Of a DNA stretch of 64,000 nucleotides, positions 1-64,000 are shown piece by piece. A program made the translations under genes and the position numbers. Numbering within the stretch: the stretch's first letter is position 1; each line of letters starts with the position of its first letter. Below the pieces are notes generated by a model. The model did no database searches. It saw nothing but the letters and a program-made list of their open reading frames with translations, and was not told where the DNA came from. The stretch covers positions 17,173 to 81,172 of the forward strand of contig CAIKMX010000037.1 of assembly GCA_903828655.1 (NCBI GenBank). The letters are read 5' to 3'. Source of the DNA: an uncultured archaeon (GTDB taxonomy: Archaea; Nanobdellota; Nanobdellia; Pacearchaeales; GW2011-AR1).

Positions 1-229
1 AGGTAATTCTGTGAGACGGCTGTGTTACGGAGATGCTAACGGTGACGGTGCAGTTGATTTGCAGGACTTCGGAGCATTGAAGGATAACTTTGGGGTTTAT
101 GGTGGGGCAACTTGGGCGATGGGGGACTTTGTTAGTGACGGTAATGTTGATTTGCAAGACTTTGGAAAACTGAAGGATAATTTTGGAAAGACTCCTGAAA
201 GTGGATGTGAGATGACTACTGTAGGTTGA
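1..229 (+). CDS. C-terminal fragment of secreted protein with two dockerin-like Ca-binding repeats (gene begins upstream of window)
   Basis: Frame is open from base 2. It contains GDANGDGAVDLQDFGALKDNFG and SDGNVDLQDFGKLKDNFG, the two-repeat DxNxDGxVDxxD architecture of type-I dockerins. The DNA is nearly identical to 4330-4500. Confidence 0.6.
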   Translation, partial: GNSVRRLCYGDANGDGAVDLQDFGALKDNFGVYGGATWAMGDFVSDGNVDLQDFGKLKDNFGKTPESGCEMTTVG

Positions 230-319
230 GTTGATTTTGATTCATAAATAAAAAATAGTGTTATTATATAATAGTAACAATTACAAAAGATTTAAATATC
301 ATGTCGTTTTGGTCTTTTC

Positions 320-1480
320 ATGAGAATTTCAAGGTATATAGCGGGATTGCTTGTTTCAGCAGCTTCTATGGTAGGTTTTGCTGGAACAAATTCTCCAGAT
401 GAGAAACCAGCTACACGAACGGCGGCTTCTAAGCCCGCAGAATCTAAATTAATAAACGTCATTGATTCATGTTATTCTTCTAGGATAATCGCCGATGGAG
501 TAACTGATTTAGGGGATATCGCGATTGGTCATGATAATAGGGTTTATTATGTATCGGGGAATCTTGAAAAGGCTGCTGTTTATGAACTCGAAAATGGGAA
601 ACAGAAACAAGTTTTTAAGATAACTGCTCCGACTGAGAAGAGTACTGGAATTTTATGGACACGTTCGAGAATTGGCGTTAGTTCTGGAAAAAAAGGAAGA
701 GAACTTACAGTCTTGCAAATAGGTAGAGATACCTTAGATGAAGATAAAGAAAAGTGGACTTATTTTCATGGGGACAGAATAAATTTAGATAGTGGGGAGA
801 CAACAAGAGGGAAAGAATTTGGGATAAGAAAGGAGATGGAGGGTTTTAAGACGACGGATGTTAATCCCGAAAATGGTGATTTTTATTTCAGCGCCGCTTC
901 AAGTATATTTAGGCTAAAGCCTGCTACTCTTGATTTGGAATCTTTGAGATATGTAGAGCCTCCAGAAGGGATAGTTGCGGGACCTTTTTTTGGATTCTGT
1001 TTTGGAGCGAATAATCGTTCTTATGAAATATGGAATAGATGTGCAGTGGGGGCTTTGGGAAATGGCGAGACCAAAAAAATGGAGTTTAAACCGTCCATAA
1101 CTGATTCATTTAAGGTTTCTGATGATGATCCTATTCGCTATTTTTTTAGTTTGGATAATGCAAGAGTTGATACTTCTGGAGATAAACTAATTGCTGTAGG
1201 TTATATGAGCTATACTGGAGGCAAAAACATTGGTGGTGCAGGAAGGGAAAGATGGGGAACTTATGTTCTGGGAATTGATTTGAAAACAGGGAGTGTTTCT
1301 AAAATTGCTCGCTCTGGCGGAGGAGCAGATTTTCTAGCTGGAGATAAATCTTACAAGCCAGAGTTTGATTATCATATTCGGTCTTCTGCTGTTGGGAGTG
1401 ACGGAAAGATATATCTTGGTATGAGCACAGGCGGTTTTTCAAAAAGAGAGGGAAAGATTGTTTGTCTTGAGAAGAAGTGA
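320..1480 (+). CDS. secreted hypothetical protein (N-terminal signal peptide, possibly a beta-propeller)
   Basis: 386-aa ORF with a hydrophobic N-terminus (IAGLLVSAASMVGFAG) and repeated YxxG / GSDGKIY motifs. No recognisable catalytic motif. Confidence 0.5.
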   Translation: MRISRYIAGLLVSAASMVGFAGTNSPDEKPATRTAASKPAESKLINVIDSCYSSRIIADGVTDLGDIAIGHDNRVYYVSGNLEKAAVYELENGKQKQVFKITAPTEKSTGILWTRSRIGVSSGKKGRELTVLQIGRDTLDEDKEKWTYFHGDRINLDSGETTRGKEFGIRKEMEGFKTTDVNPENGDFYFSAASSIFRLKPATLDLESLRYVEPPEGIVAGPFFGFCFGANNRSYEIWNRCAVGALGNGETKKMEFKPSITDSFKVSDDDPIRYFFSLDNARVDTSGDKLIAVGYMSYTGGKNIGGAGRERWGTYVLGIDLKTGSVSKIARSGGGADFLAGDKSYKPEFDYHIRSSAVGSDGKIYLGMSTGGFSKREGKIVCLEKK

Positions 1481-3750
1481 TTTTATTTGACACTTTTAAA
1501 AAAAAGATTTATAAACTTCGATTCTTTGTGTTTGTTATGAAAAAGGGCGTGGTGTTTAGAATTTTCTTTGTAGTATTATTTTTATTTTCGTTTATAGGCT
1601 TTGTAGTATTTTGTGATGTTCCTTTTGTGAAGGCGGCGGGGGAGCCGGTTTATAATTCTATCGAGAGTTGTCGGGACTTGGGAGTTAATGATGGTGGTTC
1701 TTCCGAGCAGACACGAAAGTACTATTCTATTAGCAAGGAGATTGTCATGAATCGACCAGACTGCTTGGTTATTTCAGGGTCTTATATTACTATTAAGTTT
1801 CTTCGTGGTGGGAAGATTACTGGAATTACTGGAAATAGACACGTAGCCATACTAATCAGTAGAACAAATAATGCCCCGGTTCCAGAGGTGGTGATTGAAG
1901 GAGATGGTTCTGACGATGTAAATATCCAGAATACAGATATGGGAATCTCTGTCCAGCCTAGCTATCTTGCTCCCGTTAAGATATCCGGGGTTAACATAGT
2001 GGGTTGTGGCGTTGGGATTGAGGTGGCAGGTACCACCATGAATTATTATGATGGGGACACTATAACCCTTGAAAAAAACAAGATTAGTGGATTTACAACT
2101 AGTGGAAGTGGTACTGCTAAAGGCATTTCTATTACTGCGGCTTGTAATCTTCAGATTGAAGGGAATGCTATTGATAGTTCTGAGGGATATGGAATTTATA
2201 TTGAAGATTTGAGTAGTGATAGATTGAATACTAAACTTTTCACGAGAAACGTTATTAAAAATCAGATTAAGAATGTTCGGGTAGGAGTTTATCTTAAGAA
2301 TGCAGTTGATGTTAATGTTGGAGCGGAGGGGGCGAAGAATATTATTACCTCTACGAAGGATTGGGGAGTAAGTATGGCAGGACAGTGTAAACGAAATAAA
2401 ATTCTTTCAAATATAATTACTAATGAGAATTTTGAGGAAAAACAACTTGGTGGAGGGATAGATACTGCTGGAGAGGACAATTCTATAAAGAGTAATGAGA
2501 TTACACTCAAAACTTCAGGAAGTGCAGCTAGATATTCTTATGGTATGACCGTCTATGGAAAGAATAATGTCTTCTTTGATAATAAATTAGTGTTTAATCC
2601 TGAAGAGGATAAAGTATCTGTCTGGGCGGTGATATTTCGAACTTCAGAGAGTACAAAATTTTATCATAATAAGATTGTTGGGGCTTACCGGGGTGTAGGG
2701 GTTGGTGTTGTTGAGACTAGTCGTGATAGACAGGATAAGCTGACGGGAGTTACTGTGATAAGGGATAATTATCTAAAAACTATATCAAAGTATGACCTTG
2801 GGATAGAAGAGTATATCTATAGGAGTCAGGGTCGTGACGCTAATCTTTTATTGAATCCTGCAGAGCGTTTTGGAGCGGTTACGGAGAAAAATCCGGAGCA
2901 TAATAGTGTTCTTGGAAGCGTGTTTTCTTCAGGAAACTATTATGGAGGATTAAATGGTTATTCAGAATCTGATGGTTGCAATAGTGATGCTAAATACGGT
3001 TTTTGTGGAAGTCCTTGTTTGCTTAGTACTGATTCTAACAGGGATGAAATTTATCCTTTAGGAGCTTGTTCAAAGTCTAATGAAAATGTTTGCAATAAGG
3101 GTCTTAATACTCTTAAAAATGATAAGGGTTATTGTGACTATTTTCCATTGGCCAAGGAAAAGGTAGTTGCAGATTGTAGAGTTCTTTTTCCTAGTTGTGC
3201 TATTAATGATAATGAGGGATTTAAGATTAATATTCCTGCTAGTAGCATTCCAGATAGTTACTCTGGAATAGATTTGAGTTCGTTTAAAGATGTGATTAGT
3301 GCGTGCAATCTTTATGAGGGGGGATGCGTTCTTCAGGCTCCTAGTGATAATAGCTGTCCTGATTTTGCATGGGCTTTTGCTGATGAGTCAGAAAATCCTG
3401 TTGGAGCGATTAGTACAGACATACCTCCTGTTGGATCTTCCGAAGTGCCTGTGCGTTTAACTGTTTTAACTAATGAAATTTCGGGGTATATTTTGGATGT
3501 TGAGTTTACTGCGACTGATTGTTCTGGTGGAACGGGTGAAATGAGTGTTTGGTTACATGATGTGATCAATGGCCGTCTTACAAAGGTGGATTTGCTCGGA
3601 AATCCTGTTGTTGCGTACGGTCCTGGCATGGAAATTGATGCGACTCCTCTGCAAGTAATTGCAAGTGCCGCGTCGGGAGATGCTGGGGGTCCAGGATTCT
3701 CAGATCCTACGAGTCTACTAAATATTCAATCATTTCCTCCTACTGTTTAA
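1477..3750 (+). CDS. secreted right-handed parallel beta-helix repeat protein with a Cys-rich C-terminal region
   Basis: 757-aa ORF. The likely true start is ATG 1537 (MKKGVVFRIFFVVLF signal). Repeated GxxIxGxxxGIxI beta-helix-like segments (NIVGCGVGIEVAG, GNAIDSSEGYGIYIED) are followed by a C-terminal third with many Cys. Confidence 0.55.
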   Translation: MILFDTFKKKIYKLRFFVFVMKKGVVFRIFFVVLFLFSFIGFVVFCDVPFVKAAGEPVYNSIESCRDLGVNDGGSSEQTRKYYSISKEIVMNRPDCLVISGSYITIKFLRGGKITGITGNRHVAILISRTNNAPVPEVVIEGDGSDDVNIQNTDMGISVQPSYLAPVKISGVNIVGCGVGIEVAGTTMNYYDGDTITLEKNKISGFTTSGSGTAKGISITAACNLQIEGNAIDSSEGYGIYIEDLSSDRLNTKLFTRNVIKNQIKNVRVGVYLKNAVDVNVGAEGAKNIITSTKDWGVSMAGQCKRNKILSNIITNENFEEKQLGGGIDTAGEDNSIKSNEITLKTSGSAARYSYGMTVYGKNNVFFDNKLVFNPEEDKVSVWAVIFRTSESTKFYHNKIVGAYRGVGVGVVETSRDRQDKLTGVTVIRDNYLKTISKYDLGIEEYIYRSQGRDANLLLNPAERFGAVTEKNPEHNSVLGSVFSSGNYYGGLNGYSESDGCNSDAKYGFCGSPCLLSTDSNRDEIYPLGACSKSNENVCNKGLNTLKNDKGYCDYFPLAKEKVVADCRVLFPSCAINDNEGFKINIPASSIPDSYSGIDLSSFKDVISACNLYEGGCVLQAPSDNSCPDFAWAFADESENPVGAISTDIPPVGSSEVPVRLTVLTNEISGYILDVEFTATDCSGGTGEMSVWLHDVINGRLTKVDLLGNPVVAYGPGMEIDATPLQVIASAASGDAGGPGFSDPTSLLNIQSFPPTV

Positions 3751-3754
3751 TAAA

Positions 3755-4534
3755 ATGGAAATTAAGAATAATAAAATTGCAAGGGAAAAGAAGGGCATGA
3801 GTTACTTATGGGTAGCTTTGACTTGTGTGATTGTTTTGGCTGTCGTTGCTTTCTTTGTGTTCAATAGGGGAGCGATTAGTGGAAAGGCTGTTGGGCAAGG
3901 TATTATTGGGAGTCATATTTCTGTCGAGAGGGAGATTACCTATCTCTATGATGACGAGGACAATATAGGCAAGAAAATTTTTGCTGTTGATTTGCATGTT
4001 GTTGTTGATCAGCCCGGAATTGCTGTTGCTGCAGGAGATATTCTTTCTGAAGTAGATAACGTTGTTTATTGGACTGACCCTTCAGAGGCTGTTGATTCTA
4101 ACGGACAAGCTTATGATCTTGCCATGTATGATAAAGTAAATCATAAGGTAGTGTATAAGGATGAAAGTGGGCCTATTAGTACGACTTTCTCTTATCTTGT
4201 TTCTGCTAACGAAGGAGATAGTACTTTCGGAGATTTTTATTTTATTGATAATGATATGACTATGACTTCGGAGTCAATAACTGGAGATACCATATTTACT
4301 GATAATGCTGCTCCGGTTCATCGTCTGCGAGGGGATGCGAATGATGATGGAGTTGTTGATTTACAAGACTTCGGAGCATTGAAGGATAATTTTGGGGTTT
4401 ATGGTGGGGCAACTTGGGCGATGGGAGATTTTACCGGCGATGGTAATGTTGATTTACAAGACTTCGGAGCATTGAAGGATTGCTTTGCTGCTATTCTTAA
4501 TGATCCAGATCGTCCAGCGTGTATAATTGTCTAA
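3755..4534 (+). CDS. membrane-anchored protein with C-terminal tandem dockerin-like repeats
   Basis: Probable start at 3797 (MSYLWVALTCVIVLAVVAFFVF TM helix). The C-terminus has GDANDDGVVDLQDFGALKDNFG and GDGNVDLQDFGALKDCF. The DNA is about 90% identical to the window start (1-229). Confidence 0.6.
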   Translation: MEIKNNKIAREKKGMSYLWVALTCVIVLAVVAFFVFNRGAISGKAVGQGIIGSHISVEREITYLYDDEDNIGKKIFAVDLHVVVDQPGIAVAAGDILSEVDNVVYWTDPSEAVDSNGQAYDLAMYDKVNHKVVYKDESGPISTTFSYLVSANEGDSTFGDFYFIDNDMTMTSESITGDTIFTDNAAPVHRLRGDANDDGVVDLQDFGALKDNFGVYGGATWAMGDFTGDGNVDLQDFGALKDCFAAILNDPDRPACIIV

Positions 4535-4654
4535 TTGCAGAAATGAATATCTTAGATGGGGGTAATGTACTAAATTTTAATTGACTTGTTGATTTTGTCT
4601 TTTCTATTTTTATTTCTTCATTATGCATTATCTTTTTTTCTACTTCCCTGTTAC

Positions 4655-4806
4655 AATATACATTTAAAACCCTCTTCTTTCTTTAGAAAAGAAAGAATTG
4701 GTGGTTCAAGACACTCTTTTCTTTTTAGAAAAAAGAAAATTGGTGTTTCAAAAGAAAAACTAAGGTAGGGATATAAAAAACTAAGAAAGAAACTAAGATA
4801 GATAAC
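4655..4806 (+). repeat. R2 dispersed intergenic repeat, copy A (variant/permuted)
   Basis: Shares ctcttctttctttagaaaagaaagaattggtg(g)ttcaag ... aattggtgtttcaaaagaaaaactaag(a/g)tag with 21893-22032 and 38752-38852. Contains the perfect hairpin ctttcttt-agaa-aagaaag. Ends at the ATG of the next gene. Confidence 0.7.
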
Positions 4807-6219
4807 ATGGAAAATATATTAGAAATTGATAAAGGTGAAGAAAGAAGTGCTGTTGATGAGGAAAAACTTAAAGAAAAAACAAGAAGATTAAGTGTGAAAG
4901 AGGCGGGGATATATTCTGTAAGCGATGGATTTGGGTTTAGGAACGTTTCTCCGTATGCTTTGGCACTTGGGGCGGGAAATACTGCCATCGGACTTTTAAG
5001 TTCACTACCCTCGCTTATAGGCAACTTTTCACAGCTATTTACGGCAAGATTAATGAGAAAATATTCAAGGAAACAGATTGTTGTTGTTTCAGTATTTTTA
5101 CAGGCTTTTATGTGGTTGGCTTTGCTTGTTCCTGGATTGTTTTATTTCATTTTTCATTTTAGCTCGGGTGTTAGTTCTTCTTCGCTTGTAGTTATTTATA
5201 CTCTTCTTGTTTTGTTTGGAGCTATTGCAGGACCGGCTTGGCAGTCTTGGATGAAAGACATTACACCTAAAAAAAGCGGGCATTTTTTTGGAGTAAGAAA
5301 TAAGGTTGCTGGAACTGTCTCTCTGATATCTATGATCCTGGCGGGTTTTATTTTGGATTATTTTAAACAAACTAAAATATTCATTGCGTTTGTTATTTTA
5401 TTTTCATTTTCTTTTGTTGCAAGAAGTATTTCGGGATATTTTTTTAGTATAGAATATGATCCTTCTTTTAAGTATCAACCAGAGTCTCATTTTAGTTTTT
5501 TTCAGTTTTTGAAGAAAATGGCAGGTAACAATTTTGGAAAATTTACAATATTTCTTTCTTTGATTTCTTTTGGTACAGCAATTGCATCTCCGTTTTTTGT
5601 AGTGTATATGATTAAAGAAAGGGGGATGAGTTATTCTGCTTATTTTGCGGTTACCGTTGGAAACGCTCTTGTTACTCTTTTAGTTATGCCTTTGTGGGGA
5701 AAGTTTACAGATAGATATGGAAATGTTAAAACTATGAAGATTATGGGATTTTTTATATGCTTTACCCCGATAACTTGGGTGTTCTCCGTGTTTTTTAGTG
5801 GATGGCATCTTTTAGTTTATCTTATATTTATTGAGTGCATTGCAGGATTTGTATGGGCAGGATTTAATCTTGCTTCTGGGAATTTTATTTATGATGCGGT
5901 AACTAGACAAAGAATGGCTATATGTTCCTCTTACTTGAATATCTTGGCGGGAATTGGAGTATTTTTGGGCGCTACTCTTGGAGGGATTATAGCTTCATTT
6001 GATTTTCACTTTTTGTCTTATGCAATGTTGTCTGTGTTTTTAGTATCTGGTTTAATACGTTTGGTGATTTATTTTATTTTTGCAAGTAGAATAAAAGAAG
6101 TTCGAGATGTAGATCCTTTTGATACTAAAAAACATGTTGTGGACAAGTTAAATGTGCTTAATCCAGTGAAAATTGTTGAGTACTTTGGAAGCGGGACTGA
6201 TGGGGAGAATGTGAATTAG
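4807..6219 (+). CDS. MFS-type membrane transporter
   Basis: 470 aa with about 12 predicted hydrophobic helices and an overall MFS-like topology with a cytoplasmic N-terminal extension. Confidence 0.55.
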   Translation: MENILEIDKGEERSAVDEEKLKEKTRRLSVKEAGIYSVSDGFGFRNVSPYALALGAGNTAIGLLSSLPSLIGNFSQLFTARLMRKYSRKQIVVVSVFLQAFMWLALLVPGLFYFIFHFSSGVSSSSLVVIYTLLVLFGAIAGPAWQSWMKDITPKKSGHFFGVRNKVAGTVSLISMILAGFILDYFKQTKIFIAFVILFSFSFVARSISGYFFSIEYDPSFKYQPESHFSFFQFLKKMAGNNFGKFTIFLSLISFGTAIASPFFVVYMIKERGMSYSAYFAVTVGNALVTLLVMPLWGKFTDRYGNVKTMKIMGFFICFTPITWVFSVFFSGWHLLVYLIFIECIAGFVWAGFNLASGNFIYDAVTRQRMAICSSYLNILAGIGVFLGATLGGIIASFDFHFLSYAMLSVFLVSGLIRLVIYFIFASRIKEVRDVDPFDTKKHVVDKLNVLNPVKIVEYFGSGTDGENVN

Positions 6220-6287
6220 AAAGTTTGGTATCTCTTGTGGAGGAATCGCATTGGCAACTTTTTTTAGACTTGGCTAATTTTATTTTA

Positions 6288-7607
6288 TTAATTAAAGTCC
6301 TCAAAACCTAACTTATCATTGAATTCGTGTGAGATGTTTTCGAGAAGTTTTTCTTTGATTTTTTCTTTGTCTTTTGCCCATGTTGAATGTCCGAGTATCC
6401 ATGATAATTTGATGAAGGCTGTTTCTGATGTCATGTCTTTTAATGGGATGATGCCTGTATCTAAAAGTTCTCTGCCTGCTGAATAAACATTAAGATTTAA
6501 TTCACCATAGATTGTTTGCGCGGTTCCAACGATTGTTATTCCTTTTTGAATTGTTTTCTTTATTGTTGGAAGCCAGTTTTCTTTTGATTCTTTGCTTGGG
6601 ACGTGGCCTAATCCTGTTAATTCTAGAACGATTCCTTTGTAGCCTTCTTTTGCGTAAAAGTCTAAGATGTTTGGATTTTGTCCGGGATAGATTTGAACAA
6701 TTGCAACTTTTTCGTTGTATTTTGCGTCTAATTTGACGTTTACTTCTTTATTTCTTGCATTGAAATCTTTTAGGATTGTTAATTTATCTTTTGTTATCTC
6801 TGCTATCGGTGTGTCGTTTATGACCTTGAATGTGTCTCTCCTTGAAGAATGCATCTTTCTGGTTTTTGTTCCGGGCATTGCCAAGCATGCAGTGTCGTTA
6901 AGATCTTTATGTCCTACTATTGCGACTTCTGCAATATCTGAAACTGCGTAACGGGCTGCACAAATTAAATTTAATGCTGCATCTGTGCTACCTCTGTCAA
7001 TTGAACGTTGCGAGTACGTTAGCGCTATAGGTTTGTTTAGATCTCGTAAATAAAATGAGAGGGCTGCTGCCGTGTAATGTAAAAAGTCTGTTCCGTGTGT
7101 GATTATTATACCCTCTATTTGTTTTTCTTTGTCTTTTTCATTTAGAAGTTTTTCACAAACTTCTGCAATTTTTTTCCAGTCAAGGAAAGACATATTCTCG
7201 CTCCATTTCATAAATGGTTTTTCTATTTTTACTATGTTACAAATATCTTTTATTTCAGGAGCAATTTTAAGAATTTCTTCTGCGTCTGTGCTTATAACTC
7301 CGCCAGTTTTTGGGTCGAGACGTGAGGAGATTGTGCCTCCGGTGATGATTAGAGCGATATTTGGGAGTGTCTTTTTGTGTTCATGTTTAATTTGAGTTTT
7401 TTCTTTTTGTTTAGCTTTTTCTATAATCTTTGCATCAAGAATCTCATTTTCTCTTATTCCTATGTTGTATCCGGAAGTTAATTTTATTAGAATAACCTCT
7501 GGATCGTATGATTCTAGAATTGTGCATTGCCATTCTTTTTCACGTGTTTTAAGATGAACTTTATCTCCAACACCGAGTTCTTTGATTTTTAGGGCCATGT
7601 TTTTCAA
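6288..7607 (-). CDS. gatD: Glu-tRNA(Gln) amidotransferase subunit D (asparaginase-like)
   Basis: 439 aa. Asparaginase signature IALIITGGTISS and THGTDFLHYTAAAL. The length and the N-terminal extra domain are typical of archaeal GatD. Confidence 0.8.
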   Translation of the reverse strand: MKNMALKIKELGVGDKVHLKTREKEWQCTILESYDPEVILIKLTSGYNIGIRENEILDAKIIEKAKQKEKTQIKHEHKKTLPNIALIITGGTISSRLDPKTGGVISTDAEEILKIAPEIKDICNIVKIEKPFMKWSENMSFLDWKKIAEVCEKLLNEKDKEKQIEGIIITHGTDFLHYTAAALSFYLRDLNKPIALTYSQRSIDRGSTDAALNLICAARYAVSDIAEVAIVGHKDLNDTACLAMPGTKTRKMHSSRRDTFKVINDTPIAEITKDKLTILKDFNARNKEVNVKLDAKYNEKVAIVQIYPGQNPNILDFYAKEGYKGIVLELTGLGHVPSKESKENWLPTIKKTIQKGITIVGTAQTIYGELNLNVYSAGRELLDTGIIPLKDMTSETAFIKLSWILGHSTWAKDKEKIKEKLLENISHEFNDKLGFEDFN

Positions 7608-7718
7608 AGCTTAAAGAAGTATAAAAAGGTTATTGAATGAACAATAAGAGTCCTAATGTGAGCACGCTCTAGGAGTAAAATAAAAAGGTTTTTAAAGGGA
7701 TTATTTATAGGTAGTATA

Positions 7719-9038
7719 TTGGCCCTAGGGAAAGAGAGTTCTGATAAAATTAAGATGGCAAAAACATCATACAGAAGCGTTGGAGCAGATTCGGATAGAT
7801 ACTGGGTAGCGGAGTCTAAGACAAAATTACAAGGTGATTTGAGATCTGCTTATTTTAATTCAAAACAAAATCTTGGCGGAAATGCCGAATTGCTTAGAGA
7901 GGTAACGGAGGTTTTAGGAAATAGGGGATATAGTCATGTAAAGAGATTGAGGATTGCTGAAGAGCTAATGGGATCAAGTTATTTTTCTCTTTCTCAGGCT
8001 GAAAGAGAGTATCTTGTTGGAGTTCTTAGTATTTCTGGACATTATGTTTCTGAAAATAAAAGTTCTGGTAAAGAAATTAAGGATTCTGTATATGCAGGTC
8101 AAAAGGCAAGAAGTTTAGAGATGAAAGTAACCGTGGTTTCTAGAATGAGAAAGGTTGAAGAGGTTGAACCTGCAAGAGAAATTGAATCTGCAAAGCCTGT
8201 TGAAACATATAGACCTAATGTAAAAAAGTTGGGATTGTTTGGGAAGATTGCCGCCGCGGCTGCTATTATTGGTAGTGTTGCCGTAGGAGTTTTTTCATAT
8301 TTTGGAAGAGATTCTTCTTTGAGTAATGTTGGAAGTAGTTCTACTTCTAATGCTTCTCCTTCAACTCTTGTTGATGCTACCCCTCTTTCTAGAGGAAGCG
8401 CTTTAAATCTTTTTGATAATGAATATAAAACAAATAATCGATTAGAAGGACGTTTAGGTAATGGAAGCTCTGATGTTGGAGACAGACATGTTGCTTTTGG
8501 AGTTGATTATGCTGGTGCTTCTGAGCCTGAAGGAAATTCTAGGATAGAGGGCGCTAAATGTTCTGATCGTGTGCGTTTTTCTCAAAGCGTTGAGAGTAGG
8601 GCCAATGTTAGCTCTGAATCTGAAGGGTTTGCTGTTTCTGATTTAACCTCTCCTGCTTCTCCAGAATTGACTAGTTTACCTGTAACCGCTTCTGGCGATG
8701 ACTCTCTTAGTGTGGTTGGAAGAACTCTTACAATTTCTTTGGGGGATTTAGTTTCTTATCCAGAAAAGGCATTTCTCCCTCTTTGTGGAAAAGATGGAAC
8801 CCATATTACTATTGGCTCTAAATCAAAGAGACAGGTATTCTATAATGTTAGCAATGATAATTCTTTAGACGCTTCGGATAGAGTCTGGAGAAAATCATTT
8901 GGGGGAGGGTTAGATAGTTCTAACATTGAGAAAGTTGTTATCTACGATATGGTCAGTGGAAAGAGCAGAGAGTTTAGGGCTGAAGAATTTGCTAAAAAGT
9001 ATAGTCGTACTGATCCTTGCAAGATAACTTTGGATTGA
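7719..9038 (+). CDS. single-pass membrane protein with a Ser-rich extracellular region
   Basis: 439 aa with a central TM helix (LGLFGKIAAAAAIIGSVAVGVFSYFG) and a S/T-rich low-complexity segment. No catalytic motif. Confidence 0.45.
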   Translation: MALGKESSDKIKMAKTSYRSVGADSDRYWVAESKTKLQGDLRSAYFNSKQNLGGNAELLREVTEVLGNRGYSHVKRLRIAEELMGSSYFSLSQAEREYLVGVLSISGHYVSENKSSGKEIKDSVYAGQKARSLEMKVTVVSRMRKVEEVEPAREIESAKPVETYRPNVKKLGLFGKIAAAAAIIGSVAVGVFSYFGRDSSLSNVGSSSTSNASPSTLVDATPLSRGSALNLFDNEYKTNNRLEGRLGNGSSDVGDRHVAFGVDYAGASEPEGNSRIEGAKCSDRVRFSQSVESRANVSSESEGFAVSDLTSPASPELTSLPVTASGDDSLSVVGRTLTISLGDLVSYPEKAFLPLCGKDGTHITIGSKSKRQVFYNVSNDNSLDASDRVWRKSFGGGLDSSNIEKVVIYDMVSGKSREFRAEEFAKKYSRTDPCKITLD

Positions 9039-9092
9039 TATTTATTTTTGCCATAAATAACTTTTTATACCGGTGTTCTTTGTTTAGATTAT

Positions 9093-10556
9093 ATGGCTAA
9101 AGCAAAACAAATCCAGATTGGTTCCATTGAAAAAGAGAAAAAATCTTTAGGTGAGAGGGAGTATCCTATAAAGATTGGACTTGAGATACATGGATATTTA
9201 GATACTGAAGAGAAATTGTTTTGTATGTGCAGGGCTAAATGTCCTGAGAATATTGATTGGCGTGAGGAAAAAGACAATACAAGAATTTGTCCTATATGCA
9301 CTGGCACTCCGGGAAGTAAACCTATGCTTCCTAATAAAAAAGCTGTTGATAACTTGATTAAGATTGCTTTGGTTATGGGATGTAATGTCAATTGTGGAAA
9401 AGAATTGGTTTGGCAAAGAAAGCATTATGATTGGGCGGATTTGCCTAAAGGATATCAGAATACTATTTCTGGAGCACACGCAGTTCATCCGGCTTCTAAT
9501 GGAAAGTTTCATGGAATTAGAATAACTGAATGTCATCTTGAGGAAGATCCTGCACAATGGAATCCTGAAACTGGTAAGATAAATTATAATAGAAGCGGCT
9601 CGCCATTGATTGAAATTGTTACTGAACCTGATTTTTATGATTCTGAGATGGTTGTTGAGTGGCTTAAAAATTTAATTAATTCTTTAAGCTACATAAAAGC
9701 GATAAAGAAAAATGCAGGAATTAAAGTTGATGTTAATGTTTCTACTCATGGAGAGAGAGTTGAGATAAAGAATATTAATTCTATTGAAAAGATAAGAAAG
9801 GCTATAGAATATGAAATTGTTAGGCAACTTGAAAATCATGAAAAGGGAATTGTACAAAAGCGTGAAACGCTTGCTTTTGATGAAAGACTTGGAAAGACAA
9901 TTAAAATGAGAGATAAAGAGGGGCAGGCAGATTATCGATTTATTCCAGACCCCGATTTGCCAGTTATTGTTTTGAATGAGAAGGAAGTTAAGAAAGTTGA
10001 AAAGGAACTTCCAGAAATGCCTGAAGTTAAACTTGATAAACTTTCTAAGAAATATAAAATTGACTCGGACAATGCTGAAATTTTATCTAGGAATTTAGAG
10101 TTGGTTGAGTTTTTTGAGGAGCTTTCTAACGAGGGGGTAGATGTTAAGAAGAATCTTTCTTGGATTACTGTTGAATTGCTTCGTGTATTAAACTATAACA
10201 AAAAAACTCTTGAAGATGATGATGTTGACATAAAACCAAAACATCTTGCTGAGTTGATTAAGCTTGTTGTTAGTGGAAAGATAACTCCTCTTAAAGCAAA
10301 ACAGGTAATGAATGATTTTGTTCCAAAATCTTTTTCAATAAAAGAGAAGGGAGATGTCGTTAGTATCGCTAAAGATGCAATTGAAAATATCTGTAAGCAA
10401 GTTATTAATGATAATTTGCATGTTGTTGATGAGTTTAAGTCTGGAAAAGAACAGGCTTTAAATTGGTTAATTGGGCAGGTTATGAGGTTAAGTGAGAGAA
10501 GAGCCGATTATAAAACCGCGAAGGATTGCTTGATTAAGTTGTTGAAGTTAACATAA
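9093..10556 (+). CDS. gatB: GatB/GatE-family aminoacyl-tRNA amidotransferase catalytic subunit
   Basis: 487 aa. N-terminus IGLEIHGYLDTEEKLFCMC...ICPICTGTPGSKPMLPN is the Cys cluster and GTPG motif of the GatB/E family. C-terminal YqeY-like tail. The length fits GatB better than the roughly 620-aa GatE, so its partner relationship to gatD is uncertain. Confidence 0.7.
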   Translation: MAKAKQIQIGSIEKEKKSLGEREYPIKIGLEIHGYLDTEEKLFCMCRAKCPENIDWREEKDNTRICPICTGTPGSKPMLPNKKAVDNLIKIALVMGCNVNCGKELVWQRKHYDWADLPKGYQNTISGAHAVHPASNGKFHGIRITECHLEEDPAQWNPETGKINYNRSGSPLIEIVTEPDFYDSEMVVEWLKNLINSLSYIKAIKKNAGIKVDVNVSTHGERVEIKNINSIEKIRKAIEYEIVRQLENHEKGIVQKRETLAFDERLGKTIKMRDKEGQADYRFIPDPDLPVIVLNEKEVKKVEKELPEMPEVKLDKLSKKYKIDSDNAEILSRNLELVEFFEELSNEGVDVKKNLSWITVELLRVLNYNKKTLEDDDVDIKPKHLAELIKLVVSGKITPLKAKQVMNDFVPKSFSIKEKGDVVSIAKDAIENICKQVINDNLHVVDEFKSGKEQALNWLIGQVMRLSERRADYKTAKDCLIKLLKLT

Positions 10557-10592
10557 GTAACATGTGTGGAGGAATCGTTTTGTTAGGAGCAT

Positions 10593-10680
10593 TCTTTATG
10601 TTTATATTGCCAAAATTTAAATAAACAAAAGTTGCCAAGTATGTCAACGGATTGGGAGATACCAAAAATTGCGCGAATAA
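10593..10680 (+). repeat. R1 modular intergenic repeat, copy a (module A)
   Basis: Has ttgccaagtatgtcaacggattgggagataccaaaaa. It is preceded at 10561-10590 by module B, tgtggaggaatcgttttgttaggagc. Confidence 0.6.
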
Positions 10681-10710
10681 ATTTATATACTCTAGTTTGT
10701 ATTTAGTTCC

Positions 10711-11055
10711 ATGACAAGGGGTGCGCATCATATACATAGACATGTTAAGAAGAGGGTGAGTGAGAGACATGTTGAAGAGAAAATCGAGGATTCTGCTTTT
10801 AGAAGAGGAATTGACAAACTTGTTTTGATTATCGCTTTTTTAGCTCCTCTTGTTGAACTGCCTCAGTTGATTGAAATTTATGCACTTAAGGCTGCTGGAA
10901 GTGTTTCTTTACTAACTTGGAGTATGTTTGTTGTATTTGGAGTTCCTTGGTTGATTTATGGGATTATACATAAGGAGAAGCCGGTGATAATCTTGTATTC
11001 ATTATGGATAATAATTGATTCTGCGATTGTTGTTGGAATATTACTGTATGGGTGA
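10711..11055 (+). CDS. small PQ-loop (SemiSWEET-like) membrane protein
   Basis: 114 aa. LAPLVELPQLIEIYALK carries the PQ motif at the start of TM1, followed by two more helices. The N-terminal 45 aa is basic and non-membrane. Confidence 0.45.
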   Translation: MTRGAHHIHRHVKKRVSERHVEEKIEDSAFRRGIDKLVLIIAFLAPLVELPQLIEIYALKAAGSVSLLTWSMFVVFGVPWLIYGIIHKEKPVIILYSLWIIIDSAIVVGILLYG

Positions 11056-11091
11056 TAACTGGTCTTGTTGCTGGTGCATAAAATTAAAAAT

Positions 11092-11215
11092 GGACAATGT
11101 TGTCAACGGATTTGGATGTTACTGAGAAGCGAGCCCGGAGGGCGAGCGTTGATTGTCGCTCGAAACTGGACTCCGTCACATTTTCTCGCTCTCTCGTAAT
11201 TTTTGTGAATGGATA
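11092..11215 (+). repeat. R1 modular intergenic repeat, copy b
   Basis: Has gttgtcaacggatttggatgttac, aagcgagcccggagggcgagcg, tgtcgctcg...ctcgctctctcgtaatttttgtgaatgg. It aligns with the copies at 19923 and 22510. Confidence 0.65.
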
Positions 11216-11272
11216 ATATTTTTACATGATCGGCAGTTATTTATTACAAATGTTTTTGGCAGAGAAACAAAA

Positions 11273-11626
11273 TTATCTCTTGAGAACTCTTGCTTTCATT
11301 GTTCTTGGTTTTAGAAGATTCTTGAGATCTTCGAAAACTTGTCTTGCTTTGTCGTCGTTATTTCCTGTTGCATTGCAGGTGAAGATATCTAATTGTAGTG
11401 AATTCTTTTTTTCTGGCCAGGTATGAATTGAGACGTGAGATTCTGAAATAATAAAAACTCCCGTGAAACCAGCTTTGGGAAATTTGTAAAAACATCTTCC
11501 AACAATATGAAGCCCAGATCTTTTTATTATGTGTTCTGCTTTTCTTTCGAATAGTTTCTCGTCGAGAAGCAGACGTTTGTCTAAACATTCATAAAAGTTA
11601 GCTATAAAATGTATCCCCTCCATCAA
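11273..11626 (-). CDS. speH: S-adenosylmethionine decarboxylase proenzyme, SpeH type (pyruvoyl-dependent)
   Basis: 117 aa. ESHVSIHTWPE is the classic class-1b AdoMetDC self-processing motif. The size matches archaeal/Bacillus SpeH. Confidence 0.85.
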   Translation of the reverse strand: MMEGIHFIANFYECLDKRLLLDEKLFERKAEHIIKRSGLHIVGRCFYKFPKAGFTGVFIISESHVSIHTWPEKKNSLQLDIFTCNATGNNDDKARQVFEDLKNLLKPRTMKARVLKR

Positions 11627-11701
11627 TTATATATAAAAAATCTATTTATAAATTTATTTCTCAATAGAAAGAGTTTTAATCTTGCGTTATTTAGGTATTT
11701 T

Positions 11702-12388
11702 ATGATAGATTTCAACAAACTTATAGACAAATATCTTGAGAGAGAATTTAGACCAAAACAGATTGGGAGGTATTACCCCTCGGAAATTGGAGGGTGCTTA
11801 AGGAAAACTTGGTATTCATATAAGGTACCTAAAGCGACGGATACTAAACTCGCTAGAGTATTTGAGGCTGGAAATATGCTTCATGAGTTTATTGCTGAAG
11901 TGATAAAGAGTGAAAAGAATAAGGATGTTGAATTGCTTCAAAGTGAAATGCCTATCCAGATAAAAACTAAAGATTTTGTCATCTCGGGGAGGATTGACAA
12001 TCTTGTTTTGTTAAAGGTTTGTGATATTAATGGAAAATTTAAGGATGATGACTGTAAACAGGTTTTATTAGAAGTTAAATCTACAAAGTTTTTGCCTGAA
12101 TTTTGCAAAAAGGAACATGAAATGCAATTGCAGCTTTATATGAGGGCTACAGGTGTTGAGAATGGAATTGTTTTATATGTTCAGAAGGATAATATTGAGA
12201 CTAAATGGTTTGATGTTAAGCTGAATGTTGTTGAGGGAGAGAAGATTATCGAGAGGTTTGAAAAAATACACGAATCGCTTGTTTGTGGAAAGATGCCTAT
12301 TGCTGAAGCTAAGATGAATAAAGAGGATAAATGGATGTGTGATTATTGTCCTTGGAAGGAAGAATGCGATAAGGAAGGTAGTTTTTGA
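11702..12388 (+). CDS. Cas4-like PD-(D/E)xK nuclease with a four-Cys cluster (stand-alone)
   Basis: An N-terminal Cys (EIGGCLRK), the D...EVKST (ExK) nuclease core and a C-terminal CDYCPWKEEC give the Cas4/AddB-type C...Cx2Cx5C Fe-S arrangement. No cas genes nearby. The ORF track starts at 11609, but 11702 avoids overlap with speH. Confidence 0.6.
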   Translation: MIDFNKLIDKYLEREFRPKQIGRYYPSEIGGCLRKTWYSYKVPKATDTKLARVFEAGNMLHEFIAEVIKSEKNKDVELLQSEMPIQIKTKDFVISGRIDNLVLLKVCDINGKFKDDDCKQVLLEVKSTKFLPEFCKKEHEMQLQLYMRATGVENGIVLYVQKDNIETKWFDVKLNVVEGEKIIERFEKIHESLVCGKMPIAEAKMNKEDKWMCDYCPWKEECDKEGSF

Positions 12389-12423
12389 GTAAGATTTAAA
12401 TAAACTGGAATGGTGTCTAGTCC

Positions 12424-13620
12424 ATGGGAAGAGGGTTTACATTTTTTGTTTTTTTGGCTTTAGCTGTTTCTCTTTTAGTTTTAGTTGGATTAAGGTTTAC
12501 GGGCTTTGTTCCTCTCAATACTCAAGACACTAGTCCTTGTACTGTTGATTTTAATGAAGATGGAGCTATTGATTTGCAAGATTTTGGAGTATTGAAGGAT
12601 AATTTTGGAGCTACGGATATCTCTGGAAACTATTCTTTTTGGAGAAGAGGTGATGCAAATCTTGATGGGGTAATTGATATTCAGGATTTTGGGTTGGTTA
12701 AGGGTAACTTTGGACAGAATGCTTCGGGGTGTCCGAATTTCTGTTCTAAGGTTATTAATTGTTCTGGAGAGATATTAGATGGTTGTTGTCCTGGAAAATG
12801 TTTGGGTATTGAAGACCTTGACTGTGTGCAAGATGGGGTTTTAATGAATTCTTTATGGACCGCGAACAGCGATGTTTTAGTGGATGGTGCATGGGAGAGT
12901 TCTTCGTGTTCTGAAGCGCTTAGTGTTGTTGATTCTGGAGAGGGGAGTGGAGAGTATGCTCTTCGGGCGGATTCTTCTAATAAAAATTATTGTTGTGTTC
13001 AGAATTCTTATGGATATCATTGCTATAATCTTTATGTGGTGAATAAATTTCCTAAACTTATGAGGTCCTGGGGGGGAGAAATGTACATTAACTTAAAAAA
13101 TGTGGATTTTTCTTATAGTGATGTTAATGGGCTTGCGGTGCTGGGGGCGTATAATACTCTTTCTAGTGGGAATAGAGATTTTACAATTCTGGCTCGTGCA
13201 AAAACTGGTGGAAGGGGGAATCTTTGTTTTAGTTATTTCTGGCCTTGGATGGGTTCTGCTGCAATGTGTGGCCCAGATCAAAGTGTTGATATCTCAAAGG
13301 CTATGTGGGAATCTTGGATAAAGGTTGAGTGGTGGTTTAGTAATAATTCAAATCTTTATGTTAAAGTTGGAAATACTAGTTGGAGTGATGACTGGCGTTT
13401 TGTTCCAGTTCAGAATCCTGACTCCACGCCTAATTACGTGGAGGTTTGTGATGCTTCGGCTGGTTGTGCTAGGTCCGGTTATTTTTGTGATAATGGGATA
13501 TGTAAGACGGATTTTGATAATGTGAGAGTTGGGTGGGTTAGTTCTTATCTTAATGGTAATGTTATGATTAAAAACGTAAAACTTTATGACGGTAATTTTA
13601 TTCCAGATAATTTACCTTAA
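12424..13620 (+). CDS. secreted Cys-rich protein with N-terminal tandem dockerin-like repeats
   Basis: A signal/TM segment (FVFLALAVSLLVLVGL) is followed by VDFNEDGAIDLQDFGVLKDNFG and GDANLDGVIDIQDFGLVKGNFG. Confidence 0.6.
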   Translation: MGRGFTFFVFLALAVSLLVLVGLRFTGFVPLNTQDTSPCTVDFNEDGAIDLQDFGVLKDNFGATDISGNYSFWRRGDANLDGVIDIQDFGLVKGNFGQNASGCPNFCSKVINCSGEILDGCCPGKCLGIEDLDCVQDGVLMNSLWTANSDVLVDGAWESSSCSEALSVVDSGEGSGEYALRADSSNKNYCCVQNSYGYHCYNLYVVNKFPKLMRSWGGEMYINLKNVDFSYSDVNGLAVLGAYNTLSSGNRDFTILARAKTGGRGNLCFSYFWPWMGSAAMCGPDQSVDISKAMWESWIKVEWWFSNNSNLYVKVGNTSWSDDWRFVPVQNPDSTPNYVEVCDASAGCARSGYFCDNGICKTDFDNVRVGWVSSYLNGNVMIKNVKLYDGNFIPDNLP

Positions 13621-13681
13621 ACTTGGGAGATATATTTAGCTCTCTTGAATAAAAAAGAATTAAGTTAAAATTAAAATTGGT

Positions 13682-13900
13682 TTATTTGTGTCTGCATGGG
13701 CATAAACTGCCTAAAGCAATTAATGCTGCAGCAATTGTTATTGCTATTGGAGCCCAAGATGGAGAAGGATTCCACCAAACTAATACTACGATTAGTATTG
13801 GTAATAACCAACTACCACAAGAACACATGGGGCATCTTTTCGCGGAACATGATTCGTCTTTCATATTCTCGATTTTTTGGCCCCTTTTTCTTTTTGCCAT
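13682..13900 (-). CDS. small hypothetical membrane protein with CxxC / CPC motifs
   Basis: 72 aa (MAKRKRGQKIENMKDESCSAKRCPMCSCGSWLLPILIVVLVWW...). A TATA-like gatataaatac sits about 30 nt upstream on the minus strand. Alternative plus-strand ORFs overlap it. Confidence 0.35.
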   Translation of the reverse strand: MAKRKRGQKIENMKDESCSAKRCPMCSCGSWLLPILIVVLVWWNPSPSWAPIAITIAAALIALGSLCPCRHK

Positions 13901-14057
13901 GGATTATTATGGAATATGGAGTATTTATATCTTATCTTAAGGGAACCAAGGTTTTGACTTGCAAGCTCTCTTGAGCACCATGACAGTTCAACCCTCCTGT
14001 TACAAAACCTTTTAAACGAACTTTATTTTGTAGGTTCAAAGGATGTAAAATATTAAA

Positions 14058-14696
14058 ATGCTTCAAACTATTCTCGATTTGTTCTTGCACTTAGATGCTT
14101 ATCTGATAGGGGTTGTCATGAAATATGGTTTGTTGGCTTATCCTATTTTATTTGTTGTTATCTTTCTTGAGACGGGAGTTGTTGTAGCTCCATTCTTGCC
14201 AGGGGATTCTTTGATATTTGTTGCGGGAGCTCTTTCTTCACAGGGTTTGTTAAGTTTTATGTGGCTTTTTATTACGATTAGTCTTGCAGCGGTTTTAGGA
14301 GATAGTGTTAATTATTTTATTGGGAAGTTTATTGGACGCAGAGTTACCAAAATTAAGTTTGTCAACGAAGAGCATATAGAGAAAACTGAAAAGTTTTATG
14401 AACAACATGGGGGCAAGACATTGATTATTGCACGTTTTATCCCTGTCGTTAGAACTTTTGCTCCCTTTATAGCGGGTGTTGGAAAAATGAAATACTCAAG
14501 ATTCTTTTCATATAATGTAATTGGGGGATTGTTATGGGTTGCAATTTTCTTATCTTTAGGTTTCTTCTTTGGGAATCTTCCTTTTGTTAAAAATAATTTA
14601 AGCGCGATAATTATATTCATAGTCTTATTTTCTTTTGTGCCAGGAATATACAAATTTTTTATGAATCGGATAAAGAAGATGATTGGGAAGAAATAA
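14058..14696 (+). CDS. DedA/TVP38-family membrane protein
   Basis: 212 aa with GDSLIFVAGAL and IARFIPVVRTFAPFIAGVGKM, typical DedA (SNARE-associated) motifs. Confidence 0.75.
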   Translation: MLQTILDLFLHLDAYLIGVVMKYGLLAYPILFVVIFLETGVVVAPFLPGDSLIFVAGALSSQGLLSFMWLFITISLAAVLGDSVNYFIGKFIGRRVTKIKFVNEEHIEKTEKFYEQHGGKTLIIARFIPVVRTFAPFIAGVGKMKYSRFFSYNVIGGLLWVAIFLSLGFFFGNLPFVKNNLSAIIIFIVLFSFVPGIYKFFMNRIKKMIGKK

Positions 14697-14710
14697 AATC
14701 ATTGCGGGAT

Positions 14711-15412
14711 TTATTTTTTATAATTAGTCAACTTTTTCTCTTGCCAATATTGATAGAGTGGGCCTATGAAGGCTCCGGCAAAAAAGCCCCATATAAGATC
14801 TTCTATTGGTGCTGTTAAAATAGTTATACCTGATAAGTTTTCCATGAACCAGTAAGTCTTTACCCACCCAGGGGTTATTAGTTGTGGAACTATGAACCAG
14901 ACCAATCCGATTATAGCTAATAATATGCCTGAAAGTATAGAGTCTACTATGAGATCTTTTCTTTTGTACCAGATATAAATTATAGGTATTGCAAATGCGA
15001 TTAGTGATGAATAGAATGTATGAATCTTAAATAAGTAAACGCATACTAAAAAGATTACTGCTAATAAAATCAGGGGTATTGCAATTTTAATTTTTTTAAG
15101 TTCTGTCTCTTTCTTTTTCTTCACTTTAAGATTTATTCTTTTATTAAAAATGATTAGATAGATTACTGCTGATATGCCTGCTGTGACAAAACCAAAGAGA
15201 AAATCTTCTATTCCTACTGAAGTGTTTGTTATTGTGAGCGGATGCCACCAGTCTATTAGGTATGTAGGTTCTACGAGGACCCCGATAACTCCAAAGACTA
15301 GTGAAACTATAAGCATCTCTTTTCTTATATCTTTCCTTAGATAGTATAAAACGAACCATACTAATAGCAGGGCTAAGTCTGCGATCATATAGCTGTATGT
15401 GTAGTTCACCAT
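14711..15412 (-). CDS. polytopic membrane protein of unknown function
   Basis: About 7 hydrophobic helices. The ORF track starts at 15451, but that would overlap the tRNA, so the internal Met at 15412 is preferred. Confidence 0.45.
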   Translation of the reverse strand: MVNYTYSYMIADLALLLVWFVLYYLRKDIRKEMLIVSLVFGVIGVLVEPTYLIDWWHPLTITNTSVGIEDFLFGFVTAGISAVIYLIIFNKRINLKVKKKKETELKKIKIAIPLILLAVIFLVCVYLFKIHTFYSSLIAFAIPIIYIWYKRKDLIVDSILSGILLAIIGLVWFIVPQLITPGWVKTYWFMENLSGITILTAPIEDLIWGFFAGAFIGPLYQYWQEKKLTNYKK

Positions 15413-15421
15413 CTTTTTAAG

Positions 15422-15493
15422 CGGGCTCACGAGGAATTGAACCTCGATCAACGGGGCCGAAACCCGCTATTCTATCCATTAAACTATAAGCCC
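15422..15493 (-). tRNA. tRNA-Arg (anticodon UCG)
   Basis: Hand-folded cloverleaf of 72 nt. Acceptor stem GGGCUUA/UGAGCCC (one G-U pair). D-arm GUUU-AAUGGAUA-GAAU. Anticodon stem GCGGG/CCCGU, loop UUUCGGC. Variable loop 4 nt. T-arm CGAGG-UUCAAUU-CCUCG. Discriminator G. CCA is not encoded. Confidence 0.8.
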
Positions 15494-15667
15494 AAGCTTT
15501 GCGAGGACTTATAGGAGGATGGAGAGGTTTTTAATCTCTCCTTAAACTATAAGCCCTTATGGGAACCAAGGTTTCCCTTAAGTTCACCCTTCCTATTAAG
15601 AGAGTGATGCCTCTTTAAAAAGATTTGGCGAGACGTTTTTAATTCCCGTAGATTTTAATTTCACTAA

Positions 15668-15680
15668 TTTTATAAATGAG
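15668..15680 (+). promoter_or_regulatory. TATA-box-like element upstream of the protease gene
   Basis: ttttataaatgag lies about 25 nt upstream of the ATG at 15698. Confidence 0.3.
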
Positions 15681-15697
15681 GCTTTCTTTGACATTGG

Positions 15698-16546
15698 ATG
15701 CAAAAAAATCATGTGATAACAATTTCTGTAAGTATTATGGTTGTTTTTTTAGTTGTACAAGCGAGCATGATATATTTTGTGATGTATCAAACTAATAGGA
15801 CAATGAATTCTGTGAACCAGTCGGTTTCTGATTTAACTGATAAAATAGATTCTAATAAAAGAGAGACTCAAGCAAACTTTAATAGTTTAGCGGTGATTAT
15901 TTCCAATATATCGGCTGTACAGTCTAGTTTGCAGAATGAGGTTGCGACAGTTAAGGCCAATTCTAATTCGGATTTTTCTGATATAATCTCTAGGGAGATT
16001 GAAGGGGTTGTTACAATAAAGACGGATCTAGCACAGGGAACGGGATTTTTTATTAGTTCTGATGGATACATTGTTACTAATTATCATGTGATTGAGGGCG
16101 CAAGAGCTGCGGGGGCATTTACTCATGATGGGACTAATCATCAAGTCACTCTTGTGGGTTATGATGCTAATATAGATGTTGCTCTGCTCAAAACCTCGGG
16201 GAGTTTTACTAGGTTGAGTTTTGGAGACTCGGATAGTGTTAAGGTTGGCCAAAAGGTTCTTGCAATAGGAAATCCGTTAGGATTAAGTTTTACGGCTACG
16301 CAAGGAATAATATCGGCTATAGACCGTCCCGGGATAAATGACTTGCCTTATTATTTTCAGACGGATGTTCCATTGAATCCTGGAAATTCTGGGGGACCCT
16401 TAATTGATACTAGTGGTAATGTCGTCGGAATAAATAATTTCAAGGCCCAGGGGGCGGATAGTATCGGGTTTGCTTTGGAAAGCAATAGGGCAAAAGATGC
16501 TGTAAATGGTATTGCTATGGCTGATTTGAATATGACCTTGGTGTAA
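15698..16546 (+). CDS. membrane-anchored trypsin-like serine protease (S1C/HtrA-like catalytic domain, no PDZ)
   Basis: An N-terminal TM helix and coiled coil are followed by GTGFFISSDGYIVTNYHV (His), DVALLK (Asp) and GNSGGPLID (Ser). Confidence 0.8.
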   Translation: MQKNHVITISVSIMVVFLVVQASMIYFVMYQTNRTMNSVNQSVSDLTDKIDSNKRETQANFNSLAVIISNISAVQSSLQNEVATVKANSNSDFSDIISREIEGVVTIKTDLAQGTGFFISSDGYIVTNYHVIEGARAAGAFTHDGTNHQVTLVGYDANIDVALLKTSGSFTRLSFGDSDSVKVGQKVLAIGNPLGLSFTATQGIISAIDRPGINDLPYYFQTDVPLNPGNSGGPLIDTSGNVVGINNFKAQGADSIGFALESNRAKDAVNGIAMADLNMTLV

Positions 16547-16801
16547 ATGCATTTTTTTATTTCTCGGCTATAATAATATTTTGGTAACATCTGTGGAGGA
16601 ATCATCGGGGTATGCGCATTTTTAGGTTGTTAAGCATTTTACATATAAACTTTGTTAAATAAACCTGTGAAGAATGAGAAGATACTAAAAGTAGGGTTTG
16701 GAGGTGAGGAGTATTAGTTATTTGCATGTTTTACAAGATTATTATTATTATTATTTTAAAAACATAGAAATATTTATAAAGGATATAGTGTTAACATATT
16801 T

Positions 16802-17980
16802 ATGAAAAAGTGGTTGGTGGCTGTTCTTATCGTCGTTGCTTTGGTGATTGTTGTTTTCGTTGGATTTAAAATAACTGGCAATGTTCCTCTTTATGTAGGA
16901 GATAAGGGTCCTTGTGCTGTTGATTTTAATGAAGATGGAATTGTGGATATACAAGACTTTGGAATGTTGAGGGATAATTTTGGAATTGAGTCTGGAGCGA
17001 ATTTTTCCCAGGGAGATGCTAATGAAGATGGGATGATTGATATACAAGACTTTGGATTGTTGAAGGATAATTTTGGTCAGATTGCAGATGGTTGTACTGT
17101 TCCCCCTATTTATGTTATTGATTCTTGTACTGCAGATATAAATCATGATGGGATTGTGAATTCTGCGGATATGTATCTTGTAGGTGATAATTTGGATAGA
17201 AATGATTGTGCCTTGGTTAACAGAAGATGTAATGGGACGGATGTAAATCAAGATGGCGGAGTTGACATACAAGATTTGGGGATGGTTAAGGATCATCTTA
17301 ATGAAACTGCTATTAATTGTCCTGATTATGTGCCTCCTTGTGTAGGTGGTGATTGCAGTTTTCAATTCGAGGCGGGAAGTGATACTTATTTGATGCTGAA
17401 TGATTTTCCTTTTAAGGATGCTGTTTATGATTTAAAGATACTATACGGAGATCGGTACGGAAATTCTACGTTTTATGGAGTAGGAAGCGATAGTAGTAAT
17501 CGATTAGCGGTTCCAGTTTCTTCTTATTTGAAGAATCTTTCATTTAATGCAGGCACTGATAGTTATTTTGTGGCTAGCAATATTAATACCTCTGAGTCTT
17601 ACCTAATGAAAGCTACAAATTTCAAGATTGCTAGTGGTACTAATAAGACTACGATACAATATAGAAAGGCTGATGGTTGGGCTACATTGAAAGAAGATGC
17701 TGCTAAAGATGATACTGCAACAATTGGTAACGTTGGTTTAACTATTGGAAAGGTAGATTATCAACAAAGAACGGTAGTAATCAAACCAGATGCCGATGTA
17801 AGTTTTACTAGAATTTATGCTAGAGATGGGAGATATATGGATTTACCAACCACAGACAGATTTCCACGGGCAGTATATAATTTTGTCGTTTATAACCCTG
17901 CTGGGACTATTAATCGGAATGTAACTGCATATTGGGATCGTTCTCTTCCTACGCCTGTTGTTGCACTTCTTTATAATTAA
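16802..17980 (+). CDS. secreted protein with two tandem dockerin-like modules (four Ca-binding repeats)
   Basis: After the signal, VDFNEDGIVDIQDFGMLRDNFG, GDANEDGMIDIQDFGLLKDNFG, DINHDGIVNSADMYLVGDNL and DVNQDGGVDIQDLGMVKDHL. The C-terminal beta-rich domain is unknown. Confidence 0.6.
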   Translation: MKKWLVAVLIVVALVIVVFVGFKITGNVPLYVGDKGPCAVDFNEDGIVDIQDFGMLRDNFGIESGANFSQGDANEDGMIDIQDFGLLKDNFGQIADGCTVPPIYVIDSCTADINHDGIVNSADMYLVGDNLDRNDCALVNRRCNGTDVNQDGGVDIQDLGMVKDHLNETAINCPDYVPPCVGGDCSFQFEAGSDTYLMLNDFPFKDAVYDLKILYGDRYGNSTFYGVGSDSSNRLAVPVSSYLKNLSFNAGTDSYFVASNINTSESYLMKATNFKIASGTNKTTIQYRKADGWATLKEDAAKDDTATIGNVGLTIGKVDYQQRTVVIKPDADVSFTRIYARDGRYMDLPTTDRFPRAVYNFVVYNPAGTINRNVTAYWDRSLPTPVVALLYN

Positions 17981-18034
17981 AATTTCTTTTTTATTTTTCA
18001 AAACATTTAAAACCTTTAGTTAATTGATTGATTT

Positions 18035-19528
18035 ATGGGAGATAAAGATAAAGCTAAAGAAGTGCGAGAGAAGATTACATTTAATGTTTCTAAAGAAAAT
18101 AATTTTTCTGAATGGTATTCTGAAATATTACAGAAGGCGGAAGTTACGGACATACGTTATGGGGTAAAAGGATTTGTTGTTATAAGGCCCTGGGGGGCTC
18201 GTACAATAGAGAAAATGTATAAGATATATGAATCTGCTCTGCAAAGGACGGGGCATCAGCCTGCGATGTTTCCTACAGTGATTCCTGCATCTAATTTTAA
18301 GAAAGAGAGTTCACATGTTGAAGGATTTACGCCAGAAGTATTTTGGCTTGAAAAGGGAAAAGATGATGCTGATGAAGAAGATAGATTAGCTTTGAGACCT
18401 ACTTCTGAAACTGCTTTTTATCAGATGTATAGTTTATGGATAAGATCTTGGAGAGATTTGCCACTCAAGATTTATCAGAGAGCAAATGTTTTCCGTTATG
18501 AAACAAAAGCTACTCGTCCGCTTATTAGGGCGAGAGAGTTTTATTGGATTGAGGCACATGATGCATTTGCCACACTTTTGGAGGCAGAGAAGCAAGTACA
18601 AGAAGATATCAAGATGACTGATGCTATAATGCATAATATCTTTGGCGTGCCTTTCTTGCCTATGAAGAGGCCCGAGTGGGATAAATTTCCTGGGGCAGTT
18701 TATACTGTTGGCTCTGATTCGATATTGCCTGATGGAAAGATAATACAGCAGCCTTCAACACATTTACTTGGACAGCATTTCTCTAAAGCTTTTGATGTAA
18801 AATTTGTAGATGAGAAAGAAAAAGAAGAGTTTGTTTATCAGACTTGTTATGGGCCTGCAATTTCAAGAATACTTGCAAGTGTTGTAGCTATGCATGGAGA
18901 TGATAAGGGATTGATATTGCCTTATGCTATCGCTCCAACACAAGTTGTAATTGTTCCTATTTATGATGCTAAAAATAAAAAGAAAGTTCTCGAGGCTGCG
19001 GAAAAAATATCTTTGGAGTTGTTTGAAGAAAGAATTGATGTTGAGATTGATGATTCTGAAAAAAGACCTGGAGAAAAATATTTCTTCTGGGAGATGAAGG
19101 GAGTACCATTTAGAGTTGAAATTGGCGAGAGAGAATTGAAAGAGGGAAAAGTTACTGTTTTTATAAGAGATATTGGGGAGAGGGTTTCAAAGAGAATTGA
19201 GGGTTTAGCAGAGGAGATAGAAGATTTGGGTGCTGAATATGATGTTCGTTTAATTAAGAAGGCGGATAAATATTTCAAGGATGTGGTTGTTGATTGTTCT
19301 AGTAAAGAAGAGATCAAGAATGCTCTTGATAATAAAAAGATTGCAAGATTCAGTTTTTGTTCTGCTTCTCATGAAGGAGAAAAGTGTGCAGGTTATATTG
19401 AGAAAGAGTTGCAGGCGAGAGTGATGGGAACTCGAGCGGATAAAGAAGAAAAGCCTTCTGCTAGCGATAAATGTCCTTTTTGTGGTAAAAAAGCGAATGT
19501 GGTGATTTATGCGGGGAAGAGCTATTGA
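18035..19528 (+). CDS. proS: prolyl-tRNA synthetase, archaeal/eukaryal type
   Basis: 497 aa. Class II motifs (FRYE...RPLIRAREFYW...) and a C-terminal zinc-binding CPFCGKK typical of archaeal-type ProRS. Confidence 0.9.
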   Translation: MGDKDKAKEVREKITFNVSKENNFSEWYSEILQKAEVTDIRYGVKGFVVIRPWGARTIEKMYKIYESALQRTGHQPAMFPTVIPASNFKKESSHVEGFTPEVFWLEKGKDDADEEDRLALRPTSETAFYQMYSLWIRSWRDLPLKIYQRANVFRYETKATRPLIRAREFYWIEAHDAFATLLEAEKQVQEDIKMTDAIMHNIFGVPFLPMKRPEWDKFPGAVYTVGSDSILPDGKIIQQPSTHLLGQHFSKAFDVKFVDEKEKEEFVYQTCYGPAISRILASVVAMHGDDKGLILPYAIAPTQVVIVPIYDAKNKKKVLEAAEKISLELFEERIDVEIDDSEKRPGEKYFFWEMKGVPFRVEIGERELKEGKVTVFIRDIGERVSKRIEGLAEEIEDLGAEYDVRLIKKADKYFKDVVVDCSSKEEIKNALDNKKIARFSFCSASHEGEKCAGYIEKELQARVMGTRADKEEKPSASDKCPFCGKKANVVIYAGKSY

Positions 19529-19572
19529 TTATTTTTTGCATAAAGTAACCTTTAAATACCAAAAAATTTTCT

Positions 19573-19860
19573 ATGGTTGTAATGAAATTAGTACAGAGTA
19601 AACCTATAACTTCCTTGAAACAGGGGGATAAGATTAAGATAAATGGCCGTGCGTTTGAGGTAGATGCGAACATCTTACTGATTGAGCATAACAAGGATAC
19701 TAAGGAGATGGCGCTAGAGATCTTTGATGCTAAGAAGGATGAAGATTTTCAACTTCGTTACTTTCCTCACGATCTGGAAGGAAGCTTTGAATTTTATGAG
19801 TTGCAAAATGGGTTTATGTATACTCGAATTAAGGATGAATTGAAAAGTGTTGAGTGGTAA
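19573..19860 (+). CDS. small hypothetical protein
   Basis: 95-aa ORF, followed immediately by a perfect palindrome. Confidence 0.4.
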   Translation: MVVMKLVQSKPITSLKQGDKIKINGRAFEVDANILLIEHNKDTKEMALEIFDAKKDEDFQLRYFPHDLEGSFEFYELQNGFMYTRIKDELKSVEW

Positions 19861-19861
19861 G

Positions 19862-19895
19862 TCCTTTGTCGAGACAGATGTCTCGTCTATTTTGA
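19862..19895 (+). terminator. hairpin plus T-tract downstream of the 19573-19860 ORF
   Basis: cgagacagatgtctcg is a perfect 7-bp palindrome followed by tctatttt. Confidence 0.35.
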
Positions 19896-19922
19896 CGCAC
19901 TCGCTTTGCTCGTGCTGTTTTT

Positions 19923-20117
19923 GATTTGCCAATGCTTAATTTGTTGTATTGCCAAAGATGTCAACGGATTTTGGATGTTACCTAACTGTCGCTCGCCACT
20001 GGATTTCATCACAGTGGCTCGCTTTCCTGCCGTTTTGCGAATGTGCTAAACTTTTACTGGCTTGGTTAAGTTTTTTGTTTATATGTAAAATGCTTAAAAT
20101 TTTGAGTTGCTAAAACC
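19923..20117 (+). repeat. R1 modular intergenic repeat, copy c (full length)
   Basis: Has gatttgccaatgc...ttgccaaagatgtcaacggattttggatgttacc...cgctcgccactggatttcatcacagtggctcgctttcctgccgttttgcgaatgtgc...gttttttgttta...ttttgagttgctaa. It aligns with copies at 11092, 22510, 31896, 37928 (minus strand) and 38868. Confidence 0.7.
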
Positions 20118-20138
20118 TTATCATTACAGATACCTAAT

Positions 20139-20420
20139 TTATCTTCTCGATTTCTTATCTTCTTTGACTGGACCGTATGCTAACCTTTGAATTAATAGAA
20201 CTGCCCAAAGTATAGTGATTATCACATTAAGGACCGTAGAGTAGGTTAAGTTAAAGTTTGCATATACCACAATTAGTCCAATCATTGCGATTATATTAAG
20301 AAGTGCAAATTGTATCGAGATAAGCCCCTTTTTTGTTTTGAAACCATAGATTATCTGAGGAATCATTGCATATGCAAATATAATGCTTGCTAAGGAAACT
20401 ATCACATCTTGCCAAATCAT
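20139..20420 (-). CDS. SemiSWEET-like PQ-loop membrane protein
   Basis: 93 aa with 3 TM helices and AMIPQIIYGFKTKK, the PQ motif of PQ-loop/SemiSWEET proteins. Confidence 0.55.
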   Translation of the reverse strand: MIWQDVIVSLASIIFAYAMIPQIIYGFKTKKGLISIQFALLNIIAMIGLIVVYANFNLTYSTVLNVIITILWAVLLIQRLAYGPVKEDKKSRR

Positions 20421-20466
20421 TTTATTATAAGCCTTATTGGTTATTTATATCTTTTTATTTATCTTT

Positions 20467-20487
20467 TTAAAAACATTTAAATATGCT
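20467..20487. promoter_or_regulatory. TATA-like 19-mer acatttaaatatgctattt (copy 1), between divergent genes
   Basis: An identical 19-mer recurs at 21611-21629. It contains the palindromic atttaaat. Confidence 0.35.
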
Positions 20488-20569
20488 ATTTATTTTGTGA
20501 CAATATGGGATTAGAAGGTTATCTCTGGCCTTAAAGGGAGCAGTTTTTTCTTAGACAGGTCTTTAGTAA

Positions 20570-21610
20570 AATCTTGTCGGTGGATATTATGATACTGTTA
20601 TTATAGGCAGCGGTATTGCTGGAAGTGTCTTGGCATTTGAATTAGAAAAGAGAAATGTCAATTATTTTATCTGCACAGGGCAAGAGGCATCTTTATCCAA
20701 TACTTCTTCATTAAGTTATAGTCATTGTAGAGTTCCTAGTAAAGAAGGCTTTGAAGAGATTGTAGAAAATAGTGTACTGAAACTTGGAGAGGATGAAGCC
20801 AGGATGAGGTTCATTTATTCTCAGTCTGGAGGGATTATAGAATTGTTTAATGAGTTGGGCGTGGATTTTGAATATAGAAGTTTTGGAGTGATCCCCCAAG
20901 GTAAGGCTAGTTCGAGAAATATTCTCTTAAGAAGATTGCAAGAGAATATTCCTTTAATCGAAACAGGCACGGAATTAGTAGATTTTAGTTATGTGGGAGG
21001 TAGATTTAAAGTTTATTTTAGAAAAGGTGAAGAGACATTTTATTTGACGTCAAATTATCTTGTTTTGGCTACGGGAGGTTATGGAGGGACTTTTGAATTT
21101 AATGATAATGTCCAATATAAGAATTATAATGTCTTTGATATTGTTAGGAGAAATGGGGGTGAAGTAATCAATCTTGATTGTATTTTTGTCCATCCTTTTG
21201 GTTATGATTCTGGCAGAAGAATATTTATCGGAAATGAGATTAAAGATGGAGAATTCATAACTGATAAGGGAGACTATGTTTTTAGTAGGGATCTCCGTAG
21301 ATTAATAAAAAACAATGATTATCATGAACAATTTAGTGTTATTCTTAATCAGATTAACCACTTTAAGAAAAATGATTCTAAAGTTTATTTTGAAAACTCT
21401 TTTGGGAAAGTCGAGATTGTTCCAACAGTGCATTATACCTCTGGGGGGATTCTGTCTGATTACGTTGGAAGAATTGTTAATTGTAGAAATCTTTTTGCAA
21501 TTGGGGAGTGTAGGGCGGATGGCTCTAGGAATGGCGGGAGATTTCCAGGTTATCCCTTTACTTCGGCTATCGTAAATGGCAAATTCTTAGCTGAAAACGT
21601 TTTAAGATAA
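20570..21610 (+). CDS. FAD-binding protein of the L-aspartate oxidase / fumarate reductase flavoprotein family (short form); start codon unclear
   Basis: The Rossmann DTVIIGSGIAGSVLAFEL and the C-terminal VHYTSGGI (HYTMGG-like) motif are present. The first canonical start (TTG, 20630) lies downstream of the GxGxxG motif. The frame is open from 20570 with no ATG/GTG/TTG. Confidence 0.55.
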   Translation, partial: NLVGGYYDTVIIGSGIAGSVLAFELEKRNVNYFICTGQEASLSNTSSLSYSHCRVPSKEGFEEIVENSVLKLGEDEARMRFIYSQSGGIIELFNELGVDFEYRSFGVIPQGKASSRNILLRRLQENIPLIETGTELVDFSYVGGRFKVYFRKGEETFYLTSNYLVLATGGYGGTFEFNDNVQYKNYNVFDIVRRNGGEVINLDCIFVHPFGYDSGRRIFIGNEIKDGEFITDKGDYVFSRDLRRLIKNNDYHEQFSVILNQINHFKKNDSKVYFENSFGKVEIVPTVHYTSGGILSDYVGRIVNCRNLFAIGECRADGSRNGGRFPGYPFTSAIVNGKFLAENVLR

Positions 21611-21629
21611 CATTTAAATATGCTATTTT
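21611..21629. promoter_or_regulatory. TATA-like 19-mer acatttaaatatgctattt (copy 2)
   Basis: Exact repeat of 20469-20487, about 60 nt upstream of the 21690 gene. Confidence 0.35.
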
Positions 21630-21689
21630 TCTTAGTTACTAATCGTATACGATACGTATATTAAACAATTTGGATAGATAGAACTAAAG

Positions 21690-21881
21690 ATGGCTACAAA
21701 TGATGAAACAACAGTGAAGATAAGCAAGTGGCTACTTGGTGAGATTGAAAGATTTCTTAATAATAATCTGAAAAATATGTCTGACTTTCCTTCTAAAAGG
21801 AATTTTGTTGATCGTGCTGTAATTAAACTTCTGGAGGAAAAAGGGGTAGAACTCGAAAAGAGAGTTGCGGTTAAAAAATGA
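21690..21881 (+). CDS. small ribbon-helix-helix-like DNA-binding protein
   Basis: 63 aa. TTVKISKWLLGEIERF is a beta-strand plus helix layout, and the C-terminal FVDRAVIKLLEEKG resembles the RHH protein at 52193-52390. Confidence 0.4.
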   Translation: MATNDETTVKISKWLLGEIERFLNNNLKNMSDFPSKRNFVDRAVIKLLEEKGVELEKRVAVKK

Positions 21882-21892
21882 GAAGATGAAAC

Positions 21893-22032
21893 CACTCTTT
21901 TCTTACACTCTTCTTTCTTTGAAAACTGAGGAAAACCACGGTTTTCCTGAAGGTGACCTTTCCCTTAAGAAAGGTGTTCAAGAAAGAAACTAAAATTGGT
22001 GTTTCAAAAGAAAAACTACAATAGTAAATAAC
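21893..22032 (+). repeat. R2 dispersed intergenic repeat, copy B (with a roughly 55-nt insertion)
   Basis: Has ccactcttttcttacactcttctttctttgaaaa...aattggtgtttcaaaagaaaaactacaatagtaaataacATG. The insertion contains the hairpins ggaaaacc-acgg-ttttcc and cctttccc-ttaag-aaagg. Confidence 0.7.
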
Positions 22033-22257
22033 ATGAAACAGCTAAGTTTGTTCGAGAGTAAAAATGAAGAAGATTGCAGCAAAGAAACTAAAAAAATAAA
22101 TGGGGGTAAAAAAGAGAAAACTATGATGGAAAAAATAGAAAGTGCTAGAAGACTTTTCTTAGAGCTTGAAGAGAAAGGCAGAGTAAGAGAAGAAGCAATA
22201 GATGAAGCAAGAAGAGTGTTCTGCATACGAGAAAGATTAGATATGATACGAGGATGA
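22033..22257 (+). CDS. small charged hypothetical protein immediately downstream of R2 copy B
   Basis: 74-aa ORF, Lys/Glu-rich, no motif. Confidence 0.3.
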   Translation: MKQLSLFESKNEEDCSKETKKINGGKKEKTMMEKIESARRLFLELEEKGRVREEAIDEARRVFCIRERLDMIRG

Positions 22258-22509
22258 ATTGGGTATTAATCTCTTTTTGGATGTTCGTATCCAGGAGAAG
22301 GACCAATTAGCTCTTGTCCTAATGGAAGTGGTGGTTCTGAAAGTGCTTTGGCTAAATTTCTCAATTGCCTGCTCCTCTCGGGTGAAGGAGGGCATGTTAC
22401 TTCCAAGTATCTATTTTGTGGAGGTAGTCTATTTGTGTAATCTGGTTCCATGATGTTGTGTCAAAATTTTAGTTTATAAAGTTAATCTTTTATCTAAAAA
22501 TTTATTGAA

Positions 22510-22704
22510 CATTGCCAAAGGTGAAATGCGGTTACCAAAAAGCTCTTCGCTCGCGTCCGCCTTTGGCAGGACGCTCGCTTTCACGCCGTTTTGTGAATGT
22601 GCCATTTCTTAACATACTTGGCTAAGTTTTTTGTTTAAAATATTTTGAGTTGCCAATATATGTAAGCTGTGACATTACCTAAAAGCGAGCCCGAAGGGCG
22701 AGCG
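22510..22704 (+). repeat. R1 modular intergenic repeat, copy d
   Basis: Has cattgccaaag...cgctcgcgtccgcctttggcaggacgctcgctttcacgccgttttgtgaatgtgcc...gttttttgtttaaaatattttgagttgccaa...gttacctaaaagcgagcccgaagggcgagcg. Confidence 0.7.
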
Positions 22705-22767
22705 TCTATATGGTTATGTATATTCTATAATATAAATTCTTATAAAGTCTGGCTGTTTGGGTTTTTC

Positions 22768-23223
22768 ATGCCAATCAATCCAATGATGTATAGAGTTTTT
22801 TTGCAGGATGCAGAAGGTCAGCCTGGAGCGTATGTGGTTGGGCATTGTATGATTCTTGCATGGAGTCATAGTCAACCTGATTGGAGACCTAGTTTAAGAG
22901 ATCAGTTGAGAATAGCTATTCGCAGCGCCGTTATTGGTCCAGGTTCTGAACCATTTGAAGATGGTCACTGGCCGATTAATTGTAACGGAAGGACTCTTGG
23001 AGTGGTTCATAAAAGAGAGGAACTTTCGGATAGAACTTATAATCTTGCTTTGGGTGAGGCCGTAGATTTAGCGAATGAGCTTACAGTTGAAAAAGGTAAA
23101 CCTTATGTTTTTATTAATGCAACTTCTCGAGGGGATAGGGTAGTGGCGGAGAGACTTGCTGGAATTGTTTACAATGAGGTTGTTGAGGCTGCTTCACCAA
23201 GTGCGAGAGATATCGGTGATTAA
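22768..23223 (+). CDS. hypothetical protein, compositionally GC-richer than its neighbours
   Basis: A 151-aa ORF from the internal Met. The track start at 22669 overlaps the R1 repeat. No recognisable motif. The nucleotide composition is visibly less AT-rich than the flanks. Confidence 0.45.
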
Positions 23224-24881
23224 TTAGTATTTTGTATCTTTTCTTTCGCAAAAGTCTTTGCAACAATTAGTGGAAATAATATTGTTGCGTCTCCGTGTAC
23301 TTTGACAGATTCGCCGTCAATTGCTATTTTGCCCCAGGAGACTGCTTCGTCTGGCCTCGCGCCTGAGTCGGATGCGTCGTATTCTTGTGCGGTGTTTATG
23401 AATACAGTATAATCTGCGCCGTTTCTGTAAAGATTTGCATTGCAGATTGTATGTTTAACAATACCTGCACCCAAGACTATCATGCCTGTTTTATCTTTAC
23501 CTATTGTGCTATTGTTTAATTCTGTAATATCTTCTACTAAGTCTAGAGTAAAGTTTGGATTCTTTGACATCTTGTAAAAATAAATCATATCTCCGATTGA
23601 ACCGTCCATTATTGCAGGGCAGATTACTGGAATGTTATTTTTTTGAGCCCAGTAATAAATTGATTGTTTGTATTTTTGGTTTTGTTTTGCTCTTGGATGA
23701 TCTTCAATTTCTTTTCCTAGAAGTTTTATTAGCTGTGATGGCGTTTTGATGTTTTCTTTATTTTTGTCTAATATTGGCAGAACCCATTCTTCAAACTCAC
23801 AATATCTTGAGTTTGGTACGAAAATATTGCCGATTCGGTTTATCCCTTTTTCTCTAAGTTCTTTTCCGCTTGCATTGAAACTTCCAAGCTTGAAATCTCC
23901 AATACACTTGATGAAATCTTCTTCTATTCCTCCTGCTGTTGTTACAAGAACGTCAATCATTTTGTGTTCAGCAAGATAACGGATGATTTCTCTATTTCCT
24001 GTTGAAACCATGTTTGAAGTGTATCCCAGATAAATGAAAACTTTTTCTTTTCTCATTTTGTTTATTATTTCTATTGCTTTTGAAAGGTTTGTTGCTTGAG
24101 CTCCAACAGTCTCAAAAGAATCTAGAATTTTATTGAAGTCTACGCCGTTGTTGAAATCGTAACCTTTGATTGTTTTTCCTTCTATCTCTTCGCTTTCTTT
24201 TAGGATTGCTTCTCTTGCTGCGTGTTCTTTTTCATTTTTTGAAATATTTGAATTGAGGGAATCCCACACTATGCTTTTTTCTTCTGGGAGAAGAACAAGC
24301 ATTTTGCTTTTTGTTATTAACTTGTATCCTTCTTTGGAGGGTTTGCTATTAACAATTCTTTTTCCATCTTTTTCTAAGATATATTCTTGAGAAATGAAAC
24401 TTCTTTCTTTACCATTAAATTTTTTTTCGAAGATGTTTACCCCCTTCGCACTAACGCATAAAGCAGAGAAGCCAATTACTCTTAATTTAGGATTTGATTT
24501 TTTTAGGTTACCTATTACATCTTTTAATTCAAAGAGTACTGATTTGTAAAATTCGGTTATTGTTTTATCAATTTTTTCTATGTGGTAGATGTGAATCCCT
24601 ATTTCTTCGTCTCTTGTATTGTCAAATATTGTGCTTTCGTTTAGTTCTGATTCTGCTAACTTTCCTTGTGTTAGTTTTGTCCAACCCGTTTTGTTTAGGG
24701 GAATTACTATACAATCTGCTACGACTTCTTTTCCTTCTTTGAAGATCATACCAAATTCGGGATTTTTTGCATACCACTTCGAGATAATTTCCTTAGTTAC
24801 AGGGCTATTGGTTGGATAGATCTCTTTGTCTTGCTTTAGTATTAGTTCAAAATCATTGTGGGTTATATTATATTTTTTCAT
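23220..24881 (-). CDS. dhs: deoxyhypusine synthase fused to a roughly 215-aa N-terminal extension of unknown function
   Basis: The C-terminal roughly 335 aa align almost residue-by-residue with eukaryotic/archaeal DHS ([95 protein letters not shown]). The N-terminal part ([17 protein letters not shown]...) has no DHS counterpart. Confidence 0.85.
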
Positions 24882-25047
24882 ATTGTAAAATTAAAAGCTT
24901 GTTCAGCTAATTAAATGTTTAGAAGTATGACTAAGAAAATTAATAATTGGGTATTGCTAAAGACATTAGCAAATTTTCTTGTGTCATTATTTTTTGTATA
25001 TTTTCGGGTATATAAATCTTTATTAAATCTAATTCTTTTGTTAACTT

Positions 25048-25314
25048 ATGAAAGTTTGGGATTTAATTTTGGGTTTGTTGTCTATTCTTTCGGTTCTTCT
25101 AGCAGTTATTTCGGAAGAGTATAGAATTTTAGCATTTACTGTTGCATTTGTATTATTTATTATATTGATAATCTCTAATCAGGGTGTGGAAATATCAAGG
25201 TTAAAATTTGGTCAAGAAAAATTAGCCGAAAAGCTTAAAATACACGAACAACTTATAGATATTAAGTCTGAGTTAAAAAGATTACAAAAAGAGGTTGAAT
25301 TGATAAAAAAATGA
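25048..25314 (+). CDS. small membrane / coiled-coil protein
   Basis: 88 aa with two N-terminal hydrophobic helices and a C-terminal heptad-like KLAEKLKIHEQLIDIKSELKRLQKEVELIKK. A further 35-aa TM mini-ORF follows at 25313-25420. Confidence 0.3.
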   Translation: MKVWDLILGLLSILSVLLAVISEEYRILAFTVAFVLFIILIISNQGVEISRLKFGQEKLAEKLKIHEQLIDIKSELKRLQKEVELIKK

Positions 25315-25430
25315 GCAGGTCAAGAGATACTAATGATGTTTTAATAGATATAATAAAGGCAGGAGCGATATTAATCTTCGGATACATTATTCTTAAAGCA
25401 CTTTTTTCTGTGGCTTGATTTTTGTGTATC

Positions 25431-26492
25431 TTATTTCACTAACTCTTCAATTCTCTTTTTGAATTCTTCTAAACTATCAATTGGAATCATTGCACCTGTA
25501 GCTTCCTTATGGCCGCCGCCTGATGCGCCCTCGATTCCTTGAATTGCTTTTTCTGTAATTTCCTTTGCGTTTTTTCCTCTAATTGAGATGTTTATCTTGC
25601 CTTGATGTTCATTGTTATATGCTACGACTATTGTCTTTGTTGGATATTTGAAATATAACTTATTTGATATTTCTGAGGACATAGAGATTAGTCCTGAGTA
25701 TGAGAAGAACAATAAATGCTCATCCGTTTCCATATTTGCTTCTGCTTTGTCAACTTGTTTGTTTAGAAAGGTATTGTATTCCTTATATTTTCTATGCATT
25801 TGTCTTGTGCTGGGATTTTCTTCTAAAATGTCGTGAGCGTTTTTTGATTTTGAAAGGTATTTTATTAGGTTGATTACATTTGTTGTTGTGTCCATTAAAC
25901 CAAAATTGAGCATTCTTACTATTTTTCCTATATCCGTCGTGTATAAAGAATTGAAAGCTGATTGACCCGTTGATTCTTCTGGAAATATTTCAGGGTTTTC
26001 ATTTGAGAACTCTTCTGCAAAGTCTGGCATGTAAACGTCTCCGATACATCCAATCATTGCCAGCCAGAGATCTTCGCTTCGATTGAATATTTTCTGGGCG
26101 ATGTATGTTGTTGGTTCAGACTTTCCTGTTTTTTTATCGAATGAGTTAAAATAATGCACTTTTTCAAGTATTTCTTCTTCTATTGGAACATCGTGGTGGT
26201 CTATCCAAATAATGGGAATATTTTTTTCTTCTGCTTCTTTTATGAATTCTGCACTTACTCTTGGTTTGTCTAGAATTATAATCGTGTCTGGATTTAATTC
26301 ATTTATTTTCCTTGCGTATGCTTTTGTTAGTTCTGGGAATGACTTAATTGATACGCCCTTTCCTCGGCCTAAAGATCTTTGGATAATTAAAAAAGAGCAT
26401 AGACCATCAACATCGTTATCAAAGAAGAATAGGGGATTTTGAGATTTTTCTAATAGCTCTTTGATTTTTTCGTTTTGATGAGATGTTATCAT
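25431..26492 (-). CDS. DHH-DHHA1 phosphoesterase (NrnA/Pde2/RecJ-like)
   Basis: DNDVDGLCS (DHH motif I), IDHHD (DHH motif III) and the C-terminal GASGGGHKEATGA (the DHHA1 GGGH motif). 353 aa. Confidence 0.8.
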   Translation of the reverse strand: MITSHQNEKIKELLEKSQNPLFFFDNDVDGLCSFLIIQRSLGRGKGVSIKSFPELTKAYARKINELNPDTIIILDKPRVSAEFIKEAEEKNIPIIWIDHHDVPIEEEILEKVHYFNSFDKKTGKSEPTTYIAQKIFNRSEDLWLAMIGCIGDVYMPDFAEEFSNENPEIFPEESTGQSAFNSLYTTDIGKIVRMLNFGLMDTTTNVINLIKYLSKSKNAHDILEENPSTRQMHRKYKEYNTFLNKQVDKAEANMETDEHLLFFSYSGLISMSSEISNKLYFKYPTKTIVVAYNNEHQGKINISIRGKNAKEITEKAIQGIEGASGGGHKEATGAMIPIDSLEEFKKRIEELVK

Positions 26493-27529
26493 ACGATTTT
26501 GCCTGCTAAAATTTGTTCTCTAAATGAGTTTAGTTCTTCTTTTATAGAGGAAGTCCGGTTTTTTAATATTTGCTCTAAATCTTGGGAATCTGCAGTAAGT
26601 ATCTTGTTTAAATTTTCAAACTTTGCTACAATCTGATGAACTTCTTTTTCTGAAATAGGGAGGTGGGATAGGAATCTATATCCTCTCGGGGCGATTTCTT
26701 CGTCTAGATCTTTTTCGAGTACTAATCTTGAGATTGTTTCAATATCTAAAAGGCCGTTAAATGTTATGTTGGAAAGAAGGGTTTTTACTCTCTTTAGTGT
26801 AATCTTTGAGTAATCTCTTATTATCTCTTCTTCTTGCTTTTCTACGCCTTTTAACAATTCTCGGTAACGCATATTGAGTATGTTACCTTCATTACCTAAT
26901 TCAATAAAGTTTCTTTTTGTTGTTTCAGCTATCTTAAGCATCATTTCGGATCTTTGTATTACTCGGCAGACATCGTTTGTAGAGGTTAGTTCTGAAACTT
27001 CAAGGACATTTAATTTGTTCATCAAATCATTTAGTATTTCTCTTTGTTTTTCTAGAATTTGAAGTGTTGAGTATAAGTCTCTTAATAGTTCATCTGATGA
27101 CTTGAGGAATGTTTTTGACTGGCAGAAGTAAAGGGTTGTCTTCTTTTTTCTTTCTGAAACTGCAATTGCGAAAGTTTCTGCTTGTTTTGCAGTTCTCTCT
27201 GCTGCTTTGTGTCTTGTTCCAGTTTCGTTTGTATGAATTGTATTGTCTGGGGTCATTAGAACGTTCGCATATAGTATTCTTTTTAGATCTGAAGAGAGGA
27301 TTATTGCTCCGTCCATTTTGCATAACTCAAAGAGCTTTTGTGAGGTGAAACGGCAGTTTACTCTAAATCCTCCTTCGTATACTTTTTGCTCTTCAAGTTT
27401 TGGAGAGTGGAAGATAATCAGAGCTCCAAGGCCGGATCTTAGTATGTCATCTATGACGGTTCTTAATGGCGTTCCGGGTGATACTTTTTTAAGGTAATCA
27501 ATAAAAATTTTCTCTTTTTCTTCGCTCAT
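26489..27529 (-). CDS. diadenylate cyclase (DisA_N / DAC domain) with a helical C-terminal extension
   Basis: MDGAIILSSD and GTRHKAAERTAKQAETFAIAVSE match the DGA...GTRHRAA catalytic signature of DAC domains. The stop codon overlaps the ATG of the DHH gene (ATGA). Confidence 0.8.
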   Translation of the reverse strand: MSEEKEKIFIDYLKKVSPGTPLRTVIDDILRSGLGALIIFHSPKLEEQKVYEGGFRVNCRFTSQKLFELCKMDGAIILSSDLKRILYANVLMTPDNTIHTNETGTRHKAAERTAKQAETFAIAVSERKKKTTLYFCQSKTFLKSSDELLRDLYSTLQILEKQREILNDLMNKLNVLEVSELTSTNDVCRVIQRSEMMLKIAETTKRNFIELGNEGNILNMRYRELLKGVEKQEEEIIRDYSKITLKRVKTLLSNITFNGLLDIETISRLVLEKDLDEEIAPRGYRFLSHLPISEKEVHQIVAKFENLNKILTADSQDLEQILKNRTSSIKEELNSFREQILAGKIV

Positions 27530-27596
27530 GTCGAGGATAAATTTTGTGGCTTTTTATATTTTGTGAGATACTATCCAGTTACAAAAATGATGATTT

Positions 27597-27929
27597 TTAT
27601 TTGTCTATTGCTTCGTAGCCTCTAAGTTCTATGCCATTATAGAGTTCCATGGCGAGCTTTTCTGCTTCTTCAGTCTCACCTTCTATCCTTATTTCTAGTC
27701 TTGCTCCTTTTGAAGTTCCTACTCTTTGCATTATTTGCATAATTCTCTTTCCATCAGCAGGTATTTTTTGGCCTCCGTCTGAGGTTAGGGTTACTTTTAC
27801 ATTATATTTTGTGCAAGCATCTACGATTTGCATAGAAGGTCTGGCATGTAAACCTTGTTTGATGTTTACTCTTGCAGAGAAAATTGTGCAATCGTTTTCT
27901 CTTCTTATTCCTGGAATTTCTGGTGGCAT
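27597..27929 (-). CDS. ptsH: HPr-family phosphocarrier protein
   Basis: GLHARPS (active-site His), then the conserved KSIM-like IMQIMQRVGTSKGARLEIRIEGETEEAEKLAMEL. It has a roughly 15-aa N-terminal extension. Confidence 0.7.
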   Translation of the reverse strand: MPPEIPGIRRENDCTIFSARVNIKQGLHARPSMQIVDACTKYNVKVTLTSDGGQKIPADGKRIMQIMQRVGTSKGARLEIRIEGETEEAEKLAMELYNGIELRGYEAIDK

Positions 27930-27941
27930 TTTTACTCTCTT

Positions 27942-29174
27942 TTATTCTCCTCGGATAAGTGGAGCGAAATCTTTGTAGAATTTTGGTGTTGGGCCGAGGA
28001 TTGTTCCGAGATAATCTTGTGGAACTTGCCTTACTTGATTTGCGACGACGCTTGTCGGTATTCTGACTGGTGCAATATTGTAACCGTCTCCGTTTCTTTT
28101 TAGGGCTATTGAAACTTTTCTTTCTCCGTCAATAGCTGCACGTACTGCTTCAACTCCTGTTGCGTATGCTTCTCTTGCATCTACTTCTGAACGTAACAAA
28201 CATCTTTGAATATGTCTTGGAGAGAAGGGCGTTTCTTTAACTTTCAGATAACCAACGTCTGCCCCAGCTTTTAGACCTTTTTTTATTTCCCGTGCAAGAA
28301 ATTCTGCATAAACAAAAGCACCTGCTCTTCCGTGTTCTACATGACCAAAATCGTCCTTTTCTTCTTTAGCACCATGAACTTCTGATAGGGGTTTTCCTTC
28401 AGCATTTACAAGTTCTTCTGGGCAGACTACAAATGCAAAACCAGTTCTTCTTAGCTGGTTGTCTACTGCCGCAAGGAATTGTTCATGGCAGTATGGAATT
28501 TCTCTAGGAAGAATAATGTGTGGTGCTGCATTTTCGTCAATTGAATCTAGACTCTTTCCCCTCATTCTTGCGAATGCTGTTCCTAATGCAAGCCAGCCCG
28601 TATTTCTTCCTTGAGTTTCGTAAACAACAACTGGTGCTGTTGAATAAACAATTTTTCCTCCGTGTCTTATTTTTGGAGAGAAACTTGACATGTCCATTTC
28701 AAGTGCCTTTACCATTGCAATGTTTGAGATGCATGCAGAACCATAGCCAGATGTGTGATCGTTTCCTTTTAGGTCATTATCTATTGTTTTTTGGGCGTGG
28801 ATCCATTCAGCTTGGTCCGCAGTGTCTGCGGAGTCATTGCCTCCAATGTATATCCCTCTAGGATTTCCATAACTTTCAAAATTTGCTTTTACTACTCCGA
28901 TTAAATCTTTATTTTTTTCTCCAATCTTTAATCTTGTAGAGCCAAGATATGCTCCTGGATTTCTTCTGAACTGTTCAATATCTACACCAGAAAGATCGAC
29001 AACATTTCCTGGAATATCTGGATGCAATCCTCCGCCTTCTATTCCATTTCTTAATCCCAGAATTCTTTTTACTCTTTGTCTTCTTGCTTCTTCAATAACT
29101 CCTGCCAGAGTTTCATTTATTACTGCTGAAGGTCCGCCGGACTGTCCAACGATGATTGTTAAGTCACTTGCCAT
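27942..29174 (-). CDS. pfk: 6-phosphofructokinase, PFK-A family (phosphoryl donor not assignable)
   Basis: Has IIVGQSGGPSAVIN, YIGGNDS, KTIDNDL, GYGSAC. 410 aa. Confidence 0.8.
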   Translation of the reverse strand: MASDLTIIVGQSGGPSAVINETLAGVIEEARRQRVKRILGLRNGIEGGGLHPDIPGNVVDLSGVDIEQFRRNPGAYLGSTRLKIGEKNKDLIGVVKANFESYGNPRGIYIGGNDSADTADQAEWIHAQKTIDNDLKGNDHTSGYGSACISNIAMVKALEMDMSSFSPKIRHGGKIVYSTAPVVVYETQGRNTGWLALGTAFARMRGKSLDSIDENAAPHIILPREIPYCHEQFLAAVDNQLRRTGFAFVVCPEELVNAEGKPLSEVHGAKEEKDDFGHVEHGRAGAFVYAEFLAREIKKGLKAGADVGYLKVKETPFSPRHIQRCLLRSEVDAREAYATGVEAVRAAIDGERKVSIALKRNGDGYNIAPVRIPTSVVANQVRQVPQDYLGTILGPTPKFYKDFAPLIRGE

Positions 29175-29245
29175 AGATTTTTCCTGTAATCGGGCTTTAT
29201 AAGAATTATCAATATACAGTATATACTTGATTTATCTAAATGAGT

Positions 29246-29662
29246 TTAGGAACACTTATTTATTCTTTTTTCCCAGTCTTCTATTGCTTTCTTTAGGGCG
29301 TCTGCTGCGAGGTTTGAACAATGAACTTTTATTGGAGGTAACTGGCCGAGGGATTTTGCTACCTCTTGGGGAGTTATATTTTTTGCTTCTTTGATTGTTT
29401 TTCCTTTTGCTAAAACTGTTGTCATGCTTGATGTGGCTATTGCTGCGGCGCAACCCATCGTTTGAAATTTTATATCTTCTATTTTTGGGTTTGTTTTATC
29501 TTTTGGGTTTTCTTTTAGTTTTAAAGATAGCTTCAAGACATCTCCGCAACTCGGATTTCCTACTGTTGCTTCTATGTCTGGATTTTTCATTTGTCCCATG
29601 TTTCGTGGGTTTTGAAAATGATCTAGAACTTTTTCCGTATAGGATGTAATTTTTGGGACCAT
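29246..29662 (-). CDS. iscU: IscU/NifU-like Fe-S cluster scaffold
   Basis: Has GNPSCGD, FQTMGCAAAIATSSM, HCSNLAADAL (the three conserved Cys). Confidence 0.85.
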   Translation of the reverse strand: MVPKITSYTEKVLDHFQNPRNMGQMKNPDIEATVGNPSCGDVLKLSLKLKENPKDKTNPKIEDIKFQTMGCAAAIATSSMTTVLAKGKTIKEAKNITPQEVAKSLGQLPPIKVHCSNLAADALKKAIEDWEKRINKCS

Positions 29663-29675
29663 TTTATTTTAAGGG

Positions 29676-29903
29676 TTATTTGTTTAGTTCTTTAACTAGT
29701 TCGTCTGGATCTAAACCATGGGCCAGTGCGCCGTTTTCTATTGTTTCTAGTTGTGCCATCGGGCATCCTCCACAAAACAATCCTAACTCTGCAAGTTTTT
29801 CTGCTGCTTTTGGACTTCTATCCATTAGTTCCGCGAAAGTTAGAGTTTTCTTTATTTTGCCTTTTATCTCTTTCACTTTTGTTTTTTTCTTTTGTTTTTT
29901 CAT
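29676..29903 (-). CDS. DUF1858-like small redox/disulfide protein
   Basis: Has TFAELMDRSPKAAEKLAELGLFCGGCPMA...TIENGALAHGLDPDELVKEL, the CxGC hybrid-cluster-protein-associated domain pattern. Confidence 0.6.
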   Translation of the reverse strand: MKKQKKKTKVKEIKGKIKKTLTFAELMDRSPKAAEKLAELGLFCGGCPMAQLETIENGALAHGLDPDELVKELNK

Positions 29904-30038
29904 TTTGTTTATTCAAATTCTTCAGCATCTTCTTCAAAGTGTTCTTCTTCTACTTCATCGACATCAAGGCCTTCTTCTTCAACTTCTTCTTCACAGGCCG
30001 CTTCGTTAAGATCCTCACATGCAAGCTCCTTGTACTTA

Positions 30039-31217
30039 TCAACCATTTTTTACCTCCAGGGGATTTAGTTTGAATGGGCTTATATCATTCAGTCGTTTTA
30101 CTTTCTCTTTTATTTTTAAGATTACGAAGTTTATTTGTTTTTCTGTTAGAGGTTTTATTGTGTCTAAAGTTATTCTTAGTGAGCCATTAATGTACATTTC
30201 TGGGACGTTTATAGCCTTTAGAACGTGGCTTTCGGATAATTTGTGTGAAGAACAAGCGGAGCCTGTTGAAACTTCTATTCCTTCCTTGTCTAAAAGAAGC
30301 ATAAGGCTTTCTCCCTCTATACCATAGAGTGAAACATTAATATTGTTAGATAGTCTTTCTTTTTTTGAACCATTTAGTCTTGATCCGGGAATTTTAAGTA
30401 TTTCTTTTATTAACTTATCTCTTATTCTTTCTGTTTCTTTTTGATTGCGGTTTATTTTTAGAGCTTCTGCCATTGCGATAATCCCTGGAGTATTTTCAGT
30501 TCCACTTCTCATTCTTCTTTCTTGACTTCCTCCGTGTATTATTGGTGAGAGTCTTGTTCCTTTCCTTATGTAAATAAATCCTATTCCCTTAGGAGCATTT
30601 ATTTTATGCCCCGAAGCAGATAGTAAATCAATGTTTGTTTTTTTAACATCTACTTTTAGTTTTGTGAAGGATTGGACTGCGTCGGTATGGAAGTATACAT
30701 CTTTTTTTGAGCATATTTCTGCAATTTTTTCTATTGGTTGGATTGTTCCTATTTCGTTGTTTGCGTGCATTATGGAGACTACAAGAGTATTGTTTGTTAT
30801 TTTATTTTCTAGTTCTCTTGTATTAATTATCCCTTCTTCATTTACAGAGATATAGTCTATTTTGTATCCCCCTTTTTCAAGCTGTTTGCAAGTTTCTAAT
30901 ACTGAAGGATGTTCTATTTTTGAGGTGATTATATGTTTTTTCTCACTATTTTCAGGATTTATTGCCAAGCCTTCTATTGCTAGGTTGTTAGATTCTGTTG
31001 CCCCGGATGTGAAAAAAATTTCTTCTGGTTCGGCATTTATGTATCTTGCTATTTCTTCTCTTGCTTTTTCTATTTCTTCTCTTGCGGAGTTTCCTAAACT
31101 ATGTTGGGATGAGGGATTTCCAAATTCTTCTTTCATAAATTTTGTAAGTCTTTTTAATACTGTGTCATCTATTCTTGTCGTTGCTGCACTATCCAGGTAT
31201 ATGTTTTCTTGTTTCAT
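30039..31217 (-). CDS. iscS: cysteine desulfurase (class V aminotransferase, IscS/NifS)
   Basis: Has IYLDSAATT, GATESNN, SASGHKINAPKGIGFIYIRKG (PLP Lys), GGSQERRMRSGTEN. Confidence 0.9.
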   Translation of the reverse strand: MKQENIYLDSAATTRIDDTVLKRLTKFMKEEFGNPSSQHSLGNSAREEIEKAREEIARYINAEPEEIFFTSGATESNNLAIEGLAINPENSEKKHIITSKIEHPSVLETCKQLEKGGYKIDYISVNEEGIINTRELENKITNNTLVVSIMHANNEIGTIQPIEKIAEICSKKDVYFHTDAVQSFTKLKVDVKKTNIDLLSASGHKINAPKGIGFIYIRKGTRLSPIIHGGSQERRMRSGTENTPGIIAMAEALKINRNQKETERIRDKLIKEILKIPGSRLNGSKKERLSNNINVSLYGIEGESLMLLLDKEGIEVSTGSACSSHKLSESHVLKAINVPEMYINGSLRITLDTIKPLTEKQINFVILKIKEKVKRLNDISPFKLNPLEVKNG

Positions 31218-31218
31218 T

Positions 31219-31584
31219 TTAGTAAGTTGGCTGGCGGTTACAGTATTTTAGAACGTCTTTGTTATATTTTTTACAAACATCGCAGGAGCATTTCTTTTCT
31301 TTCATTAGTTTGAGTATTCTTTGGATTTCATTCATCGCCGCTTTTGGATCGTCGTTTACAATTTTTGCTGACTTTTCTATTTCCTTTTTTATCGCGTCAG
31401 AAAGTTTTATTTTGTTTGCTCTTTTATTGGATAAATATTGTGAAACTGCAGCCTTGCTTATACCTAGTGCATTTCCTGTCTTTTCATAACTAAGTTTATG
31501 CTTTTTTACTAGAATGTTTGAAAATTCTTTTCTTATTGCAGGAATTATATACCAAACTTCTATTTCTTGAGGTAGTCTGTACAT
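31219..31584 (-). CDS. HTH transcriptional regulator with a C-terminal Cys cluster, first gene of the isc operon
   Basis: LGISKAAVSQYL is a helix-turn-helix, and the C-terminus has CSCDVCKK...C. It sits 1 nt upstream of iscS. Confidence 0.5.
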   Translation of the reverse strand: MYRLPQEIEVWYIIPAIRKEFSNILVKKHKLSYEKTGNALGISKAAVSQYLSNKRANKIKLSDAIKKEIEKSAKIVNDDPKAAMNEIQRILKLMKEKKCSCDVCKKYNKDVLKYCNRQPTY

Positions 31585-31665
31585 GTTTTGGTTCTCCTAT
31601 TTTAGATAGTTAACTATAGTTAACTTATGTTTATAAACTTTATGAAATGAAGATACTAAACTTTT

Positions 31666-31851
31666 TTAAGAAATTTTTATTGCTTGAACGGGGCAGATAG
31701 ACTCTGCTTCTTTTTCACAGGTAACCTTGTCTACGGGAGACTTCTTTGCGTGGGCTTTTCCATCTTTCATTATAAAAGATTTAGGGCATACTGCTTCACA
31801 GGAGCCACAACCGATGCATAAATTTTGATCTACGGTTATTTTATGTGCCAT
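31666..31851 (-). CDS. single-cluster 4Fe-4S ferredoxin
   Basis: 61 aa, CIGCGSCEAVCP ... C ... CP. Confidence 0.8.
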   Translation of the reverse strand: MAHKITVDQNLCIGCGSCEAVCPKSFIMKDGKAHAKKSPVDKVTCEKEAESICPVQAIKIS

Positions 31852-31895
31852 TTTTGTAATAAATTTTTAACCTATATAAATCTTGCTTTGTTTTT

Positions 31896-31994
31896 GATTT
31901 GCCAATGCATAAGTTATTTTGTTGCCAAGTATGTCAAAGGATTGTGATGATACTAAATTGTTTGGTAACTTGTGGCGGAGTCGTTGTTGTAGGA
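31896..31994 (+). repeat. R1 modular intergenic repeat, copy e (modules A+B)
   Basis: Has gatttgccaatgcataag...ttgccaagtatgtcaaaggatt...cttgtggcggagtcgttgttgtaggag. Confidence 0.6.
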
Positions 31995-32129
31995 GAAATT
32001 TTATTAGCAGGTTAGCTTTTTAATTTATAAGATGAAGAGGGGCTTAATTAATATGGCGGATTTAACTTCCATATTTAGATATTCTTTTATGCATTTTAGT
32101 GCATAAAAGTTTTTAAAGGGTAATTTATT

Positions 32130-32687
32130 GTGAGAGTGATGGTGATTATTTGGTTTATCGTATTAGGGATTGTATTCTTAATGGCTTTGATATTCTTTGC
32201 ATATTACTCTAAGCTTTCTAGTCTGACTAATAAAATTGATAGTTCTATCTCATTAATTAGCGCTCAGATAAGGAGAAGGGCTTCATTGGCGCCATCTCTT
32301 TTGGCTAATATTGGAGGGTATGTAAAAAATGAGAGGAAGCTTGGTGAGGACATTACTAGTGCAAGACTTGCACTTTTAGATGCTCCAAATATGTCTGCAA
32401 AATTGCGAGCGGGGGCTCAGCTTCATATGGCTATAAGAACTGTTTTAGCTTCTGCTGAGAGCTATCCTACTCTTAAGAATAATGATCGTTTTCAACAATT
32501 AAGAAATGAACTTTTAGAAATTGATAAAATTGTTTCCAATGCTCGAAAAACTTATAATGATGGAATAATGGTCTACAATGTAATGATGCATTCTTCACCT
32601 GCTAAATGGTTTGCGAAGTTATATGGTTTCGGAAAGAGAGAGTTTTTGAAAATTCCTGCCGAGGATAGTTTTGGTGAGAAGAAATAG
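32130..32687 (+). CDS. lemA: LemA-family membrane protein
   Basis: An N-terminal TM helix and the conserved ESYPTLKNNDRFQQLRNELLEIDKIVSNARKTYN LemA core. Confidence 0.75.
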   Translation: MRVMVIIWFIVLGIVFLMALIFFAYYSKLSSLTNKIDSSISLISAQIRRRASLAPSLLANIGGYVKNERKLGEDITSARLALLDAPNMSAKLRAGAQLHMAIRTVLASAESYPTLKNNDRFQQLRNELLEIDKIVSNARKTYNDGIMVYNVMMHSSPAKWFAKLYGFGKREFLKIPAEDSFGEKK

Positions 32688-32700
32688 TTCTTTATAAAAT

Positions 32701-32803
32701 ATTTTGAGTTGCTAAGATGAAATGCTGTTACCAAAAAGCGAGCGAACGAAGTGAGCGAGCGTTAATAGGTATCCCTTGTGGAGGAGTCGTTGTGTTAGGA
32801 GCT
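32701..32803 (+). repeat. R1 modular intergenic repeat, copy f (modules C+B)
   Basis: Has attttgagttgctaagatgaaatgctgttaccaaaaagcgagcgaacgaagtgagcgagcg...cccttgtggaggagtcgttgtgttaggagc. Confidence 0.6.
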
Positions 32804-32833
32804 TTTATTGTTTGTTGTTAAGCATTATATTAT

Positions 32834-33814
32834 TTACTTCTCTTCTTTATATTCAAATTTTAAGTAATCATATGCGGCTCTTGCTGCAACGGCGCCCTCT
32901 CCTGCGGCAGTTACTACTTGTTTGAATTTATTATCTGTGTTGTCTCCTGCAGCAAATGCTCCTGGAATGTTTGTTCTTGATTGCTTGTCTGTGATAATAT
33001 GCCCCCCGTTTGTTTTTAGCTTTAATTCATTGACTACTTCATTTACAGGGGTTGCTCCAATCTCTATGAATATCCCATTAACTTCTAATTTTCTTTTTTC
33101 TGAATCATGTCCGTTGTTTTTGTCTGAGGAAGTTATTGTAATACTTTCTAATTTGTCTTTTCCAGATAATTTTTTAATAATTGTGTTATATAAAATTTCA
33201 ATTTTGTTTTTCTTTTCAAGTTTTTTGGCGAGTGCAGGCTCGCTTTTCATTTTTTCCCTTCGGTTTATTATGTAGACTTTTTTTGCTATAGGTTCTAACA
33301 TTATTGCTGCTTTCGCTGCAGAATCTGAACCTCCTACAACTGCGACTATTTTGTCTCTGAAGAACATTGCATCGCATGTTGCGCAATAACTTACTCCTTT
33401 TCCTACGAACTTGCTTTCATTTTTTAAATCAAGTTTCTTATTTTGCATTCCCAGGGCGATGATTAAAGTTTTTCCGTGAATTTCTTTATCTCCTATTTCT
33501 AAAACGAAACCATCTTCATCTCTTTTTACATTATCTACTTCGGTTTCTAAAAATCTTGCACCAGAATCTTTTGCTTGTTTGATAAATTTTTGCATAAGTT
33601 CTTTTCCTGTTCCAGTAAATCCTGGCCAATTTTCTATGGCTCCCGCCATCATTGCAGTGCCCCCTATCTTTTTTGCAATAACTGCTGCGGTAAGATTATA
33701 TCTTGCAGCGTATAACGCCGCAGTTAATCCTGCCGGACCTGCACCAAGGATAAGCACATCGTAATGTTCTATTTCGTGGTGAGGAAAATTCTTAGAATAT
33801 ATGTGTTTGACCAT
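32834..33814 (-). CDS. trxB: thioredoxin-disulfide reductase
   Basis: Has YDVLILGAGPAGLTAA (FAD), SYCATCDAMF (CxxC redox centre), VAVVGGSDSAAKAAIML (NADPH), GAFAAGD. Confidence 0.85.
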   Translation of the reverse strand: MVKHIYSKNFPHHEIEHYDVLILGAGPAGLTAALYAARYNLTAAVIAKKIGGTAMMAGAIENWPGFTGTGKELMQKFIKQAKDSGARFLETEVDNVKRDEDGFVLEIGDKEIHGKTLIIALGMQNKKLDLKNESKFVGKGVSYCATCDAMFFRDKIVAVVGGSDSAAKAAIMLEPIAKKVYIINRREKMKSEPALAKKLEKKNKIEILYNTIIKKLSGKDKLESITITSSDKNNGHDSEKRKLEVNGIFIEIGATPVNEVVNELKLKTNGGHIITDKQSRTNIPGAFAAGDNTDNKFKQVVTAAGEGAVAARAAYDYLKFEYKEEK

Positions 33815-33928
33815 TTACTTTTCTCCTCCGATTTTAATAAATAGTTAACTGCCCTTTTAAATATTAGTTAAGGCTGTTAACCTTATTATTTAATATTATA
33901 ACAAAGGTTTTAAATATATTCATTCTTA

Positions 33929-34894
33929 GTGATGAATATGGATGTAAAAGAAAAGATTGAATTAATAAAACGGAATGCAGATGAAGTTCTTGGAGAGGAG
34001 AAACTTTCTGGATTATTAAAAGGAAAGAAACAACCTATTGTTTATTGTGGGTATGAGCCTTCTGGTGAAGTGCATATAGGACATTTTGTTACTGTTTTAA
34101 AACTTAAGGACTTTGAAGATGCAGGATTTAAAGTAAAGATATTACTTGCAGATTGGCATGCATGGCTTAATAGGAAAGGAGATTGGAAATTTATTGGAGA
34201 GCAGGTTAAGAAATGGGAGAAATCTTTTAAGAAAATGGGTTTGAAAAACCCGGAGATTGTTGTTGGGACTAGTTTTGAAAGAAAACCGGAGTATATTGAT
34301 GACGTTTTTCAATTAGCTGCTGTATCTACATTAAATCGAGGACTTCGTTCAATGCAAGGTGTTGCTAGAGATTTAGAAAATGCTAAAGTTACTCAGATAA
34401 TTTATCCTTTTATGCAGGTTGTGGATATGAAGCATCTTAAGGTTGATGCTGTTGTTGGGGGAATGGAACAAAGGAAGATTCATATGATTGCTGTTGAGTC
34501 TTTGAAAGATATAGATTACCCCGTTCCGGTTTTTGTTCATACTGCTTTGATTCCTTCTTTAAAGGGAGAGAACGAGGGAAAAATGTCTTCTTCATCTTCG
34601 GATAAGGACGCAATGATATCTGTTTCTGATTCTTCGGATGAGATAAAGAAAAAAGTTTCAAAGGCATTTTGTCCTGAAGGGCAGAAGAATCCTGTTTTGG
34701 ATATTGCTAGGATACTCATATTTCCTGTTTTTGATTCCGTTGAAATAAAAAGGCCGGAAAAGTTTGGCGGAGATGTGATTTATGGTTCTTATCATGATTT
34801 GGAAAAAGATTTTTTAGCCAAGAAATTACATCCGATGGATTTGAAGAAAGTTATTGGGGAAAAACTTGCTGAGATGTTTGAGAAGGTGAGATAA
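33929..34894 (+). CDS. tyrS: tyrosyl-tRNA synthetase, archaeal short form
   Basis: YCGYEPSGEVHIGHF is the class I HIGH motif and KMSSSSS is KMSKS. 321 aa. Confidence 0.9.
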   Translation: MMNMDVKEKIELIKRNADEVLGEEKLSGLLKGKKQPIVYCGYEPSGEVHIGHFVTVLKLKDFEDAGFKVKILLADWHAWLNRKGDWKFIGEQVKKWEKSFKKMGLKNPEIVVGTSFERKPEYIDDVFQLAAVSTLNRGLRSMQGVARDLENAKVTQIIYPFMQVVDMKHLKVDAVVGGMEQRKIHMIAVESLKDIDYPVPVFVHTALIPSLKGENEGKMSSSSSDKDAMISVSDSSDEIKKKVSKAFCPEGQKNPVLDIARILIFPVFDSVEIKRPEKFGGDVIYGSYHDLEKDFLAKKLHPMDLKKVIGEKLAEMFEKVR

Positions 34895-34901
34895 TATTCT
34901 G

Positions 34902-35408
34902 ATGGTTCAAAAGAACAAAAACCTCGTCTGGAAATTTACAAATCAGCGGGAGCTGACTAAATCACAATTCTTGGATTATTTTGAGAAAAAGATTTTTAGG
35001 ACGATTAGACAATATGGGATGTTGAAGGATAAAGAAGGAAGAAGAATAAAACTGAAGAGAGAGAATAGTTTAAATTTTAAGGTTTTGAAACAAATCTTGG
35101 AAAAGAAGTTCGAGGTAAATGTTGTTGCAAAGGGATTTGATGTTTGTTCGGATAATCTTTCTGATGTTGCTGAAAGTGCATTTGAGAAGGTACTTGATGG
35201 AAACTTTAATCTTTCCAAAATGAAACCTGAAAATCAACCTCTTTATTTTTTATCTGACGCTGAAGTCATTTTATACTCTAAACTTATTGGCGTGAAAGGA
35301 AAGAATAACCTAAGGAACACTCATGTTCAGAAACTCTTTGCTACTTTTATGAAGAAAAATCCTGATTTAGAACATAATGTGGTTAATGCGATGAGACAAC
35401 TTGACTAG
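34902..35408 (+). CDS. hypothetical protein downstream of tyrS
   Basis: 168-aa ORF, 7 nt after tyrS. No motif recognised. Confidence 0.4.
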   Translation: MVQKNKNLVWKFTNQRELTKSQFLDYFEKKIFRTIRQYGMLKDKEGRRIKLKRENSLNFKVLKQILEKKFEVNVVAKGFDVCSDNLSDVAESAFEKVLDGNFNLSKMKPENQPLYFLSDAEVILYSKLIGVKGKNNLRNTHVQKLFATFMKKNPDLEHNVVNAMRQLD

Positions 35409-35517
35409 TTTCCTCTAAATTTTTCTAAATTTTTCAATTTTTATTGTCTATTTTATCATTTTTCCAGTTGATTTTTAGTCACATAATATTTAAATACCAA
35501 AACATCATAAAAAATGT

Positions 35518-37818
35518 ATGAAAAAAGGGATAGTGATGATGTTTGTTTGCCTCGCTTGCTTTATTTGCCTTCTATTTGGGGTGTCTGTTGTTTCTGCAAG
35601 AATGGCGATTACGGAACCTTCAAGTGCATATAATCTCGGTGATAAACTTTATGTGAGTCTTGGAGGAATAACAGGGGCTAGTTCAGGAAACTTGAACATT
35701 AATCTTCTTTGCTCAAATCAAACTATAAATCTGCTTAAGATTTCCGCTAGAGCTTTTTCTTCTACACAAGAACAATCCTATTCTTTACCATATAAAGAAC
35801 TTACAAAAGAGGATTTAGAGATTGCAAATACTCGAGACGTTCTTGGTAGCTGTCAGATTACTGCGTCACTTGGTGCTGAACAGACCACAACAAGAATGTT
35901 TACGATAACAGATAGTGTTAGTTTGTCAAATCGATTTGATAAAATAACTTATAATCCTGGAGATTTGATAACCGTGACTGTTGAGGCGACAAAGGCAAAT
36001 AATCAGCCGCTTAATGGATTTTTAGAGACTAGTGACGCGGCAGTTATCAATAAAGAAGTTGTAAATGGAAGAGCGACACTAACTTTTTCAATGGCTCCAG
36101 ATACTAAGGCTGGAGATTATAATTTAGATGTTTTTGTTTATGATAAGGGCACAAGTGGAGAGACGTTAAATCAGGCAAATAGTTCTTCAACATTCAAAAT
36201 TAATCAGGTTCCTACGAATATACAATTGGGTCTTTCAACGAATCAGTTAGTTCCTGGAGAAGAACTTACAATTAGCGCAGATATCCTTGATCAAACAGGC
36301 GATAAGATAAAAGGGGCTGTTTCATTGAGTACTAATTCTTCAAATACTCGGGAGACCCGTTCAGTTAATGTTAACTCTGGCGAGTTCGCAAAGATGAAGT
36401 TTGCTACGAACACTACCCCTGGGATTATGTATATTAATGCGAAGTTTGCGGATATACAACAAACTGAGGAGTTTGAGATACTTCCTCTTGAAAAAGTAGA
36501 TTTTGAGTTTATAGATACGGTATTAGTTATTAAAAACGTTGGAAACGTTCCATATACAAAACCTGTAGATGTTAAGATTGGCGAGGGTATGCAAACTGTT
36601 CAGACCAATATTCCTGTTGGGGGAGAGCAGAAATTTAATTTGAAGGCTCCGACTGGAGAGTATAAGGTTGCAGTTAGTGATGGACAGTCTAATGTGGAGA
36701 GAAATATTCTTTTGACAGGAAAAGCGATATCTGTTAAGGATATAACTTCTGGTTCTATATTTTCAGATTATGCAGTTATATGGGTTTTCTTGATACTTAT
36801 CTTAATTGCGGCTGCAGCAATAATTCTTCTTAAGATGAGGAAAAGGCCTATGAGTTTAAAGGATTCAATGATGAAAAATGTTCCTTCTAAATTTTCAGAT
36901 ACCTTAAACTTTACAAATAAGTCTCCTGAAGCACAAAGTCTATATCAATCTGGAGATGGAAATGATGAGCATGGAATTGTTGATTTAAGAAAACCCCGAA
37001 TGATTGGTGCAGAGTCCGCGCTCGTTTTAAAGGGGGAGAAAACTCCTTCTGCAGTTATCTGTCTTCATGTGAAGAATTATTCGTCTCTTAAGCCGGCTGC
37101 CTCTCAAGAATTGGTTAAAGTTATTGGATTGGCAAAAGAAGAAAAGGGATTAGTTGATTGGAAAGATGATTTTGTATTTGTTATATTCTCTCCAATATCT
37201 ACGAAGACATTCAATAATGAATCCCATGCAATAATCGCTGGAATGGGAATGTTTGAGAGATTAAATGAGTATAACAAAAAGTTTAGGGATAAAATTGTAT
37301 TCAGTATAGGAATAACTTCTGGAGATTTGGTTGCTTCTCCTGAAGGAAAAATGTTGAAGTATACTGCCCTGGGAAATACAATTGCTCTTTCCAAGAGAAT
37401 AGCTGCTTCTGCTGAAGGACAGCTTCTTGTTACGGATCTTGTAAGAAATAAGCTTATGAGGGATGTAAAAGCGGATAAAGTTCAGGATATTGGAAGAGTG
37501 GCTATATACTCTGTAAAAGAAATCAAAGATCACACACAAAATAGGGCGAGACTTGATGAGATGATGAAGAGGATGAAGAGAGAAGATAATAGCGATAAGA
37601 ATAGTCCTAATTACACTAAAAGGTCTGATGCTCCTGGAATAAGCGGATCTTCACATAATCCTTATGCTAGAAGTACGCCGAGAACTCCAGTACATCCAGG
37701 GCATGTGAATCATAATGCAGCAAGCCATAATGCTCATAATCCTACCCATACTAATTCTTCTCACACGAATCATAATTCTCATCAACCTTCTCATCACACA
37801 AATGAGCATAAGAAATAA
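35518..37818 (+). CDS. single-pass surface protein with extracellular Ig-like repeats, a cytoplasmic degenerate class-III cyclase-like domain and a His/Asn-rich tail
   Basis: Signal peptide, then a beta-rich extracellular region of roughly 400 aa, then TM YAVIWVFLILILIAAAAIILL. The cytoplasmic part aligns along its length with CHD cyclases (AVICLHVKNYSSL / DDFVFVIF / IVFSIGITSGDLVAS / KYTALGNTIALSKRIAASAEGQLLVTDLV), but both metal-binding Asp positions are replaced. C-terminus HPGHVNHNAASHNAHNPTHTNSSHTNHNSHQPSHHTNEHKK. Confidence 0.6.
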   Translation: MKKGIVMMFVCLACFICLLFGVSVVSARMAITEPSSAYNLGDKLYVSLGGITGASSGNLNINLLCSNQTINLLKISARAFSSTQEQSYSLPYKELTKEDLEIANTRDVLGSCQITASLGAEQTTTRMFTITDSVSLSNRFDKITYNPGDLITVTVEATKANNQPLNGFLETSDAAVINKEVVNGRATLTFSMAPDTKAGDYNLDVFVYDKGTSGETLNQANSSSTFKINQVPTNIQLGLSTNQLVPGEELTISADILDQTGDKIKGAVSLSTNSSNTRETRSVNVNSGEFAKMKFATNTTPGIMYINAKFADIQQTEEFEILPLEKVDFEFIDTVLVIKNVGNVPYTKPVDVKIGEGMQTVQTNIPVGGEQKFNLKAPTGEYKVAVSDGQSNVERNILLTGKAISVKDITSGSIFSDYAVIWVFLILILIAAAAIILLKMRKRPMSLKDSMMKNVPSKFSDTLNFTNKSPEAQSLYQSGDGNDEHGIVDLRKPRMIGAESALVLKGEKTPSAVICLHVKNYSSLKPAASQELVKVIGLAKEEKGLVDWKDDFVFVIFSPISTKTFNNESHAIIAGMGMFERLNEYNKKFRDKIVFSIGITSGDLVASPEGKMLKYTALGNTIALSKRIAASAEGQLLVTDLVRNKLMRDVKADKVQDIGRVAIYSVKEIKDHTQNRARLDEMMKRMKREDNSDKNSPNYTKRSDAPGISGSSHNPYARSTPRTPVHPGHVNHNAASHNAHNPTHTNSSHTNHNSHQPSHHTNEHKK

Positions 37819-37927
37819 ATCTAAAATTATAAAGCTACCAAGATAAAATAAAAGAACTTAGCTAGATTATAAAAGAATAAACAGCCAAGAATGTAAAAAA
37901 ACATTGTCAAGCCAGTTAGGGAGATAG

Positions 37928-38030
37928 TCCATTCACAAAGAAATTTAGTTAAGCGAAGCACTGTGACGAAGTCCAGTGCGGAGCGTAGTTTGGTAATCTC
38001 ACAATCCGTTGGCACACTTGGTAAATCAGA
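37928..38030 (-). repeat. R1 modular intergenic repeat, copy g (reverse orientation)
   Basis: The reverse complement reads ttaccaagtgtgccaacggattgtgagattaccaaac...cgctccgcactggacttcgtcacagtgcttcgctt...tttgtgaatgg. Compensatory change in the hairpin: CACTG...CAGTG (copy c) versus GCACTG...CAGTGC. Confidence 0.65.
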
Positions 38031-38124
38031 CATTGTTTATATATAAAATGCTCAATAACAAACATAAATTTATCATCAACATTTAAAAACTTCTAATCAT
38101 GCAAATATTCGTGGTGATGCTGGC

Positions 38125-38748
38125 ATGAGAAAAACACTATTTTTTGATTTTGACGGAACTATTGTAGATACAAAATCTGTGTACTACAAAGAGATATATA
38201 ACGTTGTTAGAATTTTTGGTTATAAATATAGTCAGGTTGACAAGGCAATAGATTTAGGTTTAAGTTTAACTAGGACATTGAAAAGGCTGGGACTTTCTTC
38301 TGTTGCTTCTTGGTTTACAAAAAGAAAGATCACTCATAGTGTTGTGAGTCATATCGATGAAGTAAAAAAATGCAAGGATGTTGATTCTATAAAAAATTTG
38401 AGTAAAGATTATAATAAAATTCTTGTTTCTAATTCTCTTAAGGAGTTTATTTTACCGATAGTAAAAAGGCTTGGTTTAAATAAATGTTTTAGAGAAGTTT
38501 ATGGTACTGAAGATTTTGTTGATAAGGCTGACTTTTTGAAGGATTATATCGTGCGAAAGAAATTAGATAGAAAAAAATGTTTTTACATTGGGGATAGGGG
38601 AGTAGATGTCGAGGTTGCGAAGAGGATAGGCTGTAGAAGCGTTATAGTAAGTGGTGTTTGCGCTTGGGATTCAAGGAAAGAGGTTTTGAAGCATAAGCCA
38701 GATTTTATCATTAGTGATATAAAAGATTTGAATAAGATTTTGAAGTGA
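38125..38748 (+). CDS. HAD-superfamily hydrolase
   Basis: LFFDFDGTIVDT is the DxDGT motif I. It is the right size, and GDRGVDV is motif IV. Confidence 0.75.
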   Translation: MRKTLFFDFDGTIVDTKSVYYKEIYNVVRIFGYKYSQVDKAIDLGLSLTRTLKRLGLSSVASWFTKRKITHSVVSHIDEVKKCKDVDSIKNLSKDYNKILVSNSLKEFILPIVKRLGLNKCFREVYGTEDFVDKADFLKDYIVRKKLDRKKCFYIGDRGVDVEVAKRIGCRSVIVSGVCAWDSRKEVLKHKPDFIISDIKDLNKILK

Positions 38749-38751
38749 AGA

Positions 38752-38852
38752 CACTCTTTTCTTACACTCTTCTTTCTTTAGAAAAGAAAGAATTGGTGTT
38801 TCAAGAAAGAAACTAAGATGGCGGTGTTTCAAAAGAAAAACTAAGATAGTAG
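38752..38852 (+). repeat. R2 dispersed intergenic repeat, copy C
   Basis: Has gacactcttttcttacactcttctttctttagaaaagaaagaattggtgtttcaagaaagaaactaagatggcggtgtttcaaaagaaaaactaagatagtaggatATG. It starts right after the HAD stop codon. Confidence 0.7.
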
Positions 38853-38867
38853 GATATGAATAATCTT

Positions 38868-38965
38868 GATTTGCCAAGTCTTAAATTTTGCTTAACTTTG
38901 CCAAGATGAAATTGAGATTACCTAATTTAGTAACATTTGTGGAGGAATCGTGGTGGCAACTTGTA
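38868..38965 (+). repeat. R1 modular intergenic repeat, copy h (modules A+B)
   Basis: Has gatttgccaagtc...ttgccaagatgaaattgagattacctaa...catttgtggaggaatcgtggtggcaac. Confidence 0.6.
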
Positions 38966-39046
38966 ATTTTTTCGTTGTTGAGCATTTATTGTTATTCTTG
39001 TACTTTTATTTTTTAATTTGATAAGTTTTATAAACATGGTATCTCT

Positions 39047-40186
39047 TTGATGATTATGACAAAGGAGAAAGAGATGAGTGTTACGCCTTGGGAAGTTTCT
39101 TCTGGTGATGGAAAGATTGACTATGAAAAGCTTGTGAAAGATTTTGGAACTACTCTTTTAAACGAGAAGATAGTTAAGAAACTTTCTAAATGTCATCCTT
39201 TGCTTCGAAGAGGGATTTATTTTTCACATAGAGATTTTGATAAATGGCTTGATGCTCATGAAAAAGGCAAGAAGGTCAGCGTTATAACTGGACGTGGACC
39301 TTCGGAAAAGATGCATCTTGGACATTTGGTCCCTTTTTTTGTTGCTTTGTCTTTGCAAAAAGAGTTTGGATGTGAGGTTTTTATTCCAATTTCTGATGAT
39401 GAGAAGTTTTTTGTAAAAGATAATTTAAGCTATGAAAAATCTTTAGAATATGCTCGGGATAATATATTAGACTTGATTGCTCTGGGTTTTGATGAAAAGA
39501 AGACTTTCATCTTTGAAGATTTTGTTTATACTAATATTTACACATATGCTGCAAGAATTGCAAAGAAAATAACCTACTCAACTGCTAAAGCTGCCTTTGG
39601 TTTGAAACCTGAGAATAATATCGGGTGGAGTTTTTATCCTGCAATGCAGGCGGCGCATATTTTATTTCCACAATTTTACCGAGGGAAGCACTTGTCTGTT
39701 GTTCCTGTTGGAATAGACCAAGATCCTTTTATCAGACTAACTAGAGATGTTGCTGAAATGAAAGAATTTAATTTGGATAAACCTGCGGCGTTGCATGCAA
39801 AGTTTATTCCTTCACTTTCTGGAGGAGCAAAGATGTCTTCTTCGGATTCTCTTGGAAATAATTTAATTTATCTTTCTGATTCTGCAAAAGAAGTTGAAAC
39901 TAAAATTAAGAAATATGCTTTTTCTGGCGGACGCGATACTCTTGAAGAGCATAGAAAGAAGGGAGGCAATCCCGACGTTGATGTTTCTTTTCAGTATCTT
40001 AAAATGTTATTTGAAAATGATGATTCTAAACTTCAGAAGATTCATGACGATTATAAATCGGGAAGGCTGCTTTCTGGAGAATTGAAAATGATTTTGATTG
40101 AAAAAGTAAATGCCTTCTTGAAGGAGCATCAGAAAAAAAGAGAAGAGGCTAAGAAGAAAATTGATAAGTTTGTGTTGAAGAATTAA
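39047..40186 (+). CDS. trpS: tryptophanyl-tRNA synthetase, archaeal/eukaryal type
   Basis: Has VITGRGPSEKMHLGHLVPF (HIGH) and KMSSSDS (KMSKS). 379 aa. Confidence 0.9.
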   Translation: MMIMTKEKEMSVTPWEVSSGDGKIDYEKLVKDFGTTLLNEKIVKKLSKCHPLLRRGIYFSHRDFDKWLDAHEKGKKVSVITGRGPSEKMHLGHLVPFFVALSLQKEFGCEVFIPISDDEKFFVKDNLSYEKSLEYARDNILDLIALGFDEKKTFIFEDFVYTNIYTYAARIAKKITYSTAKAAFGLKPENNIGWSFYPAMQAAHILFPQFYRGKHLSVVPVGIDQDPFIRLTRDVAEMKEFNLDKPAALHAKFIPSLSGGAKMSSSDSLGNNLIYLSDSAKEVETKIKKYAFSGGRDTLEEHRKKGGNPDVDVSFQYLKMLFENDDSKLQKIHDDYKSGRLLSGELKMILIEKVNAFLKEHQKKREEAKKKIDKFVLKN

Positions 40187-40198
40187 TAAAACAGATAG

Positions 40199-41095
40199 CT
40201 ATCTGTATTTTGTGTATTCTTTTTGTCTTGCAGTTATTCTTGCTACATAGGTTTTTGTTTCTCTTGAGCTATTTTCCCCAGTTACAAGTGGAAGAGCCAT
40301 TGAAACTCCGTCCAGGGAATCTTCTGATTGACCTTTCAAGTATTCAATATTAACTGTCTTTTTCTTTTTTTCTCCTTTTTTTGTGTGATAAGTTATCTCA
40401 CATGTTTTTTCTCCTTGGTTGGATTTTCTAATCATCTTTCTTGCAGTGAATATGTTCCCGTATCCTGCATTGAATGCTGCAAGTGCAAGTTTTGTTCTTT
40501 CTTCTTCGCTGATTCTTGTTCCTGGAAAATAATTATACATTCTTTGCATGTATCTTGTTCCTGCTTCTATTGCTTTTTCAGGAATGAGCATATCTTCATG
40601 GTTGTAACCTAAATCTTTTGCAGTTCCTTTCATAAGTTGCATTAGTCCAAGTGCGCCGGATTTTGATTTTGCGTTTGGATCAAATCTTGATTCCTGTTCA
40701 ATTTGAGCTTTTATTAAGTTTGCATCTAATCCTCTTTGTGACGCATATTTTTTTATTAGCTCTTCATAATCTGTAGGTTTTGGTTGTGGTTGAGGTTTGG
40801 ATTGAGTCTTCTCTTTTTTTGTCTTTATTTCTAAAGTTCTTTCATTGGCTTTTTCTGGCTGTATCGTTAATTCTACTTCTTGTTCTAATTCGCTTGGTTC
40901 TTCTGTTCTTGAAGTTGTTGCATTTTCTCTAGTTCCTTTTTCGGGATTTTCTTGTGCATAAATTGCTGTTGGTCTAGCAATGTTGTAGGATATTACTCCT
41001 GTGCCTGTAGCTATAGAACCTAATATTGCTGCGGCTAGCGTTATTCTTGCTATTTTGTATGCATTCTTTATTGTTTGAATTATTCTGTTTGCCAT
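40199..41095 (-). CDS. membrane-anchored lytic transglycosylase (SLT domain)
   Basis: An N-terminal TM helix, a Glu/Pro-rich linker, then ESRFDPNAKSKSGALGLMQLMKGTA...AYNAGYGN (the SLT catalytic Glu and GLMQ motif). Confidence 0.75.
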   Translation of the reverse strand: MANRIIQTIKNAYKIARITLAAAILGSIATGTGVISYNIARPTAIYAQENPEKGTRENATTSRTEEPSELEQEVELTIQPEKANERTLEIKTKKEKTQSKPQPQPKPTDYEELIKKYASQRGLDANLIKAQIEQESRFDPNAKSKSGALGLMQLMKGTAKDLGYNHEDMLIPEKAIEAGTRYMQRMYNYFPGTRISEEERTKLALAAFNAGYGNIFTARKMIRKSNQGEKTCEITYHTKKGEKKKKTVNIEYLKGQSEDSLDGVSMALPLVTGENSSRETKTYVARITARQKEYTKYR

Positions 41096-41298
41096 TGTCT
41101 TTTTTTACTTCTTTTTGATAATTAGTATAGGCGTTTTTAGTATTTAAAGTTTACTATTTGTTGTTTCTTTATAGTAGTTACAATATATGTAATGAGGGAG
41201 ATTGATGAATATTTCTTGGTTTTTCTATCATTTTTCTTGTAATATTTATGGATTTTTATCACGATAGAGTTTATAAATGATATTTCCGTGTTTATCGT

Positions 41299-44200
41299 AT
41301 GAAAGAGGGGGGTGATTTGAGACTTTTTTTGGTGCTTTTTTTAGTTGCTTTTATTTTATTTGTCTCTGTTTTTTCCGCTTCTGTTGTTGATGCTGCGAAA
41401 TTGAAGGTTAGGGGTGTAAAGGCTGGAACTGGAGTATGGGCGGCTTCTGAACCTGATGAGTATGGGATTGTAGAAACTAATCACTGCAATTGGCTTAACA
41501 GAGACTATGAGATTGGAGATAGTTCTTATAACTGGTATTATGGGGATGCCCGAGGGTGCTCCCTTAGCTACGGGGCTAGTGATCCTCCATATTTGAGTAC
41601 GGTTTATGGGGATTTGATGTATGCTGATGGCAGGAGATGGATTGCGAGCGCTTATATTGTGAAAGATCTTAGTGAAAGAGGTGTTGAGAGCTACATAACT
41701 GCAAGCTTAAGGTTTGTCAGCGAGGGAATAAAGCCTGATGGTTCTTTTACTAACCTTAAAATCTCTCCTAGTCAATCTGAGTTTTATTATGAGAGATGGG
41801 AGAACCGTGCAATATGTCTTTCTTCGTTGTGTGGCCCCTTTAGTGTTATTCCAATTTGTTCCGGATGTGCTCTTGATGGGACAAAATTGATAGCTAAGGA
41901 TAGCGTATCAAACTGTGATTTAACTGAAGCGACGGTAGAGGTAGTAGGTTTTGATAAGGCTTGCGGGGATCTTGATCCGGGCACTTTTACTCACATAGAA
42001 AAAGTTAGCGGAACGGATCAGTACCTCCCCCCTTATTTTTCTTATCCTGATGGTGGGAAACAATTTGTTGACATTGGAGCCAGCAATTGCGATGCAATTT
42101 TAACATCTTACGCGCCTTTTGATCATGTACCCTCTGCTGATGGAAATGGATGTGATATTTATTTCAACAATCTTGATTATAAAGGGGGGGGTTCTTCGAT
42201 TTTTGGGAATAGAGCAGTTTTTCATTCTAGAAGTCCTTTAATTTTGTTAAAGTATCGCCCGTCTGGACAATCCGAAGTTGGAGTGATGTTCGATGCGAGC
42301 TATGATCCTTTTGGTCTTTCCCAATACCAGACTCCTGTAAGCATCGGTTTTGGAATGAAGTTTTCAAAAACCTCTCAGGCTTCCGAGGTAATTTCTTCCA
42401 GAGGAATTAATGAGTATAGTAATTATGTTCCTAGCGAGATGACTCCTGTTGAGGTTAGTACTGAGATTGACAGTCATAAGAGATTTGTTCTAGTTGCGGA
42501 TGCTTGGTTGTCTGCTAAGCAGATTGGGCAAGGAGCTTCTTCATGTAGCGATTGGGTCGTAAAGGCAGTCATAAGAGATTATTTCCAAAATTCAGAGGAT
42601 TTCACATCAAAGTGCGGAGGAATTACGACTACGACTCCGACGGAAGATACAAGTCCTAAAGAAAATGAATGTAAGGATGGTGAAAAGAGAGAATGTTATA
42701 CTGGTTCTACGGCAACTGCCGGAGTGGGTATTTGCATGAAGGGATTTAATTCTTGTTTATTCGGTAAGTGGCAGACAATGAGTGATGGGGGTTATATGTG
42801 TTTTAATGAAGTTACTCCTGGAAAAGAGATTTGTGATGGGATTGACAATGATTGCAATAATGTTGTTGACGATAAATCTTTTGCAGATTTAGATTGTGCA
42901 GATAAGAACAAGGGCAGTGATGGAAATCCTGATACTTCTTACAAATGTTCCAGTGGGAAATGTGTGAAGGAATGTGTTCCTAATTGTAATGGTAAGGAAT
43001 GCGGAAGTGATAGTTGTTTGGGAGTTTGTGGGACTTGTGTTGATGGAAAGACTTGCGGAACGGATGGAAAGTGTGCTGTGATAAAAGAATGCTCTTCAGG
43101 CAATCCGGGTGTCAAGGCTACAAGTCAGTCTGACTGTAATTCTAAGTCTGTCAAGGAGGATAAAAAATATACTTTTACTGGCCCTACTGGAACTCCTCCA
43201 TGTGACTGTGTTGAGAAGAAATGTGATAAGTCTATGGTTGGGCAGCAGATTGCTAGTGATTGTAAGACTGGGCAAACATTTCAGGATTATCCTACATGCA
43301 CGTGTACTGATAGTCCTGTAATTCCTGTTAAATGTGATGAATCTGCCGGATCCATGTGTGCCAGCGATGCTACGTGCAAAAAACTGTTAGGCGAAAAGCC
43401 CGATGCAGTTTCTAGAACATTTTGCAATCCTCAAACATGTACTTGTGCTTCAAGGGTTTGTAGTAAGAGTTCTTTAAGTGGTCATCCTCCGGATGAATGC
43501 GATGGAGATTATGATTGTCAGACTAAATATGGTATTGATTATGTTTGTGATCCTTTAAGTTGTAAATGTACTCCGGGTGTTTGTGGTCCGGGTGTTGGTG
43601 GTGGGAAGGTTAAATCTGATTGCCAATCTGGGGAAACTTTTTTTGGTTATCCTGTGTGCAAGTGTGATTATGGGGCCCCTCTGTTCTCGGTTGTGAGAGA
43701 TAATACTAAGAAGAGAGTTATTGATACGGGAGATCAACTTATTACTGACCCTACTAAAAAGACAGATTATGTTTATCTCGAATCTACAGATAAGTTTTAT
43801 TGTGATTTAGATTTCTTGGGTGAAGGCTATTTCTCGGGTGAAAGCCTTTTGCGGAGAGGTTATAAGATTGCTCAGACCGAAGTAAGTGCTCCCTCTCTAG
43901 GTAAATATGCATCTACTACTCTTGATAGTATTTACTTGGAGGCAAAAGATGATAATGGCAAGACGATTAAATATTATCTAAGCAATCAAGATCGTAGCCC
44001 TATTCTAAATAGGTGGAAGTGGTATTCCATTGATCAAAATCTTCTTTATAATGGGCCAGTTAATGATCCTAACAATGTTTTTAGTAAGCAGGACTTTTTT
44101 GATTACCAAGCTAATGCTGGAGATTTCTTCGGAAGAGAGGTTACTTGCAATGTTCAGTTGATTGCACCTTCAGAGACCTATAAGTCTGGGGTTTATGAAA

Positions 44201-47200
44201 CTAGAACTTCTAAACCGGTTGTTATAATCCCAAGAAATATAAAGAATCCGGATTATTATAAAAAGATTAGTAAGGCATTGTTCTTGTTCTCGGATGTTGA
44301 CTGGAAAAAAGCGTTGCAGTATATGCCGGTTATTAATACTGTAAAAGATATTGGTGGAACTAATTGTTTGAATATTCTTACTAATTCTCTTCAGTCTTTT
44401 TCTTCAACATCTAAATCCAAATGCTCTTATCCTTTGATTGTTTATAATTCTCCTACACTGGCAGAGAATTCTAAGTCTAAGATGGAGATATCTTCAGAAA
44501 AATCTTGGGCGTTAAAAATTGATTCTAGCATTGATGACTTTTTGGGAAAATCTAATCTTTATACCCCTGATACGATTTTTATCTCGGATATACTTGATAA
44601 AAAATATATTAATGCTCCTAAAGGGGCTGTATTTGATAGTAGAATAAGTTCGAGTTATGGTTCTGCTGTTAGCTCGGCTTGGAAGAATTATGGTGTTGTT
44701 ATTTTGGTCAATAAAGATGATAGTGAGGCTCTTATAAAAGCTGCGGAACTTGGCGTTTTTTTTGATGCACCTATTGCTATTGCAGATGATTCTGATTCTA
44801 ATTTTAAAGACCTAATTTCTAATAAACTTGTTATTAGTGTTGGTAGCTCTAAGAAAGGATTTGATGTTGTTGGATTGGATAATAAGCCCTCTAGTATTTT
44901 GAAAGACAATTTTAAAACTTCTGTGGGGCTAATTTATAATACTCCTTCAAAAAAGCTTAATCCAACTACTCTTGTCGGAAATGTTGGTCAAACATTTTCA
45001 ACTTTTATTAAAAGTCCAGATAAGATAAGTACTGTTGAGGATTTTTTAATTGTTGCTAAAAAACCAGAGTACATAGCTTTTGTTAATCCTAATGATATAG
45101 ATTCCAAATTTTGCAAGCCATCTGTAGATCATTGTAAGACTTCAATATCTTCTGCTATCTTGGCATCTTCAGATGCCTGGACATCGCACTTTGTTAGTGT
45201 TGATTCTCCTTGGGATTCTAGTAATGTTCAATCAGCTTCATGCAGTGCTTCTTCGGAGGATACTCTTCTGGCTAGAGCGTCGATACTGACCGGGGATCAA
45301 GAAAAGATTTTTAAGAATGTACGGGATGGAATAAGATCCTATGTGGATATTTTTACTGGTCTCGCTGGTGCTACGCCTACGGGTGCAGCTATCCTTGCTT
45401 CTCCAACACAAATTGGAACTGAACAGGTTTTTGTTCGTTCTTGCAGCGGTTATTGTAAAGAATACTCTAATATTGATTTATTGACAAAACAATATTTTTT
45501 AGATGATGATGGAAAACCCTTGCCTAAGTTGGATCCTGCAGATGTTTTTAGGGCATATTCTTTTGATATCGCGAATACGTTTTCTTATTCCAACAAATTG
45601 ATTTTTGATGCTAAACCTCAGTGCCCTCAAATGAGTTTAGAGGGGGGCTATGCTAATAATGCTGTTAACAAACTTCCTTCTTATGTAGGTTATCTGTTCG
45701 GGATGGTTAATAGTGACTGGAATCCTTCTTGGCTTCTCAAATATGATGCAGATTCAGTAATATCTCGTTCTTATAATGGTGGTAAGGTTTTTAAGTCCCC
45801 TGCGGATCTTGAGTTGTTTCTTCAGAAACAACCTCTCACAAGGATTAAAGGAAATAATGGCGATCTTCTTAGCTGCTATCTTCAATATCCCTGGCATCTG
45901 TCTTATGGGGGCGAGGGTTTTAAGTTGAAGATGTCTGACTTTAAAATCAATGATGATAAACAGAAGGCAGCGATTGTTTACTATTACTGGCTTATGAACG
46001 GTATAAGATATGGCTCTTTGGGAGCATATGAGAGTATTGCTACTATTGATTCTTTCCTGCAAAAAACAAAAGGGACTCCAGGGTATATGTCTGAACCTTC
46101 TGATTCTTCTACTGAATGGCTAAGGAAATACTTTAAGGACGATATAACTATCAAGATTAGTGAACTTAAGTCTCAAGGAGCTCTTAAAGAGGGACCTGAA
46201 AAGTTCGATAATTTAGTTCAGGAAGTTAGCTGGGGGCTTTCTATGCGTCAGTATTTTCTAGATAAAAAAAATGAAAAGGCTGTTGCATGTGGGCGCTATA
46301 TTGCCTTAATAGAGAGGGATTATGCTAAGTGGTATAGAAATAAGCCAATAGACTTTTTTGTTGATTGCTATGGGACAGGTAAACAAGAACATGGAATTGA
46401 TGATTATACCTCTAATTTGGGTGAGCGTCCCGAAGTACCTCTTGAGGTACGTAATAAAATGGGGGCCTTGGTTCGTGATGCAATGAATAGTAACGCTGAA
46501 TACAGGAAGTTCAATGAGATTTTTAAGGCACTATATCCTATGGCATTTGCTACTAAGTTTGAGAAGTCCGTTAAGTCTTATTATGAGGGAAGACCTACAA
46601 AGGAGTCAGAGTTTCCATATTTTTTGGCGCAGACTCTGATCGAGCAGAAAAAATCATTTAATTCACAAATTGATCTTGGGAAGGTGCCCAAAACTTTTAG
46701 TTTGACTAGCGAGGGTTATTTAGGTAAGGTGCAGTCTGTTGTCAGAAATGCTTTGAAAGAACAGCTTTTGGAGAATAGAAAAGAGATGGTAAAATATATC
46801 CAGGATGCTAACGATGCAATAGAGTGCATTCATACTGACGCAGTTGGGATGGATCCTCTTAAGGGACATTACAACAAGTGCAAAGAGAATGTAGATAATG
46901 TTCTAAAAAGGAGCCCTACTGTATCTGATTTTACTTCACAAAGATTGATTCGCTTGAAGAATAACCCTTCTCAGGCGAATTCAGATGCTGAGACAATTTT
47001 GTCTCAAAAGGAAATTACTGCTTCATATTATTTGAAGACAATGCCGGATGTAGTGGATATGACCAAGTTGAATGAAGAGGCTAAAGAGGTTGTAACTAAT
47101 TTTGCTATTAGTGCAGGTTTAACTATTGCAACTATGGGCATGTCTCAGGCGATTATAAATGCAAGAACTTTTATAGCTCTTCAAAAGGTTCCAGGGATTA

Positions 47201-49779
47201 CCGCTGTTGGGAGAGGGGCTGCAGTTCTAAGAGCAGCAATAGTCTTGGGACCTGATGCTTATTTTGCTTTTGAGGGAATTTCTAATGCTAACAAAGTTTG
47301 TAGTGATGTAAATATTAACCAGCTTGATAGTGTTATCGGCGGGGGTATTAATACACAACAGAAATATACTTTGGGGCCTAATGTTATCTCGGATTATTCT
47401 GCTTGTCATACTGCGATATTTATGGCCTCGGTTAATTTTGTAACGATGGCTCCATTTTGGATTGGCAAACCAGATCTTAGGGTGGTGAATCAATTTTCAA
47501 AGAGCTACTCTAATAATGTTTTGGTTAAAGCATTGGCTAGGCAGGATGACGCGATACAAAAGATAGCTGTTGCAGAATCAAAACTTAATATTGTGAAAAA
47601 AAACAGCAAATCGACTCATGATGAGATTGTGGCGGCCGAGAAAGAAGTAACTAAAGCAGAAAATGTTGCGAAAACCGTTTGGAAAAATGAGGTATTGACT
47701 GCGGCTAGGGGTGAGGCGTTGCCGTTCCTTCCCAATTCGGTAGACGATCTTGTTAACTCTGCAGGTAATTCTATCTGGAAGCCTATATCGACTTCTAAGA
47801 AGGATATTAAAATTACTCCAAATGTTCTTGATGAGGCAAAGATAGCCCAATTTTTAGCGCAGCAGAAGAAAGTCAATCCAAATTTTGTTCCAGTTTGGGA
47901 AAAATTAATCGCGCATATGAGGGAAAGAAGCATTGTCCCGCAAGAGGTTTATGATTCAGCACTTAGAGAGGCTACTCTCGCCTTAAGAAGGGAACTAGAA
48001 GCGCATCCAGATGTCCCCTATATTGTTTTGTGGGATGATGGTCCACGTAAGTCTGGGAGATTTATATTTGAAAAGGCTCAGGAGGATTTACAGGGTTTGC
48101 GTCCTCCAGCGCTAAAAATTTACACAGACGATGTAGGTCTGATGGTTCTTAAGGATGAAATTTGTAAGCTTCGTGCAAAAGGTAAAGATCCTATAATTGT
48201 TGTAATGGATGATGCGATATATACTGGGGAACAAATAGGTTTTACAACGTCTAAAGTTCGAAAGATCTATGAGTCTTTGGGTGCCGATAATCCTGAAATT
48301 TTTCTTGCTTCTCCTTTAGTTTCAAGTTTGGCAGAGAATCGTTTAGTTTCTATACCTGGAGTTAAGTTATTCACTTCGGGTAAGTCTAAAGAGTATATGA
48401 AGTCTATAAAAGAGATTCTTACTCCTCAAGAAATGGACATTTTGTCTCTTGGTTCACAGCAGTATGCTACTCTTACAATTCTTCCTACGAAATTTGCTGA
48501 TAGTGTTTCGGTTTATGATTTTCTTGCTAACAAGGTTCTAAAGTATGATTATGAGACTTATCAAAGATATGTTCCTTACAAGATGATTGGAAATTATCGA
48601 ACGGAGGAATTTAATCAGTTTACGCAATATGATGATGCGATTCGTAAATGGCTGGCTCGTAAGAAAGATAATCTTGTCGATGCCTATAATGATGGTACGC
48701 TGCAGGTTCCTTTCAAACCTTCTCCGAGTCCTGGTGGACCTGGTGCGGCGACACCGCCGTCTGTTAGTCCTCCATCAACTACTACTACGCCTGTTATCGG
48801 AGATACAGGCTATGCTACTCCTGTTCCAGTAACTAAAGTTACGGATCCTTCTTATACTGGCACAGGGGTTATGGAGCCTCCGATAATTCCTATTCCAGTT
48901 CCTAAGCCTGTTCCGGTGAAATGTCCTGTAATTGATTTTTCTCCTAAGGCTGCTTCCCTGTATAGCCTTGTTGATGATGATGCTATAGTAAGTTTAGCTG
49001 AATCAGTTATTGGAAGAGAGATTACAGATTCTAAAATGAGACAAGCAATAATTAATGCTCACAATGAACTTGATAACACTAAAAAGGCTAAGATTCTTTT
49101 GGATGCCGGATTTAATTCTACAATTCCTCGTAGTGATCCTCTTTCTGGGGAGGTTAGAAAATTGCTTGATAGCGGGGTTTGTGGTCCTCTAGACTATTCA
49201 AAAATTTTGCCTTATATGGTCCGTTCAAATTTTAAGACTGAATTTGCTGATGCTTGGACAAAGACCTCTGGATTTTTTGTTAATCCTAGGGATCAAACTA
49301 AGGGTTTTTTGATTGGAAAGGTTACGTCAGGAGATTCTGGTCCGGTTTTGCAATCTATATATGGAGACAATCAAGTACTCTTGAATTTTTATGGATCACA
49401 TCTTGCTAGCGTTCCAGTTGCCGTAAAAACAAAACTGAAGCCTGGTGCGGATATAGAACAGCTTCTAATAAATCTTGATTATAAATTTGCTGGTCCTAAT
49501 AATGAAGCGAACTTTATTGACACTTTGATAAAAAAAGGTTTTGATAAACCGAAGACTCTTAAGTCCGGTAGGGCAGTTAAAAATAGGGCTATTGACATTG
49601 AAATAACTTATCCTGCACCTGACGCTACTGGGAAGATGGTGGATTATGTTCAGGAGTTTGAGCTTGAGTTTGATTCTTCTTCATATTCTAGTGCGGTAGC
49701 CGCTTCAAGAAGTGGTTGTTCTGTTAATCTTGAACTTACACATATTTTTCCAAATAAAAACGCAGTAAGGTTGCCTTAG
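41299..49779 (+). CDS. giant (2826 aa) secreted Cys-rich multidomain surface protein
   Basis: Leader MKEGGDLRLFLVLFLVAFILFV. A Cys-rich block includes CDGIDNDCNNVVDD (MopE-like metal-binding motif) and CDKSMVGQQIASDCKTGQTFQDYPTCTC. There is a Pro/Thr-rich linker near aa 2470 and a PRTase-like IVVMDDAIYTGEQ segment. The long ORF is uninterrupted. Confidence 0.8.
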   Translation: MKEGGDLRLFLVLFLVAFILFVSVFSASVVDAAKLKVRGVKAGTGVWAASEPDEYGIVETNHCNWLNRDYEIGDSSYNWYYGDARGCSLSYGASDPPYLSTVYGDLMYADGRRWIASAYIVKDLSERGVESYITASLRFVSEGIKPDGSFTNLKISPSQSEFYYERWENRAICLSSLCGPFSVIPICSGCALDGTKLIAKDSVSNCDLTEATVEVVGFDKACGDLDPGTFTHIEKVSGTDQYLPPYFSYPDGGKQFVDIGASNCDAILTSYAPFDHVPSADGNGCDIYFNNLDYKGGGSSIFGNRAVFHSRSPLILLKYRPSGQSEVGVMFDASYDPFGLSQYQTPVSIGFGMKFSKTSQASEVISSRGINEYSNYVPSEMTPVEVSTEIDSHKRFVLVADAWLSAKQIGQGASSCSDWVVKAVIRDYFQNSEDFTSKCGGITTTTPTEDTSPKENECKDGEKRECYTGSTATAGVGICMKGFNSCLFGKWQTMSDGGYMCFNEVTPGKEICDGIDNDCNNVVDDKSFADLDCADKNKGSDGNPDTSYKCSSGKCVKECVPNCNGKECGSDSCLGVCGTCVDGKTCGTDGKCAVIKECSSGNPGVKATSQSDCNSKSVKEDKKYTFTGPTGTPPCDCVEKKCDKSMVGQQIASDCKTGQTFQDYPTCTCTDSPVIPVKCDESAGSMCASDATCKKLLGEKPDAVSRTFCNPQTCTCASRVCSKSSLSGHPPDECDGDYDCQTKYGIDYVCDPLSCKCTPGVCGPGVGGGKVKSDCQSGETFFGYPVCKCDYGAPLFSVVRDNTKKRVIDTGDQLITDPTKKTDYVYLESTDKFYCDLDFLGEGYFSGESLLRRGYKIAQTEVSAPSLGKYASTTLDSIYLEAKDDNGKTIKYYLSNQDRSPILNRWKWYSIDQNLLYNGPVNDPNNVFSKQDFFDYQANAGDFFGREVTCNVQLIAPSETYKSGVYETRTSKPVVIIPRNIKNPDYYKKISKALFLFSDVDWKKALQYMPVINTVKDIGGTNCLNILTNSLQSFSSTSKSKCSYPLIVYNSPTLAENSKSKMEISSEKSWALKIDSSIDDFLGKSNLYTPDTIFISDILDKKYINAPKGAVFDSRISSSYGSAVSSAWKNYGVVILVNKDDSEALIKAAELGVFFDAPIAIADDSDSNFKDLISNKLVISVGSSKKGFDVVGLDNKPSSILKDNFKTSVGLIYNTPSKKLNPTTLVGNVGQTFSTFIKSPDKISTVEDFLIVAKKPEYIAFVNPNDIDSKFCKPSVDHCKTSISSAILASSDAWTSHFVSVDSPWDSSNVQSASCSASSEDTLLARASILTGDQEKIFKNVRDGIRSYVDIFTGLAGATPTGAAILASPTQIGTEQVFVRSCSGYCKEYSNIDLLTKQYFLDDDGKPLPKLDPADVFRAYSFDIANTFSYSNKLIFDAKPQCPQMSLEGGYANNAVNKLPSYVGYLFGMVNSDWNPSWLLKYDADSVISRSYNGGKVFKSPADLELFLQKQPLTRIKGNNGDLLSCYLQYPWHLSYGGEGFKLKMSDFKINDDKQKAAIVYYYWLMNGIRYGSLGAYESIATIDSFLQKTKGTPGYMSEPSDSSTEWLRKYFKDDITIKISELKSQGALKEGPEKFDNLVQEVSWGLSMRQYFLDKKNEKAVACGRYIALIERDYAKWYRNKPIDFFVDCYGTGKQEHGIDDYTSNLGERPEVPLEVRNKMGALVRDAMNSNAEYRKFNEIFKALYPMAFATKFEKSVKSYYEGRPTKESEFPYFLAQTLIEQKKSFNSQIDLGKVPKTFSLTSEGYLGKVQSVVRNALKEQLLENRKEMVKYIQDANDAIECIHTDAVGMDPLKGHYNKCKENVDNVLKRSPTVSDFTSQRLIRLKNNPSQANSDAETILSQKEITASYYLKTMPDVVDMTKLNEEAKEVVTNFAISAGLTIATMGMSQAIINARTFIALQKVPGITAVGRGAAVLRAAIVLGPDAYFAFEGISNANKVCSDVNINQLDSVIGGGINTQQKYTLGPNVISDYSACHTAIFMASVNFVTMAPFWIGKPDLRVVNQFSKSYSNNVLVKALARQDDAIQKIAVAESKLNIVKKNSKSTHDEIVAAEKEVTKAENVAKTVWKNEVLTAARGEALPFLPNSVDDLVNSAGNSIWKPISTSKKDIKITPNVLDEAKIAQFLAQQKKVNPNFVPVWEKLIAHMRERSIVPQEVYDSALREATLALRRELEAHPDVPYIVLWDDGPRKSGRFIFEKAQEDLQGLRPPALKIYTDDVGLMVLKDEICKLRAKGKDPIIVVMDDAIYTGEQIGFTTSKVRKIYESLGADNPEIFLASPLVSSLAENRLVSIPGVKLFTSGKSKEYMKSIKEILTPQEMDILSLGSQQYATLTILPTKFADSVSVYDFLANKVLKYDYETYQRYVPYKMIGNYRTEEFNQFTQYDDAIRKWLARKKDNLVDAYNDGTLQVPFKPSPSPGGPGAATPPSVSPPSTTTTPVIGDTGYATPVPVTKVTDPSYTGTGVMEPPIIPIPVPKPVPVKCPVIDFSPKAASLYSLVDDDAIVSLAESVIGREITDSKMRQAIINAHNELDNTKKAKILLDAGFNSTIPRSDPLSGEVRKLLDSGVCGPLDYSKILPYMVRSNFKTEFADAWTKTSGFFVNPRDQTKGFLIGKVTSGDSGPVLQSIYGDNQVLLNFYGSHLASVPVAVKTKLKPGADIEQLLINLDYKFAGPNNEANFIDTLIKKGFDKPKTLKSGRAVKNRAIDIEITYPAPDATGKMVDYVQEFELEFDSSSYSSAVAASRSGCSVNLELTHIFPNKNAVRLP

Positions 49780-49803
49780 GCATTTGCACACTAAAAGAAA
49801 TAG

Positions 49804-50436
49804 TTATCCTCTTTTTGAAATAATTTCTTCATATCTTCTTGTAGTTTGCATGTACTGCTCTTCTATATCTCTATCTGCACTATCTTGGGCTTTAGCCATT
49901 CTTATAGCTCTTTGGTGGTTGGGTTCTGTTTTTGTACTGGATGAAATAAGTACATTGGCCTTCTCTGCAAGCCAGGATCTTCTTGATAAAGATTCAAGGT
50001 CTTTTGGGTCTCTTTCTTTGTTTCTTTTTACTGCTTCTTCTAAGACTGTTGCAATCTCTTCTTTGTATTTTTGGTCCATTTCTCTTGGGGAGATATTTAC
50101 TAGGATGTTTACGGCTGCTTCAAATTCTTCAGCAGTATAATCTCTTTGGAAAAATTCTTTTATTCCGGATAGAATTGGTTTACTATCTGCTTCATTTAAT
50201 TGATAAAGCTCTTGTATTATCCTTAGAAATCTGCTTCCTTCTGAAACATCAGGATTTATCTCTCGGCATTTGCATGCAAGGGCCGTAAAATTTTTACCCA
50301 AGTTGTAGCGTATTCTTTCCGCGTCATCACCAGTTATTTGTTTAACTCTTGAATAAAAATCTTGTGGATTAGTATCTGCGAACATTCTTTGAATTGCTTC
50401 TCTTGCGGTTCTTGTCGGAGTGTATTTTTTTGCCAT
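49804..50436 (-). CDS. hypothetical helical protein, last gene of the RHH-ARH operon
   Basis: 210 aa, 5 nt downstream of the preceding gene on the same strand. Confidence 0.5.
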   Translation of the reverse strand: MAKKYTPTRTAREAIQRMFADTNPQDFYSRVKQITGDDAERIRYNLGKNFTALACKCREINPDVSEGSRFLRIIQELYQLNEADSKPILSGIKEFFQRDYTAEEFEAAVNILVNISPREMDQKYKEEIATVLEEAVKRNKERDPKDLESLSRRSWLAEKANVLISSSTKTEPNHQRAIRMAKAQDSADRDIEEQYMQTTRRYEEIISKRG

Positions 50437-50441
50437 TTTTT

Positions 50442-51224
50442 TTATTGATCTCTGTTATCTCTTTTTGCTCTTTCTTTGCACATTTGCAGATATTCTTGGG
50501 ATAATTTTTTTGATCCTAGTGCTTCGTCTCGGTCTTCAATTGAATCTAATCTTGTTGCAACTTCAGCTAGGAATTGTTCTGTTGTTTGATCAGGGTCATT
50601 TTCACTGTAAGATTTTACATGGCCCTTTAGATCCGCCATAAACTCTATAATCTTTTTTTCTTCCTCAGATTTTTCTGATTTTCTTCCGACTACCTTTTCG
50701 GTTCTGCCCAAGTTATGTGCGTAGCCTGCGATTACTCTTTTGAATTTTTCTAAAGGCATTTCATATGCTGCTCTAATAACTTCTCTACCTCCCCAAACTA
50801 CTAGTCTCTTGATATCTTCTACAGGGGGTGCCAGATACTCATTTTCACCGAGATAGAAAGAAGCGTCAGTTAGTGCTCTCTCTAGTTCGTCCCCTCTTCT
50901 ATTAAGTCCCTTTTGAAAAATATCTTTGTAAAATGAATAGTGTCTAACCATTACGCTAAATTCTGAAACTTGTTTTGCTAGTTCCACGTTTCCAGCTTCG
51001 GTACTTTTTTTCTGTGTGTGTATTATTGCATTCATAGCTCTGGCTCTTGCTGCGTAAAAGTCATTAAACTGACCCATATTGCTTATCCAAACTATTTCTT
51101 CTGTCTTACCGACAAGATATGGCTTTATTCCTTCTCCAGTATAAGTTCTTCCAGTTGTTGGATCTTCAATTATTAGTGTTCCCATACCTACTCTTTGTTC
51201 TAGAGGCTTTTTATGATTTTCCAT
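50442..51224 (-). CDS. hypothetical protein, possibly an ADP-ribosyltransferase-like partner of the adjacent glycohydrolase
   Basis: 260 aa. Candidate Arg (GRTYTGEG), S-T-x (KKSTEAG) and E-x-E (LGENEYL) triad with R-S-E-like spacing. This is weak and needs profile confirmation. Confidence 0.45.
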   Translation of the reverse strand: MENHKKPLEQRVGMGTLIIEDPTTGRTYTGEGIKPYLVGKTEEIVWISNMGQFNDFYAARARAMNAIIHTQKKSTEAGNVELAKQVSEFSVMVRHYSFYKDIFQKGLNRRGDELERALTDASFYLGENEYLAPPVEDIKRLVVWGGREVIRAAYEMPLEKFKRVIAGYAHNLGRTEKVVGRKSEKSEEEKKIIEFMADLKGHVKSYSENDPDQTTEQFLAEVATRLDSIEDRDEALGSKKLSQEYLQMCKERAKRDNRDQ

Positions 51225-51225
51225 G

Positions 51226-52185
51226 TTATTTATTTTGATACTCCATTGTTCTTTTAACTAAGTCTTCAGAAATTTTTTCAAGGCCTTTTCTATTTTCTAT
51301 AACATTTATCCATCTTTGTGGAATTGCTTGAATGCCGTTGTATGCTCCACTTATTGCGCCTGCTATACATCCTGTGGAGTCTGAATCTCCGTTGTGGTTT
51401 ACTGCAGTTATTATAGTTTCTTCAAAATCTTTTGGACTTCTCAGAAATGAGTATAGTGCTATTGCGACAGCTTCATGTCCTTTCCATCCTTCTCCGAGGG
51501 TCGTTATGGCTTGATGTTTGTCTTTCATTGTTAGTGCTTGTTCAACTTGTTTAATTTTTTCAACAAATTCTCTTGAATCTTCTCCAAAACGAGATTTGGC
51601 TAGAGTGACTAATCTAGAGATATATGTGTTTGGATCTTCTTCTTTTAGCGCTAAGGAAGTGAGGTAGGCTGTTGCTACTCCTGAAGCTACTGCTGTAGGG
51701 TGTGCATGAGTGCATACACTTGATGCTTCTGCTATTTCTACTAATTTTTCTGGATGATTGTAAAATACTAATCCTATTGGTGCCGTTCTCATTGCGGCTC
51801 CGCAACCTCTTGAAACTACTCCTGATTTTTTCCAGTCTCTGCCCATCTTGAGATTTTCTACTCCCTGGATGCATGTTGATCCAGGAGCACGATTATTATC
51901 TGGGCTGTTTAACCATGTGATGAATTCTCCTCTTACTAAGGCCATTGTTTTTTCTAAATCATATTCTATTGGTGTAGCTATTAGAGCATTCGCAACTGCT
52001 ATGCTCATTTGAGTATCATCACTGTATCTTGCTATTGTACTTCTGCTTAAGTTCATTTCTTTGGTATCTGTTTCTCCATTCCAAACTGGCTTTTTTGTAA
52101 ATTCTATTGGATACCCCAAGGCATCGCCTACTGCTAAGCCTATGATTGTTCCTCTGATTTTTCCTTCTAGTTTTTCTTTTTCCAT
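51226..52185 (-). CDS. ADP-ribosylglycohydrolase (DraG/ARH family)
   Basis: Has IIGLAVGDALGYPIEF, YSDDTQMSIAVANAL, HNGDSDSTGCIAGAISGAYNG, the conserved ARH metal-binding Asp/Thr clusters. Confidence 0.8.
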   Translation of the reverse strand: MEKEKLEGKIRGTIIGLAVGDALGYPIEFTKKPVWNGETDTKEMNLSRSTIARYSDDTQMSIAVANALIATPIEYDLEKTMALVRGEFITWLNSPDNNRAPGSTCIQGVENLKMGRDWKKSGVVSRGCGAAMRTAPIGLVFYNHPEKLVEIAEASSVCTHAHPTAVASGVATAYLTSLALKEEDPNTYISRLVTLAKSRFGEDSREFVEKIKQVEQALTMKDKHQAITTLGEGWKGHEAVAIALYSFLRSPKDFEETIITAVNHNGDSDSTGCIAGAISGAYNGIQAIPQRWINVIENRKGLEKISEDLVKRTMEYQNK

Positions 52186-52192
52186 GTTATTT

Positions 52193-52390
52193 TTATTTGA
52201 TTTCTGTCTTTCCGTTCATCAATTTATTTAGAGCAAATTCAACAAAATGGCTTTTATTTCTAAAAGAGCCATTGCTAATATAATCGTCTATTCTTTCTAT
52301 TGTTTCTTTTTCTATGCTGACGCTGAGCTTTTGTTTCATCGTATAATTTCGTATAATATGCGCTTTATAAACTTTTCTATTTGTTGTCAC
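52193..52390 (-). CDS. ribbon-helix-helix (CopG-like) transcriptional regulator
   Basis: 65 aa. KLSVSIEKETIERIDDY (beta-strand plus helix A) and SHFVEFALNKLM (helix B). Confidence 0.65.
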   Translation of the reverse strand: MTTNRKVYKAHIIRNYTMKQKLSVSIEKETIERIDDYISNGSFRNKSHFVEFALNKLMNGKTEIK

Positions 52391-52458
52391 TTTAAAGTTG
52401 TTATAAATAATCTCCCTTGGATGATAAGGTTTTTTAACTGGATTGTTTAAGAGTTTTT

Positions 52459-53229
52459 ATGATGGGCAAAAATTTGAGGCGGTACTTAATATTTGGTATG
52501 ATTTTGTTTGTTTGTTTGTTTGTGGTTTGCTTTTCGCTAGTTAGTGCCATAAATCCTGAAGGCCCGATTTATGCTATATGCCATACCCTCGGCGAAAATA
52601 ATTATTGCGAGGATTTTGAGACTAATTTTATTTGGAGCAATATATCCGATACAGGGATTATTTATTTTCAAGTTTTCCAAGATAATGAAAGTTATGATGT
52701 CAAACTTTTTGATTTCGAAAGAGGGCCCCTTGATTCTAACGAAGATCCTATTGCTCTGGATCCCTTAAGTCCTTTAGATGAGTCTGGAATTGCAAGGTTT
52801 AGCATATCTGGTGTTGGAGATTATATTATTGTGCTTGAAAACAAGGGTCCAGAATGTGACTCTATCCTAAATTATAATTATTCCAATGAAGATGAGAATT
52901 CTCTCTTTCCTAGTGATGAAGAGATAAATATCTGCTTGAGATATATTGATTTTAGTGTTTATGAAGACTCTGATGAATTTAATAATTTTATCTCTGGCTA
53001 TGATTTGGCCTTGGATAGCCTGACTGAAAGTAATCTTGAAACCGATTCTTTTAGCTATAGTTCTCCAATATTTCGGGAAATTTCTTTTGCTGAAATTCCT
53101 CTTGGACCTTTTGTGCCTTCTCTTATAAACCGGGAGATAACCCCCTTTCCTCCATCATTTGGGTCTTTTTTTATGAATTCTCCTCCGATCAACTATTTGG
53201 TTAGGACATCAGATTTGTTTTCTGACTGA
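52459..53229 (+). CDS. secreted acidic hypothetical protein
   Basis: Signal or TM segment at aa 8-31 (LIFGMILFVCLFVVCFSLVSA), an Asp/Glu/Ser-rich body, no motif. Confidence 0.45.
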   Translation: MMGKNLRRYLIFGMILFVCLFVVCFSLVSAINPEGPIYAICHTLGENNYCEDFETNFIWSNISDTGIIYFQVFQDNESYDVKLFDFERGPLDSNEDPIALDPLSPLDESGIARFSISGVGDYIIVLENKGPECDSILNYNYSNEDENSLFPSDEEINICLRYIDFSVYEDSDEFNNFISGYDLALDSLTESNLETDSFSYSSPIFREISFAEIPLGPFVPSLINREITPFPPSFGSFFMNSPPINYLVRTSDLFSD

Positions 53230-53279
53230 TTTTTTATGAAAAATCTTGTTTTTTCGATAAGATTATAAACAATCCTTTA

Positions 53280-55478
53280 TTGTTTTGGCTTATGAGAAAA
53301 AGGGGTTTTTTTGGGTCGCTTATTCTGATAGTTGTCGTTCTGATTATATTTGGGCTTGTTTATTCAGGTTATGGAAACAATATTCTAAATGCTTTGACCG
53401 GAAAGGTTGTTGGGGGGGATGCAAAAAAAGTCATAAAAGAAAATTGCTATGTGGTTCAGATTGAGGATAAGAGCGAAGTAAAAGAGAAGATTTATGTTTC
53501 TGCTTATCCTAAGAGTGTTGAAGATAATGTTTTGAGCAATGCTTTTTTATCCAAGGTGACAATTAATGGATATAGAACTGATGAAGATGATACTTCCGAT
53601 GTTAAACTATGGAATGTTATAGGATTGTGTGATTCTGAAACTGTAGGCTATTCTTCTTTGTGGAAAGCATCAGAATCTTTGTCTCCTGTCCCTTCTTTTA
53701 CACAGACTTTTACTCCGACCTCTACTGGAAGTCCAACCTCTACGAGTGGTGCTGAAGTTAGTGCTTATTTAAGTGAGGATTATATTAAAAAAGTTGAGAA
53801 AGAAAAACTGTTTACTCCTAAAGAACCTGTAAGCCTTTTTGATGAGATAACTTGTGAGCTGAGAATTCCAAAAGGAGAAAGTTTTGACAAGAAAGATTAT
53901 CTTGGGAGTTTATTTATCAAAATTAGTGGAGGGAAGACAAAAGATATATTGAGTGGTGAAAAGTTAACATATAATCGGATTGTAAATGGGGGGGGTGTTG
54001 ACTATGCAGTTTATAGCTTTGAAAAACTTCCTATGTCTGCTTATTCTTCTTCAAATGAAGATTTTGAGGATTGGGTTAAATCAGATAATATTTTTTGCAG
54101 AGTTAGCGTTGATGGAAAGATGGTTGAATCTCCTAAAGTTGCAATGGATAATGAATGTGTACATTTGTGGGGGAAGGATAACGCAAAATTTAATATTATC
54201 TCTCTTCGTGATAGTTCTAAAAATTCTAAAAGTCTTTTTAATCTAAGAACGTTTTTTGTAGATCCTGGATCAAATTCTATTACTTTTACTAAGATCGAGC
54301 CATTTGCTACATATAAGAGCAATTTTGCGTATTATATGGATATGACAAAACATAAACTTGACGGATGGTTCTTTGAGAAGAATAGGGGATTCTTTGAAGT
54401 AAGTTCTTGCAAGAAGCCAAGTTCTACCCTTGTGGTTGTTTTTGAGAGGGGGTTTTCTAGTGCGGAGGATAAAAAATATGTAGGTCTGGCGTATCAATCT
54501 GCGGGGGTAATACTTCTTAATCCGGCAAAGATTTCCATTGGAGCGGGGATACATGAGTATGGACATACTTTTTGTGGTTTGTCTGATGAGTATCTTTATG
54601 GAAAAGATGGGTTTGGTTCTAGATCTATGCCTGTGAGTTCTGATAAAAACTGCAGAAAAAACAAGAATGCCTTTTTGCCTTATGGGGATGTGGGGATTAT
54701 AGACTGTACCGATACTTCGCACTATAAGTCTTCAAAAGACAGCATAATGAATAATTATAATGATTTATATTTTAATGTAATTAGTGCAGGTTATTGTATA
54801 ACTAAGATTACTGGGAAGAGTGTTCCACAAAGTTTTCAAGAGGCTTGTGGAATGGGGGGAGTAACTAAACCAAGAGTCTGTCCTATTTCAGATGATGTTG
54901 CTAGGGTGGCTATGCAAGCTACAGCGAGGGTTATTGCTTCGGATTCATCTAGTAAAAATTGTTATGTAAGGCTTGATATAAATGAGAATAAAACCTCTGA
55001 TGATAAAATTGTATTTAGTTTGAATAGCCAGGAAAATTTAAATGAGAGTTATGAAGGTTCTGTTTCTTTTTATGATTCTAATATTAGTTCTGATTATATT
55101 TTGAAAACTTATGATTCTAATAATTTGCTAAATCAATTTTCTATTTCTTCTGCACGATTTAGCTATATTGATGGCACTAATGAAAATAATAAATCTATTG
55201 GGGGGATTAGTGAATCGGATTATGGGATTATAACTACTTATATTCCTTATGATTCAAAAATCTCTTCAGTTAGAATTGATAATAACGGAAGCGAGAGTGT
55301 TATTAATGTTGATGTAAACAGTTTTAGATGTGAGCAGAAAAAGTCTAGTAATTATAACTATTTGGTTATTTTTATTTTAATTCTTGTTGTTCTTGCTGTT
55401 TTATGGGCTTTCAGAAAGTTTTTTGGTCGTAATAATCTTGTTGAATTTTATAGATCTAAGCTTGAAGCAACTAATTAG
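53280..55478 (+). CDS. membrane-anchored paralog-family protein carrying a HExxH zincin motif and a C-terminal TM anchor
   Basis: The N-terminal TM and conserved family domain (ENCYVVQ...YVSAYPKSVEDNVLSNAFLSKVTINGYRT...WNVIGLCDSETVGYSSL) are shared with 61691 and 63694. GIHEYGHTFCGLSDEY is at 54552-54566. C-terminus NYNYLVIFILILVVLAVLWAFRKFFGR. Confidence 0.6.
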   Translation: MFWLMRKRGFFGSLILIVVVLIIFGLVYSGYGNNILNALTGKVVGGDAKKVIKENCYVVQIEDKSEVKEKIYVSAYPKSVEDNVLSNAFLSKVTINGYRTDEDDTSDVKLWNVIGLCDSETVGYSSLWKASESLSPVPSFTQTFTPTSTGSPTSTSGAEVSAYLSEDYIKKVEKEKLFTPKEPVSLFDEITCELRIPKGESFDKKDYLGSLFIKISGGKTKDILSGEKLTYNRIVNGGGVDYAVYSFEKLPMSAYSSSNEDFEDWVKSDNIFCRVSVDGKMVESPKVAMDNECVHLWGKDNAKFNIISLRDSSKNSKSLFNLRTFFVDPGSNSITFTKIEPFATYKSNFAYYMDMTKHKLDGWFFEKNRGFFEVSSCKKPSSTLVVVFERGFSSAEDKKYVGLAYQSAGVILLNPAKISIGAGIHEYGHTFCGLSDEYLYGKDGFGSRSMPVSSDKNCRKNKNAFLPYGDVGIIDCTDTSHYKSSKDSIMNNYNDLYFNVISAGYCITKITGKSVPQSFQEACGMGGVTKPRVCPISDDVARVAMQATARVIASDSSSKNCYVRLDINENKTSDDKIVFSLNSQENLNESYEGSVSFYDSNISSDYILKTYDSNNLLNQFSISSARFSYIDGTNENNKSIGGISESDYGIITTYIPYDSKISSVRIDNNGSESVINVDVNSFRCEQKKSSNYNYLVIFILILVVLAVLWAFRKFFGRNNLVEFYRSKLEATN

Positions 55479-55541
55479 TCTGTTCTGTATGTTTCATTCC
55501 AGGATAATAGAATTTATAAATACCTTTTTTCTTAATATCTA

Positions 55542-58500
55542 ATGAAAGAGAGGGGTGATTTGAGATACTTTTTGTGCTTGTTGATAGTTGCGTTTGTCTT
55601 TTTTGTTTTGTTTTTACCTAATTTTGTTTATGCTGAGACCATAGCCACGTCTTTTCCAAAGTTTTCTGTATCGGGGATAACTAACAATGATTGGACATTT
55701 ACAGACAGTTCTGGGAGTACAAATGTAAGATGCGAGCAGTTTAACAAAGCGTATGATTTCTCTTCTGTCAAGGCGCTTGATCCTGCCGATGGTTTTTTGA
55801 TAACCGAGGGGGTTCCGTATACTACAAGCGCTCCCGCTGATTCCTTTACAACTTCTGATTATTATGGTGATCAGAGAGATTGCGGATATGTTGCTTCTTA
55901 TGATACGAATTATTACTTTAGAGCGGGTGCTCCTCCCGCTGGCGAGCCGAGAGTTCAGGGCGTTGTGCGTACATTTTCAAATCTTATGTGGGCGGATAAC
56001 AAAGCATGGATTTTGAGGTTGCAGAATACGTGGGAAGAACCATGTTCTTTTCAAGAATCTTATTTTCGTCCTTTGGGGATTCCTGTCCCTGCGTGTATTT
56101 CGAGTTGGGGTAGGGGCTTTTTTTATTATAGTTCTGTTAGTGTTGCAAATGAGGGAGAATTTGTTGCAGGGGATGATAGAAAACAGTATAGTTCTAACAG
56201 TTGGAATCTGGTTAATGGTCTTGGATGGACTTCCTTTGAGAGGGGACCATATCAGGTAAAACAAGAGGGGGGTTGTAGTGTAAGCAACAATAATCCCGTT
56301 TCTATTTCTGCTAAAGAACTTTCAACTCTTAAGTGTAGTTATGGGGAGCCAAATACACATACTGAATATTGGGAAGGAAGCAATAAATTTGTTTATGGTA
56401 GTGGGTGGGATGTTCCTGCTAGTGCTTTTAATTTGGCTGGAATGTCGAAGAAGGATTTTGATAATAAAATAATTGGATCTAAGCCAAGTACAGACATGAT
56501 GACCTATCTTCCTCTCCCCTATTATAAGAGAGATTACTGTGACGTGTTTTTAGGAGAATATTTATTTCAGGGAGCTTCTTCTAATCCGGAAAAATCTATA
56601 TGCCGATTTGTTTATGGGTCATATCGTCCGGGGGCTGTTTCTCCGACTTTGTGTACTAAAGAGGGTTTGAAGGGTCCTGTGATGTATTTGGAGTACAATC
56701 TTGCTAAGGCAGGGACGTCTGATGAGTGGACTGGAGGGATTTATTTTAATGGAGTGTATAATCCCTTCTCTGATAGCTCATTTAGTTCAAAAGAGAAATG
56801 TGACCTTGCTCAGGCGGTGGATGTTGGTTTTGGTTTAGATCTTAAGATGCTTGATGCAGGTTCACTCGATGCACCGATTAGTGCTTTATATGGCAATCCG
56901 CAGTTAGAATATTCTGCTAAGAACTACATTTCCGAACTAAGAAGTTCGATTGATATTTCTTCACAGTATAAGGATCCAAATACTAAGACTGTGGTATTTG
57001 CTCTTGAACCAAATTATGCTTTGAACAAGAAGATTTCTGGTGCATCCAAAAAGTTTGTTTCTGGTGTTAGTGATTCTATATGCAACGATTGGAAAATGAA
57101 AGTTGCTATAAAGAAATCTGAATTGGAAAGTGCATTTGCTGCAGGAGGACCTTGCAGTGGTTTAAAGATTACCCCTGAGGTGATTTCTCCCACGACTAAA
57201 TGTAAAAATGGAGTTGTTGATATTGCTGATGGTGAGCAGTGTGATTTTGAGGTAACTAATGGTATTGTAAATCTTAACAAGCCCGTATTTATATCTGGTT
57301 TTGAAAAGTGTGAGAATTTTAATGGATATAGTTTATTTAATCCGGAGGGAAAGATTTATACCGGAGGGGTTTTAAAATGTAATCCTGCAGACTGTAGGTT
57401 TGATAAAAGTTCGTGCATTGAATCGTCTGCTACATGTAAAGAAGGTGATATAAAGCTTTGTTCTGAGTTTGTTCCAAAAGATTTGAAGGCGACGAGGGGA
57501 GTTTGTGCGGGTTCTTATGCGACTTGCACTGCTGACGGGAAATGGCCTGCAAAATGTACCGAAGAGGATTACAAGAAAATAGAGGACTATTACAATACTG
57601 ATATGGGGGGAGGGATTAAAGAGGTAAAGTGTGATGGAAAAGATAATGACTGTAATGGTCTGATAGATGATGTTGGGGGAGATAAGGCAAGGGCGGACGA
57701 GTTGTGCAGTGCCAAGACTGGAAGGTATCCAGATGGGTCTCGTCCTAAATGTTTTGGCGATCTCTTTCAAAATGAACGGCTTGATGGATGCGGATGTCGT
57801 GTTTCTGGTGATTGTTCTGATGTTTTTAGTGCGTGCAAGCCTATTGGTGGTGGTTTTGATTCTGGAGTTAAGGGTGTTGTTGATGGGGATGATTTGGGAA
57901 TATGCAAGAAGTGTGAGCTCACAAATGGAGACCAGTGTGAAAATGATGTGATGTGCGCTACATTTGGTTCTAATAAAATATGCTCGCATTGCCAGTGTGT
58001 AGATAAACAGTGCACTGTTGCAACGCAAAATAAAGATTGTCCTGCTATGACTACTCTTGGGTTGTTCAAACAGGAATGTGTTAATGAGAGATGTGTTGAC
58101 AGAACAAAATGCCAAGTTAATCCTTGGGGGGATATTTGTAATAATGGTCCTGGAGTTCAGCTTAAAGATAATAAGTGCACAGATCCTGCAAATCCCGTGT
58201 GTGTTGGACCCCCTTCAAGTAATGGGGGATGCAGATGTGCCAAGGGTGTTTGTGATAACTCTATGTTTGGACAGCAGCTTGCCAGTGATTGTAAGACTGG
58301 ACAAACATTTCAGGATTATCCTACCTGCAAGTGTGTTGAGAATGAGGGGTATTATAAGTCTCCTTCTGTTTGCGGAGATGGAAAAGTTAGCGGAAATGAA
58401 GAGTGTGATTTTGTTTCAGATCCTGTGAATCCAGGAAAGTTATTGTTTGCTGCTCCTGATTTTAAGAAACCTTTAATGACAACCGATTCTAATTGTGGCA

Positions 58501-61500
58501 AGAGCGTTACCCCATTTGGAGATCTTTCGACTAAGCCAGCATGCATTCCTCCGGTAGCGTATGCATTTGAGGGCCAGGGGGGTTTGCAGGCCACGAACAA
58601 TAAAAATAATGAATGCAAGTGCAGAGCAGAATTTGTGATGCCCATAATCATTCCTTCTACTTCAGGGTGTAAGAAAAATTATTTTGAGGGCCCGGATGGC
58701 AAGATATTGAGGGCATGTGACAATATTGTTGCTCCTGATTTGCTTCCGAGTATTGATGTTAGTGCGAGTGTTGTATCAAATGATGTTACTTCGTGTTGTG
58801 ACCCTAATTCTTATGCAGCTAAGGGAAAATCTATTAGTGTCGGAGTTCAGTTATATCTTCCAATTAATGGAAAGATGGATAAGATAAGATTTATAGATAC
58901 GTCAAAGATTGACTCAACTTCTTTTACAGGGGATCTTGATAAGACAAAGACAGGACATACCTTAACTTCTCATGGCGATGGAACATTCGGAGGGATTGAG
59001 GATTCTCATGGTCTTGATCCTGAAGGAATATTTGGGACAGCCGATAAGACGAGTGGAAGGAAAGGAAGAGAAGATGGTTCTGTAGATGTTTATGTTAAGT
59101 ATCTGGGGGCTGAGGGAAGTGAGGATTGCATGACATATGTTGGAGTTATGATACATGGCTATGCGGGTCTTGGAGGTAATAGAGAAAATAGATACTGCAC
59201 AGCTACTGTTCCTGGTCATTTAAGGAAAGGGTCTTTTGTGCTTATGGATTATACCAACTGTTTTGATTGGGATCCTAATGGCAAGGCTCCACTTCAGGGT
59301 AAATATATGCAAGAAAAACAATCTTATCTGGGAGATAATAGCAGACTTGTTGTTGATATTCTTGATGAGCCTTGCGGGGTTTGTGAGCTAACTAATTTAC
59401 ATTGGGAGATAGATGGAAAGTCTATAGGTCCTGTAAGTTCAGTGATTGCAGGAGATAGTAAAAAAGTAACTCTTGTTGCCAACGCAAAAAATTGTGCAGG
59501 AAAAAATATTTTTCCAGAAATTTATGAGTCTGTTAGTACCGGGTTTCTTCAATCTAAGAATGTGAGAGTTGGATTTGATACTTTTGTTAAGATTGATAGT
59601 AAAAAGTTTTCTGCAGAGTGGAATCCTGTTTATTCTAGTGCTGGGAGCAAGGGAAATAAATATTTCTTTAGTTTATCCAATCCTGATGATAATAATCTTT
59701 TTTCAAGTATAAAGAGTATACTGCTTAAGGTGAATGGTCCTTCTAAAGAGAGGGTGGGTAGTACTATAAAGGTTGTGCTTCCATCTCAGATAGATGCGGC
59801 TAGTTTTATTCCAGGTTCTCAGGCTATGATTCAAATGCCTTCTTTTAATATAAGACTTGCAGATAATTCTGAAGTTACTTGTCCAGGAATGACGATTATA
59901 CAGACCCCTATTGTTAATGAACGGGGAGAGGTTACTGGAGTATCTAACAAAGTTCCCCCTGTTGTTTGTCCTCCTAAAGATTCAAAGAGTTCTAGCTCTG
60001 GTTCTTCTAGTAGTAAGAAGGTATATACTATTAGTGTTGATGATTTTGTTACGAAATTTAAAACTCCCCTAGACCCTCGTCTCCTTTCTAATAAGAACAT
60101 AAAGATAGTTGTTAGTCTTCCTGATTCAACCGAGAAAGATAAGAAAGCTGAATTTGAAATACAACTTGAGGGAGGGAAATTTGTTTTAAGCAAAGACCAG
60201 GGGGGCTGTATGCTTAATGGGGTTTGCTTTTATGTTTTGACTCCTGCGGAGGTTACTAAAGAAGCTCCTAAGAAACTTCCCGCTGTTCCTGCGACGATAA
60301 ACGAGATAACTAAGGGTGATGGGGAGCCGACTAATAATGTTGCAGATTCGTGCGAGATTTTAAAATTGGCGAAGAGTGTTGATTTTAAGCTGAGTGCGCA
60401 GTGGACTCTTGATAAGAGAATTGATGAAACTATCAGCCTGAGTTTGGTGAAAGATAAGACGGCTTCTGATAGTTCGTTCGCAGGGGTTATACCGGTTTAT
60501 AGCGGAGAGAAGATTGTTTCCCTTCCGGATGTGGATGAAAAAGGGATGGCTATAAAAAAAGGTAACGTTGATTGGCTTGTTGAGGTTAAGTTAAGTCATG
60601 TTGCGAACGGAAATATTCTTGAGTATACAAGTGGGGCGAGTGTTAAGCCTTCGTCTAATATCTATGTTGCAATAAGAAAGGTGGAATACAAACAAGTATG
60701 GTTTGAAAAGAAAGCAGTTCCTCTTTATGGATGGAGTTATTCTGCGATGACCCTTCCTAATGGAGGATATTTCAAGGCTAATGTTTGGCAAGAGATGTTT
60801 AAGAAGATTAGTGGAGACATGGGGGATATGAAGTTCATGATTGCAACTGATTTGTGTACCAGTGCAAATTGTGAAAAACAAACTGGAAAGATAAATTACA
60901 ATCATTATCCTGGAATGGCGGTTGCAGATGTTGACAGAAGCAGATTTACTTATGATTTAATGAAAGTGCATCTTGCTGCAGGTAGTGAGGGTTTTACAGA
61001 GTATCAAAGTGCGAGAGGCGGGCATAAACTTGATGCTTCATATTATCCTGACAAGGTTGGTCTTTGTGATGTTGATACTGGAATTGGATGGAGCTCTGGA
61101 GGAAAGTGGGTTGCAGAGAGTATGGTCGAGGCATATAATATAATGAACAAAGTTTATACAAAGAATACATTGAATAAATATTATACTCAATCATTTATAC
61201 TTCTTGATGGTACAGGCTCACGTAATGGGGAAGTTGATGGATTTTCACTTGATAAGCTGCCTCCGACTGTTCCTTGCTTCCTTAATTTTAGAATGGATAC
61301 GGGATTTGGGGGAGTTACAAATGATAAAAATAGAGAGTTGTTATTCCAGGTCCAGGATGTTCCATATAATATTGATGTTGGTGGACACTGGGGAGTTAGA
61401 AGCCCGGTCGTTACTGGAGCTATCGCTTTCTTCAATGATAATCTGAAGAATAAGAATCTTGTTAAGGTTGATGTGTCTACGGGTAAGGCAGATTGCTCCG

Positions 61501-61682
61501 GTATGAAGAATGCGATGAAGATGTATCTGTCAGAAGTTGCTACGCTAGATAGAAGCCATACTAGAGAGTATCTTACTGATAGTGATGTTGCTTTTATTAA
61601 TGGTGTGCTGAATAAACTTTCTAAAGACCTCGGCACTGGAAAAATTTATAATATCAAACGTGATACTGTCGTGAGGTTATAA
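55542..61682 (+). CDS. giant (2046 aa) secreted Cys-rich multidomain surface protein, paralog of 41299-49779
   Basis: Leader MKERGDLRYFLCLLIVAFVFFV, VKCDGKDNDCNGLIDD, and CDNSMFGQQLASDCKTGQTFQDYPTCKC (58250-58337, about 88% nt identity to 43223-43308). Confidence 0.8.
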   Translation: MKERGDLRYFLCLLIVAFVFFVLFLPNFVYAETIATSFPKFSVSGITNNDWTFTDSSGSTNVRCEQFNKAYDFSSVKALDPADGFLITEGVPYTTSAPADSFTTSDYYGDQRDCGYVASYDTNYYFRAGAPPAGEPRVQGVVRTFSNLMWADNKAWILRLQNTWEEPCSFQESYFRPLGIPVPACISSWGRGFFYYSSVSVANEGEFVAGDDRKQYSSNSWNLVNGLGWTSFERGPYQVKQEGGCSVSNNNPVSISAKELSTLKCSYGEPNTHTEYWEGSNKFVYGSGWDVPASAFNLAGMSKKDFDNKIIGSKPSTDMMTYLPLPYYKRDYCDVFLGEYLFQGASSNPEKSICRFVYGSYRPGAVSPTLCTKEGLKGPVMYLEYNLAKAGTSDEWTGGIYFNGVYNPFSDSSFSSKEKCDLAQAVDVGFGLDLKMLDAGSLDAPISALYGNPQLEYSAKNYISELRSSIDISSQYKDPNTKTVVFALEPNYALNKKISGASKKFVSGVSDSICNDWKMKVAIKKSELESAFAAGGPCSGLKITPEVISPTTKCKNGVVDIADGEQCDFEVTNGIVNLNKPVFISGFEKCENFNGYSLFNPEGKIYTGGVLKCNPADCRFDKSSCIESSATCKEGDIKLCSEFVPKDLKATRGVCAGSYATCTADGKWPAKCTEEDYKKIEDYYNTDMGGGIKEVKCDGKDNDCNGLIDDVGGDKARADELCSAKTGRYPDGSRPKCFGDLFQNERLDGCGCRVSGDCSDVFSACKPIGGGFDSGVKGVVDGDDLGICKKCELTNGDQCENDVMCATFGSNKICSHCQCVDKQCTVATQNKDCPAMTTLGLFKQECVNERCVDRTKCQVNPWGDICNNGPGVQLKDNKCTDPANPVCVGPPSSNGGCRCAKGVCDNSMFGQQLASDCKTGQTFQDYPTCKCVENEGYYKSPSVCGDGKVSGNEECDFVSDPVNPGKLLFAAPDFKKPLMTTDSNCGKSVTPFGDLSTKPACIPPVAYAFEGQGGLQATNNKNNECKCRAEFVMPIIIPSTSGCKKNYFEGPDGKILRACDNIVAPDLLPSIDVSASVVSNDVTSCCDPNSYAAKGKSISVGVQLYLPINGKMDKIRFIDTSKIDSTSFTGDLDKTKTGHTLTSHGDGTFGGIEDSHGLDPEGIFGTADKTSGRKGREDGSVDVYVKYLGAEGSEDCMTYVGVMIHGYAGLGGNRENRYCTATVPGHLRKGSFVLMDYTNCFDWDPNGKAPLQGKYMQEKQSYLGDNSRLVVDILDEPCGVCELTNLHWEIDGKSIGPVSSVIAGDSKKVTLVANAKNCAGKNIFPEIYESVSTGFLQSKNVRVGFDTFVKIDSKKFSAEWNPVYSSAGSKGNKYFFSLSNPDDNNLFSSIKSILLKVNGPSKERVGSTIKVVLPSQIDAASFIPGSQAMIQMPSFNIRLADNSEVTCPGMTIIQTPIVNERGEVTGVSNKVPPVVCPPKDSKSSSSGSSSSKKVYTISVDDFVTKFKTPLDPRLLSNKNIKIVVSLPDSTEKDKKAEFEIQLEGGKFVLSKDQGGCMLNGVCFYVLTPAEVTKEAPKKLPAVPATINEITKGDGEPTNNVADSCEILKLAKSVDFKLSAQWTLDKRIDETISLSLVKDKTASDSSFAGVIPVYSGEKIVSLPDVDEKGMAIKKGNVDWLVEVKLSHVANGNILEYTSGASVKPSSNIYVAIRKVEYKQVWFEKKAVPLYGWSYSAMTLPNGGYFKANVWQEMFKKISGDMGDMKFMIATDLCTSANCEKQTGKINYNHYPGMAVADVDRSRFTYDLMKVHLAAGSEGFTEYQSARGGHKLDASYYPDKVGLCDVDTGIGWSSGGKWVAESMVEAYNIMNKVYTKNTLNKYYTQSFILLDGTGSRNGEVDGFSLDKLPPTVPCFLNFRMDTGFGGVTNDKNRELLFQVQDVPYNIDVGGHWGVRSPVVTGAIAFFNDNLKNKNLVKVDVSTGKADCSGMKNAMKMYLSEVATLDRSHTREYLTDSDVAFINGVLNKLSKDLGTGKIYNIKRDTVVRL

Positions 61683-61690
61683 AATCCTTT

Positions 61691-63313
61691 ATGAGAAAGA
61701 AGATAAGATATTCTCCTGTGAAAAATAAAAGAAGTAAATTTGGGTGGATTGTTGGAATTTTAATTATTCTCGCTATTATTGGTTTTTCTTTATATTTAGA
61801 ATATGGAAGCAGTCTTTTTTCTTTTCTAACTGGAAACGCCGTTGCTTCTGAAGGTGCTAAACAAATGAGGGAGAATTGTTATATTGTTAGTGCAATTGTA
61901 GGAAAGAGCGATAGCCTTATTACTGTTTATGTTTCTGCTTATCCTGGAAGTGTTGAGAATAATGTTTTGAGCAATGCTTTTTTGTCTAAGGTGACGATTG
62001 ATGCGTATAGGACTAATGAACCTGGGGAGACTTCACGTTCATGGAATGTTATAGGATTATGTGATTCTGAAACTGTAAGCCATTCTTCTTTGTTGAAGAT
62101 GACGAGTTCTGATGATTCGAGTTCTAGCTCGACTTCTAGTCTAACGTCTGGTGAAGGGCAGGCATCATGTCTTGATATTGATTGGGAATCTTTTATTTAT
62201 GATTCTAGTGTTTATGCATGCAGTTGTACTGGTGAATCATCTTCGTCAAGTTCTTTAAGTAGTTCGGATATTATTTCTCCTTCAATTACTGGGGCTGCGA
62301 TAACAGGATATAGTGTTTCCAGCGACGCCCAGAATGCGGTTCTAAAAAGAGGAATATATATTTCTCTTAGTGGGAGGGAGGCATATTATGTTGTGAATGA
62401 TGATGGGGCAATACAGAAACTAAATTGGGGTAAAATGAAGGATATAAAATTAGTTAGTTCATCAGTCGGTACAGGGGGATATAGCATTCAGACTAATATG
62501 AAAGCCTTGGATAATCTCAAGGATTCATTTGAGGCTTTGCCTTATGCCGAGGAGAATACTGTTCGTGACTTGTTAAGAAAAGATTTCTATTTTGGTACTC
62601 GAAGGGATTTGGAGAGTGAAATGAATGGAAAGTCTCCGGGCGTTCTTGGAGCTTTTGACTATGCAATGCTTGCAATGGGTAAGGGAATTAGTTCTGGCGA
62701 TCCTGAAAAGGGAGATTGTCCCCTTAGTATTTATGTTTCAAAGTATTATTATAGTAATGATAAACTAGACGGAGATTGGCTTATGGCTTTGGTAAGGGTT
62801 AAGGGAATAGAGGCTGAATATGTAAAGAATGAGATTGCGCGTACGCCAGTTGCTGAAAAGACGATTGCATGTCCTGAAAAACAGATTCCAAAGTGTGAGA
62901 TTATACCGGAGTGTACAAAAAAGAAGGATTGCGAGATTAAACCTCCTTTCCATAAGGATTATGTTCTTTGTGTGGCAAGTAAGTGTGAGGAGGATAAGGA
63001 AAAAGCAAAGCTTGTACTTGGTGCGATGATTCCTGGATTATTGCCTTCGGATGATTATATTGCTCTTGGTAAAGATGGGTTTTTTATTTCAACTGATCCT
63101 AAGAAGCCTAAGGTTTTTGCTTTGGATGTGAAAGTTGAAACGTTAGATGTGATTGAAAACTCTTTTGTCAAGGGAGATGTTTTAGCAGGTTTTATTATTA
63201 AGAAATCTGTCAGCGGGTCTAATGGGCTTTCTCATCTTGTTGTGCTTAGGGTAGGATTGGTTGGTCCACCTAGTAAGCCTAAACTTAGTTATGTTACTAT
63301 TAGCAATTCTTAG
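61691..63313 (+). CDS. membrane-anchored paralog-family protein (Ser-rich)
   Basis: TM helix IVGILIILAIIGFSLYL, then ENCYIVSAIVGKSDSLITVYVSAYPGSVENNVLSNAFLSKVTIDAYRT...WNVIGLCDSETVSHSSL. The DNA of this block is about 90% identical to 53490-53640. Confidence 0.6.
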   Translation: MRKKIRYSPVKNKRSKFGWIVGILIILAIIGFSLYLEYGSSLFSFLTGNAVASEGAKQMRENCYIVSAIVGKSDSLITVYVSAYPGSVENNVLSNAFLSKVTIDAYRTNEPGETSRSWNVIGLCDSETVSHSSLLKMTSSDDSSSSSTSSLTSGEGQASCLDIDWESFIYDSSVYACSCTGESSSSSSLSSSDIISPSITGAAITGYSVSSDAQNAVLKRGIYISLSGREAYYVVNDDGAIQKLNWGKMKDIKLVSSSVGTGGYSIQTNMKALDNLKDSFEALPYAEENTVRDLLRKDFYFGTRRDLESEMNGKSPGVLGAFDYAMLAMGKGISSGDPEKGDCPLSIYVSKYYYSNDKLDGDWLMALVRVKGIEAEYVKNEIARTPVAEKTIACPEKQIPKCEIIPECTKKKDCEIKPPFHKDYVLCVASKCEEDKEKAKLVLGAMIPGLLPSDDYIALGKDGFFISTDPKKPKVFALDVKVETLDVIENSFVKGDVLAGFIIKKSVSGSNGLSHLVVLRVGLVGPPSKPKLSYVTISNS

Positions 63314-63362
63314 AATTATTATTGGCCGTTGGCGATTTTTGATTTTGATTTTTTATAAAAAA

Positions 63363-63662
63363 TTATTTTTCAAGTCCGCTTTGATTTGCATTTGCAGGTC
63401 TTGAATACTGTATGTTTTGATAGGTATTTTGGGTGCTTTGATTGTAGGCATTTATGTCTTCGCAAGAACATCTAATGCTGCTGCAGAATATGCTGGCTGC
63501 AATAACTACTGCTGTGCCCAGAGCCGTTGCTATCCTTGATGTTTTTCTTGTTCTTGATTTTTCTAAGTCATAAAATCCGTTTGCCATATTATTCTTCAAG
63601 ATATATTGTTTATAAGTCTTTCTATTTGTTATCACTATATAGTTACTATGAATATTGAACAT
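63363..63662 (-). CDS. small hypothetical membrane protein
   Basis: 99-aa ORF with one hydrophobic helix (IATALGTAVVIAASIF). Weak. Confidence 0.25.
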   Translation of the reverse strand: MFNIHSNYIVITNRKTYKQYILKNNMANGFYDLEKSRTRKTSRIATALGTAVVIAASIFCSSIRCSCEDINAYNQSTQNTYQNIQYSRPANANQSGLEK

Positions 63663-63693
63663 GTTTTATAAATGTGTTTTTCTTAGGCTATTT

Positions 63694-63999
63694 ATGAGAA
63701 AAGGAGGTTTATTGGGGTCGCTTATTTTGATAGTTGTTGTTCTGGCGATATTTGGAATTGTTTATTCTGTTTATGGAAATAGTTTATTTGGTTTTATGAC
63801 CGGAAATGTTGTTGCTAATGGGGGGGTTGTAAATATTGCTGAGGAATGTTTTGTTCTTCAGTCAGAGGATAGCGATGGAAAAATCATCGGGCCAATTTAT
63901 GTTGTGGCCTATACTGGGAGCAGTGAGTATGTAGAGCTGAACAAACTGTTGCCTGTCGGGGCGATTAAAACTGGGGATGTTATTTCTGGTTATAGAAGT
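63694..63999 (+). CDS. N-terminal fragment of a third member of the membrane-anchored paralog family (runs off the window)
   Basis: Has MRKGGLLGSLILIVVVLAIFGIVYSVYGNSLFGFMTGNVVANGG...EECFVLQSED...IYVVAYTGSSEYVELNKLLPVGAIKTGDVISGYRS, the same architecture as the 53280 and 61691 N-termini. Confidence 0.55.
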   Translation, partial: MRKGGLLGSLILIVVVLAIFGIVYSVYGNSLFGFMTGNVVANGGVVNIAEECFVLQSEDSDGKIIGPIYVVAYTGSSEYVELNKLLPVGAIKTGDVISGYRS

Positions 64000-64000
64000 G

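Follow-up and report, generated by a model that had tools for sequence, protein, structure and literature searches.

Dockerins consist of paired 22-residue segments and total about 60 amino acids. The solved structures nearest to the modules described here are those of cellulosomal type I dockerins from Clostridium thermocellum CelS (1DAQ/2MTE), Bacteroides cellulosolvens Cel48 (2Y3N_B), and C. cellulolyticum Cel5A (2VN5/2VN6), with E values of 6.8e-9 to 1.4e-5. The window, as we call the whole 64-kb stretch of DNA that was analyzed, encodes modules that share with these dockerins the duplicated 22-residue F-hands, the loop D-x-N-x-D-G-x-V-(D/N)-x-x-D, and the overall length of about 60 amino acids. 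In two of its proteins, designated A and D, the module is C-terminal, as it is in cellulosomal enzymes. Unlike the cellulosomal systems, however, the window yielded no glycoside hydrolase or other CAZyme cargo and no scaffoldin or cohesin within its 64 kb, its host is an archaeon, its modules are bracketed by cysteines, and those of two further proteins, E and F, are N-terminal beside a membrane helix. The window also carries GatD/GatE and a ProRS that shares more than 90% identity with a sequence carrying the label "MAG: [archaeon]." By these sequence matches the host is shown to be an archaeon.

Noncellulosomal dockerins and cohesins were described in archaea long ago (Peer et al. 2009, Bayer et al. 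1999, and Haimovitz et al. 2008, all as cited in PMC9012536), and, according to the references given there, archaeal dockerins bind cohesins in experiments. The original prediction, that such modules would be notable in a putative DPANN archaeon, was in this respect overstated. As reviewed by Peer et al. 2009 and in PMC9012536, the systems of Archaeoglobus fulgidus and ANME-1/2 resemble the window in their archaeal hosts, the absence of cellulose degradation, proteins of a surface or periplasmic type, and the lack of a large scaffoldin. They differ in that their genomes also hold cohesin-bearing proteins, with binding verified for archaeal pairs, whereas none was found here in 64 kb. The cargos of the ANME proteins are ABC substrate-binding proteins and S-layer domains, whereas the cargos here have no recognizable family.

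The closest relatives of the modules themselves, at 35 to 58% identity, are dockerins of Planctomycetota (Tepidisphaerales, Phycisphaerales, and Pirellulales) that stand before a PEP-CTERM tail. Common to them and the window are the helix D-L-Q-D-F-G-x-L-K-x-N-F-G and the linker G-A-T-W-x-x-G-D-F, and they too occur in multiple copies per genome with no obvious cohesin partner. They are, however, bacterial and high in GC (53 to 70%), and the window proteins lack the tail: PEP-CTERM (PF07589) gave no match, and the C termini of A (...ESGCEMTTVG) and D (...DRPACIIV) contain neither a PEP motif nor a terminal transmembrane helix with a basic tail. Cysteine-flanked hands are also rare in the Planctomycetota proteins of PEP-CTERM type (3 of 47), compared to 24 of 44 among Lys-rich relatives. 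The layout of E and F, a hydrophobic N-terminal segment followed by dockerin and cargo, recurs at a metagenome locus (L077/L078; JGI Ga0182030, 44% GC) with the linker G-A-T-W-A-M-G-D-F. At that locus, enzymes whose signal peptide is followed by an N-terminal dockerin adjoin cohesin-like membrane proteins. The cohesin-like domain is present in two neighboring genes (Pfam Cohesin, 17.6 bits, under the cut-off), one of which also has a dockerin while the other has a C-terminal membrane anchor. The cargos there are recognizable (fn3 and enzyme-like domains), unlike those of E and F, and nothing like the cohesin-like neighbors was detectable beside E or F.

The modules and their carrier proteins

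Ten F-hand segments of about 22 residues, with the consensus D-x-N-x-D-G-x-(V/I)-D-(L/I)-Q-D-F-G-x-L-K-D-N-F-G, occur in pairs and make up five modules in four open reading frames (ORFs), all on the forward strand: A (positions 2 to 229), D (3755 to 4534), E (12424 to 13620), and F (16802 to 17980). These are the ORFs in which paired dockerin-like segments had been predicted. The prediction counted five secreted proteins with repeats; five is the number of modules, two of them in F as anticipated, and the proteins are four. A hidden Markov model (HMM) of the module, run against all six frames of the 64 kb, recovered exactly these five modules and otherwise noise, and a regular-expression scan of the window gave no match outside the four ORFs. 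The clustering of the modules in these ORFs is far beyond chance. The modules belong to the Dockerin_1 family, and we consider it fairly probable that they work as type I dockerins of the noncellulosomal kind on four exported or membrane-anchored proteins of an uncultured low-GC archaeon. With regard to secretion, the proteins do have hydrophobic N-terminal segments, of 19 to 23 residues, which may be export signals but could equally be uncleaved membrane anchors.

The paired segments are joined by linkers of 8 to 13 residues, giving modules of about 60 amino acids. All but one of the ten loops are canonical (D1, N/D/T3, D5, D/N9, D12); at ligand position 3 of the second loop, A has a valine and D a threonine. 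In both hands, loop positions 10 and 11, the recognition positions at which cellulosomal dockerins have S-T, hold L/I-Q, and positions 17 and 18 hold K-D. A cysteine three positions before the first loop and another just past the second helix bracket the modules.

The ORF of A is cut by the window edge, and its translation is identical to the last 75 amino acids of a public protein of 252 amino acids (P0056), which supplies A at full length: a hydrophobic helix at the N terminus, some 135 amino acids of beta-rich cargo, and the C-terminal dockerin. The module of A lies at positions 23 to 208, with loops starting at 32 and 125 and the cysteine bracket C-Y-G-D ... S-G-C. Protein D, with 259 amino acids, also has an N-terminal hydrophobic helix, a cargo predicted at low confidence to be beta-rich, and a C-terminal dockerin (4325 to 4531, loops starting at 4334 and 4427). 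Protein B (386 amino acids, 320 to 1480, forward strand), which sits between these two paralogues, has an N-terminal signal-like segment and no Pfam or NCBIfam match above noise. The neighboring beta-helix protein that had been predicted is real: protein C, at 1477 to 3750 on the forward strand, is a right-handed beta-helix protein that matches Beta_helix with 38.4 bits and NosD with 34.2 bits, both above cut-off. Its true start is likely the internal MKKGVV... at about position 1537, and its Cys-containing C-terminal region of about 280 amino acids showed no Pfam, PDB, or database homologue.

Protein E (398 amino acids) consists of a hydrophobic helix, an F-T-G-F-V-P-L motif, a Cys-bracketed dockerin (12538 to 12732, loops starting at 12547 and 12652), a Cys-rich linker, and a cargo of about 260 amino acids. 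In protein F (392 amino acids), the hydrophobic helix and an I-T-G-N-V-P-L motif are followed by two modules and a beta-rich cargo of about 210 amino acids. The first module, F1, spans 16913 to 17095 with loops starting at 16922 and 17015. The second, F2, spans 17126 to 17320, its loops beginning at 17135 and 17240. Greater divergence and four cysteines set it apart, and its first hand, D-I-N-H-D-G-I-V-N-S-A-D, reads like that of cellulosomal dockerins. The modules of E and F begin about 15 residues past the hydrophobic helix, and the predicted division into two C-terminal and two N-terminal placements was borne out. When carbohydrate-active cargo was sought, no Pfam family at an E value of 10 or below rose beyond noise for the cargo of D, E, and F or the C-terminal part of C, and these regions had no homologue among the proteins collected for comparison.

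The predicted type I dockerin layout agrees with Pfam, in which Dockerin_1 (PF00404) was the best family for all four proteins. The scores were 45.7 bits for F (four stretches), 23.0 for E, 21.6 for A (E = 2.5e-4; 18.0 for its full-length form), and 18.6 for D, which places F and E above the gathering cut-off of 22.9 bits and A and D just under it. The NCBIfam model of GC-type dockerins, NF041540, gave 11.8 to 16.1 bits, under its 29-bit threshold. PF00404, a family of 21,887 cluster representatives, accounts for 97 of the 100 nearest relatives of the modules. A profile of the five modules returned only dockerins as its 11 best PDB matches (6.8e-9 to 2.4e-4), with 2Y3N_B at 6.8e-9 and CelS (1DAQ/2MTE) at 1.4e-7, and with 2VN5/2VN6, 2JNK, and 2B59 also present. 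We regard as very improbable a reading of the repeats as a compositional artifact or as generic calcium loops of the EF-hand or thrombospondin type. EF-hand families do turn up as weaker Pfam matches, and SCaMC-1 and troponin C appear lower in the PDB list, but Dockerin_1 is always on top and the EF-hand families (PF00036, PF13202, PF13405, and PF13499) reach at best 17.6 bits against cut-offs of 25 to 30. The solved dockerins run ahead of EF-hand proteins, the first of which came at 3.3e-4, by about 5 orders of magnitude. Further, the pairing of 22-residue segments with an 8- to 13-residue linker in a total of about 60 amino acids is the dockerin layout, and the ten copies are found only in the four ORFs and nowhere else in six frames. 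The comparisons support assignment of the repeats to type I dockerins and not to generic EF-hands. AlphaFold2 models were of low confidence (pLDDT 36 for F and 42 for D and full-length A), and Foldseek with the low-confidence model of D (pLDDT 42) gave no match at an E value of 0.001 or below.

Candidate receptors and proposed docking

The modules had been taken as signs of a cohesin-dockerin assembly system, and the window did not supply the cohesin. The Pfam Cohesin family had no match in any ORF of 120 amino acids or more in the 64 kb, and HMMs built from cohesins found only noise in all six frames. Dockerins without cohesins are present in many genomes. Since divergent cohesins score under the Pfam cut-off, as the cohesin-like domain of L077 does (17.6 versus 24.1 bits), a missing match weighs little.

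It is possible, if rather unlikely, that true dockerin folds work here without cohesin, as calcium-dependent stabilizing or adhesive modules. With the same reserve, their targets might be glycans, S-layer components, or a host surface bound directly, or the modules might merely rigidify extracellular proteins. A cohesin-free role is suspected for many "orphan" dockerins in bacteria, Planctomycetota among them. Consistent with such a role are the empty cohesin searches of the window and the closest GTDB relatives, 71 loci, every one of them bacterial and almost every one from Planctomycetota, whose genomes carry dozens of copies each. The metagenome relatives are mostly dockerin plus PEP-CTERM proteins, Cohesin is missing from the 25 families that most commonly co-occur in close relatives, and noncellulosomal dockerins have been proposed as adhesins (PMC10066038). 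Against it, all dockerins with a known partner, archaeal ones included, bind cohesin according to references in PMC9012536. Moreover, divergent cohesins escape the Pfam cut-off, and the cohesin search covered 64 kb of the genome.

If the modules bind a cohesin or a cohesin-like domain, the reading that we favor, each loop would take up one Ca2+ after export and the module would fold, its two near-identical helices presumably forming a quasi-symmetric face. This face could dock noncovalently on the beta-sandwich of the receptor, whether the receptor sits on the envelope of the archaeon itself or on that of a partner cell, and docking would display the beta-rich cargo domains. The flanking cysteine pair would form a disulfide, a covalent version of the N-to-C "clasp" of known dockerins, which are stabilized by C-terminal residues and by those at positions -1 to -3 (PMC3821032).

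Docking to a receptor other than a recognizable cohesin appears improbable; candidates would be the beta-rich domain of about 140 amino acids in A and D, a domain of the giant surface proteins at 41299 to 49779 and 55542 to 61682, or a host-cell receptor. Were the A/D domain the receptor, A and D could chain head-to-tail on the membrane. Such a receptor would represent a new receptor class for dockerins, possibly for attachment of an episymbiotic archaeon. In that case E and F would use their membrane-proximal dockerins to bring partners to the membrane and not as cargo tags.

Should the modules dock surface proteins, they would mark some of the equipment that a small uncultured archaeon uses for surface display or attachment, and could serve as handles for finding its binding partners. 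The established picture is unchanged: dockerins outside cellulosomes, archaea included, are well documented, in a family of more than 20,000 cluster representatives. Because archaeal dockerins are known and no cohesin was detectable nearby, the window proteins are an ordinary addition to that family. Four features are of modest interest: E and F carry their modules at the N terminus, close to the membrane; the cysteine bracket suggests a disulfide clasp; the modules are close to Planctomycetota dockerins that precede PEP-CTERM tails; and no cohesin was detectable in the 64-kb window.

Duplication and homogenization of the repeats

Full-length A and D, 46% identical over 248 amino acids (E = 4e-53), are paralogues in which the module, with an identity of 82% at the protein level and 83% at the DNA level, is better conserved than the cargo, at about 35%. 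This argues for duplication of the whole gene as the source of the similarity and not for conversion of the module only. The modules had been described as about 90% identical in DNA, a figure that did not hold: the ungapped identity is 127 of 161 nucleotides, or 79% (20 to 180 versus 4322 to 4482), rising to 83% over the best 157 nucleotides, in a comparison that covers the module of A, the DNA of its cargo lying outside the window. Support is weak for the originally predicted recent gene conversion between A and D, and we consider it unlikely. The excess of module over cargo identity would fit with it, as would a 63-nucleotide core at 95% identity that holds a perfect run of 35 nucleotides, and homogenization of the conversion type is seen within D. 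However, the 56 codons compared contain 14 synonymous differences, and any exchange between A and D was therefore not recent. A run of 35 nucleotides at about 80% identity has a chance of about 0.05, estimated from 0.8^35 and some 130 start positions. The identical run falls in the linker G-A-T-W-x-x-G-D-F, which is conserved in distant relatives, bacteria included, and purifying selection therefore explains much of the A/D similarity.

Inside D, by contrast, conversion-type homogenization clearly appears to have been at work. A perfect 33-nucleotide direct repeat is present in F-hand 1 (4355 to 4387, forward strand) and again, 93 nucleotides downstream, in F-hand 2 (4448 to 4480, forward strand). 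The stretch of A matching this repeat has two differences in hand 1 and five in hand 2. A public variant (P0005) lacks exactly the 31 amino acids between the repeat copies of D, which is one repeat period. Whole-gene duplication, in A and D, together with the reuse of an N-terminal cassette, in E and F, may have enlarged the family, with repeat-driven homogenization and deletion inside D. The cassette common to E and F is evident in the N-terminal 100 amino acids of F, which are 61% identical to E.

Dockerin modules in four proteins

Four plus-strand open reading frames (ORFs) carry dockerin-like repeats, and we refer to their products as proteins A (positions 2-229, truncated where the window begins), D (3755-4534), E (12424-13620), and F (16802-17980). 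A six-frame pattern scan of the window returned eight canonical loops of the form D-x-[NDS]-x-[DNS]-G-x-[VILM]-[DNST]-x-x-D, all inside these ORFs, and the second hands of A and D deviate solely at loop position 3, where A has Val and D has Thr. The total is ten F-hand segments, which pair into five modules: F has two, and A, D, and E have one apiece. The original prediction had listed five secreted proteins; the actual count is four proteins with five modules. When a module HMM was run unfiltered on stop-to-stop pieces from all six frames, the five modules were recovered with domain E-values of 1e-28 to 1e-33, and beyond them no piece of the window scored better than E = 2.7. Since exactly five modules and nothing else were recovered, the repeats are real and non-random.

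Dockerin_1 (PF00404) was the top Pfam family for all four proteins, with 45.7 bits for F, 23.0 for E, 21.6 for A, and 18.6 for D against a cut-off of 22.9. EF-hand families reached at most 17.6 bits in the same proteins, versus cut-offs of 25 to 30, and the NCBIfam "GC-type dockerin" model gave 11.8 to 16.1 bits (cut-off, 29). The eleven best PDB matches of a profile built from the five modules were all solved dockerins, among them 2Y3N_B (6.8e-9), CelS 2MTE/1DAQ (1.4e-7), 2VN6/2VN5, 2B59, and the Clostridium perfringens NagH dockerin 2JNK, and the first generic EF-hand proteins appeared only at 3.3e-4. A HMMER search with this profile against 1.84 billion cluster representatives matched 21,887 proteins at E <= 0.001, of which 962 also passed E <= 1e-10; PF00404 was present at E <= 0.001 in 97 of the 100 best matches, these being the matches of at most 900 amino acids among the top 150. 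The proposal that the repeats are dockerins was thus borne out, and an outcome of only generic EF-hand or TSP3 loops was not seen. On all sequence criteria examined, the modules behave as dockerins.

The placement described earlier, with the dockerin at the C terminus in A and D and near the N terminus in E and F, was likewise confirmed. Protein A is the C-terminal end of a 252-amino-acid protein, of which a full-length form (P0056) came from the profile search; its last 75 residues are identical to the window. P0056 aligns with D over the whole length (46% identity over 248 amino acids; E = 4e-53), and both start with a hydrophobic helix, continue with ∼135 to 145 beta-rich amino acids, and close with a C-terminal dockerin. 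E and F begin with a hydrophobic helix of 19 to 23 residues, followed by [IF]-T-G-[NF]-V-P-L, a Cys about ten residues further on, and then the first loop. The first ∼100 residues of E and F are 61% identical (76% in DNA over 137 nucleotides [nt]) and their cargos, the non-dockerin parts, are unrelated; E and F thus have an anchor-plus-dockerin cassette in common at their N termini.

The motif [ILF]-[TS]-G-x-[AV] directly follows the N-terminal hydrophobic helix in five exported plus-strand proteins, starting at 12424, 16802, 3755, 53280, and 61691, in the variants FTGFVP, ITGNVP, ISGKAV, LTGKVV, and LTGNAV. It is also present in P0007 and P0070, two relatives from the profile search, and one possibility is a lineage-specific signal for anchoring or for signal-peptide processing. 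The proteins at 53280-55478 (plus strand, 732 amino acids) and 61691-63313 (plus strand, 540 amino acids) are 51 to 56% identical over their N-terminal ∼110 amino acids, a further reused cassette as in E and F, and the remainder of both is without family assignment.

Two genes lie between A and D. Protein B (386 amino acids) has a signal-like N terminus and no family, and protein C is the beta-helix neighbor that had been noted before, with Pfam matches to Beta_helix (38.4 bits) and NosD (34.2 bits). The A-B-C-D spacing (229/320, 1480/1477, and 3750/3755) suggests a single transcription unit. The cargo regions had no Pfam family, no PDB relative, and no homologue among the collected sequences. 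In the sequence search, F matched itself and one other protein, the latter through its dockerin alone, and the C-terminal region of C had zero homologues.

Probable duplication of A and D and repeats within D

The dockerin regions of A and D had been described as about 90% identical in DNA, an estimate that proved too high. Compared without gaps, positions 20-180 and 4322-4482 share 127 of 161 nt (79%), rising to 83% over the best 157 nt and 95% over a 63-nt core (62-124); the longest identical run is 35 nt, and the flanks show 32 to 35% identity. Across 56 codons compared, there are 14 synonymous and 10 non-synonymous differences. Protein identity is 82% in the module and ∼35% in the cargo. 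With A and D being paralogues over their full length, the simplest reading is a whole-gene duplication followed by stronger constraint on the module than on the cargo. The 35-nt identical run falls in the linker V-Y-G-G-A-T-W-A-M-G-D-F, the core of which, G-A-T-W-x-x-G-D-F, is kept even in bacterial relatives, and conversion between genes A and D is possible but weakly supported. Of the duplication or recent gene conversion originally proposed, duplication is the better supported, as one of whole genes A and D with a better-kept module.

Within D, homogenization between the two F-hands is clear. A perfect 33-nt direct repeat occurs in both hands (4355-4387 and 4448-4480), the identity covering all synonymous sites of eleven codons, and its counterparts in A show 2 and 5 mismatches to it. 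P0005, a public variant of D (228 amino acids, on an 855-nt ENA contig), equals D minus exactly the 31 residues (93 nt) between the repeats, or one repeat period. It represents either a real deletion allele in the population or a 33-nt repeat collapsed during assembly; the 31-residue loss would leave a single hybrid F-hand.

Relatives, cohesins, and proposed docking

Exact copies of the proteins are confined to one contig of 94,193 nt and a few short ENA contigs (under 2 kb), all in NCBI and ENA. A scan of GTDB with the module profile, covering one genome per species and with the source genome outside the species representatives, returned 71 loci, all bacterial and nearly all from Planctomycetota (Tepidisphaerales, Phycisphaerales, and Pirellulales), and no archaeal loci. 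These showed 29 to 57% identity, often with many copies per genome. An archaeal origin of the window is supported by its gene content, which includes GatD and GatE of the archaeal Glu-tRNA(Gln) amidotransferase as well as deoxyhypusine synthase and aminoacyl-tRNA synthetases of archaeal type; the ProRS clusters at >90% identity with an NCBI protein labeled "MAG: ... [archaeon]." The GC content is 31 to 40%. Membership in DPANN is plausible, as GC is low, some ORFs are giant, and many exported proteins are without a family.

In JGI metagenomes, 48 loci with a GC content of 53 to 70% matched the A/D alignment, essentially in the dockerin part only, and the A/D cargo had no homologue there. A PEP-CTERM tail closes most proteins of these loci and several matches from the protein search. 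Fewer of the relatives, a minority, are rich in Lys and without PEP-CTERM, and some of these, P0007 and P0070, resemble E and F in having an N-terminal helix, the T-G motif, a Cys, and a dockerin. Cys residues flank the F-hands in 24 of 44 Lys-rich relatives versus 3 of 47 PEP-CTERM proteins, so the bracket C-x-x-D1 ... G-C is recurrent in this subgroup and not restricted to the window. In known dockerins, residues -1 to -3 and the C terminus form a stabilizing "clasp" (PMC3821032). By analogy, a disulfide at the Cys bracket would be the covalent counterpart of that clasp.

Non-cellulosomal dockerins are already known in Archaea and Bacteria, and the present modules belong with them. As summarized in PMC9012536, Peer et al. 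(2009) catalogued non-cellulosomal dockerins and cohesins in both domains, specific binding was shown for Archaeoglobus modules, and ANME archaea have many dockerin and cohesin proteins, proposed as organizers of the extracellular space. The dockerins of ultra-small Omnitrophota have been reported as putative adhesins (PMC10066038), as have cohesin/dockerin proteins of CPR bacteria (bioRxiv 10.1101/2021.08.21.457207). For DPANN archaea specifically, our literature search returned no description of dockerins.

A cohesin-dockerin-like assembly system had been suggested, and its defining cohesin was not found within the 64-kb window. Pfam Cohesin had no match in any window ORF of at least 120 amino acids, including the giant proteins of 2,826 and 2,046 amino acids. 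Searched against the PDB by phmmer and profile, the C-terminal region of C and the A/D alignment returned nothing, or the dockerin part only. Two related metagenome loci with 44% GC, L077 and L078, contain genes for two proteins in which a signal peptide precedes an N-terminal dockerin and further domains (enzymes), together with two adjoining proteins that have a cohesin-like domain, one with Big_7 and a dockerin and the other with a C-terminal membrane anchor. The compact cohesin-dockerin locus in L077 (6401-13014; JGI Ga0182030_10000809) shows that the E/F-type layout does occur with cohesins elsewhere. Its cohesin-like domain scored 17.6 bits in Pfam, below the cut-off of 24.1, so divergent cohesins can escape Pfam, and dedicated cohesin HMMs were therefore built. 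Seeded with the L077/L078 domains and cohesin 7 of Clostridium thermocellum CipA (sequence confirmed as 1AOH, 299 bits), these gave noise only in all six frames of the window. The cargo domains reached 0.1 to 0.3% probability against the cohesin alignment in hhalign, a comparison that carries no weight, since its positive control, CipA cohesin 7 against L077-type cohesins, was missed as well.

AlphaFold2 models were too poor to use, with a pLDDT of 36 for F alone and 42 for D aligned with P0056. The low-confidence D model shows seven to eight strands and then two helices, a predicted secondary structure that is compatible with a beta-sandwich plus dockerin but is no proof of it. Foldseek returned weak generic beta-sandwich matches to this model (YEATS and ApaG), none at E <= 0.001 and none of them a cohesin, and these carry no weight. 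The modules are best explained as calcium-dependent docking units through which surface proteins, exported or anchored, would bind some receptor. The main rival to this docking role is adhesion or stabilization by the modules themselves, independent of any cohesin.

Other features of the window

The 12-mer TGTGGAGGAATC occurs in four exact copies and one single-mismatch copy, at 6236, 10565, 16592, 32777, and 38938, all on the plus strand, against a chance expectation of 0.27 matches. The 12-mer belongs to a conserved core of ∼30 nt, GGTAaCatTTGTGGAGGAATCGT..TGgtA, followed by a T-run, and three copies also bear GTTGTTAAGCATT. The copies lie 9 to 190 nt downstream of plus-strand gene stops, including two convergent gene pairs, and in one frame all read ..C-G-G-(I/V)-hydrophobic... 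The element gave no Rfam family and no consensus RNA structure, and a short ORF through it would lack a consistent start codon; it may be terminator associated or otherwise regulatory.

Two plus-strand genes for class-Ib (Trp/Tyr-type) aminoacyl-tRNA synthetases, presumably TyrRS and TrpRS, lie 4 kb apart at 33929-34894 and 39047-40186; the latter has a TTG start and a copy of the 12-mer ∼100 nt upstream. The giant ORFs at 41299-49779 (plus strand, 2,826 amino acids) and 55542-61682 (plus strand, 2,046 amino acids) have signal-like N termini and one common region (31% identity over 183 amino acids). Neither has a Pfam domain above the cut-off, and sub-threshold matches were limited to MopE-type metal-binding motifs. 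Immediately upstream of the first, on the minus strand (40199-41095), is a gene whose product has an SLT lytic transglycosylase domain (94 bits), an unusual find in an archaeon. Adjacent minus-strand genes at 25431-27529, one for a DisA-type diadenylate cyclase (DAC plus DisA-linker domains) and one for a DHH/DHHA1 phosphoesterase, look like a pair for c-di-AMP synthesis and degradation.

Over the whole window, GC skew on the plus strand is very strongly positive, at 0.15 to 0.35 in most bins of 2 kb. The exceptions, with values near zero or negative, are 24 to 34 kb and 50 to 52 kb, where genes are on the minus strand, and the skew therefore tracks the coding strand.

What the first reader, a model, noticed from the sequence alone, without database searches (positions are those of the whole stretch)
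10561..38965. Modular family of structured intergenic repeats (R1) at 8 or more loci
Three recurring modules occur in varying combinations. Module A is gatttgccaatgc..ttgccaa(a/g)(g/t)atgtcaacggatt.tg(g/a)gat(g)ttacc. Module B is ct(t)gtggaggaatcg(t)(t)gtg.taggagc. Module C is cgctcg..cactgga.ttc.tcacagtg.ctcgct.tc..gccgttttg.gaatgtgc, followed by gttttttgttta and ttttgagttgc.aa, and sometimes by aagcgagccc(g/a)gagggcgagcg. The loci are 10561-10680, 11092-11215, 19923-20117, 22510-22704, 31896-31994, 32701-32803, 37928-38030 on the minus strand, and 38868-38965. Solitary module B copies sit at 6236 and 16592. Copies are GC-richer than the surrounding AT-rich DNA. One hairpin varies in a compensatory way: CACTG-N10-CAGTG in copy c, GCACTG-N8-CAGTGC in copy g, and GCCC-gaa-GGGC versus GCCC-gga-GGGC. 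That pattern is the signature of a conserved RNA or protein-recognised structure rather than neutral debris. Candidates are a MITE-like element or a family of small RNAs, and the element is not recognisable as a described family.
Basis: seen in the sequence. Interest (0 to 1): 0.6.

Follow-up and report, generated by a model that had tools for sequence, protein, structure and literature searches.

The report
Mosaic hairpin repeats in DPANN archaeon
Short non-coding DNA modules, one of them a conserved hairpin, lie between housekeeping genes of a small-genome Pacearchaeota-like archaeon and differ between close relatives, so they behave like miniature mobile repeats of the bacterial REP/BIME or MITE kind, not a new class of element.

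Summary
All eight loci and both solitary B copies carry the described modules far above chance. The host is a Pacearchaeota-like DPANN archaeon.

I resolve four building blocks:
- A: TTGCCAA box, AT-rich TATA-like stretch, TTGCCAA-NN-ATG...GTTACC.
- B: GGTAAC-N3-TGTGGAGGAATCG, then a T-rich stretch.
- C: hairpin H, a conserved body and an oligo-T run.
- H: a 21-34 nt imperfect palindrome, CGCTCG-stem-loop-CTCGCT, found in both orientations.

H shows true compensatory changes, all Watson-Crick. No reading frame is conserved, no Rfam family matches, and the window holds no transposase.

Seven orthologous spacers in three related lineages differ in occupancy. Several are "empty" in one lineage and "filled" in another. 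More distant relatives and the GTDB representative genomes gave no match.

The loci have no clear terminal inverted repeats and no fixed target duplication. Nine of ten loci share one orientation.

Best reading: a lineage-specific, non-autonomous mosaic repeat family, REP/BIME-like and loosely MITE-like. A small-RNA gene family is the main rival. Interest is moderate to low.

The parts
6225..6273 (+). Solitary module B, lying 8 nt after the stop codon of the MFS gene. It contains TTGGCAA, the inverse of the TTGCCAA box.
   Evidence: Sequence read; nhmmer B E=2.2e-9; exact TGTGGAGGAATC.
10554..10686 (+). Locus a: a B-A unit made of B (10554-10598), A (10602-10666) and a short GCGCG remnant. It sits between the GatB stop codon and the TATA box of the PQ-loop gene.
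   Evidence: The orthologous site is empty in L004 and filled in L007. The element is 74-79% identical to the L007 copy, against 56% identity at four-fold sites of GatB.
11064..11241 (+). Locus b: A (11064-11126), inverted H (11128-11148) and C with H (11152-11241; H at 11157-11190). The two H units form an inverted doublet 8 nt apart.
   Evidence: It folds as a four-way junction with z = -1.67. The orthologous spacer differs in L007 and L004.
16581..16665 (+). Module B followed by a degenerate A-like stretch, downstream of the trypsin-like protease gene.
   Evidence: The orthologous spacer in L025 is only 61 nt and lacks it.
19894..20117 (+). Locus c: a degenerate H remnant (19894-19910), A with two TTGCCAA boxes (19921-19986), C (19985-20084; H at 19990-20023; oligo-T at 20072-20081), and the start of a further A (20090-20113).
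22488..22706 (+). Locus d: short A (22488-22541), C (22544-22639; H at 22548-22579 with a different stem sequence but the same shape), a second A (22628-22684) and inverted H (22684-22704).
   Evidence: Inverted arms GCTCGCTTT/AAAGCGAGC and GACGCTCGC/GCGAGCGTC. CM hits at E=5e-4 and 0.034 for units not used in training.
31642..31661 (+). Remnant of the 3' part of module A (ATGAAATGAAGATACTAAAC). At this same point L020 carries a complete B-A unit and L028 carries an R2 palindrome.
31894..32040 (+). Locus e: A (31894-31957), then B (31962-32008), then a degenerate box/TATA-like stretch.
   Evidence: The element is absent from the orthologous spacers of L020 and L028.
32686..32812 (+). Locus f: short A (32686-32737), inverted H (32741-32761) and B (32766-32812). 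Its module order is a circular permutation of locus a.
   Evidence: The element is absent in L020, L022 and L028, where the spacer is only 21 nt in L028.
37896..38055 (-). Locus g: an A-C unit on the minus strand, with A at 38055-37988 and C at 37990-37896 (H at 37952-37985).
   Evidence: The orthologous spacer in L028 is 8 nt.
38866..38974 (+). Locus h: A with two boxes (38866-38925), then B (38927-38974), directly downstream of an R2 palindrome.

Best explanation
R1 is a lineage-specific family of short, non-coding, non-autonomous mosaic repeats in a Pacearchaeota-like DPANN archaeon. It is the archaeal counterpart of bacterial REP/BIME elements and is only loosely MITE-like.

The repeating unit is X-A. 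X is either B or C, and both end in a T-rich run. A is a TTGCCAA box, an AT-rich TATA-like stretch, a second TTGCCAA box, then ATG...GTTACC-AAA. A REP-like imperfect palindrome, H, sits at the 5' end of C. It has a 4-6 bp lower stem, a bulged A, a 3-bp upper stem and a TTY loop, between CGCTCG and CTCGCT flanks. H also occurs on its own in the inverted orientation after A. Units occur singly, in tandem, truncated and circularly permuted.

Shown here:
- The modules recur far above chance.
- They carry no conserved reading frame.
- The hairpin is kept by compensatory changes.
- Orthologous spacers in related genomes differ in occupancy, so copies are gained and lost on the time scale of species divergence.

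Inferred, not shown:
- Copies spread in trans, most plausibly as hairpin-bearing single-stranded DNA handled by an unlinked HUH-type enzyme (IS200/IS605 TnpA or RAYT-like), or by microhomology-guided copying from other copies.
- Copies decay by deletion between short repeats.
- Retained copies may secondarily supply oligo-T terminators and weak promoters.
For: Recurrence and statistics.

Hairpin: 95% of cells paired, 3 pairs with double changes, 3 of 500 shuffles reach the score. The hairpin of locus d has an unrelated stem sequence but the same bulged-A shape, and the covariance model finds it without having been trained on it (E=5e-4). H occurs in both orientations and as inverted doublets in b and d.

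Non-coding: copies differ by frameshifting indels. Stops are scattered in sense and antisense frames, and the B 'peptide' has no consistent start codon.

Occupancy differences in orthologous spacers:
- GatB|PQ-loop: filled in the window and L007, cleanly empty in L004.
- LemA|TrxR: filled only in the window.
- Fdx|LemA: filled only in the window.
- 777-aa gene|HAD: 8-nt spacer in L028 against about 300 nt with locus g in the window.
- ProRS|95-aa gene: empty in the window, degenerate R1 in L025.
- HTH|Fdx: only an A remnant in the window, a complete B-A unit in L020, an R2 palindrome at the same point in L028.

Narrow distribution:
- Real copies occur in two contigs of metagenome Ga0194044 that share no genes with the window.
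- Relatives at about 75% GatB or ProRS identity have none.
- Neither exact-pattern scan of the 185,579 GTDB species genomes gave a related hit: the first found nothing, the second only eight hits in unrelated organisms that I judge to be chance.
- Plasmids, phages and viral contigs gave no related hit either. The single viral-contig match, L029, lacks the rest of module B and I judge it chance.

Strand bias: 9 of 10 loci and all 6 B copies lie on the + strand. By my own binomial estimate the two-sided p is about 0.02.
Against: - The window contains no transposase or recombinase (Pfam).
- There are no terminal inverted repeats beyond an imperfect 6-8 nt GGTAAC/GTTACC relation.
- Junction microhomologies vary (TAA, TTTAT, TATGRAA). 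Each filled-versus-empty difference could therefore equally be a deletion.
- H is missing from the B-A units, which also differ between lineages, so a hairpin-based mechanism cannot explain all units.
- The orthologous copy a is much better conserved than synonymous sites (74-79% against 56%). That fits selection on a host function at least as well as selfish spread.
- Only about 15 copies were available, so the covariation statistics rest on 4-5 related sequences.
Confidence: 0.55

Rival explanations
1. R1 is a family of small RNA genes. Module A would be an archaeal promoter (TATA-like stretch between two TTGCCAA boxes) with a transcription start a few bases after the conserved ATG. C, or H plus B, would be the roughly 70-120 nt transcribed body with the conserved hairpin. 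The oligo-T run would be the terminator. This reading can coexist with mobility.
For: - An AT-rich stretch with an invariant AA lies at a fixed distance, about 17 nt, upstream of the conserved ATG in all 13 aligned A copies.
- This genome uses very regular TATA-21 nt-ATG promoters. The A modules of a and d5 score 9.5-9.6 against a weight matrix built from them, where real promoters score 10-15.
- Locus g has a perfect TATATATA box 22 nt before GTG.
- C ends in GTTTTTTGTTTA in c, d and L001.
- The hairpin shows compensatory changes.
- The orthologous copy a is conserved above the synonymous-site level.
Against: - Most A copies fall below the 99.8th-percentile cut-off of the weight matrix in the right orientation. 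In d3 and f the better hit is on the opposite strand.
- Whole A-C units fold no better than shuffled sequence on the + strand (z = -0.22), and better on the minus strand (z = -2.49).
- The helix contains no G-U pair.
- No Rfam family matches even at E = 10.
- Copies are truncated, permuted and absent from orthologous sites, which is unusual for functional RNA genes.
- No transcript data were available.
Confidence: 0.2
2. R1 modules are host cis-acting punctuation. They would be terminator-promoter cassettes and binding sites for a DNA-binding protein that recognises the 7-bp palindrome TTG-S-CAA, kept by selection and spread between spacers by recombination rather than transposition.
For: - B or C lies directly after stop codons of + strand genes: 8 nt after the MFS gene, 1 nt after GatB and 8 nt after the upstream gene in L001.
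- T-runs of 5-8 follow B in 4 of 7 copies.
- TTGCCAA boxes come in pairs 23-27 nt apart around the AT-rich stretch, 4 against 0.02 expected.
- Copy a is conserved above the neutral level.
- Copies are co-oriented with the prevailing gene direction.
Against: - The loci sit in convergent, divergent and co-directional spacers alike (ORF map).
- Close relatives do without them. Their spacers are 8-61 nt, and the native TATA box directly abuts the upstream stop codon.
- Locus g points away from any gene it could serve.
Confidence: 0.12
3. The repeats are decaying copies of a small protein gene. Candidates are a leaderless ORF starting MSTD(W/C)(E/D)(I/V)TK in module A, or a short hydrophobic CGG(I/V)V... 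peptide in module B, as in type I toxin repeats.
For: - ORFs of 20-51 codons run through several copies (read by eye).
- Several differences between B copies fall on third codon positions. In a versus L007a, 4 of 6 do (read).
Against: - Copies differ by +1 or -1 indels inside the most conserved blocks (c, a and L007a).
- The long and short A variants differ by 8 nt.
- Start codons are missing for B in 6227, 16584 and h.
- Stops are scattered in every sense and antisense frame.
- The ATG lies about 17 nt from the TATA-like stretch, not the 21 nt that this genome's leaderless genes use.
- The third-position excess is not significant (about p = 0.1 by my estimate).
Confidence: 0.05

Closest known systems
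REP / BIME elements of bacteria (with REPIN-RAYT systems)
   Same: - A 21-34 nt imperfect palindrome with conserved mismatches and a bulge, found in both orientations and as inverted doublets.
- It is combined with other short conserved motifs into mosaics of varying composition.
- It is strictly extragenic and often lies just after stop codons.
- The stem is kept by compensatory changes.
- No transposase lies within the element.
   Different: - The host is an archaeon. In the survey I read, tagged REPs were identified in species of 8 phyla; the phyla it names are bacterial, and I saw no archaeal example in the passages read (PMC3733652).
- There is no GTAG or CGTC tag.
- No RAYT gene is known for this lineage.
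- Copy number looks low, about 10 loci in 64 kb, with the genome-wide count unknown.
- The non-palindromic modules A and B are longer than BIME linker motifs.
MITEs, including those counted in DPANN genomes by automated surveys (PMC11602168) and Correia/ERIC-type elements that carry promoters
   Same: - Small (about 100-200 bp), non-coding, multi-copy and intergenic.
- Presence/absence polymorphism between related genomes.
- AT-rich internal sequence with promoter-like and terminator-like stretches.
   Different: - No terminal inverted repeats.
- No fixed-length target-site duplication.
- Copies are circularly permuted and modular rather than collinear.
Non-autonomous derivatives of IS200/IS605 (palindrome-associated elements)
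   Same: - No terminal inverted repeats and no clear duplication.
- A subterminal hairpin with a bulged base at the left end of C-A units.
- Strand bias of insertions.
- Repeated use of the same insertion point, by R1 in L020 and by R2 in L028.
   Different: - A hairpin is present at only one end of most units and is absent from B-A units.
- No conserved 4-5 nt target could be established.
- No TnpA or TnpB was found in any DNA examined.

Membership tests
Classical MITE (derived from a DDE-transposase IS) | Terminal inverted repeats at both ends | tested here: not met
   An inverted-repeat search of all 8 loci found no terminal arms. The only such relation is an imperfect 6-8 nt one between GGTAACAT and ATGTTACC, in B and the 3' end of A.
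Classical MITE (derived from a DDE-transposase IS) | Target-site duplication of fixed length | tested here: not met
   Filled-versus-empty junctions show TAA or AATAA, TTTAT, TATGRAA and none for R2 in L028. The lengths vary.
Classical MITE (derived from a DDE-transposase IS) | Short, non-coding, multi-copy, with insertion polymorphism between related genomes | tested here: met
Classical MITE (derived from a DDE-transposase IS) | A related autonomous IS with the same ends in the genome | not testable with these tools
   The window has no transposase. The rest of the source genome could not be fetched.
REP / BIME (REPIN-RAYT) | Imperfect palindrome of 20-40 nt, extragenic and repeated | tested here: met
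   There are 7 H units in the window and 1 in L001, each 21-34 nt. They fold as .((..(((...)))..)). with 3-nt loops.
REP / BIME (REPIN-RAYT) | Unpaired GTAG or CGTC tag at one end | tested here: not met
   The flanks are CGCTCG and CTCGCT. CGTC occurs at the outer flank of both H units of locus d, but not at the other H units.
REP / BIME (REPIN-RAYT) | Units in alternating orientation, mosaic with other conserved motifs | tested here: met
   Inverted H pairs occur in b (8-nt spacer) and d (about 100-nt spacer). Mosaics with A, B and the body of C are seen.
REP / BIME (REPIN-RAYT) | A single-copy RAYT gene flanked by the repeats | not testable with these tools
   None was found in the 64-kb window or in the related loci examined. 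The whole genome was unavailable.
IS200/IS605-derived palindrome elements | Subterminal hairpins at both ends, no inverted repeats, no duplication, a specific short target, strand bias | tested here: inconclusive
   H lies 4-8 nt from the left end of the C-A unit in L001. A right-end hairpin is seen only in d. Possible targets are after GAAA(TAA) at two sites and after ATGAAA at a third. Nine of 10 loci are on one strand.
Any Rfam RNA family (including C/D box sRNA) | Match to a covariance model; for C/D RNAs, RUGAUGA and CUGA boxes at the ends | tested here: not met
   Only tRNA-Arg reaches the gathering score. Nothing meaningful appears at E up to 10 in three R1 regions. GTGATGA is present only in copy e.
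Small protein or type I toxin gene repeats | Conserved reading frame with start and stop | tested here: not met
   Frameshifting indels between copies, missing start codons and scattered stops.

The most novel reading that the evidence does not exclude
R1, together with the neighbouring R2 palindromes, could be the first REP/BIME-type system described in Archaea. In that reading the hairpin units are copied as single-stranded DNA by a single-copy HUH (RAYT- or IS200-like) enzyme in a streamlined DPANN genome. The retained copies would be domesticated as terminator-promoter punctuation, or expressed as structured small RNAs of about 110 nt.
Probability: 0.2. Interest if true: 0.6.

Novelty: new variant of a known kind. 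Interest (0 to 1): 0.35.

Why it matters
- DPANN archaea have very small, gene-dense genomes, and close relatives of this one have spacers of only 8-60 nt. A clade in which modular palindromic repeats inflate many spacers, and differ between sister lineages, shows that streamlined symbiont genomes still carry active repeat turnover.
- The repeats offer natural markers for strain typing.
- They probably explain why assemblies of these relatives are so fragmented.
- If a cognate enzyme were found, REP-type biology would be extended from Bacteria to Archaea.
- As it stands, the finding is a descriptive addition to a known kind of element.

Tried and rejected
**Coding readings**
1. Sense ORFs (MSTD..., CGGIV...) and antisense ORFs (AHSQNG...) were rejected. 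Copies differ by frameshifts, starts are missing and stops are scattered.

**Structure and promoter tests**

2. Module A as a strong canonical promoter. A weight matrix built from 20 real promoters gives only moderate scores for 2 of 9 copies, and the spacing to the ATG is 17 nt rather than 21.
3. Terminal inverted repeats: none found.
4. Overall RNA structure of whole units is not better than shuffled sequence.

**Searches for more copies**

5. Rfam at gathering score and at E up to 10: nothing.
6. Two exact-pattern scans of GTDB genomes. The first gave 0 hits. The second gave 8 hits in unrelated organisms that I judge to be chance, consistent with about 17 expected. The second copy in L012 is a duplicated coding segment, not R1.
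7. Four viral-contig scans gave nothing except one match judged to be chance, L029. Plasmid and phage BLAST gave nothing.
8. L003 from the metagenome scan is a chance match inside a gene.
9. Fetching the 94-kb source contig failed.

**Ideas dropped after reading the sequence, without a formal test**

   - Archaeal origin-recognition boxes. The loci are scattered over 30 kb and the GC skew does not switch.
   - tRNA-derived element. There is no similarity to the tRNA-Arg.
   - Integron attC sites. The neighbouring genes are core housekeeping genes, and the core sites do not fit.
   - C/D box sRNA.
   - Split-tRNA leaders.

**Recent transfer of locus a**

11. Recent transfer between lineages was rejected, because the flanks show normal divergence.
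Full report
**Host and setting**

The window is 36% G+C with a uniformly positive GC skew, and most genes lie on the + strand. Pfam identifies GatD, GatB/E, an archaeal-type ProRS, deoxyhypusine synthase, TyrRS/TrpRS, DisA, NifU/NifS and other housekeeping genes. The closest named homologues of GatB and ProRS are from 'Candidatus Pacearchaeota' and Nanoarchaeota MAGs. An identical GatB is recorded on a 94,193-bp contig, which I could not fetch. The only Rfam or ARAGORN feature in the window is a tRNA-Arg. No transposase, integrase or HUH protein is encoded in the window, even at E up to 1.

Yes.

| Test | Result |
|---|---|
| blastn-short between loci | 12-48 nt pieces at 83-100% identity |
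| Module HMMs | every locus recovered, E = 1e-5 to 5e-27 |
| GCGAGC-N-GCGAGC | 5 against 0.01 expected |
| Paired TTGCCAA boxes | 4 against 0.02 |
| TGTGGAGGARTC, up to 1 mismatch | 6 against 0.45, all on + |
| Core of module A | 4 against 0.00 |

Corrections:
- Copy g has an N10 loop region, not N8.
- GCCC-gaa/gga-GGGC is a loop difference, not a compensatory change.
- Only the H-bearing copies are GC-richer than their flanks.
- The 'tail' module is the inverted form of the flanks of module C.

**Anatomy**

Aligning 13 A copies, 8 B copies and 6 A-C units gives four blocks.

- **A** is an optional TTGCCAA box, an AT-rich TATA-like stretch with an invariant AA, and TTGCCAA-NN-ATG. The ATG is followed by either TCAACGGATTNNGANN (long form) or AAATGNN (short form), then GTTACC-(A/T)AA. 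TTG-S-CAA is itself a 7-bp palindrome. Its inverse occurs inside two B variants and inside the hairpin of locus d.
- **B** is GGTAAC-N3-TGTGGAGGAATCG-TTGTGTTAGGAGC followed by a T-rich stretch. Its first part is an imperfect inverse of the 3' part of A (GGTAACAT...AATCGTT against AACGGATT...ATGTTACC).
- **C** is H, then ttc..GCCGTTTTGCGAATGTGC, about 25 nt, and GTTTTTTGTTTA. It usually runs straight into the next A (c, d, L001).
- **H** is CGCTCG-stem-loop-CTCGCT.

The arrangements are as follows: a = B-A, b = A-H'-C, c = (H remnant)-A-C-A', d = A-C-A-H', e = A-B-(A remnant), f = A-H'-B, g = A-C on the minus strand, h = A-B. The solitary B copies are followed by a degenerate A. Units can therefore be described as X-A, with X being B or C, in tandem, truncated or circularly permuted. 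Loci a and f are permutations of each other.

**The hairpin**

In the four long copies (c, g, b, L001), 95% of cells pair. Three of ten pairs changed on both sides: CC/GG, AA/TT and GC/GC at the base, and GAC/GTC to GAT/ATC at the top. Only 3 of 500 shuffles reach the observed covariation, and slid registers collapse to 30-43% paired.

The H of locus d has an unrelated stem (GTCCGCC-TTT-GGCAGGAC) but the same shape: a 3-bp upper stem, a 3-nt TTY loop, a bulged A on the 3' arm and a 4-bp lower stem. A covariance model trained without it finds it at E=5e-4, and finds the three short inverted H units at E=0.03-0.4. It finds nothing else in the window. Among the related loci it finds only L001, one of the four sequences it was built from.

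The flanks pair partly (GC..GC around a T.T/C.C internal loop), so H is a 21-34 nt imperfect palindrome. All pairs are Watson-Crick. With so few independent changes, this cannot separate a DNA hairpin from an RNA hairpin.

**Not coding, and not a known RNA**

Several copies carry ORFs of 20-51 codons, but:
- Copies differ by +1 or -1 indels inside the most conserved blocks. The orthologous copies a and L007a differ by a frameshift.
- The long and short A forms differ by 8 nt.
- B lacks a start codon in three copies.
- Antisense frames are full of stops.

Rfam gives nothing at E up to 10. Whole units fold no better than shuffled sequence on the + strand. Locus b folds into a four-way junction, and d into a long-range stem through its inverted H units, but only with z about -1.7 to -2.0.

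**Promoter and terminator likeness**

This genome has strikingly regular promoters: TTTAWAWA, 21 nt, then ATG, which implies leaderless mRNAs. The TATA-like stretch of A lies about 17 nt from its ATG, so a start site would fall a few bases inside TCAACGG. A weight matrix from 20 real promoters gives 9.5-9.6 for A in loci a and d5, where real promoters score 10-15. It gives less than 6.4 for most other copies. C ends in an oligo-T run, and four of seven B copies are followed by T5-T8. A transcribed unit is therefore possible but not demonstrated.

**Comparative evidence**

One metagenome scan found two contigs (L001 and L002, Ga0194044) with clear R1 units (C-A, and A-C with H deleted). They are 79-96% identical to window modules and share no genes with the window.

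Through close homologues I obtained orthologous regions from two sister lineages: L004-6, L022 and L025-28; and L007/8 and L020/21. The three lineages are roughly equidistant, with synonymous sites near saturation (four-fold identity 54-57%).

| Spacer | Window | L007 / L020 lineage | L004 / L022 / L025 / L028 lineage |
|---|---|---|---|
| GatB \| PQ-loop | about 120-nt B-A unit | same unit | stop codon abuts the TATA box (TAAATTTATATA) |
| PQ-loop \| AdoMetDC | A-H'-C | short A-H' | degenerate B plus an R2 palindrome |
| HTH \| Fdx | only a remnant of the 3' part of A | complete B-A unit | R2 palindrome at the same point |
| Fdx \| LemA | locus e | unrelated 45-nt segment | no insert (L028) |
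| LemA \| TrxR | locus f | none | none (21-nt spacer in L028) |
| 777-aa gene \| HAD | locus g in a 300-nt spacer | not sampled | 8-nt spacer (L028) |
| ProRS \| next gene | 44-nt spacer | not sampled | about 250 nt with degenerate B, A' and H'-like pieces (L025) |

Relatives at about 75% identity (L017, L023, L024) have compact spacers and no R1. Two exact-pattern scans of GTDB species genomes found nothing related. Viral contigs, plasmids and phages gave no related hit either; the one viral match (L029) looks like chance.

**Interpretation**

The family is gained and lost at many sites on the time scale that separates these lineages, and it is confined to a narrow clade. That is the behaviour of a non-autonomous repeat family.

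It fails the MITE definition on two counts. It has no terminal inverted repeats. Its junction microhomologies are of variable length: TAA, TTTAT, TATGRAA, and none for R2.

It is closest in form to bacterial REP/BIME elements:
- an imperfect palindrome with a conserved bulge and mismatches;
- both orientations and inverted doublets;
- mosaics with other motifs;
- a position just after stop codons;
- no internal transposase.

It lacks the GTAG or CGTC tag and a known RAYT gene. The REP survey I read reports tagged REPs in species of 8 phyla, and the phyla it names are bacterial (PMC3733652). High MITE densities have been counted automatically in some DPANN genomes (PMC11602168).

Several features fit a single-strand, hairpin-guided mechanism of the IS200/IS605 or RAYT type: nine of ten loci share one orientation, one insertion point is reused by both R1 and R2, and there are no inverted repeats. 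This is inference. B-A units lack H, and every 'insertion' could also be read as a microhomology-mediated deletion.

The orthologous copy a is 74-79% identical between lineages whose four-fold sites are only 56% identical. So either retained copies are under selection, as terminator, promoter or RNA, or the family consensus is held by the copying machinery.

**Verdict**

I favour a REP/BIME-like mosaic repeat family (0.55), with a small-RNA gene family (0.20) and host punctuation elements (0.12) as rivals that are not mutually exclusive. It is a new variant of a known kind, of moderate to low interest unless a cognate enzyme or transcripts are found.

Noticed in passing
window 4651-4787, 21887-22018, 38746-38843; L004:2615-2712 (inverted); L028:1-80: A second, unrelated palindromic intergenic repeat family (R2): ACACTCTTCTTTCTTT-AGA-AAAGAAAGAATTGGTGT followed by 1-3 GGTGTTTCAAAAGAAAAACTAAG units. 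It is also variable between lineages. In L028 it sits at exactly the point where L020 carries an R1 unit.
   Followed up: partly
window-wide, e.g. upstream of 320, 9093, 10711, 12424, 15698, 16802, 18035, 35518, 41299, 55542: Promoters are extremely regular. A TTTAWAWA box ends 21-22 nt before the ATG, with a purine-rich stretch upstream. This implies mostly leaderless mRNAs.
   Followed up: partly
window 7719-9038: A 439-aa ORF with no Pfam match lies between GatD and GatB. L007 has nothing there, with a 90-nt spacer. L004 has a different 117-aa ORF. The gene content of this spacer therefore varies between lineages.
   Followed up: no
window 23220-24881 (-): The deoxyhypusine synthase ORF is 553 aa, and the DS domain covers only residues 252-542. 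Relatives encode 314-322 aa DS proteins. The cause could be an N-terminal extension, a fusion or a mis-set start.
   Followed up: no
window 41299-49779, 55542-61682, 53280-55478, 61691-63313; also 29-185 / 4331-4487 / 16919-17075 and 12473-12609 / 16848-16984: Giant ORFs (2826 and 2046 aa), smaller paralogues and dockerin-like proteins share repeated coding segments at 76-93% identity (repeat finder D1, D2, D4, D5, D8, D16). They look like paralogous surface proteins. No reverse transcriptase is nearby, so I have no evidence for a diversity-generating retroelement.
   Followed up: no
window 16802-17980: A 392-aa dockerin-repeat protein gene lies between the trypsin-like protease and ProRS. It is absent from the orthologous 61-nt spacer of L025, and it lies next to the solitary B copy at 16581.
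   Followed up: no

What the first reader, a model, noticed from the sequence alone, without database searches (positions are those of the whole stretch)
23220..24881. Deoxyhypusine synthase with a roughly 215-aa N-terminal extension
The C-terminal roughly 335 residues align essentially end-to-end with canonical DHS, including all conserved NAD/spermidine-binding blocks. The ORF carries an additional N-terminal domain of about 215 aa ([25 protein letters not shown]...[10 protein letters not shown]) with no DHS counterpart, and no internal stop or frameshift separates them. DHS is normally a single-domain enzyme of about 310-370 aa. A fused accessory domain could deliver substrate (eIF5A/aIF5A or spermidine) or regulate the enzyme. 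SpeH, which supplies the spermidine pathway, is also in the window.
Basis: seen in the sequence. Interest (0 to 1): 0.6.

Follow-up and report, generated by a model that had tools for sequence, protein, structure and literature searches.

The report
Deoxyhypusine synthase fused to GNAT-like domain
A tiny symbiotic-type (DPANN) archaeon makes the enzyme that modifies translation factor aIF5A as one protein with an extra, uncharacterised acetyltransferase-shaped domain; the fusion recurs in relatives and hints at an unknown accessory step in this modification, but no function has been shown.

Summary
Window 23220-24881 (minus strand) is one uninterrupted 553-aa ORF. Residues 221-553 are a bona fide deoxyhypusine synthase (DHS): the curated DHS models pass, and all eight experimentally defined catalytic and eIF5A-contact residues are present. 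Residues 1-212 are an extra domain.

The fusion is not an artefact. Thirteen distinct fused genes (<90% identical) occur in independent DPANN assemblies, and both halves are under purifying selection.

The extra domain folds confidently (pLDDT 86), and its structural neighbours are all GNAT acetyltransferases, led by protein N-terminal acetyltransferases. It matches no Pfam or NCBIfam model and lacks the GNAT acetyl-CoA loop (motif A) in 0 of 80 family members. It belongs to an unannotated family of mostly stand-alone ~215-aa proteins.

The family is repeatedly tied to DHS: as N-terminal fusions, as a triple fusion with a second, canonical RimI-like GNAT, and as three adjacent genes in the reverse order. 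Some stand-alone copies sit next to aRF1 or Pelota.

The nearest relatives (93% identical DHS) have cleanly deleted the domain, so it is dispensable in cis.

The most likely role is an aIF5A-pathway acyl-transfer or recognition module tethered to the DHS active-site gate. This is inferred, not shown. I rate it a new variant of a known kind, of moderate interest.

The parts
23220..24881 (-). Complete fused gene: 553-aa GNAT-like + DHS protein (stop codon 23220-23222)
   Evidence: ORF list; identical product on record from the source assembly; full-length orthologs P0001-P0007 at ~61% identity and 97-99% coverage
24246..24881 (-). N-terminal GNAT-fold domain, aa 1-212 (member of an uncharacterised DPANN family; motif A absent)
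   Evidence: AF2 pLDDT 86, pTM 0.82; Foldseek top hits all GNAT-superfamily; 368 family representatives; no Pfam/NCBIfam/PDB sequence hit; motif A in 0 of 80 members; dN/dS 0.10-0.20
24573..24605 (-). Most conserved strand of the N-domain, aa 93-103 [11 protein letters not shown] (family signature G-[LI]-H-[IV]-Y-H-I-E-[KR]); putative active-site strand beta4
   Evidence: H97 90%, Y99 84%, H100 88%, E102 80% conserved over 80-91 family members; placement on beta4 from the AF2 secondary structure; active-site role is inferred
24177..24245 (-). [quoted passage not shown]
   Evidence: pLDDT <50 from aa 213; alignment to DHS structures starts at aa 220 = residue 11; role of residues 11-17 as active-site gate from PMC10042821
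23223..24221 (-). Deoxyhypusine synthase domain, aa 221-553
   Evidence: Pfam DS 380 bits; NCBIfam NF003052 393/380 and TIGR00321 340/304 bits; E 1e-114 to 1e-119 to solved eukaryotic DHS; E321, N357, Y360, D431, H477, L484, W516, K518 conserved
23328..23330 (-). Codon of catalytic lysine K518 (= human K329, forms the enzyme-butylimine intermediate)
   Evidence: Alignment, mapping, function from PMC10042821
24882..25026 (-). 5' flank/promoter region shared at 90% identity with the unfused relative L001, ending at the same ATG AAA AAA start
   Evidence: blastn and junction inspection
25431..27529 (-). Conserved upstream neighbours DisA (26489-27529) and DHH/DHHA1 protein (25431-26492); this is synteny context, not shown to be functionally linked
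   Evidence: NCBIfam DisA 325 bits; order DAC-DHH-DHS also found in L001, L003, L005, L015, L020 and L040

Best explanation
The gene encodes a real bifunctional protein.

Shown: the C-terminal two thirds is an intact, aIF5A-type deoxyhypusine synthase. By homology it transfers the aminobutyl group of spermidine via K518 onto a lysine of aIF5A.

Shown: the N-terminal third is an independently folding GNAT-fold domain. It comes from an uncharacterised family whose close relatives are all in DPANN archaea and which normally exists as a ~215-aa stand-alone protein. The domain is joined by a short disordered linker directly to the DHS 'ball-and-chain' helix, which in human DHS gates the active-site tunnel.

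Inferred: the GNAT-like module works in the same pathway as DHS. Most likely it is a protein-directed (aIF5A-directed) acyl-transfer or substrate-recognition unit, held at the mouth of the DHS active site. In some lineages it acts together with a second, canonical RimI-like GNAT that supplies normal acetyl-CoA binding. The acceptor would be an amine of aIF5A: its N-terminus, a lysine, or the new deoxyhypusine side chain.

Shown: the fusion is optional. The module also works in trans as a separate gene, and it was recently deleted from the closest relatives' DHS.
For: DHS half:
- DHS equivalog models pass their curated cut-offs, while the SpeY and bis-guanidino-aza-nonane synthase models fail.
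- All catalytic residues (E137, D243, H288, W327, K329) and eIF5A-loop contacts (N173, Y176, L295) defined in PMC10042821 are conserved.

Fusion is real and maintained:
- 13 distinct fused genes exist.
- 43 positions are invariant across 8 N-domains that are only ~50% identical.
- dN/dS is 0.10-0.20 for the N-domain and 0.04-0.09 for DHS.
- No internal start codon lies at the junction.

Fold:
- AF2 gives pLDDT 86 and pTM 0.82, reproduced in the full-length run.
- The top 50 Foldseek PDB hits are all GNAT-superfamily, led by the protein N-terminal acetyltransferases Naa50, Naa10, Naa60 and Ard1.
- Distant family members hit Acetyltransf_9/_1/_7 weakly.

Likely a functional site rather than a spacer:
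- E77 is 98% conserved; H97, Y99, H100 and E102 are 80-90% conserved on beta4; G137 and S139 are conserved on beta5.
- GNAT active sites lie between beta4 and beta5 (established GNAT knowledge).

Functional link to DHS in three independent arrangements:
- N-terminal fusions.
- The L011/L034 triple fusion N-dom + canonical GNAT (motif A RQRGIG) + DHS.
- The L016/L042 gene order DHS, then N-dom, then GNAT.
- 14 of 34 non-redundant close N-domain copies are DHS-linked.
- N-dom followed by GNAT2 recurs in at least 5 loci.

Other context:
- Stand-alone copies abut aRF1 (L008, L010, L027), Pelota (L012, L013), aaRS genes and a ribosomal-protein methyltransferase.
- Precedent: the GNAT SSAT1 acetylates the hypusine residue of eIF5A (PMC8705083).
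Against: - No biochemical evidence exists.
- The hallmark acetyl-CoA pyrophosphate loop (Q/R-x-x-G-x-G/A) is absent from 0/80 family members and 0/8 fused domains, whereas the neighbouring GNAT2 has it. Acetyl-CoA use by this domain alone is therefore doubtful.
- No sequence-level similarity to any characterised GNAT: hhalign probability 1.5-2%, and no PDB hit by profile.
- Most family members are stand-alone with varied neighbours, including the PolD operon (L047), and the domain is also fused to a 2-hydroxyacid dehydrogenase (P0129). The family is not exclusively tied to DHS or to translation.
- DPANN genomes are compact and rich in translation genes, so some adjacencies may be chance.
- The locus sample was seeded with motifs from fused copies, which inflates the 14/34 figure.
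- The nearest relatives (93% identical DHS) lost the domain cleanly.
- No GNAT2 and no aIF5A gene lie in the 64-kb window.
- The full-length model gave no information on domain docking.
Confidence: 0.45

Rival explanations
1. The GNAT-like domain is a catalytically dead pseudo-enzyme. It serves as a docking, oligomerisation or regulatory module. For example, it might recruit aIF5A, a partner GNAT or the ribosome, or control the ball-and-chain gate of DHS, without transferring any group itself.
For: - Motif A is missing in the whole family.
- The domain pairs repeatedly with a canonical GNAT, as in tandem-GNAT enzymes where one half is inactive (the tandem-GNAT analogy is from general knowledge of MshD and N-myristoyltransferase).
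- It is attached directly to the gate helix.
- It is dispensable in the closest relatives.
- BCCIP-beta, a non-enzymatic GNAT-like protein, is among the fold hits.
Against: - A tight cluster of conserved polar residues (E77 98%, H97, Y99, H100, E102, S139, E159) at the canonical GNAT active-site strands is more typical of catalysis or specific ligand binding than of a scaffold.
- Most family members occur without GNAT2 nearby.
Confidence: 0.2
2. The domain is a small-molecule amine acetyltransferase acting on the polyamine side of the reaction. Most attractively it would acetylate 1,3-diaminopropane, the by-product released at the tunnel exit. That would pull the reversible DHS reaction forward and remove a product. 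Alternatively it would acetylate spermidine to regulate substrate supply.
For: - Serotonin N-acetyltransferase and Drosophila polyamine N-acetyltransferase are among the fold hits.
- GNATs that acetylate 1,3-diaminopropane exist (Dpa, PMC10267138; NATA1 preprint).
- Diaminopropane is seen near the exit of the DHS tunnel (PMC10042821).
- A Rosetta-stone fusion fits consecutive steps of a pathway.
Against: - The best structural neighbours are protein N-terminal acetyltransferases, not polyamine acetyltransferases.
- Motif A is missing.
- Stand-alone copies sit next to aRF1, Pelota, aaRS or PolD genes rather than polyamine genes.
- No polyamine gene is adjacent in any locus examined.
Confidence: 0.15
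3. The fusion has no functional meaning. In very compact DPANN genomes neighbouring genes often overlap by a few bases, so loss of a stop codon fused an unrelated neighbouring gene to DHS. The fusion then drifts in and out of lineages.
For: - Fused and unfused DHS interleave in the tree.
- There is a clean recent deletion in the nearest relatives.
- The domain is also found fused to an unrelated dehydrogenase and embedded in the PolD operon.
- 4-nt gene overlaps are common in these loci.
Against: - The association recurs in three different arrangements, including the reverse gene order and a triple fusion. Chance adjacency to one particular gene out of roughly a thousand does not predict this.
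- Both halves remain under purifying selection in the fused state.
- The fused N-domains keep every family-conserved residue.
Confidence: 0.1
4. The fusion is an assembly or sequencing artefact: two separate genes joined by a missed stop codon or frameshift.
For: The window is presumably from a metagenome-assembled contig, and read-level data are not available here.
Against: - 13 distinct orthologous fused ORFs from independent projects share the same junction.
- There is no start codon at the junction.
- The linker sequence is conserved (...VW.YL......A.EAIL.ESEE).
Confidence: 0.01

Closest known systems
Canonical deoxyhypusine synthase (human DHPS, e.g. PDB 1RLZ/8A0E; archaeal single-domain DHS such as 7CMC)
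   Same: The C-terminal 333 aa align end to end (E 1e-114 to 1e-119 to eukaryotic DHS, 4e-91 to 7cmc). The catalytic Lys, the NAD/spermidine residues and the eIF5A-loop contacts are all conserved, and the N-terminal ball-and-chain helix is present.
   Different: It carries a 212-aa folded domain in front of the ball-and-chain helix; known DHS enzymes are single-domain proteins of ~310-370 aa. The window's DHS and its closest relatives (P0008) also have a 10-aa surface insertion ([10 protein letters not shown]...).
Protein N-terminal acetyltransferases of the GNAT superfamily (Naa50, Naa60, Naa10, archaeal Ard1)
   Same: These are the best structural matches (Foldseek probability 1.0, E 3e-5 to 1e-3, TM 0.55-0.69 on the target) with the same beta-alpha-alpha-beta-beta-beta-alpha-beta-alpha-beta-beta order. 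A conserved aromatic-Pro motif in the alpha1-alpha2 loop (Y22-P23) and a Tyr on beta4 (Y99) recall the Naa50/Naa60 substrate and catalytic sites; this point is from memory and is a lead, not a test.
   Different: Only ~10% identity, with no Pfam, NCBIfam or PDB sequence hit. Motif A (Q/R-x-x-G-x-G/A) is absent. There is a 30-residue insertion (aa 64-92) carrying the invariant-like E77, and the domain is ~50 aa longer than NAT catalytic subunits.
SSAT1 (spermidine/spermine N1-acetyltransferase 1) acting on eIF5A
   Same: It is a GNAT enzyme functionally connected to the hypusine pathway. It acetylates the hypusine residue and inactivates eIF5A (PMC8705083).
   Different: SSAT1 is a separate eukaryotic enzyme with canonical acetyl-CoA motifs. 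It is not fused to DHS, and no homology to the domain here is detectable.
Tandem-GNAT enzymes (mycothiol synthase MshD, N-myristoyltransferase, FemX)
   Same: The L011/L034 triple fusion places the motif-A-less GNAT-like domain directly before a canonical GNAT. This resembles enzymes in which a degenerate GNAT half shapes the acceptor site and the other half carries out the chemistry (the comparison is from general knowledge).
   Different: In the window only the degenerate half is present and it is fused to DHS, not to a GNAT. No sequence similarity to these families exists, and none of them appears in the top 50 fold hits.
SpeY / DHS-like homospermidine synthases of bacteria and DPANN archaea
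   Same: They share the same Pfam family (DS), and some DPANN genomes encode them next to SpeD-like decarboxylases (PMC10407285).
   Different: The window protein scores 94 bits against the SpeY model (cut-off 450) but passes both DHS equivalogs. It also keeps the eIF5A-contact residues, and it is not clustered with the SpeH homolog, which lies 12 kb away.

Membership tests
Deoxyhypusine synthase (aIF5A/eIF5A-modifying) | Matches curated family models above their trusted cut-offs | tested here: met
   Pfam PF01916 380 bits (cut-off 27); NCBIfam NF003052 393.4 (cut-off 380); TIGR00321 340.3 (cut-off 304)
Deoxyhypusine synthase (aIF5A/eIF5A-modifying) | Catalytic lysine forming the butylimine intermediate (human K329), plus H288, D243, W327 and E137 | tested here: met
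   K518, H477, D431, W516 and E321 are present and invariant in 12 aligned relatives; residue roles from PMC10042821
Deoxyhypusine synthase (aIF5A/eIF5A-modifying) | Residues that hold the eIF5A hypusination loop (human N173, Y176, L295) | tested here: met
   N357, Y360 and L484 are conserved
Deoxyhypusine synthase (aIF5A/eIF5A-modifying) | Homotetramer and actual deoxyhypusine formation on aIF5A | not testable with these tools
   The monomer AF2 model of the full protein was poor for the DHS half (pTM 0.42). No aIF5A gene lies in the window.
SpeY / homospermidine-type DHS homologs | Matches the curated SpeY or 1,9-bis(guanidino)-5-aza-nonane synthase models | tested here: not met
   NF001980 94 bits (cut-off 450); NF002699 133 bits (cut-off 500)
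GNAT (Gcn5-related N-acetyltransferase) superfamily | GNAT fold (beta1-alpha1-alpha2-beta2-beta3-beta4-alpha3-beta5-alpha4-beta6-beta7) | tested here: met
   AF2 pLDDT 86 with the matching element order. All top-50 Foldseek PDB hits are GNAT-superfamily, probability 0.99-1.00.
GNAT (Gcn5-related N-acetyltransferase) superfamily | Motif A, the acetyl-CoA pyrophosphate loop Q/R-x-x-G-x-G/A between beta4 and alpha3 | tested here: not met
   0 of 80 family members in that region and 0 of 8 fused domains anywhere. The positive control GNAT2 has RQKGIG. The few pattern matches elsewhere lie inside helix alpha3.
GNAT (Gcn5-related N-acetyltransferase) superfamily | Sequence-profile match to a GNAT family model | tested here: inconclusive
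   The window domain has no match. Among 80 members, 5 hit Acetyltransf_9, 2 hit Acetyltransf_1 (best E 1.7e-5) and 1 hits Acetyltransf_7, all weak. hhalign to the neighbouring canonical GNAT gives probability 1.5-2%.
GNAT (Gcn5-related N-acetyltransferase) superfamily | Binds acyl-CoA and transfers the acyl group to an amine | not testable with these tools
N-terminal acetyltransferases (NAT; Naa10/50/60, Ard1) | Closest structural class, with NAT substrate-loop and catalytic residues | tested here: inconclusive
   NATs fill most of the top 40 fold hits, but TM is only ~0.45-0.53 on the query and identity ~10%. Residue equivalences (Y22-P23, Y99) could not be checked without coordinates.

The most novel reading that the evidence does not exclude
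The GNAT-like family (alone or with the RimI-like GNAT2) is a previously unknown second-step enzyme of archaeal IF5A maturation. In these DPANN archaea it would acylate or acetylate the terminal amine of deoxyhypusine right after DHS makes it. This would create a new type of IF5A modification that takes the place of the hydroxylation performed by DOHH in eukaryotes and locks the otherwise reversible DHS reaction. Because motif A is missing, the acyl donor might not be acetyl-CoA.
Probability: 0.1. Interest if true: 0.8.

Novelty: new variant of a known kind. Interest (0 to 1): 0.55.

Why it matters
DHS is one of the most conserved single-purpose enzymes shared by archaea and eukaryotes, and it has one known protein substrate. 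How archaea complete or regulate IF5A modification is still unclear. A recurrent fusion of DHS to an acetyltransferase-fold domain gives a concrete candidate for an accessory step or regulator of IF5A modification, especially since the domain is attached at the helix that gates the active site and some lineages add a canonical RimI-like GNAT. The candidate is easy to test: co-express it with aIF5A and look for a mass shift. It also puts a fold and a pathway context on an unannotated family of several hundred 'hypothetical proteins' from DPANN archaea. Finally, the natural pair of near-identical genes with and without the domain (window versus P0008/P0305) is a ready-made comparison. If the domain turns out to be inert, the finding is just a lineage-specific domain fusion.

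Tried and rejected
- Artefact hypothesis: rejected on the basis of 13 independent fused orthologs and the absence of any start codon at the junction.
- 'Insertion in the window' versus 'deletion in P0008': the two loci share the promoter and ATG AAA AAA. The family's native N-terminus is MKxRxI..D, and L001 has only 49 nt of Asn-rich filler. I therefore favour deletion in the P0008/P0305 lineage, although allele replacement by recombination cannot be excluded.
- Sequence-based identification of the N-domain led nowhere: Pfam, NCBIfam, PDB phmmer/hmmsearch with 8- and 80-sequence profiles, and hhalign against the neighbouring canonical GNAT as a single sequence and as a profile.
- Motif-A-like strings in 9 distant members were examined and dismissed, because they lie inside helix alpha3.
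- The full-length AF2 model, run to see domain docking, was uninformative (pTM 0.42, DHS half pLDDT <50).
- The SpeY (homospermidine synthase) reading of the DHS half was rejected by the curated models and the conserved eIF5A-contact residues.
- A FESNov novel family shown next to dys in Nature 2023 turned out to be specific to Thorarchaeia and unrelated.
- The aminoacyl-tRNA-dependent transferase idea (FemX, L/F-transferase, Ate1: GNAT-like folds without motif A) was considered because of the aaRS, aRF1 and Pelota neighbours. None of those folds appears among the top 50 structural hits, so it is kept only as a remote possibility.
- A look-up of the source contig by exact protein failed.
- No conserved neighbour was found across all stand-alone loci.
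Full report
**1. The observation**

Window 23220-24881 (minus strand) is a single ATG-initiated ORF of 553 aa with no internal stop.
- Pfam DS (PF01916) covers aa 252-542 at 380 bits.
- The NCBIfam DHS equivalogs NF003052 (393 bits, cut-off 380) and TIGR00321 (340 bits, cut-off 304) cover aa 221-544.
- Solved eukaryotic DHS structures align from aa ~220 to 547 with E 1e-114 to 1e-119.
- The first ~212-220 aa match nothing in Pfam or NCBIfam.
- The same 553-aa product is on record from the source assembly (P0304, 94-kb contig).
- No ATG/GTG/TTG codon exists between aa 206 and 260, so the DHS cannot be translated separately.

**2. The organism and the neighbourhood**

The window is ~36% G+C. The single-domain relatives of its DHS are annotated Pacearchaeota or Nanoarchaeota, and the genomes that carry the extra domain are Woese-, Pace- and Nanoarchaeota MAGs. 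It is a DPANN archaeon.

Upstream on the same strand lie DisA (26489-27529) and a DHH/DHHA1 protein (25431-26492). The order DisA-DHH-DHS is conserved in many relatives, and ProRS is usually nearby.

**3. Is the DHS half a real DHS?**

Some DPANN DHS homologs are SpeY-type homospermidine synthases (PMC10407285). Here the SpeY model (94 bits, cut-off 450) and the bis-guanidino-aza-nonane synthase model (133 bits, cut-off 500) fail.

The cryo-EM/mutagenesis study of human eIF5A-DHS (PMC10042821) provides landmarks, and all eight are present and essentially invariant in fused and unfused relatives:
- Catalytic residues E137, D243, H288, W327, K329 map to E321, D431, H477, W516, K518.
- eIF5A-loop contacts N173, Y176, L295 map to N357, Y360, L484.

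The window's HAAREAI (aa 220-226) aligns to human residues 11-17, the 'ball' that gates the active-site entrance.

**4. Is the fusion real and maintained?**

- Seven database proteins (P0001-P0007) cover 97-99% of the query at ~61% identity.
- Further fused ORFs were read directly from genome and metagenome contigs (L005, L011/L034, L014/L039, L030, L033).
- Collapsed at 90% identity, there are 13 distinct fused genes.
- The eight aligned N-domains are only ~50% identical but share 43 invariant positions.
- Nei-Gojobori dN/dS is 0.10-0.20 for the N-domain and 0.04-0.09 for DHS. dS is near saturation, so the values are rough but clearly below 1.

An artefact is excluded.

**5. What is the N-domain?**

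*Fold.* AlphaFold2 on the 8-sequence alignment gives pLDDT 86 and pTM 0.82 with the element order beta-alpha-alpha-beta-beta-(insert)-beta-alpha-beta-alpha-beta-beta-beta. The domain folds the same way in the full-length run. Foldseek against the PDB returns 47 hits at E <= 1e-3, and the top 50 are all GNAT-superfamily. They are led by the N-terminal acetyltransferases Naa50, Naa10, Naa60 and Ard1, followed by serotonin and polyamine N-acetyltransferases (TM 0.55-0.69 on the target, ~10% identity).

*Sequence.* An exhaustive profile search of 1.84 billion representatives finds 368 relatives (67 at E <= 1e-30), mostly stand-alone proteins of 200-240 aa. Every named one is 'hypothetical protein' with no Pfam domain. 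Only distant members touch the GNAT Pfam models, and only weakly. Profile searches of the PDB and hhalign against a canonical GNAT see nothing.

*Conserved residues.* Family-wide conservation picks out Y22-P23, W36, G73, E77 (98%), the strand G-[LI]-H-[IV]-Y-H-I-E-[KR] (aa 95-103), G137-x-S139, G147, E159 and W206. The window's copy keeps all of these.

*Motif A.* The defining acetyl-CoA loop Q/R-x-x-G-x-G/A is absent in 0/80 members and 0/8 fused domains. The neighbouring canonical GNAT serves as a positive control.

In short, it is a GNAT-fold domain with a conserved polar cluster where GNAT active sites lie, but without the canonical cofactor loop.

**6. Evidence that the domain and DHS belong together**

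Three independent arrangements were found beyond chance adjacency:
- (a) N-terminal fusions in 13 genes.
- (b) In L011/L034, a 716-aa triple fusion: N-domain, then a second canonical GNAT ('GNAT2', Acetyltransf_1, motif A YRQRGIG, best sub-threshold NCBIfam resemblance RimI), then DHS.
- (c) In L016/L042, three overlapping or adjacent genes in the order DHS, N-domain, GNAT2.

N-domain followed by GNAT2 recurs without DHS in L013, L032 and L046. Of 34 non-redundant close N-domain copies, 14 are DHS-linked. That sample was seeded with motifs from fused copies, so the fraction is biased upward.

Stand-alone copies have varied neighbours. Several are translation factors or enzymes:
- aRF1 immediately downstream (L008, L010, L027).
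- Pelota immediately upstream (L012, L013).
- Class I aaRS (L007, L008, L027).
- An SFM1-like ribosomal-protein methyltransferase (L006).

Others are not translation-related: L047 lies between the PolD subunits, and P0129 is a fusion to a 2-hydroxyacid dehydrogenase.

**7. Evolutionary dynamics**

In a neighbour-joining tree of DHS domains, fused and unfused proteins interleave. Unfused close relatives with the same DisA-DHH-DHS synteny leave no room for the domain (L020, L023). In the N-domain tree, DHS-linked copies fill most of one half of the tree in at least three groups, mixed with a few stand-alone copies.

The clearest case is the window itself. Its DHS is 93% identical to P0008 and P0305 (347 aa, from two other assemblies, in the same 90% cluster). 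At the DNA level:
- The 5' flank and the first three codons match at 90% (window 25026-24873 = L001 4142-4295).
- The DHS body matches at 85%.
- The ~650 bp encoding the domain is replaced by 49 nt of Asn-rich filler.

MKKYNI... is the native N-terminus of the domain family, so this is best read as a recent in-frame deletion in the relatives. The domain is therefore not required in cis for DHS.

**8. Mechanism**

Shown: an intact DHS and a folded, selectively maintained GNAT-fold domain, joined by a disordered ~8-residue linker to the helix that gates the DHS tunnel.

Inferred, with overall confidence ~0.45: the domain acts in the aIF5A pathway as a protein-directed acyl-transfer or recognition module, sometimes together with the canonical GNAT2. 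The reasons are:
- The NAT-like structural neighbours.
- The conserved His/Tyr/Glu cluster at the beta4/beta5 site.
- The three kinds of linkage to DHS.
- The translation-factor neighbours.
- The precedent that the GNAT SSAT1 acetylates hypusine on eIF5A (PMC8705083).

Rivals:
- A catalytically dead docking or regulatory module (0.20), favoured by the missing motif A and the pairing with GNAT2.
- A small-molecule amine acetyltransferase, e.g. for the by-product 1,3-diaminopropane (0.15). Precedents are Dpa and NATA1, and diaminopropane sits at the tunnel exit.
- A functionally meaningless fusion in a compact genome (0.10).
- An artefact (0.01).

**9. Comparison with what is known, and novelty**

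Full-text searches for DHS with acetyltransferase/fusion/archaea, with DPANN, and with GNAT/N-terminal domain found no description of this architecture. The one novel family reported next to dys is Thorarchaeia-specific and unrelated.
- The DHS half is an ordinary member of its family.
- The N-domain is a new, unannotated family of a known fold that fails one defining GNAT feature.
- The fusion, and especially the triple fusion, is a new architecture.

I classify it as a new variant of a known kind. Interest is moderate (0.55): it is a testable lead on an accessory step or regulator of archaeal IF5A modification, but with no functional evidence yet and with clear signs that the domain is dispensable and promiscuous.

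Noticed in passing
window 22261-23219: A ~960-bp G+C-richer island (0.38-0.46 against ~0.31 nearby) lies directly after the DHS stop and is absent from the close relative L001. It holds a 184-aa ORF (22669-23223, +) that overlaps the DHS stop by 4 nt. The ORF has no Pfam or Rfam match and only one distant homolog (P0303, 43% identity).
   Followed up: partly
window 25431-27529 (minus strand): DisA diadenylate cyclase (325 bits) overlaps by 4 nt with a DHH/DHHA1 protein that fails the RecJ cut-offs. This looks like a c-di-AMP synthase/phosphodiesterase pair, and it is syntenic with DHS across many DPANN contigs.
   Followed up: partly
window 11273-11626 (minus strand): A SpeH/AdoMetDC homolog (TTG start, 117 aa) passes TIGR03330, but no spermidine synthase is found in the 64 kb. 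Orphan SpeD homologs in DPANN can be arginine or ornithine decarboxylases (PMC10407285).
   Followed up: partly
window 41299-49779, 55542-61682, 53280-55478, 35518-37818: Very large ORFs (2826, 2046, 732 and 766 aa) have no Pfam domain at all. They are typical DPANN 'dark matter', possibly surface proteins.
   Followed up: no
window 12424-13620 and 16802-17980: Two proteins carry dockerin type I repeats, which is unusual in a small archaeal genome and suggests cell-surface or host-attachment assemblies.
   Followed up: no
window aa 393-406 of the DHS (about 23664-23705): A 10-aa insertion ([10 protein letters not shown]...) is shared only with P0008 among the aligned DPANN DHS. It sits in a loop that is short in human DHS.
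   Followed up: no
L011 52-2220 and L034 (716-aa ORF): A triple fusion of the GNAT-like domain, a canonical RimI-like GNAT and DHS in a Woesearchaeota MAG. The same three parts are separate adjacent genes in the reverse order in L016/L042.
   Followed up: yes
L008 6695-8221: The aRF1 gene next to a stand-alone GNAT-like gene is interrupted by an intein (Hint/Intein_splicing domains).
   Followed up: no
L047 5001-5648; protein P0129: The GNAT-like family also occurs between the PolD DP1 and DP2 genes. It is also fused to the C-terminus of a 2-hydroxyacid dehydrogenase, so it is a promiscuous module.
   Followed up: partly
window DHS domain versus PDB: This DPANN DHS is markedly closer to eukaryotic DHS (E ~1e-114 to 1e-119) than to a shorter (312-aa) solved chain labelled only 'Probable deoxyhypusine synthase' (8put, 4.5e-44), whose organism the search output did not give.
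   Followed up: no
window 33929-34894 and 39047-40186: Two class Ib (Trp/Tyr-type) aminoacyl-tRNA synthetase genes lie 4 kb apart. GatD/GatE-type amidotransferase subunits are at 6288-7607 and 9093-10556.
   Followed up: no
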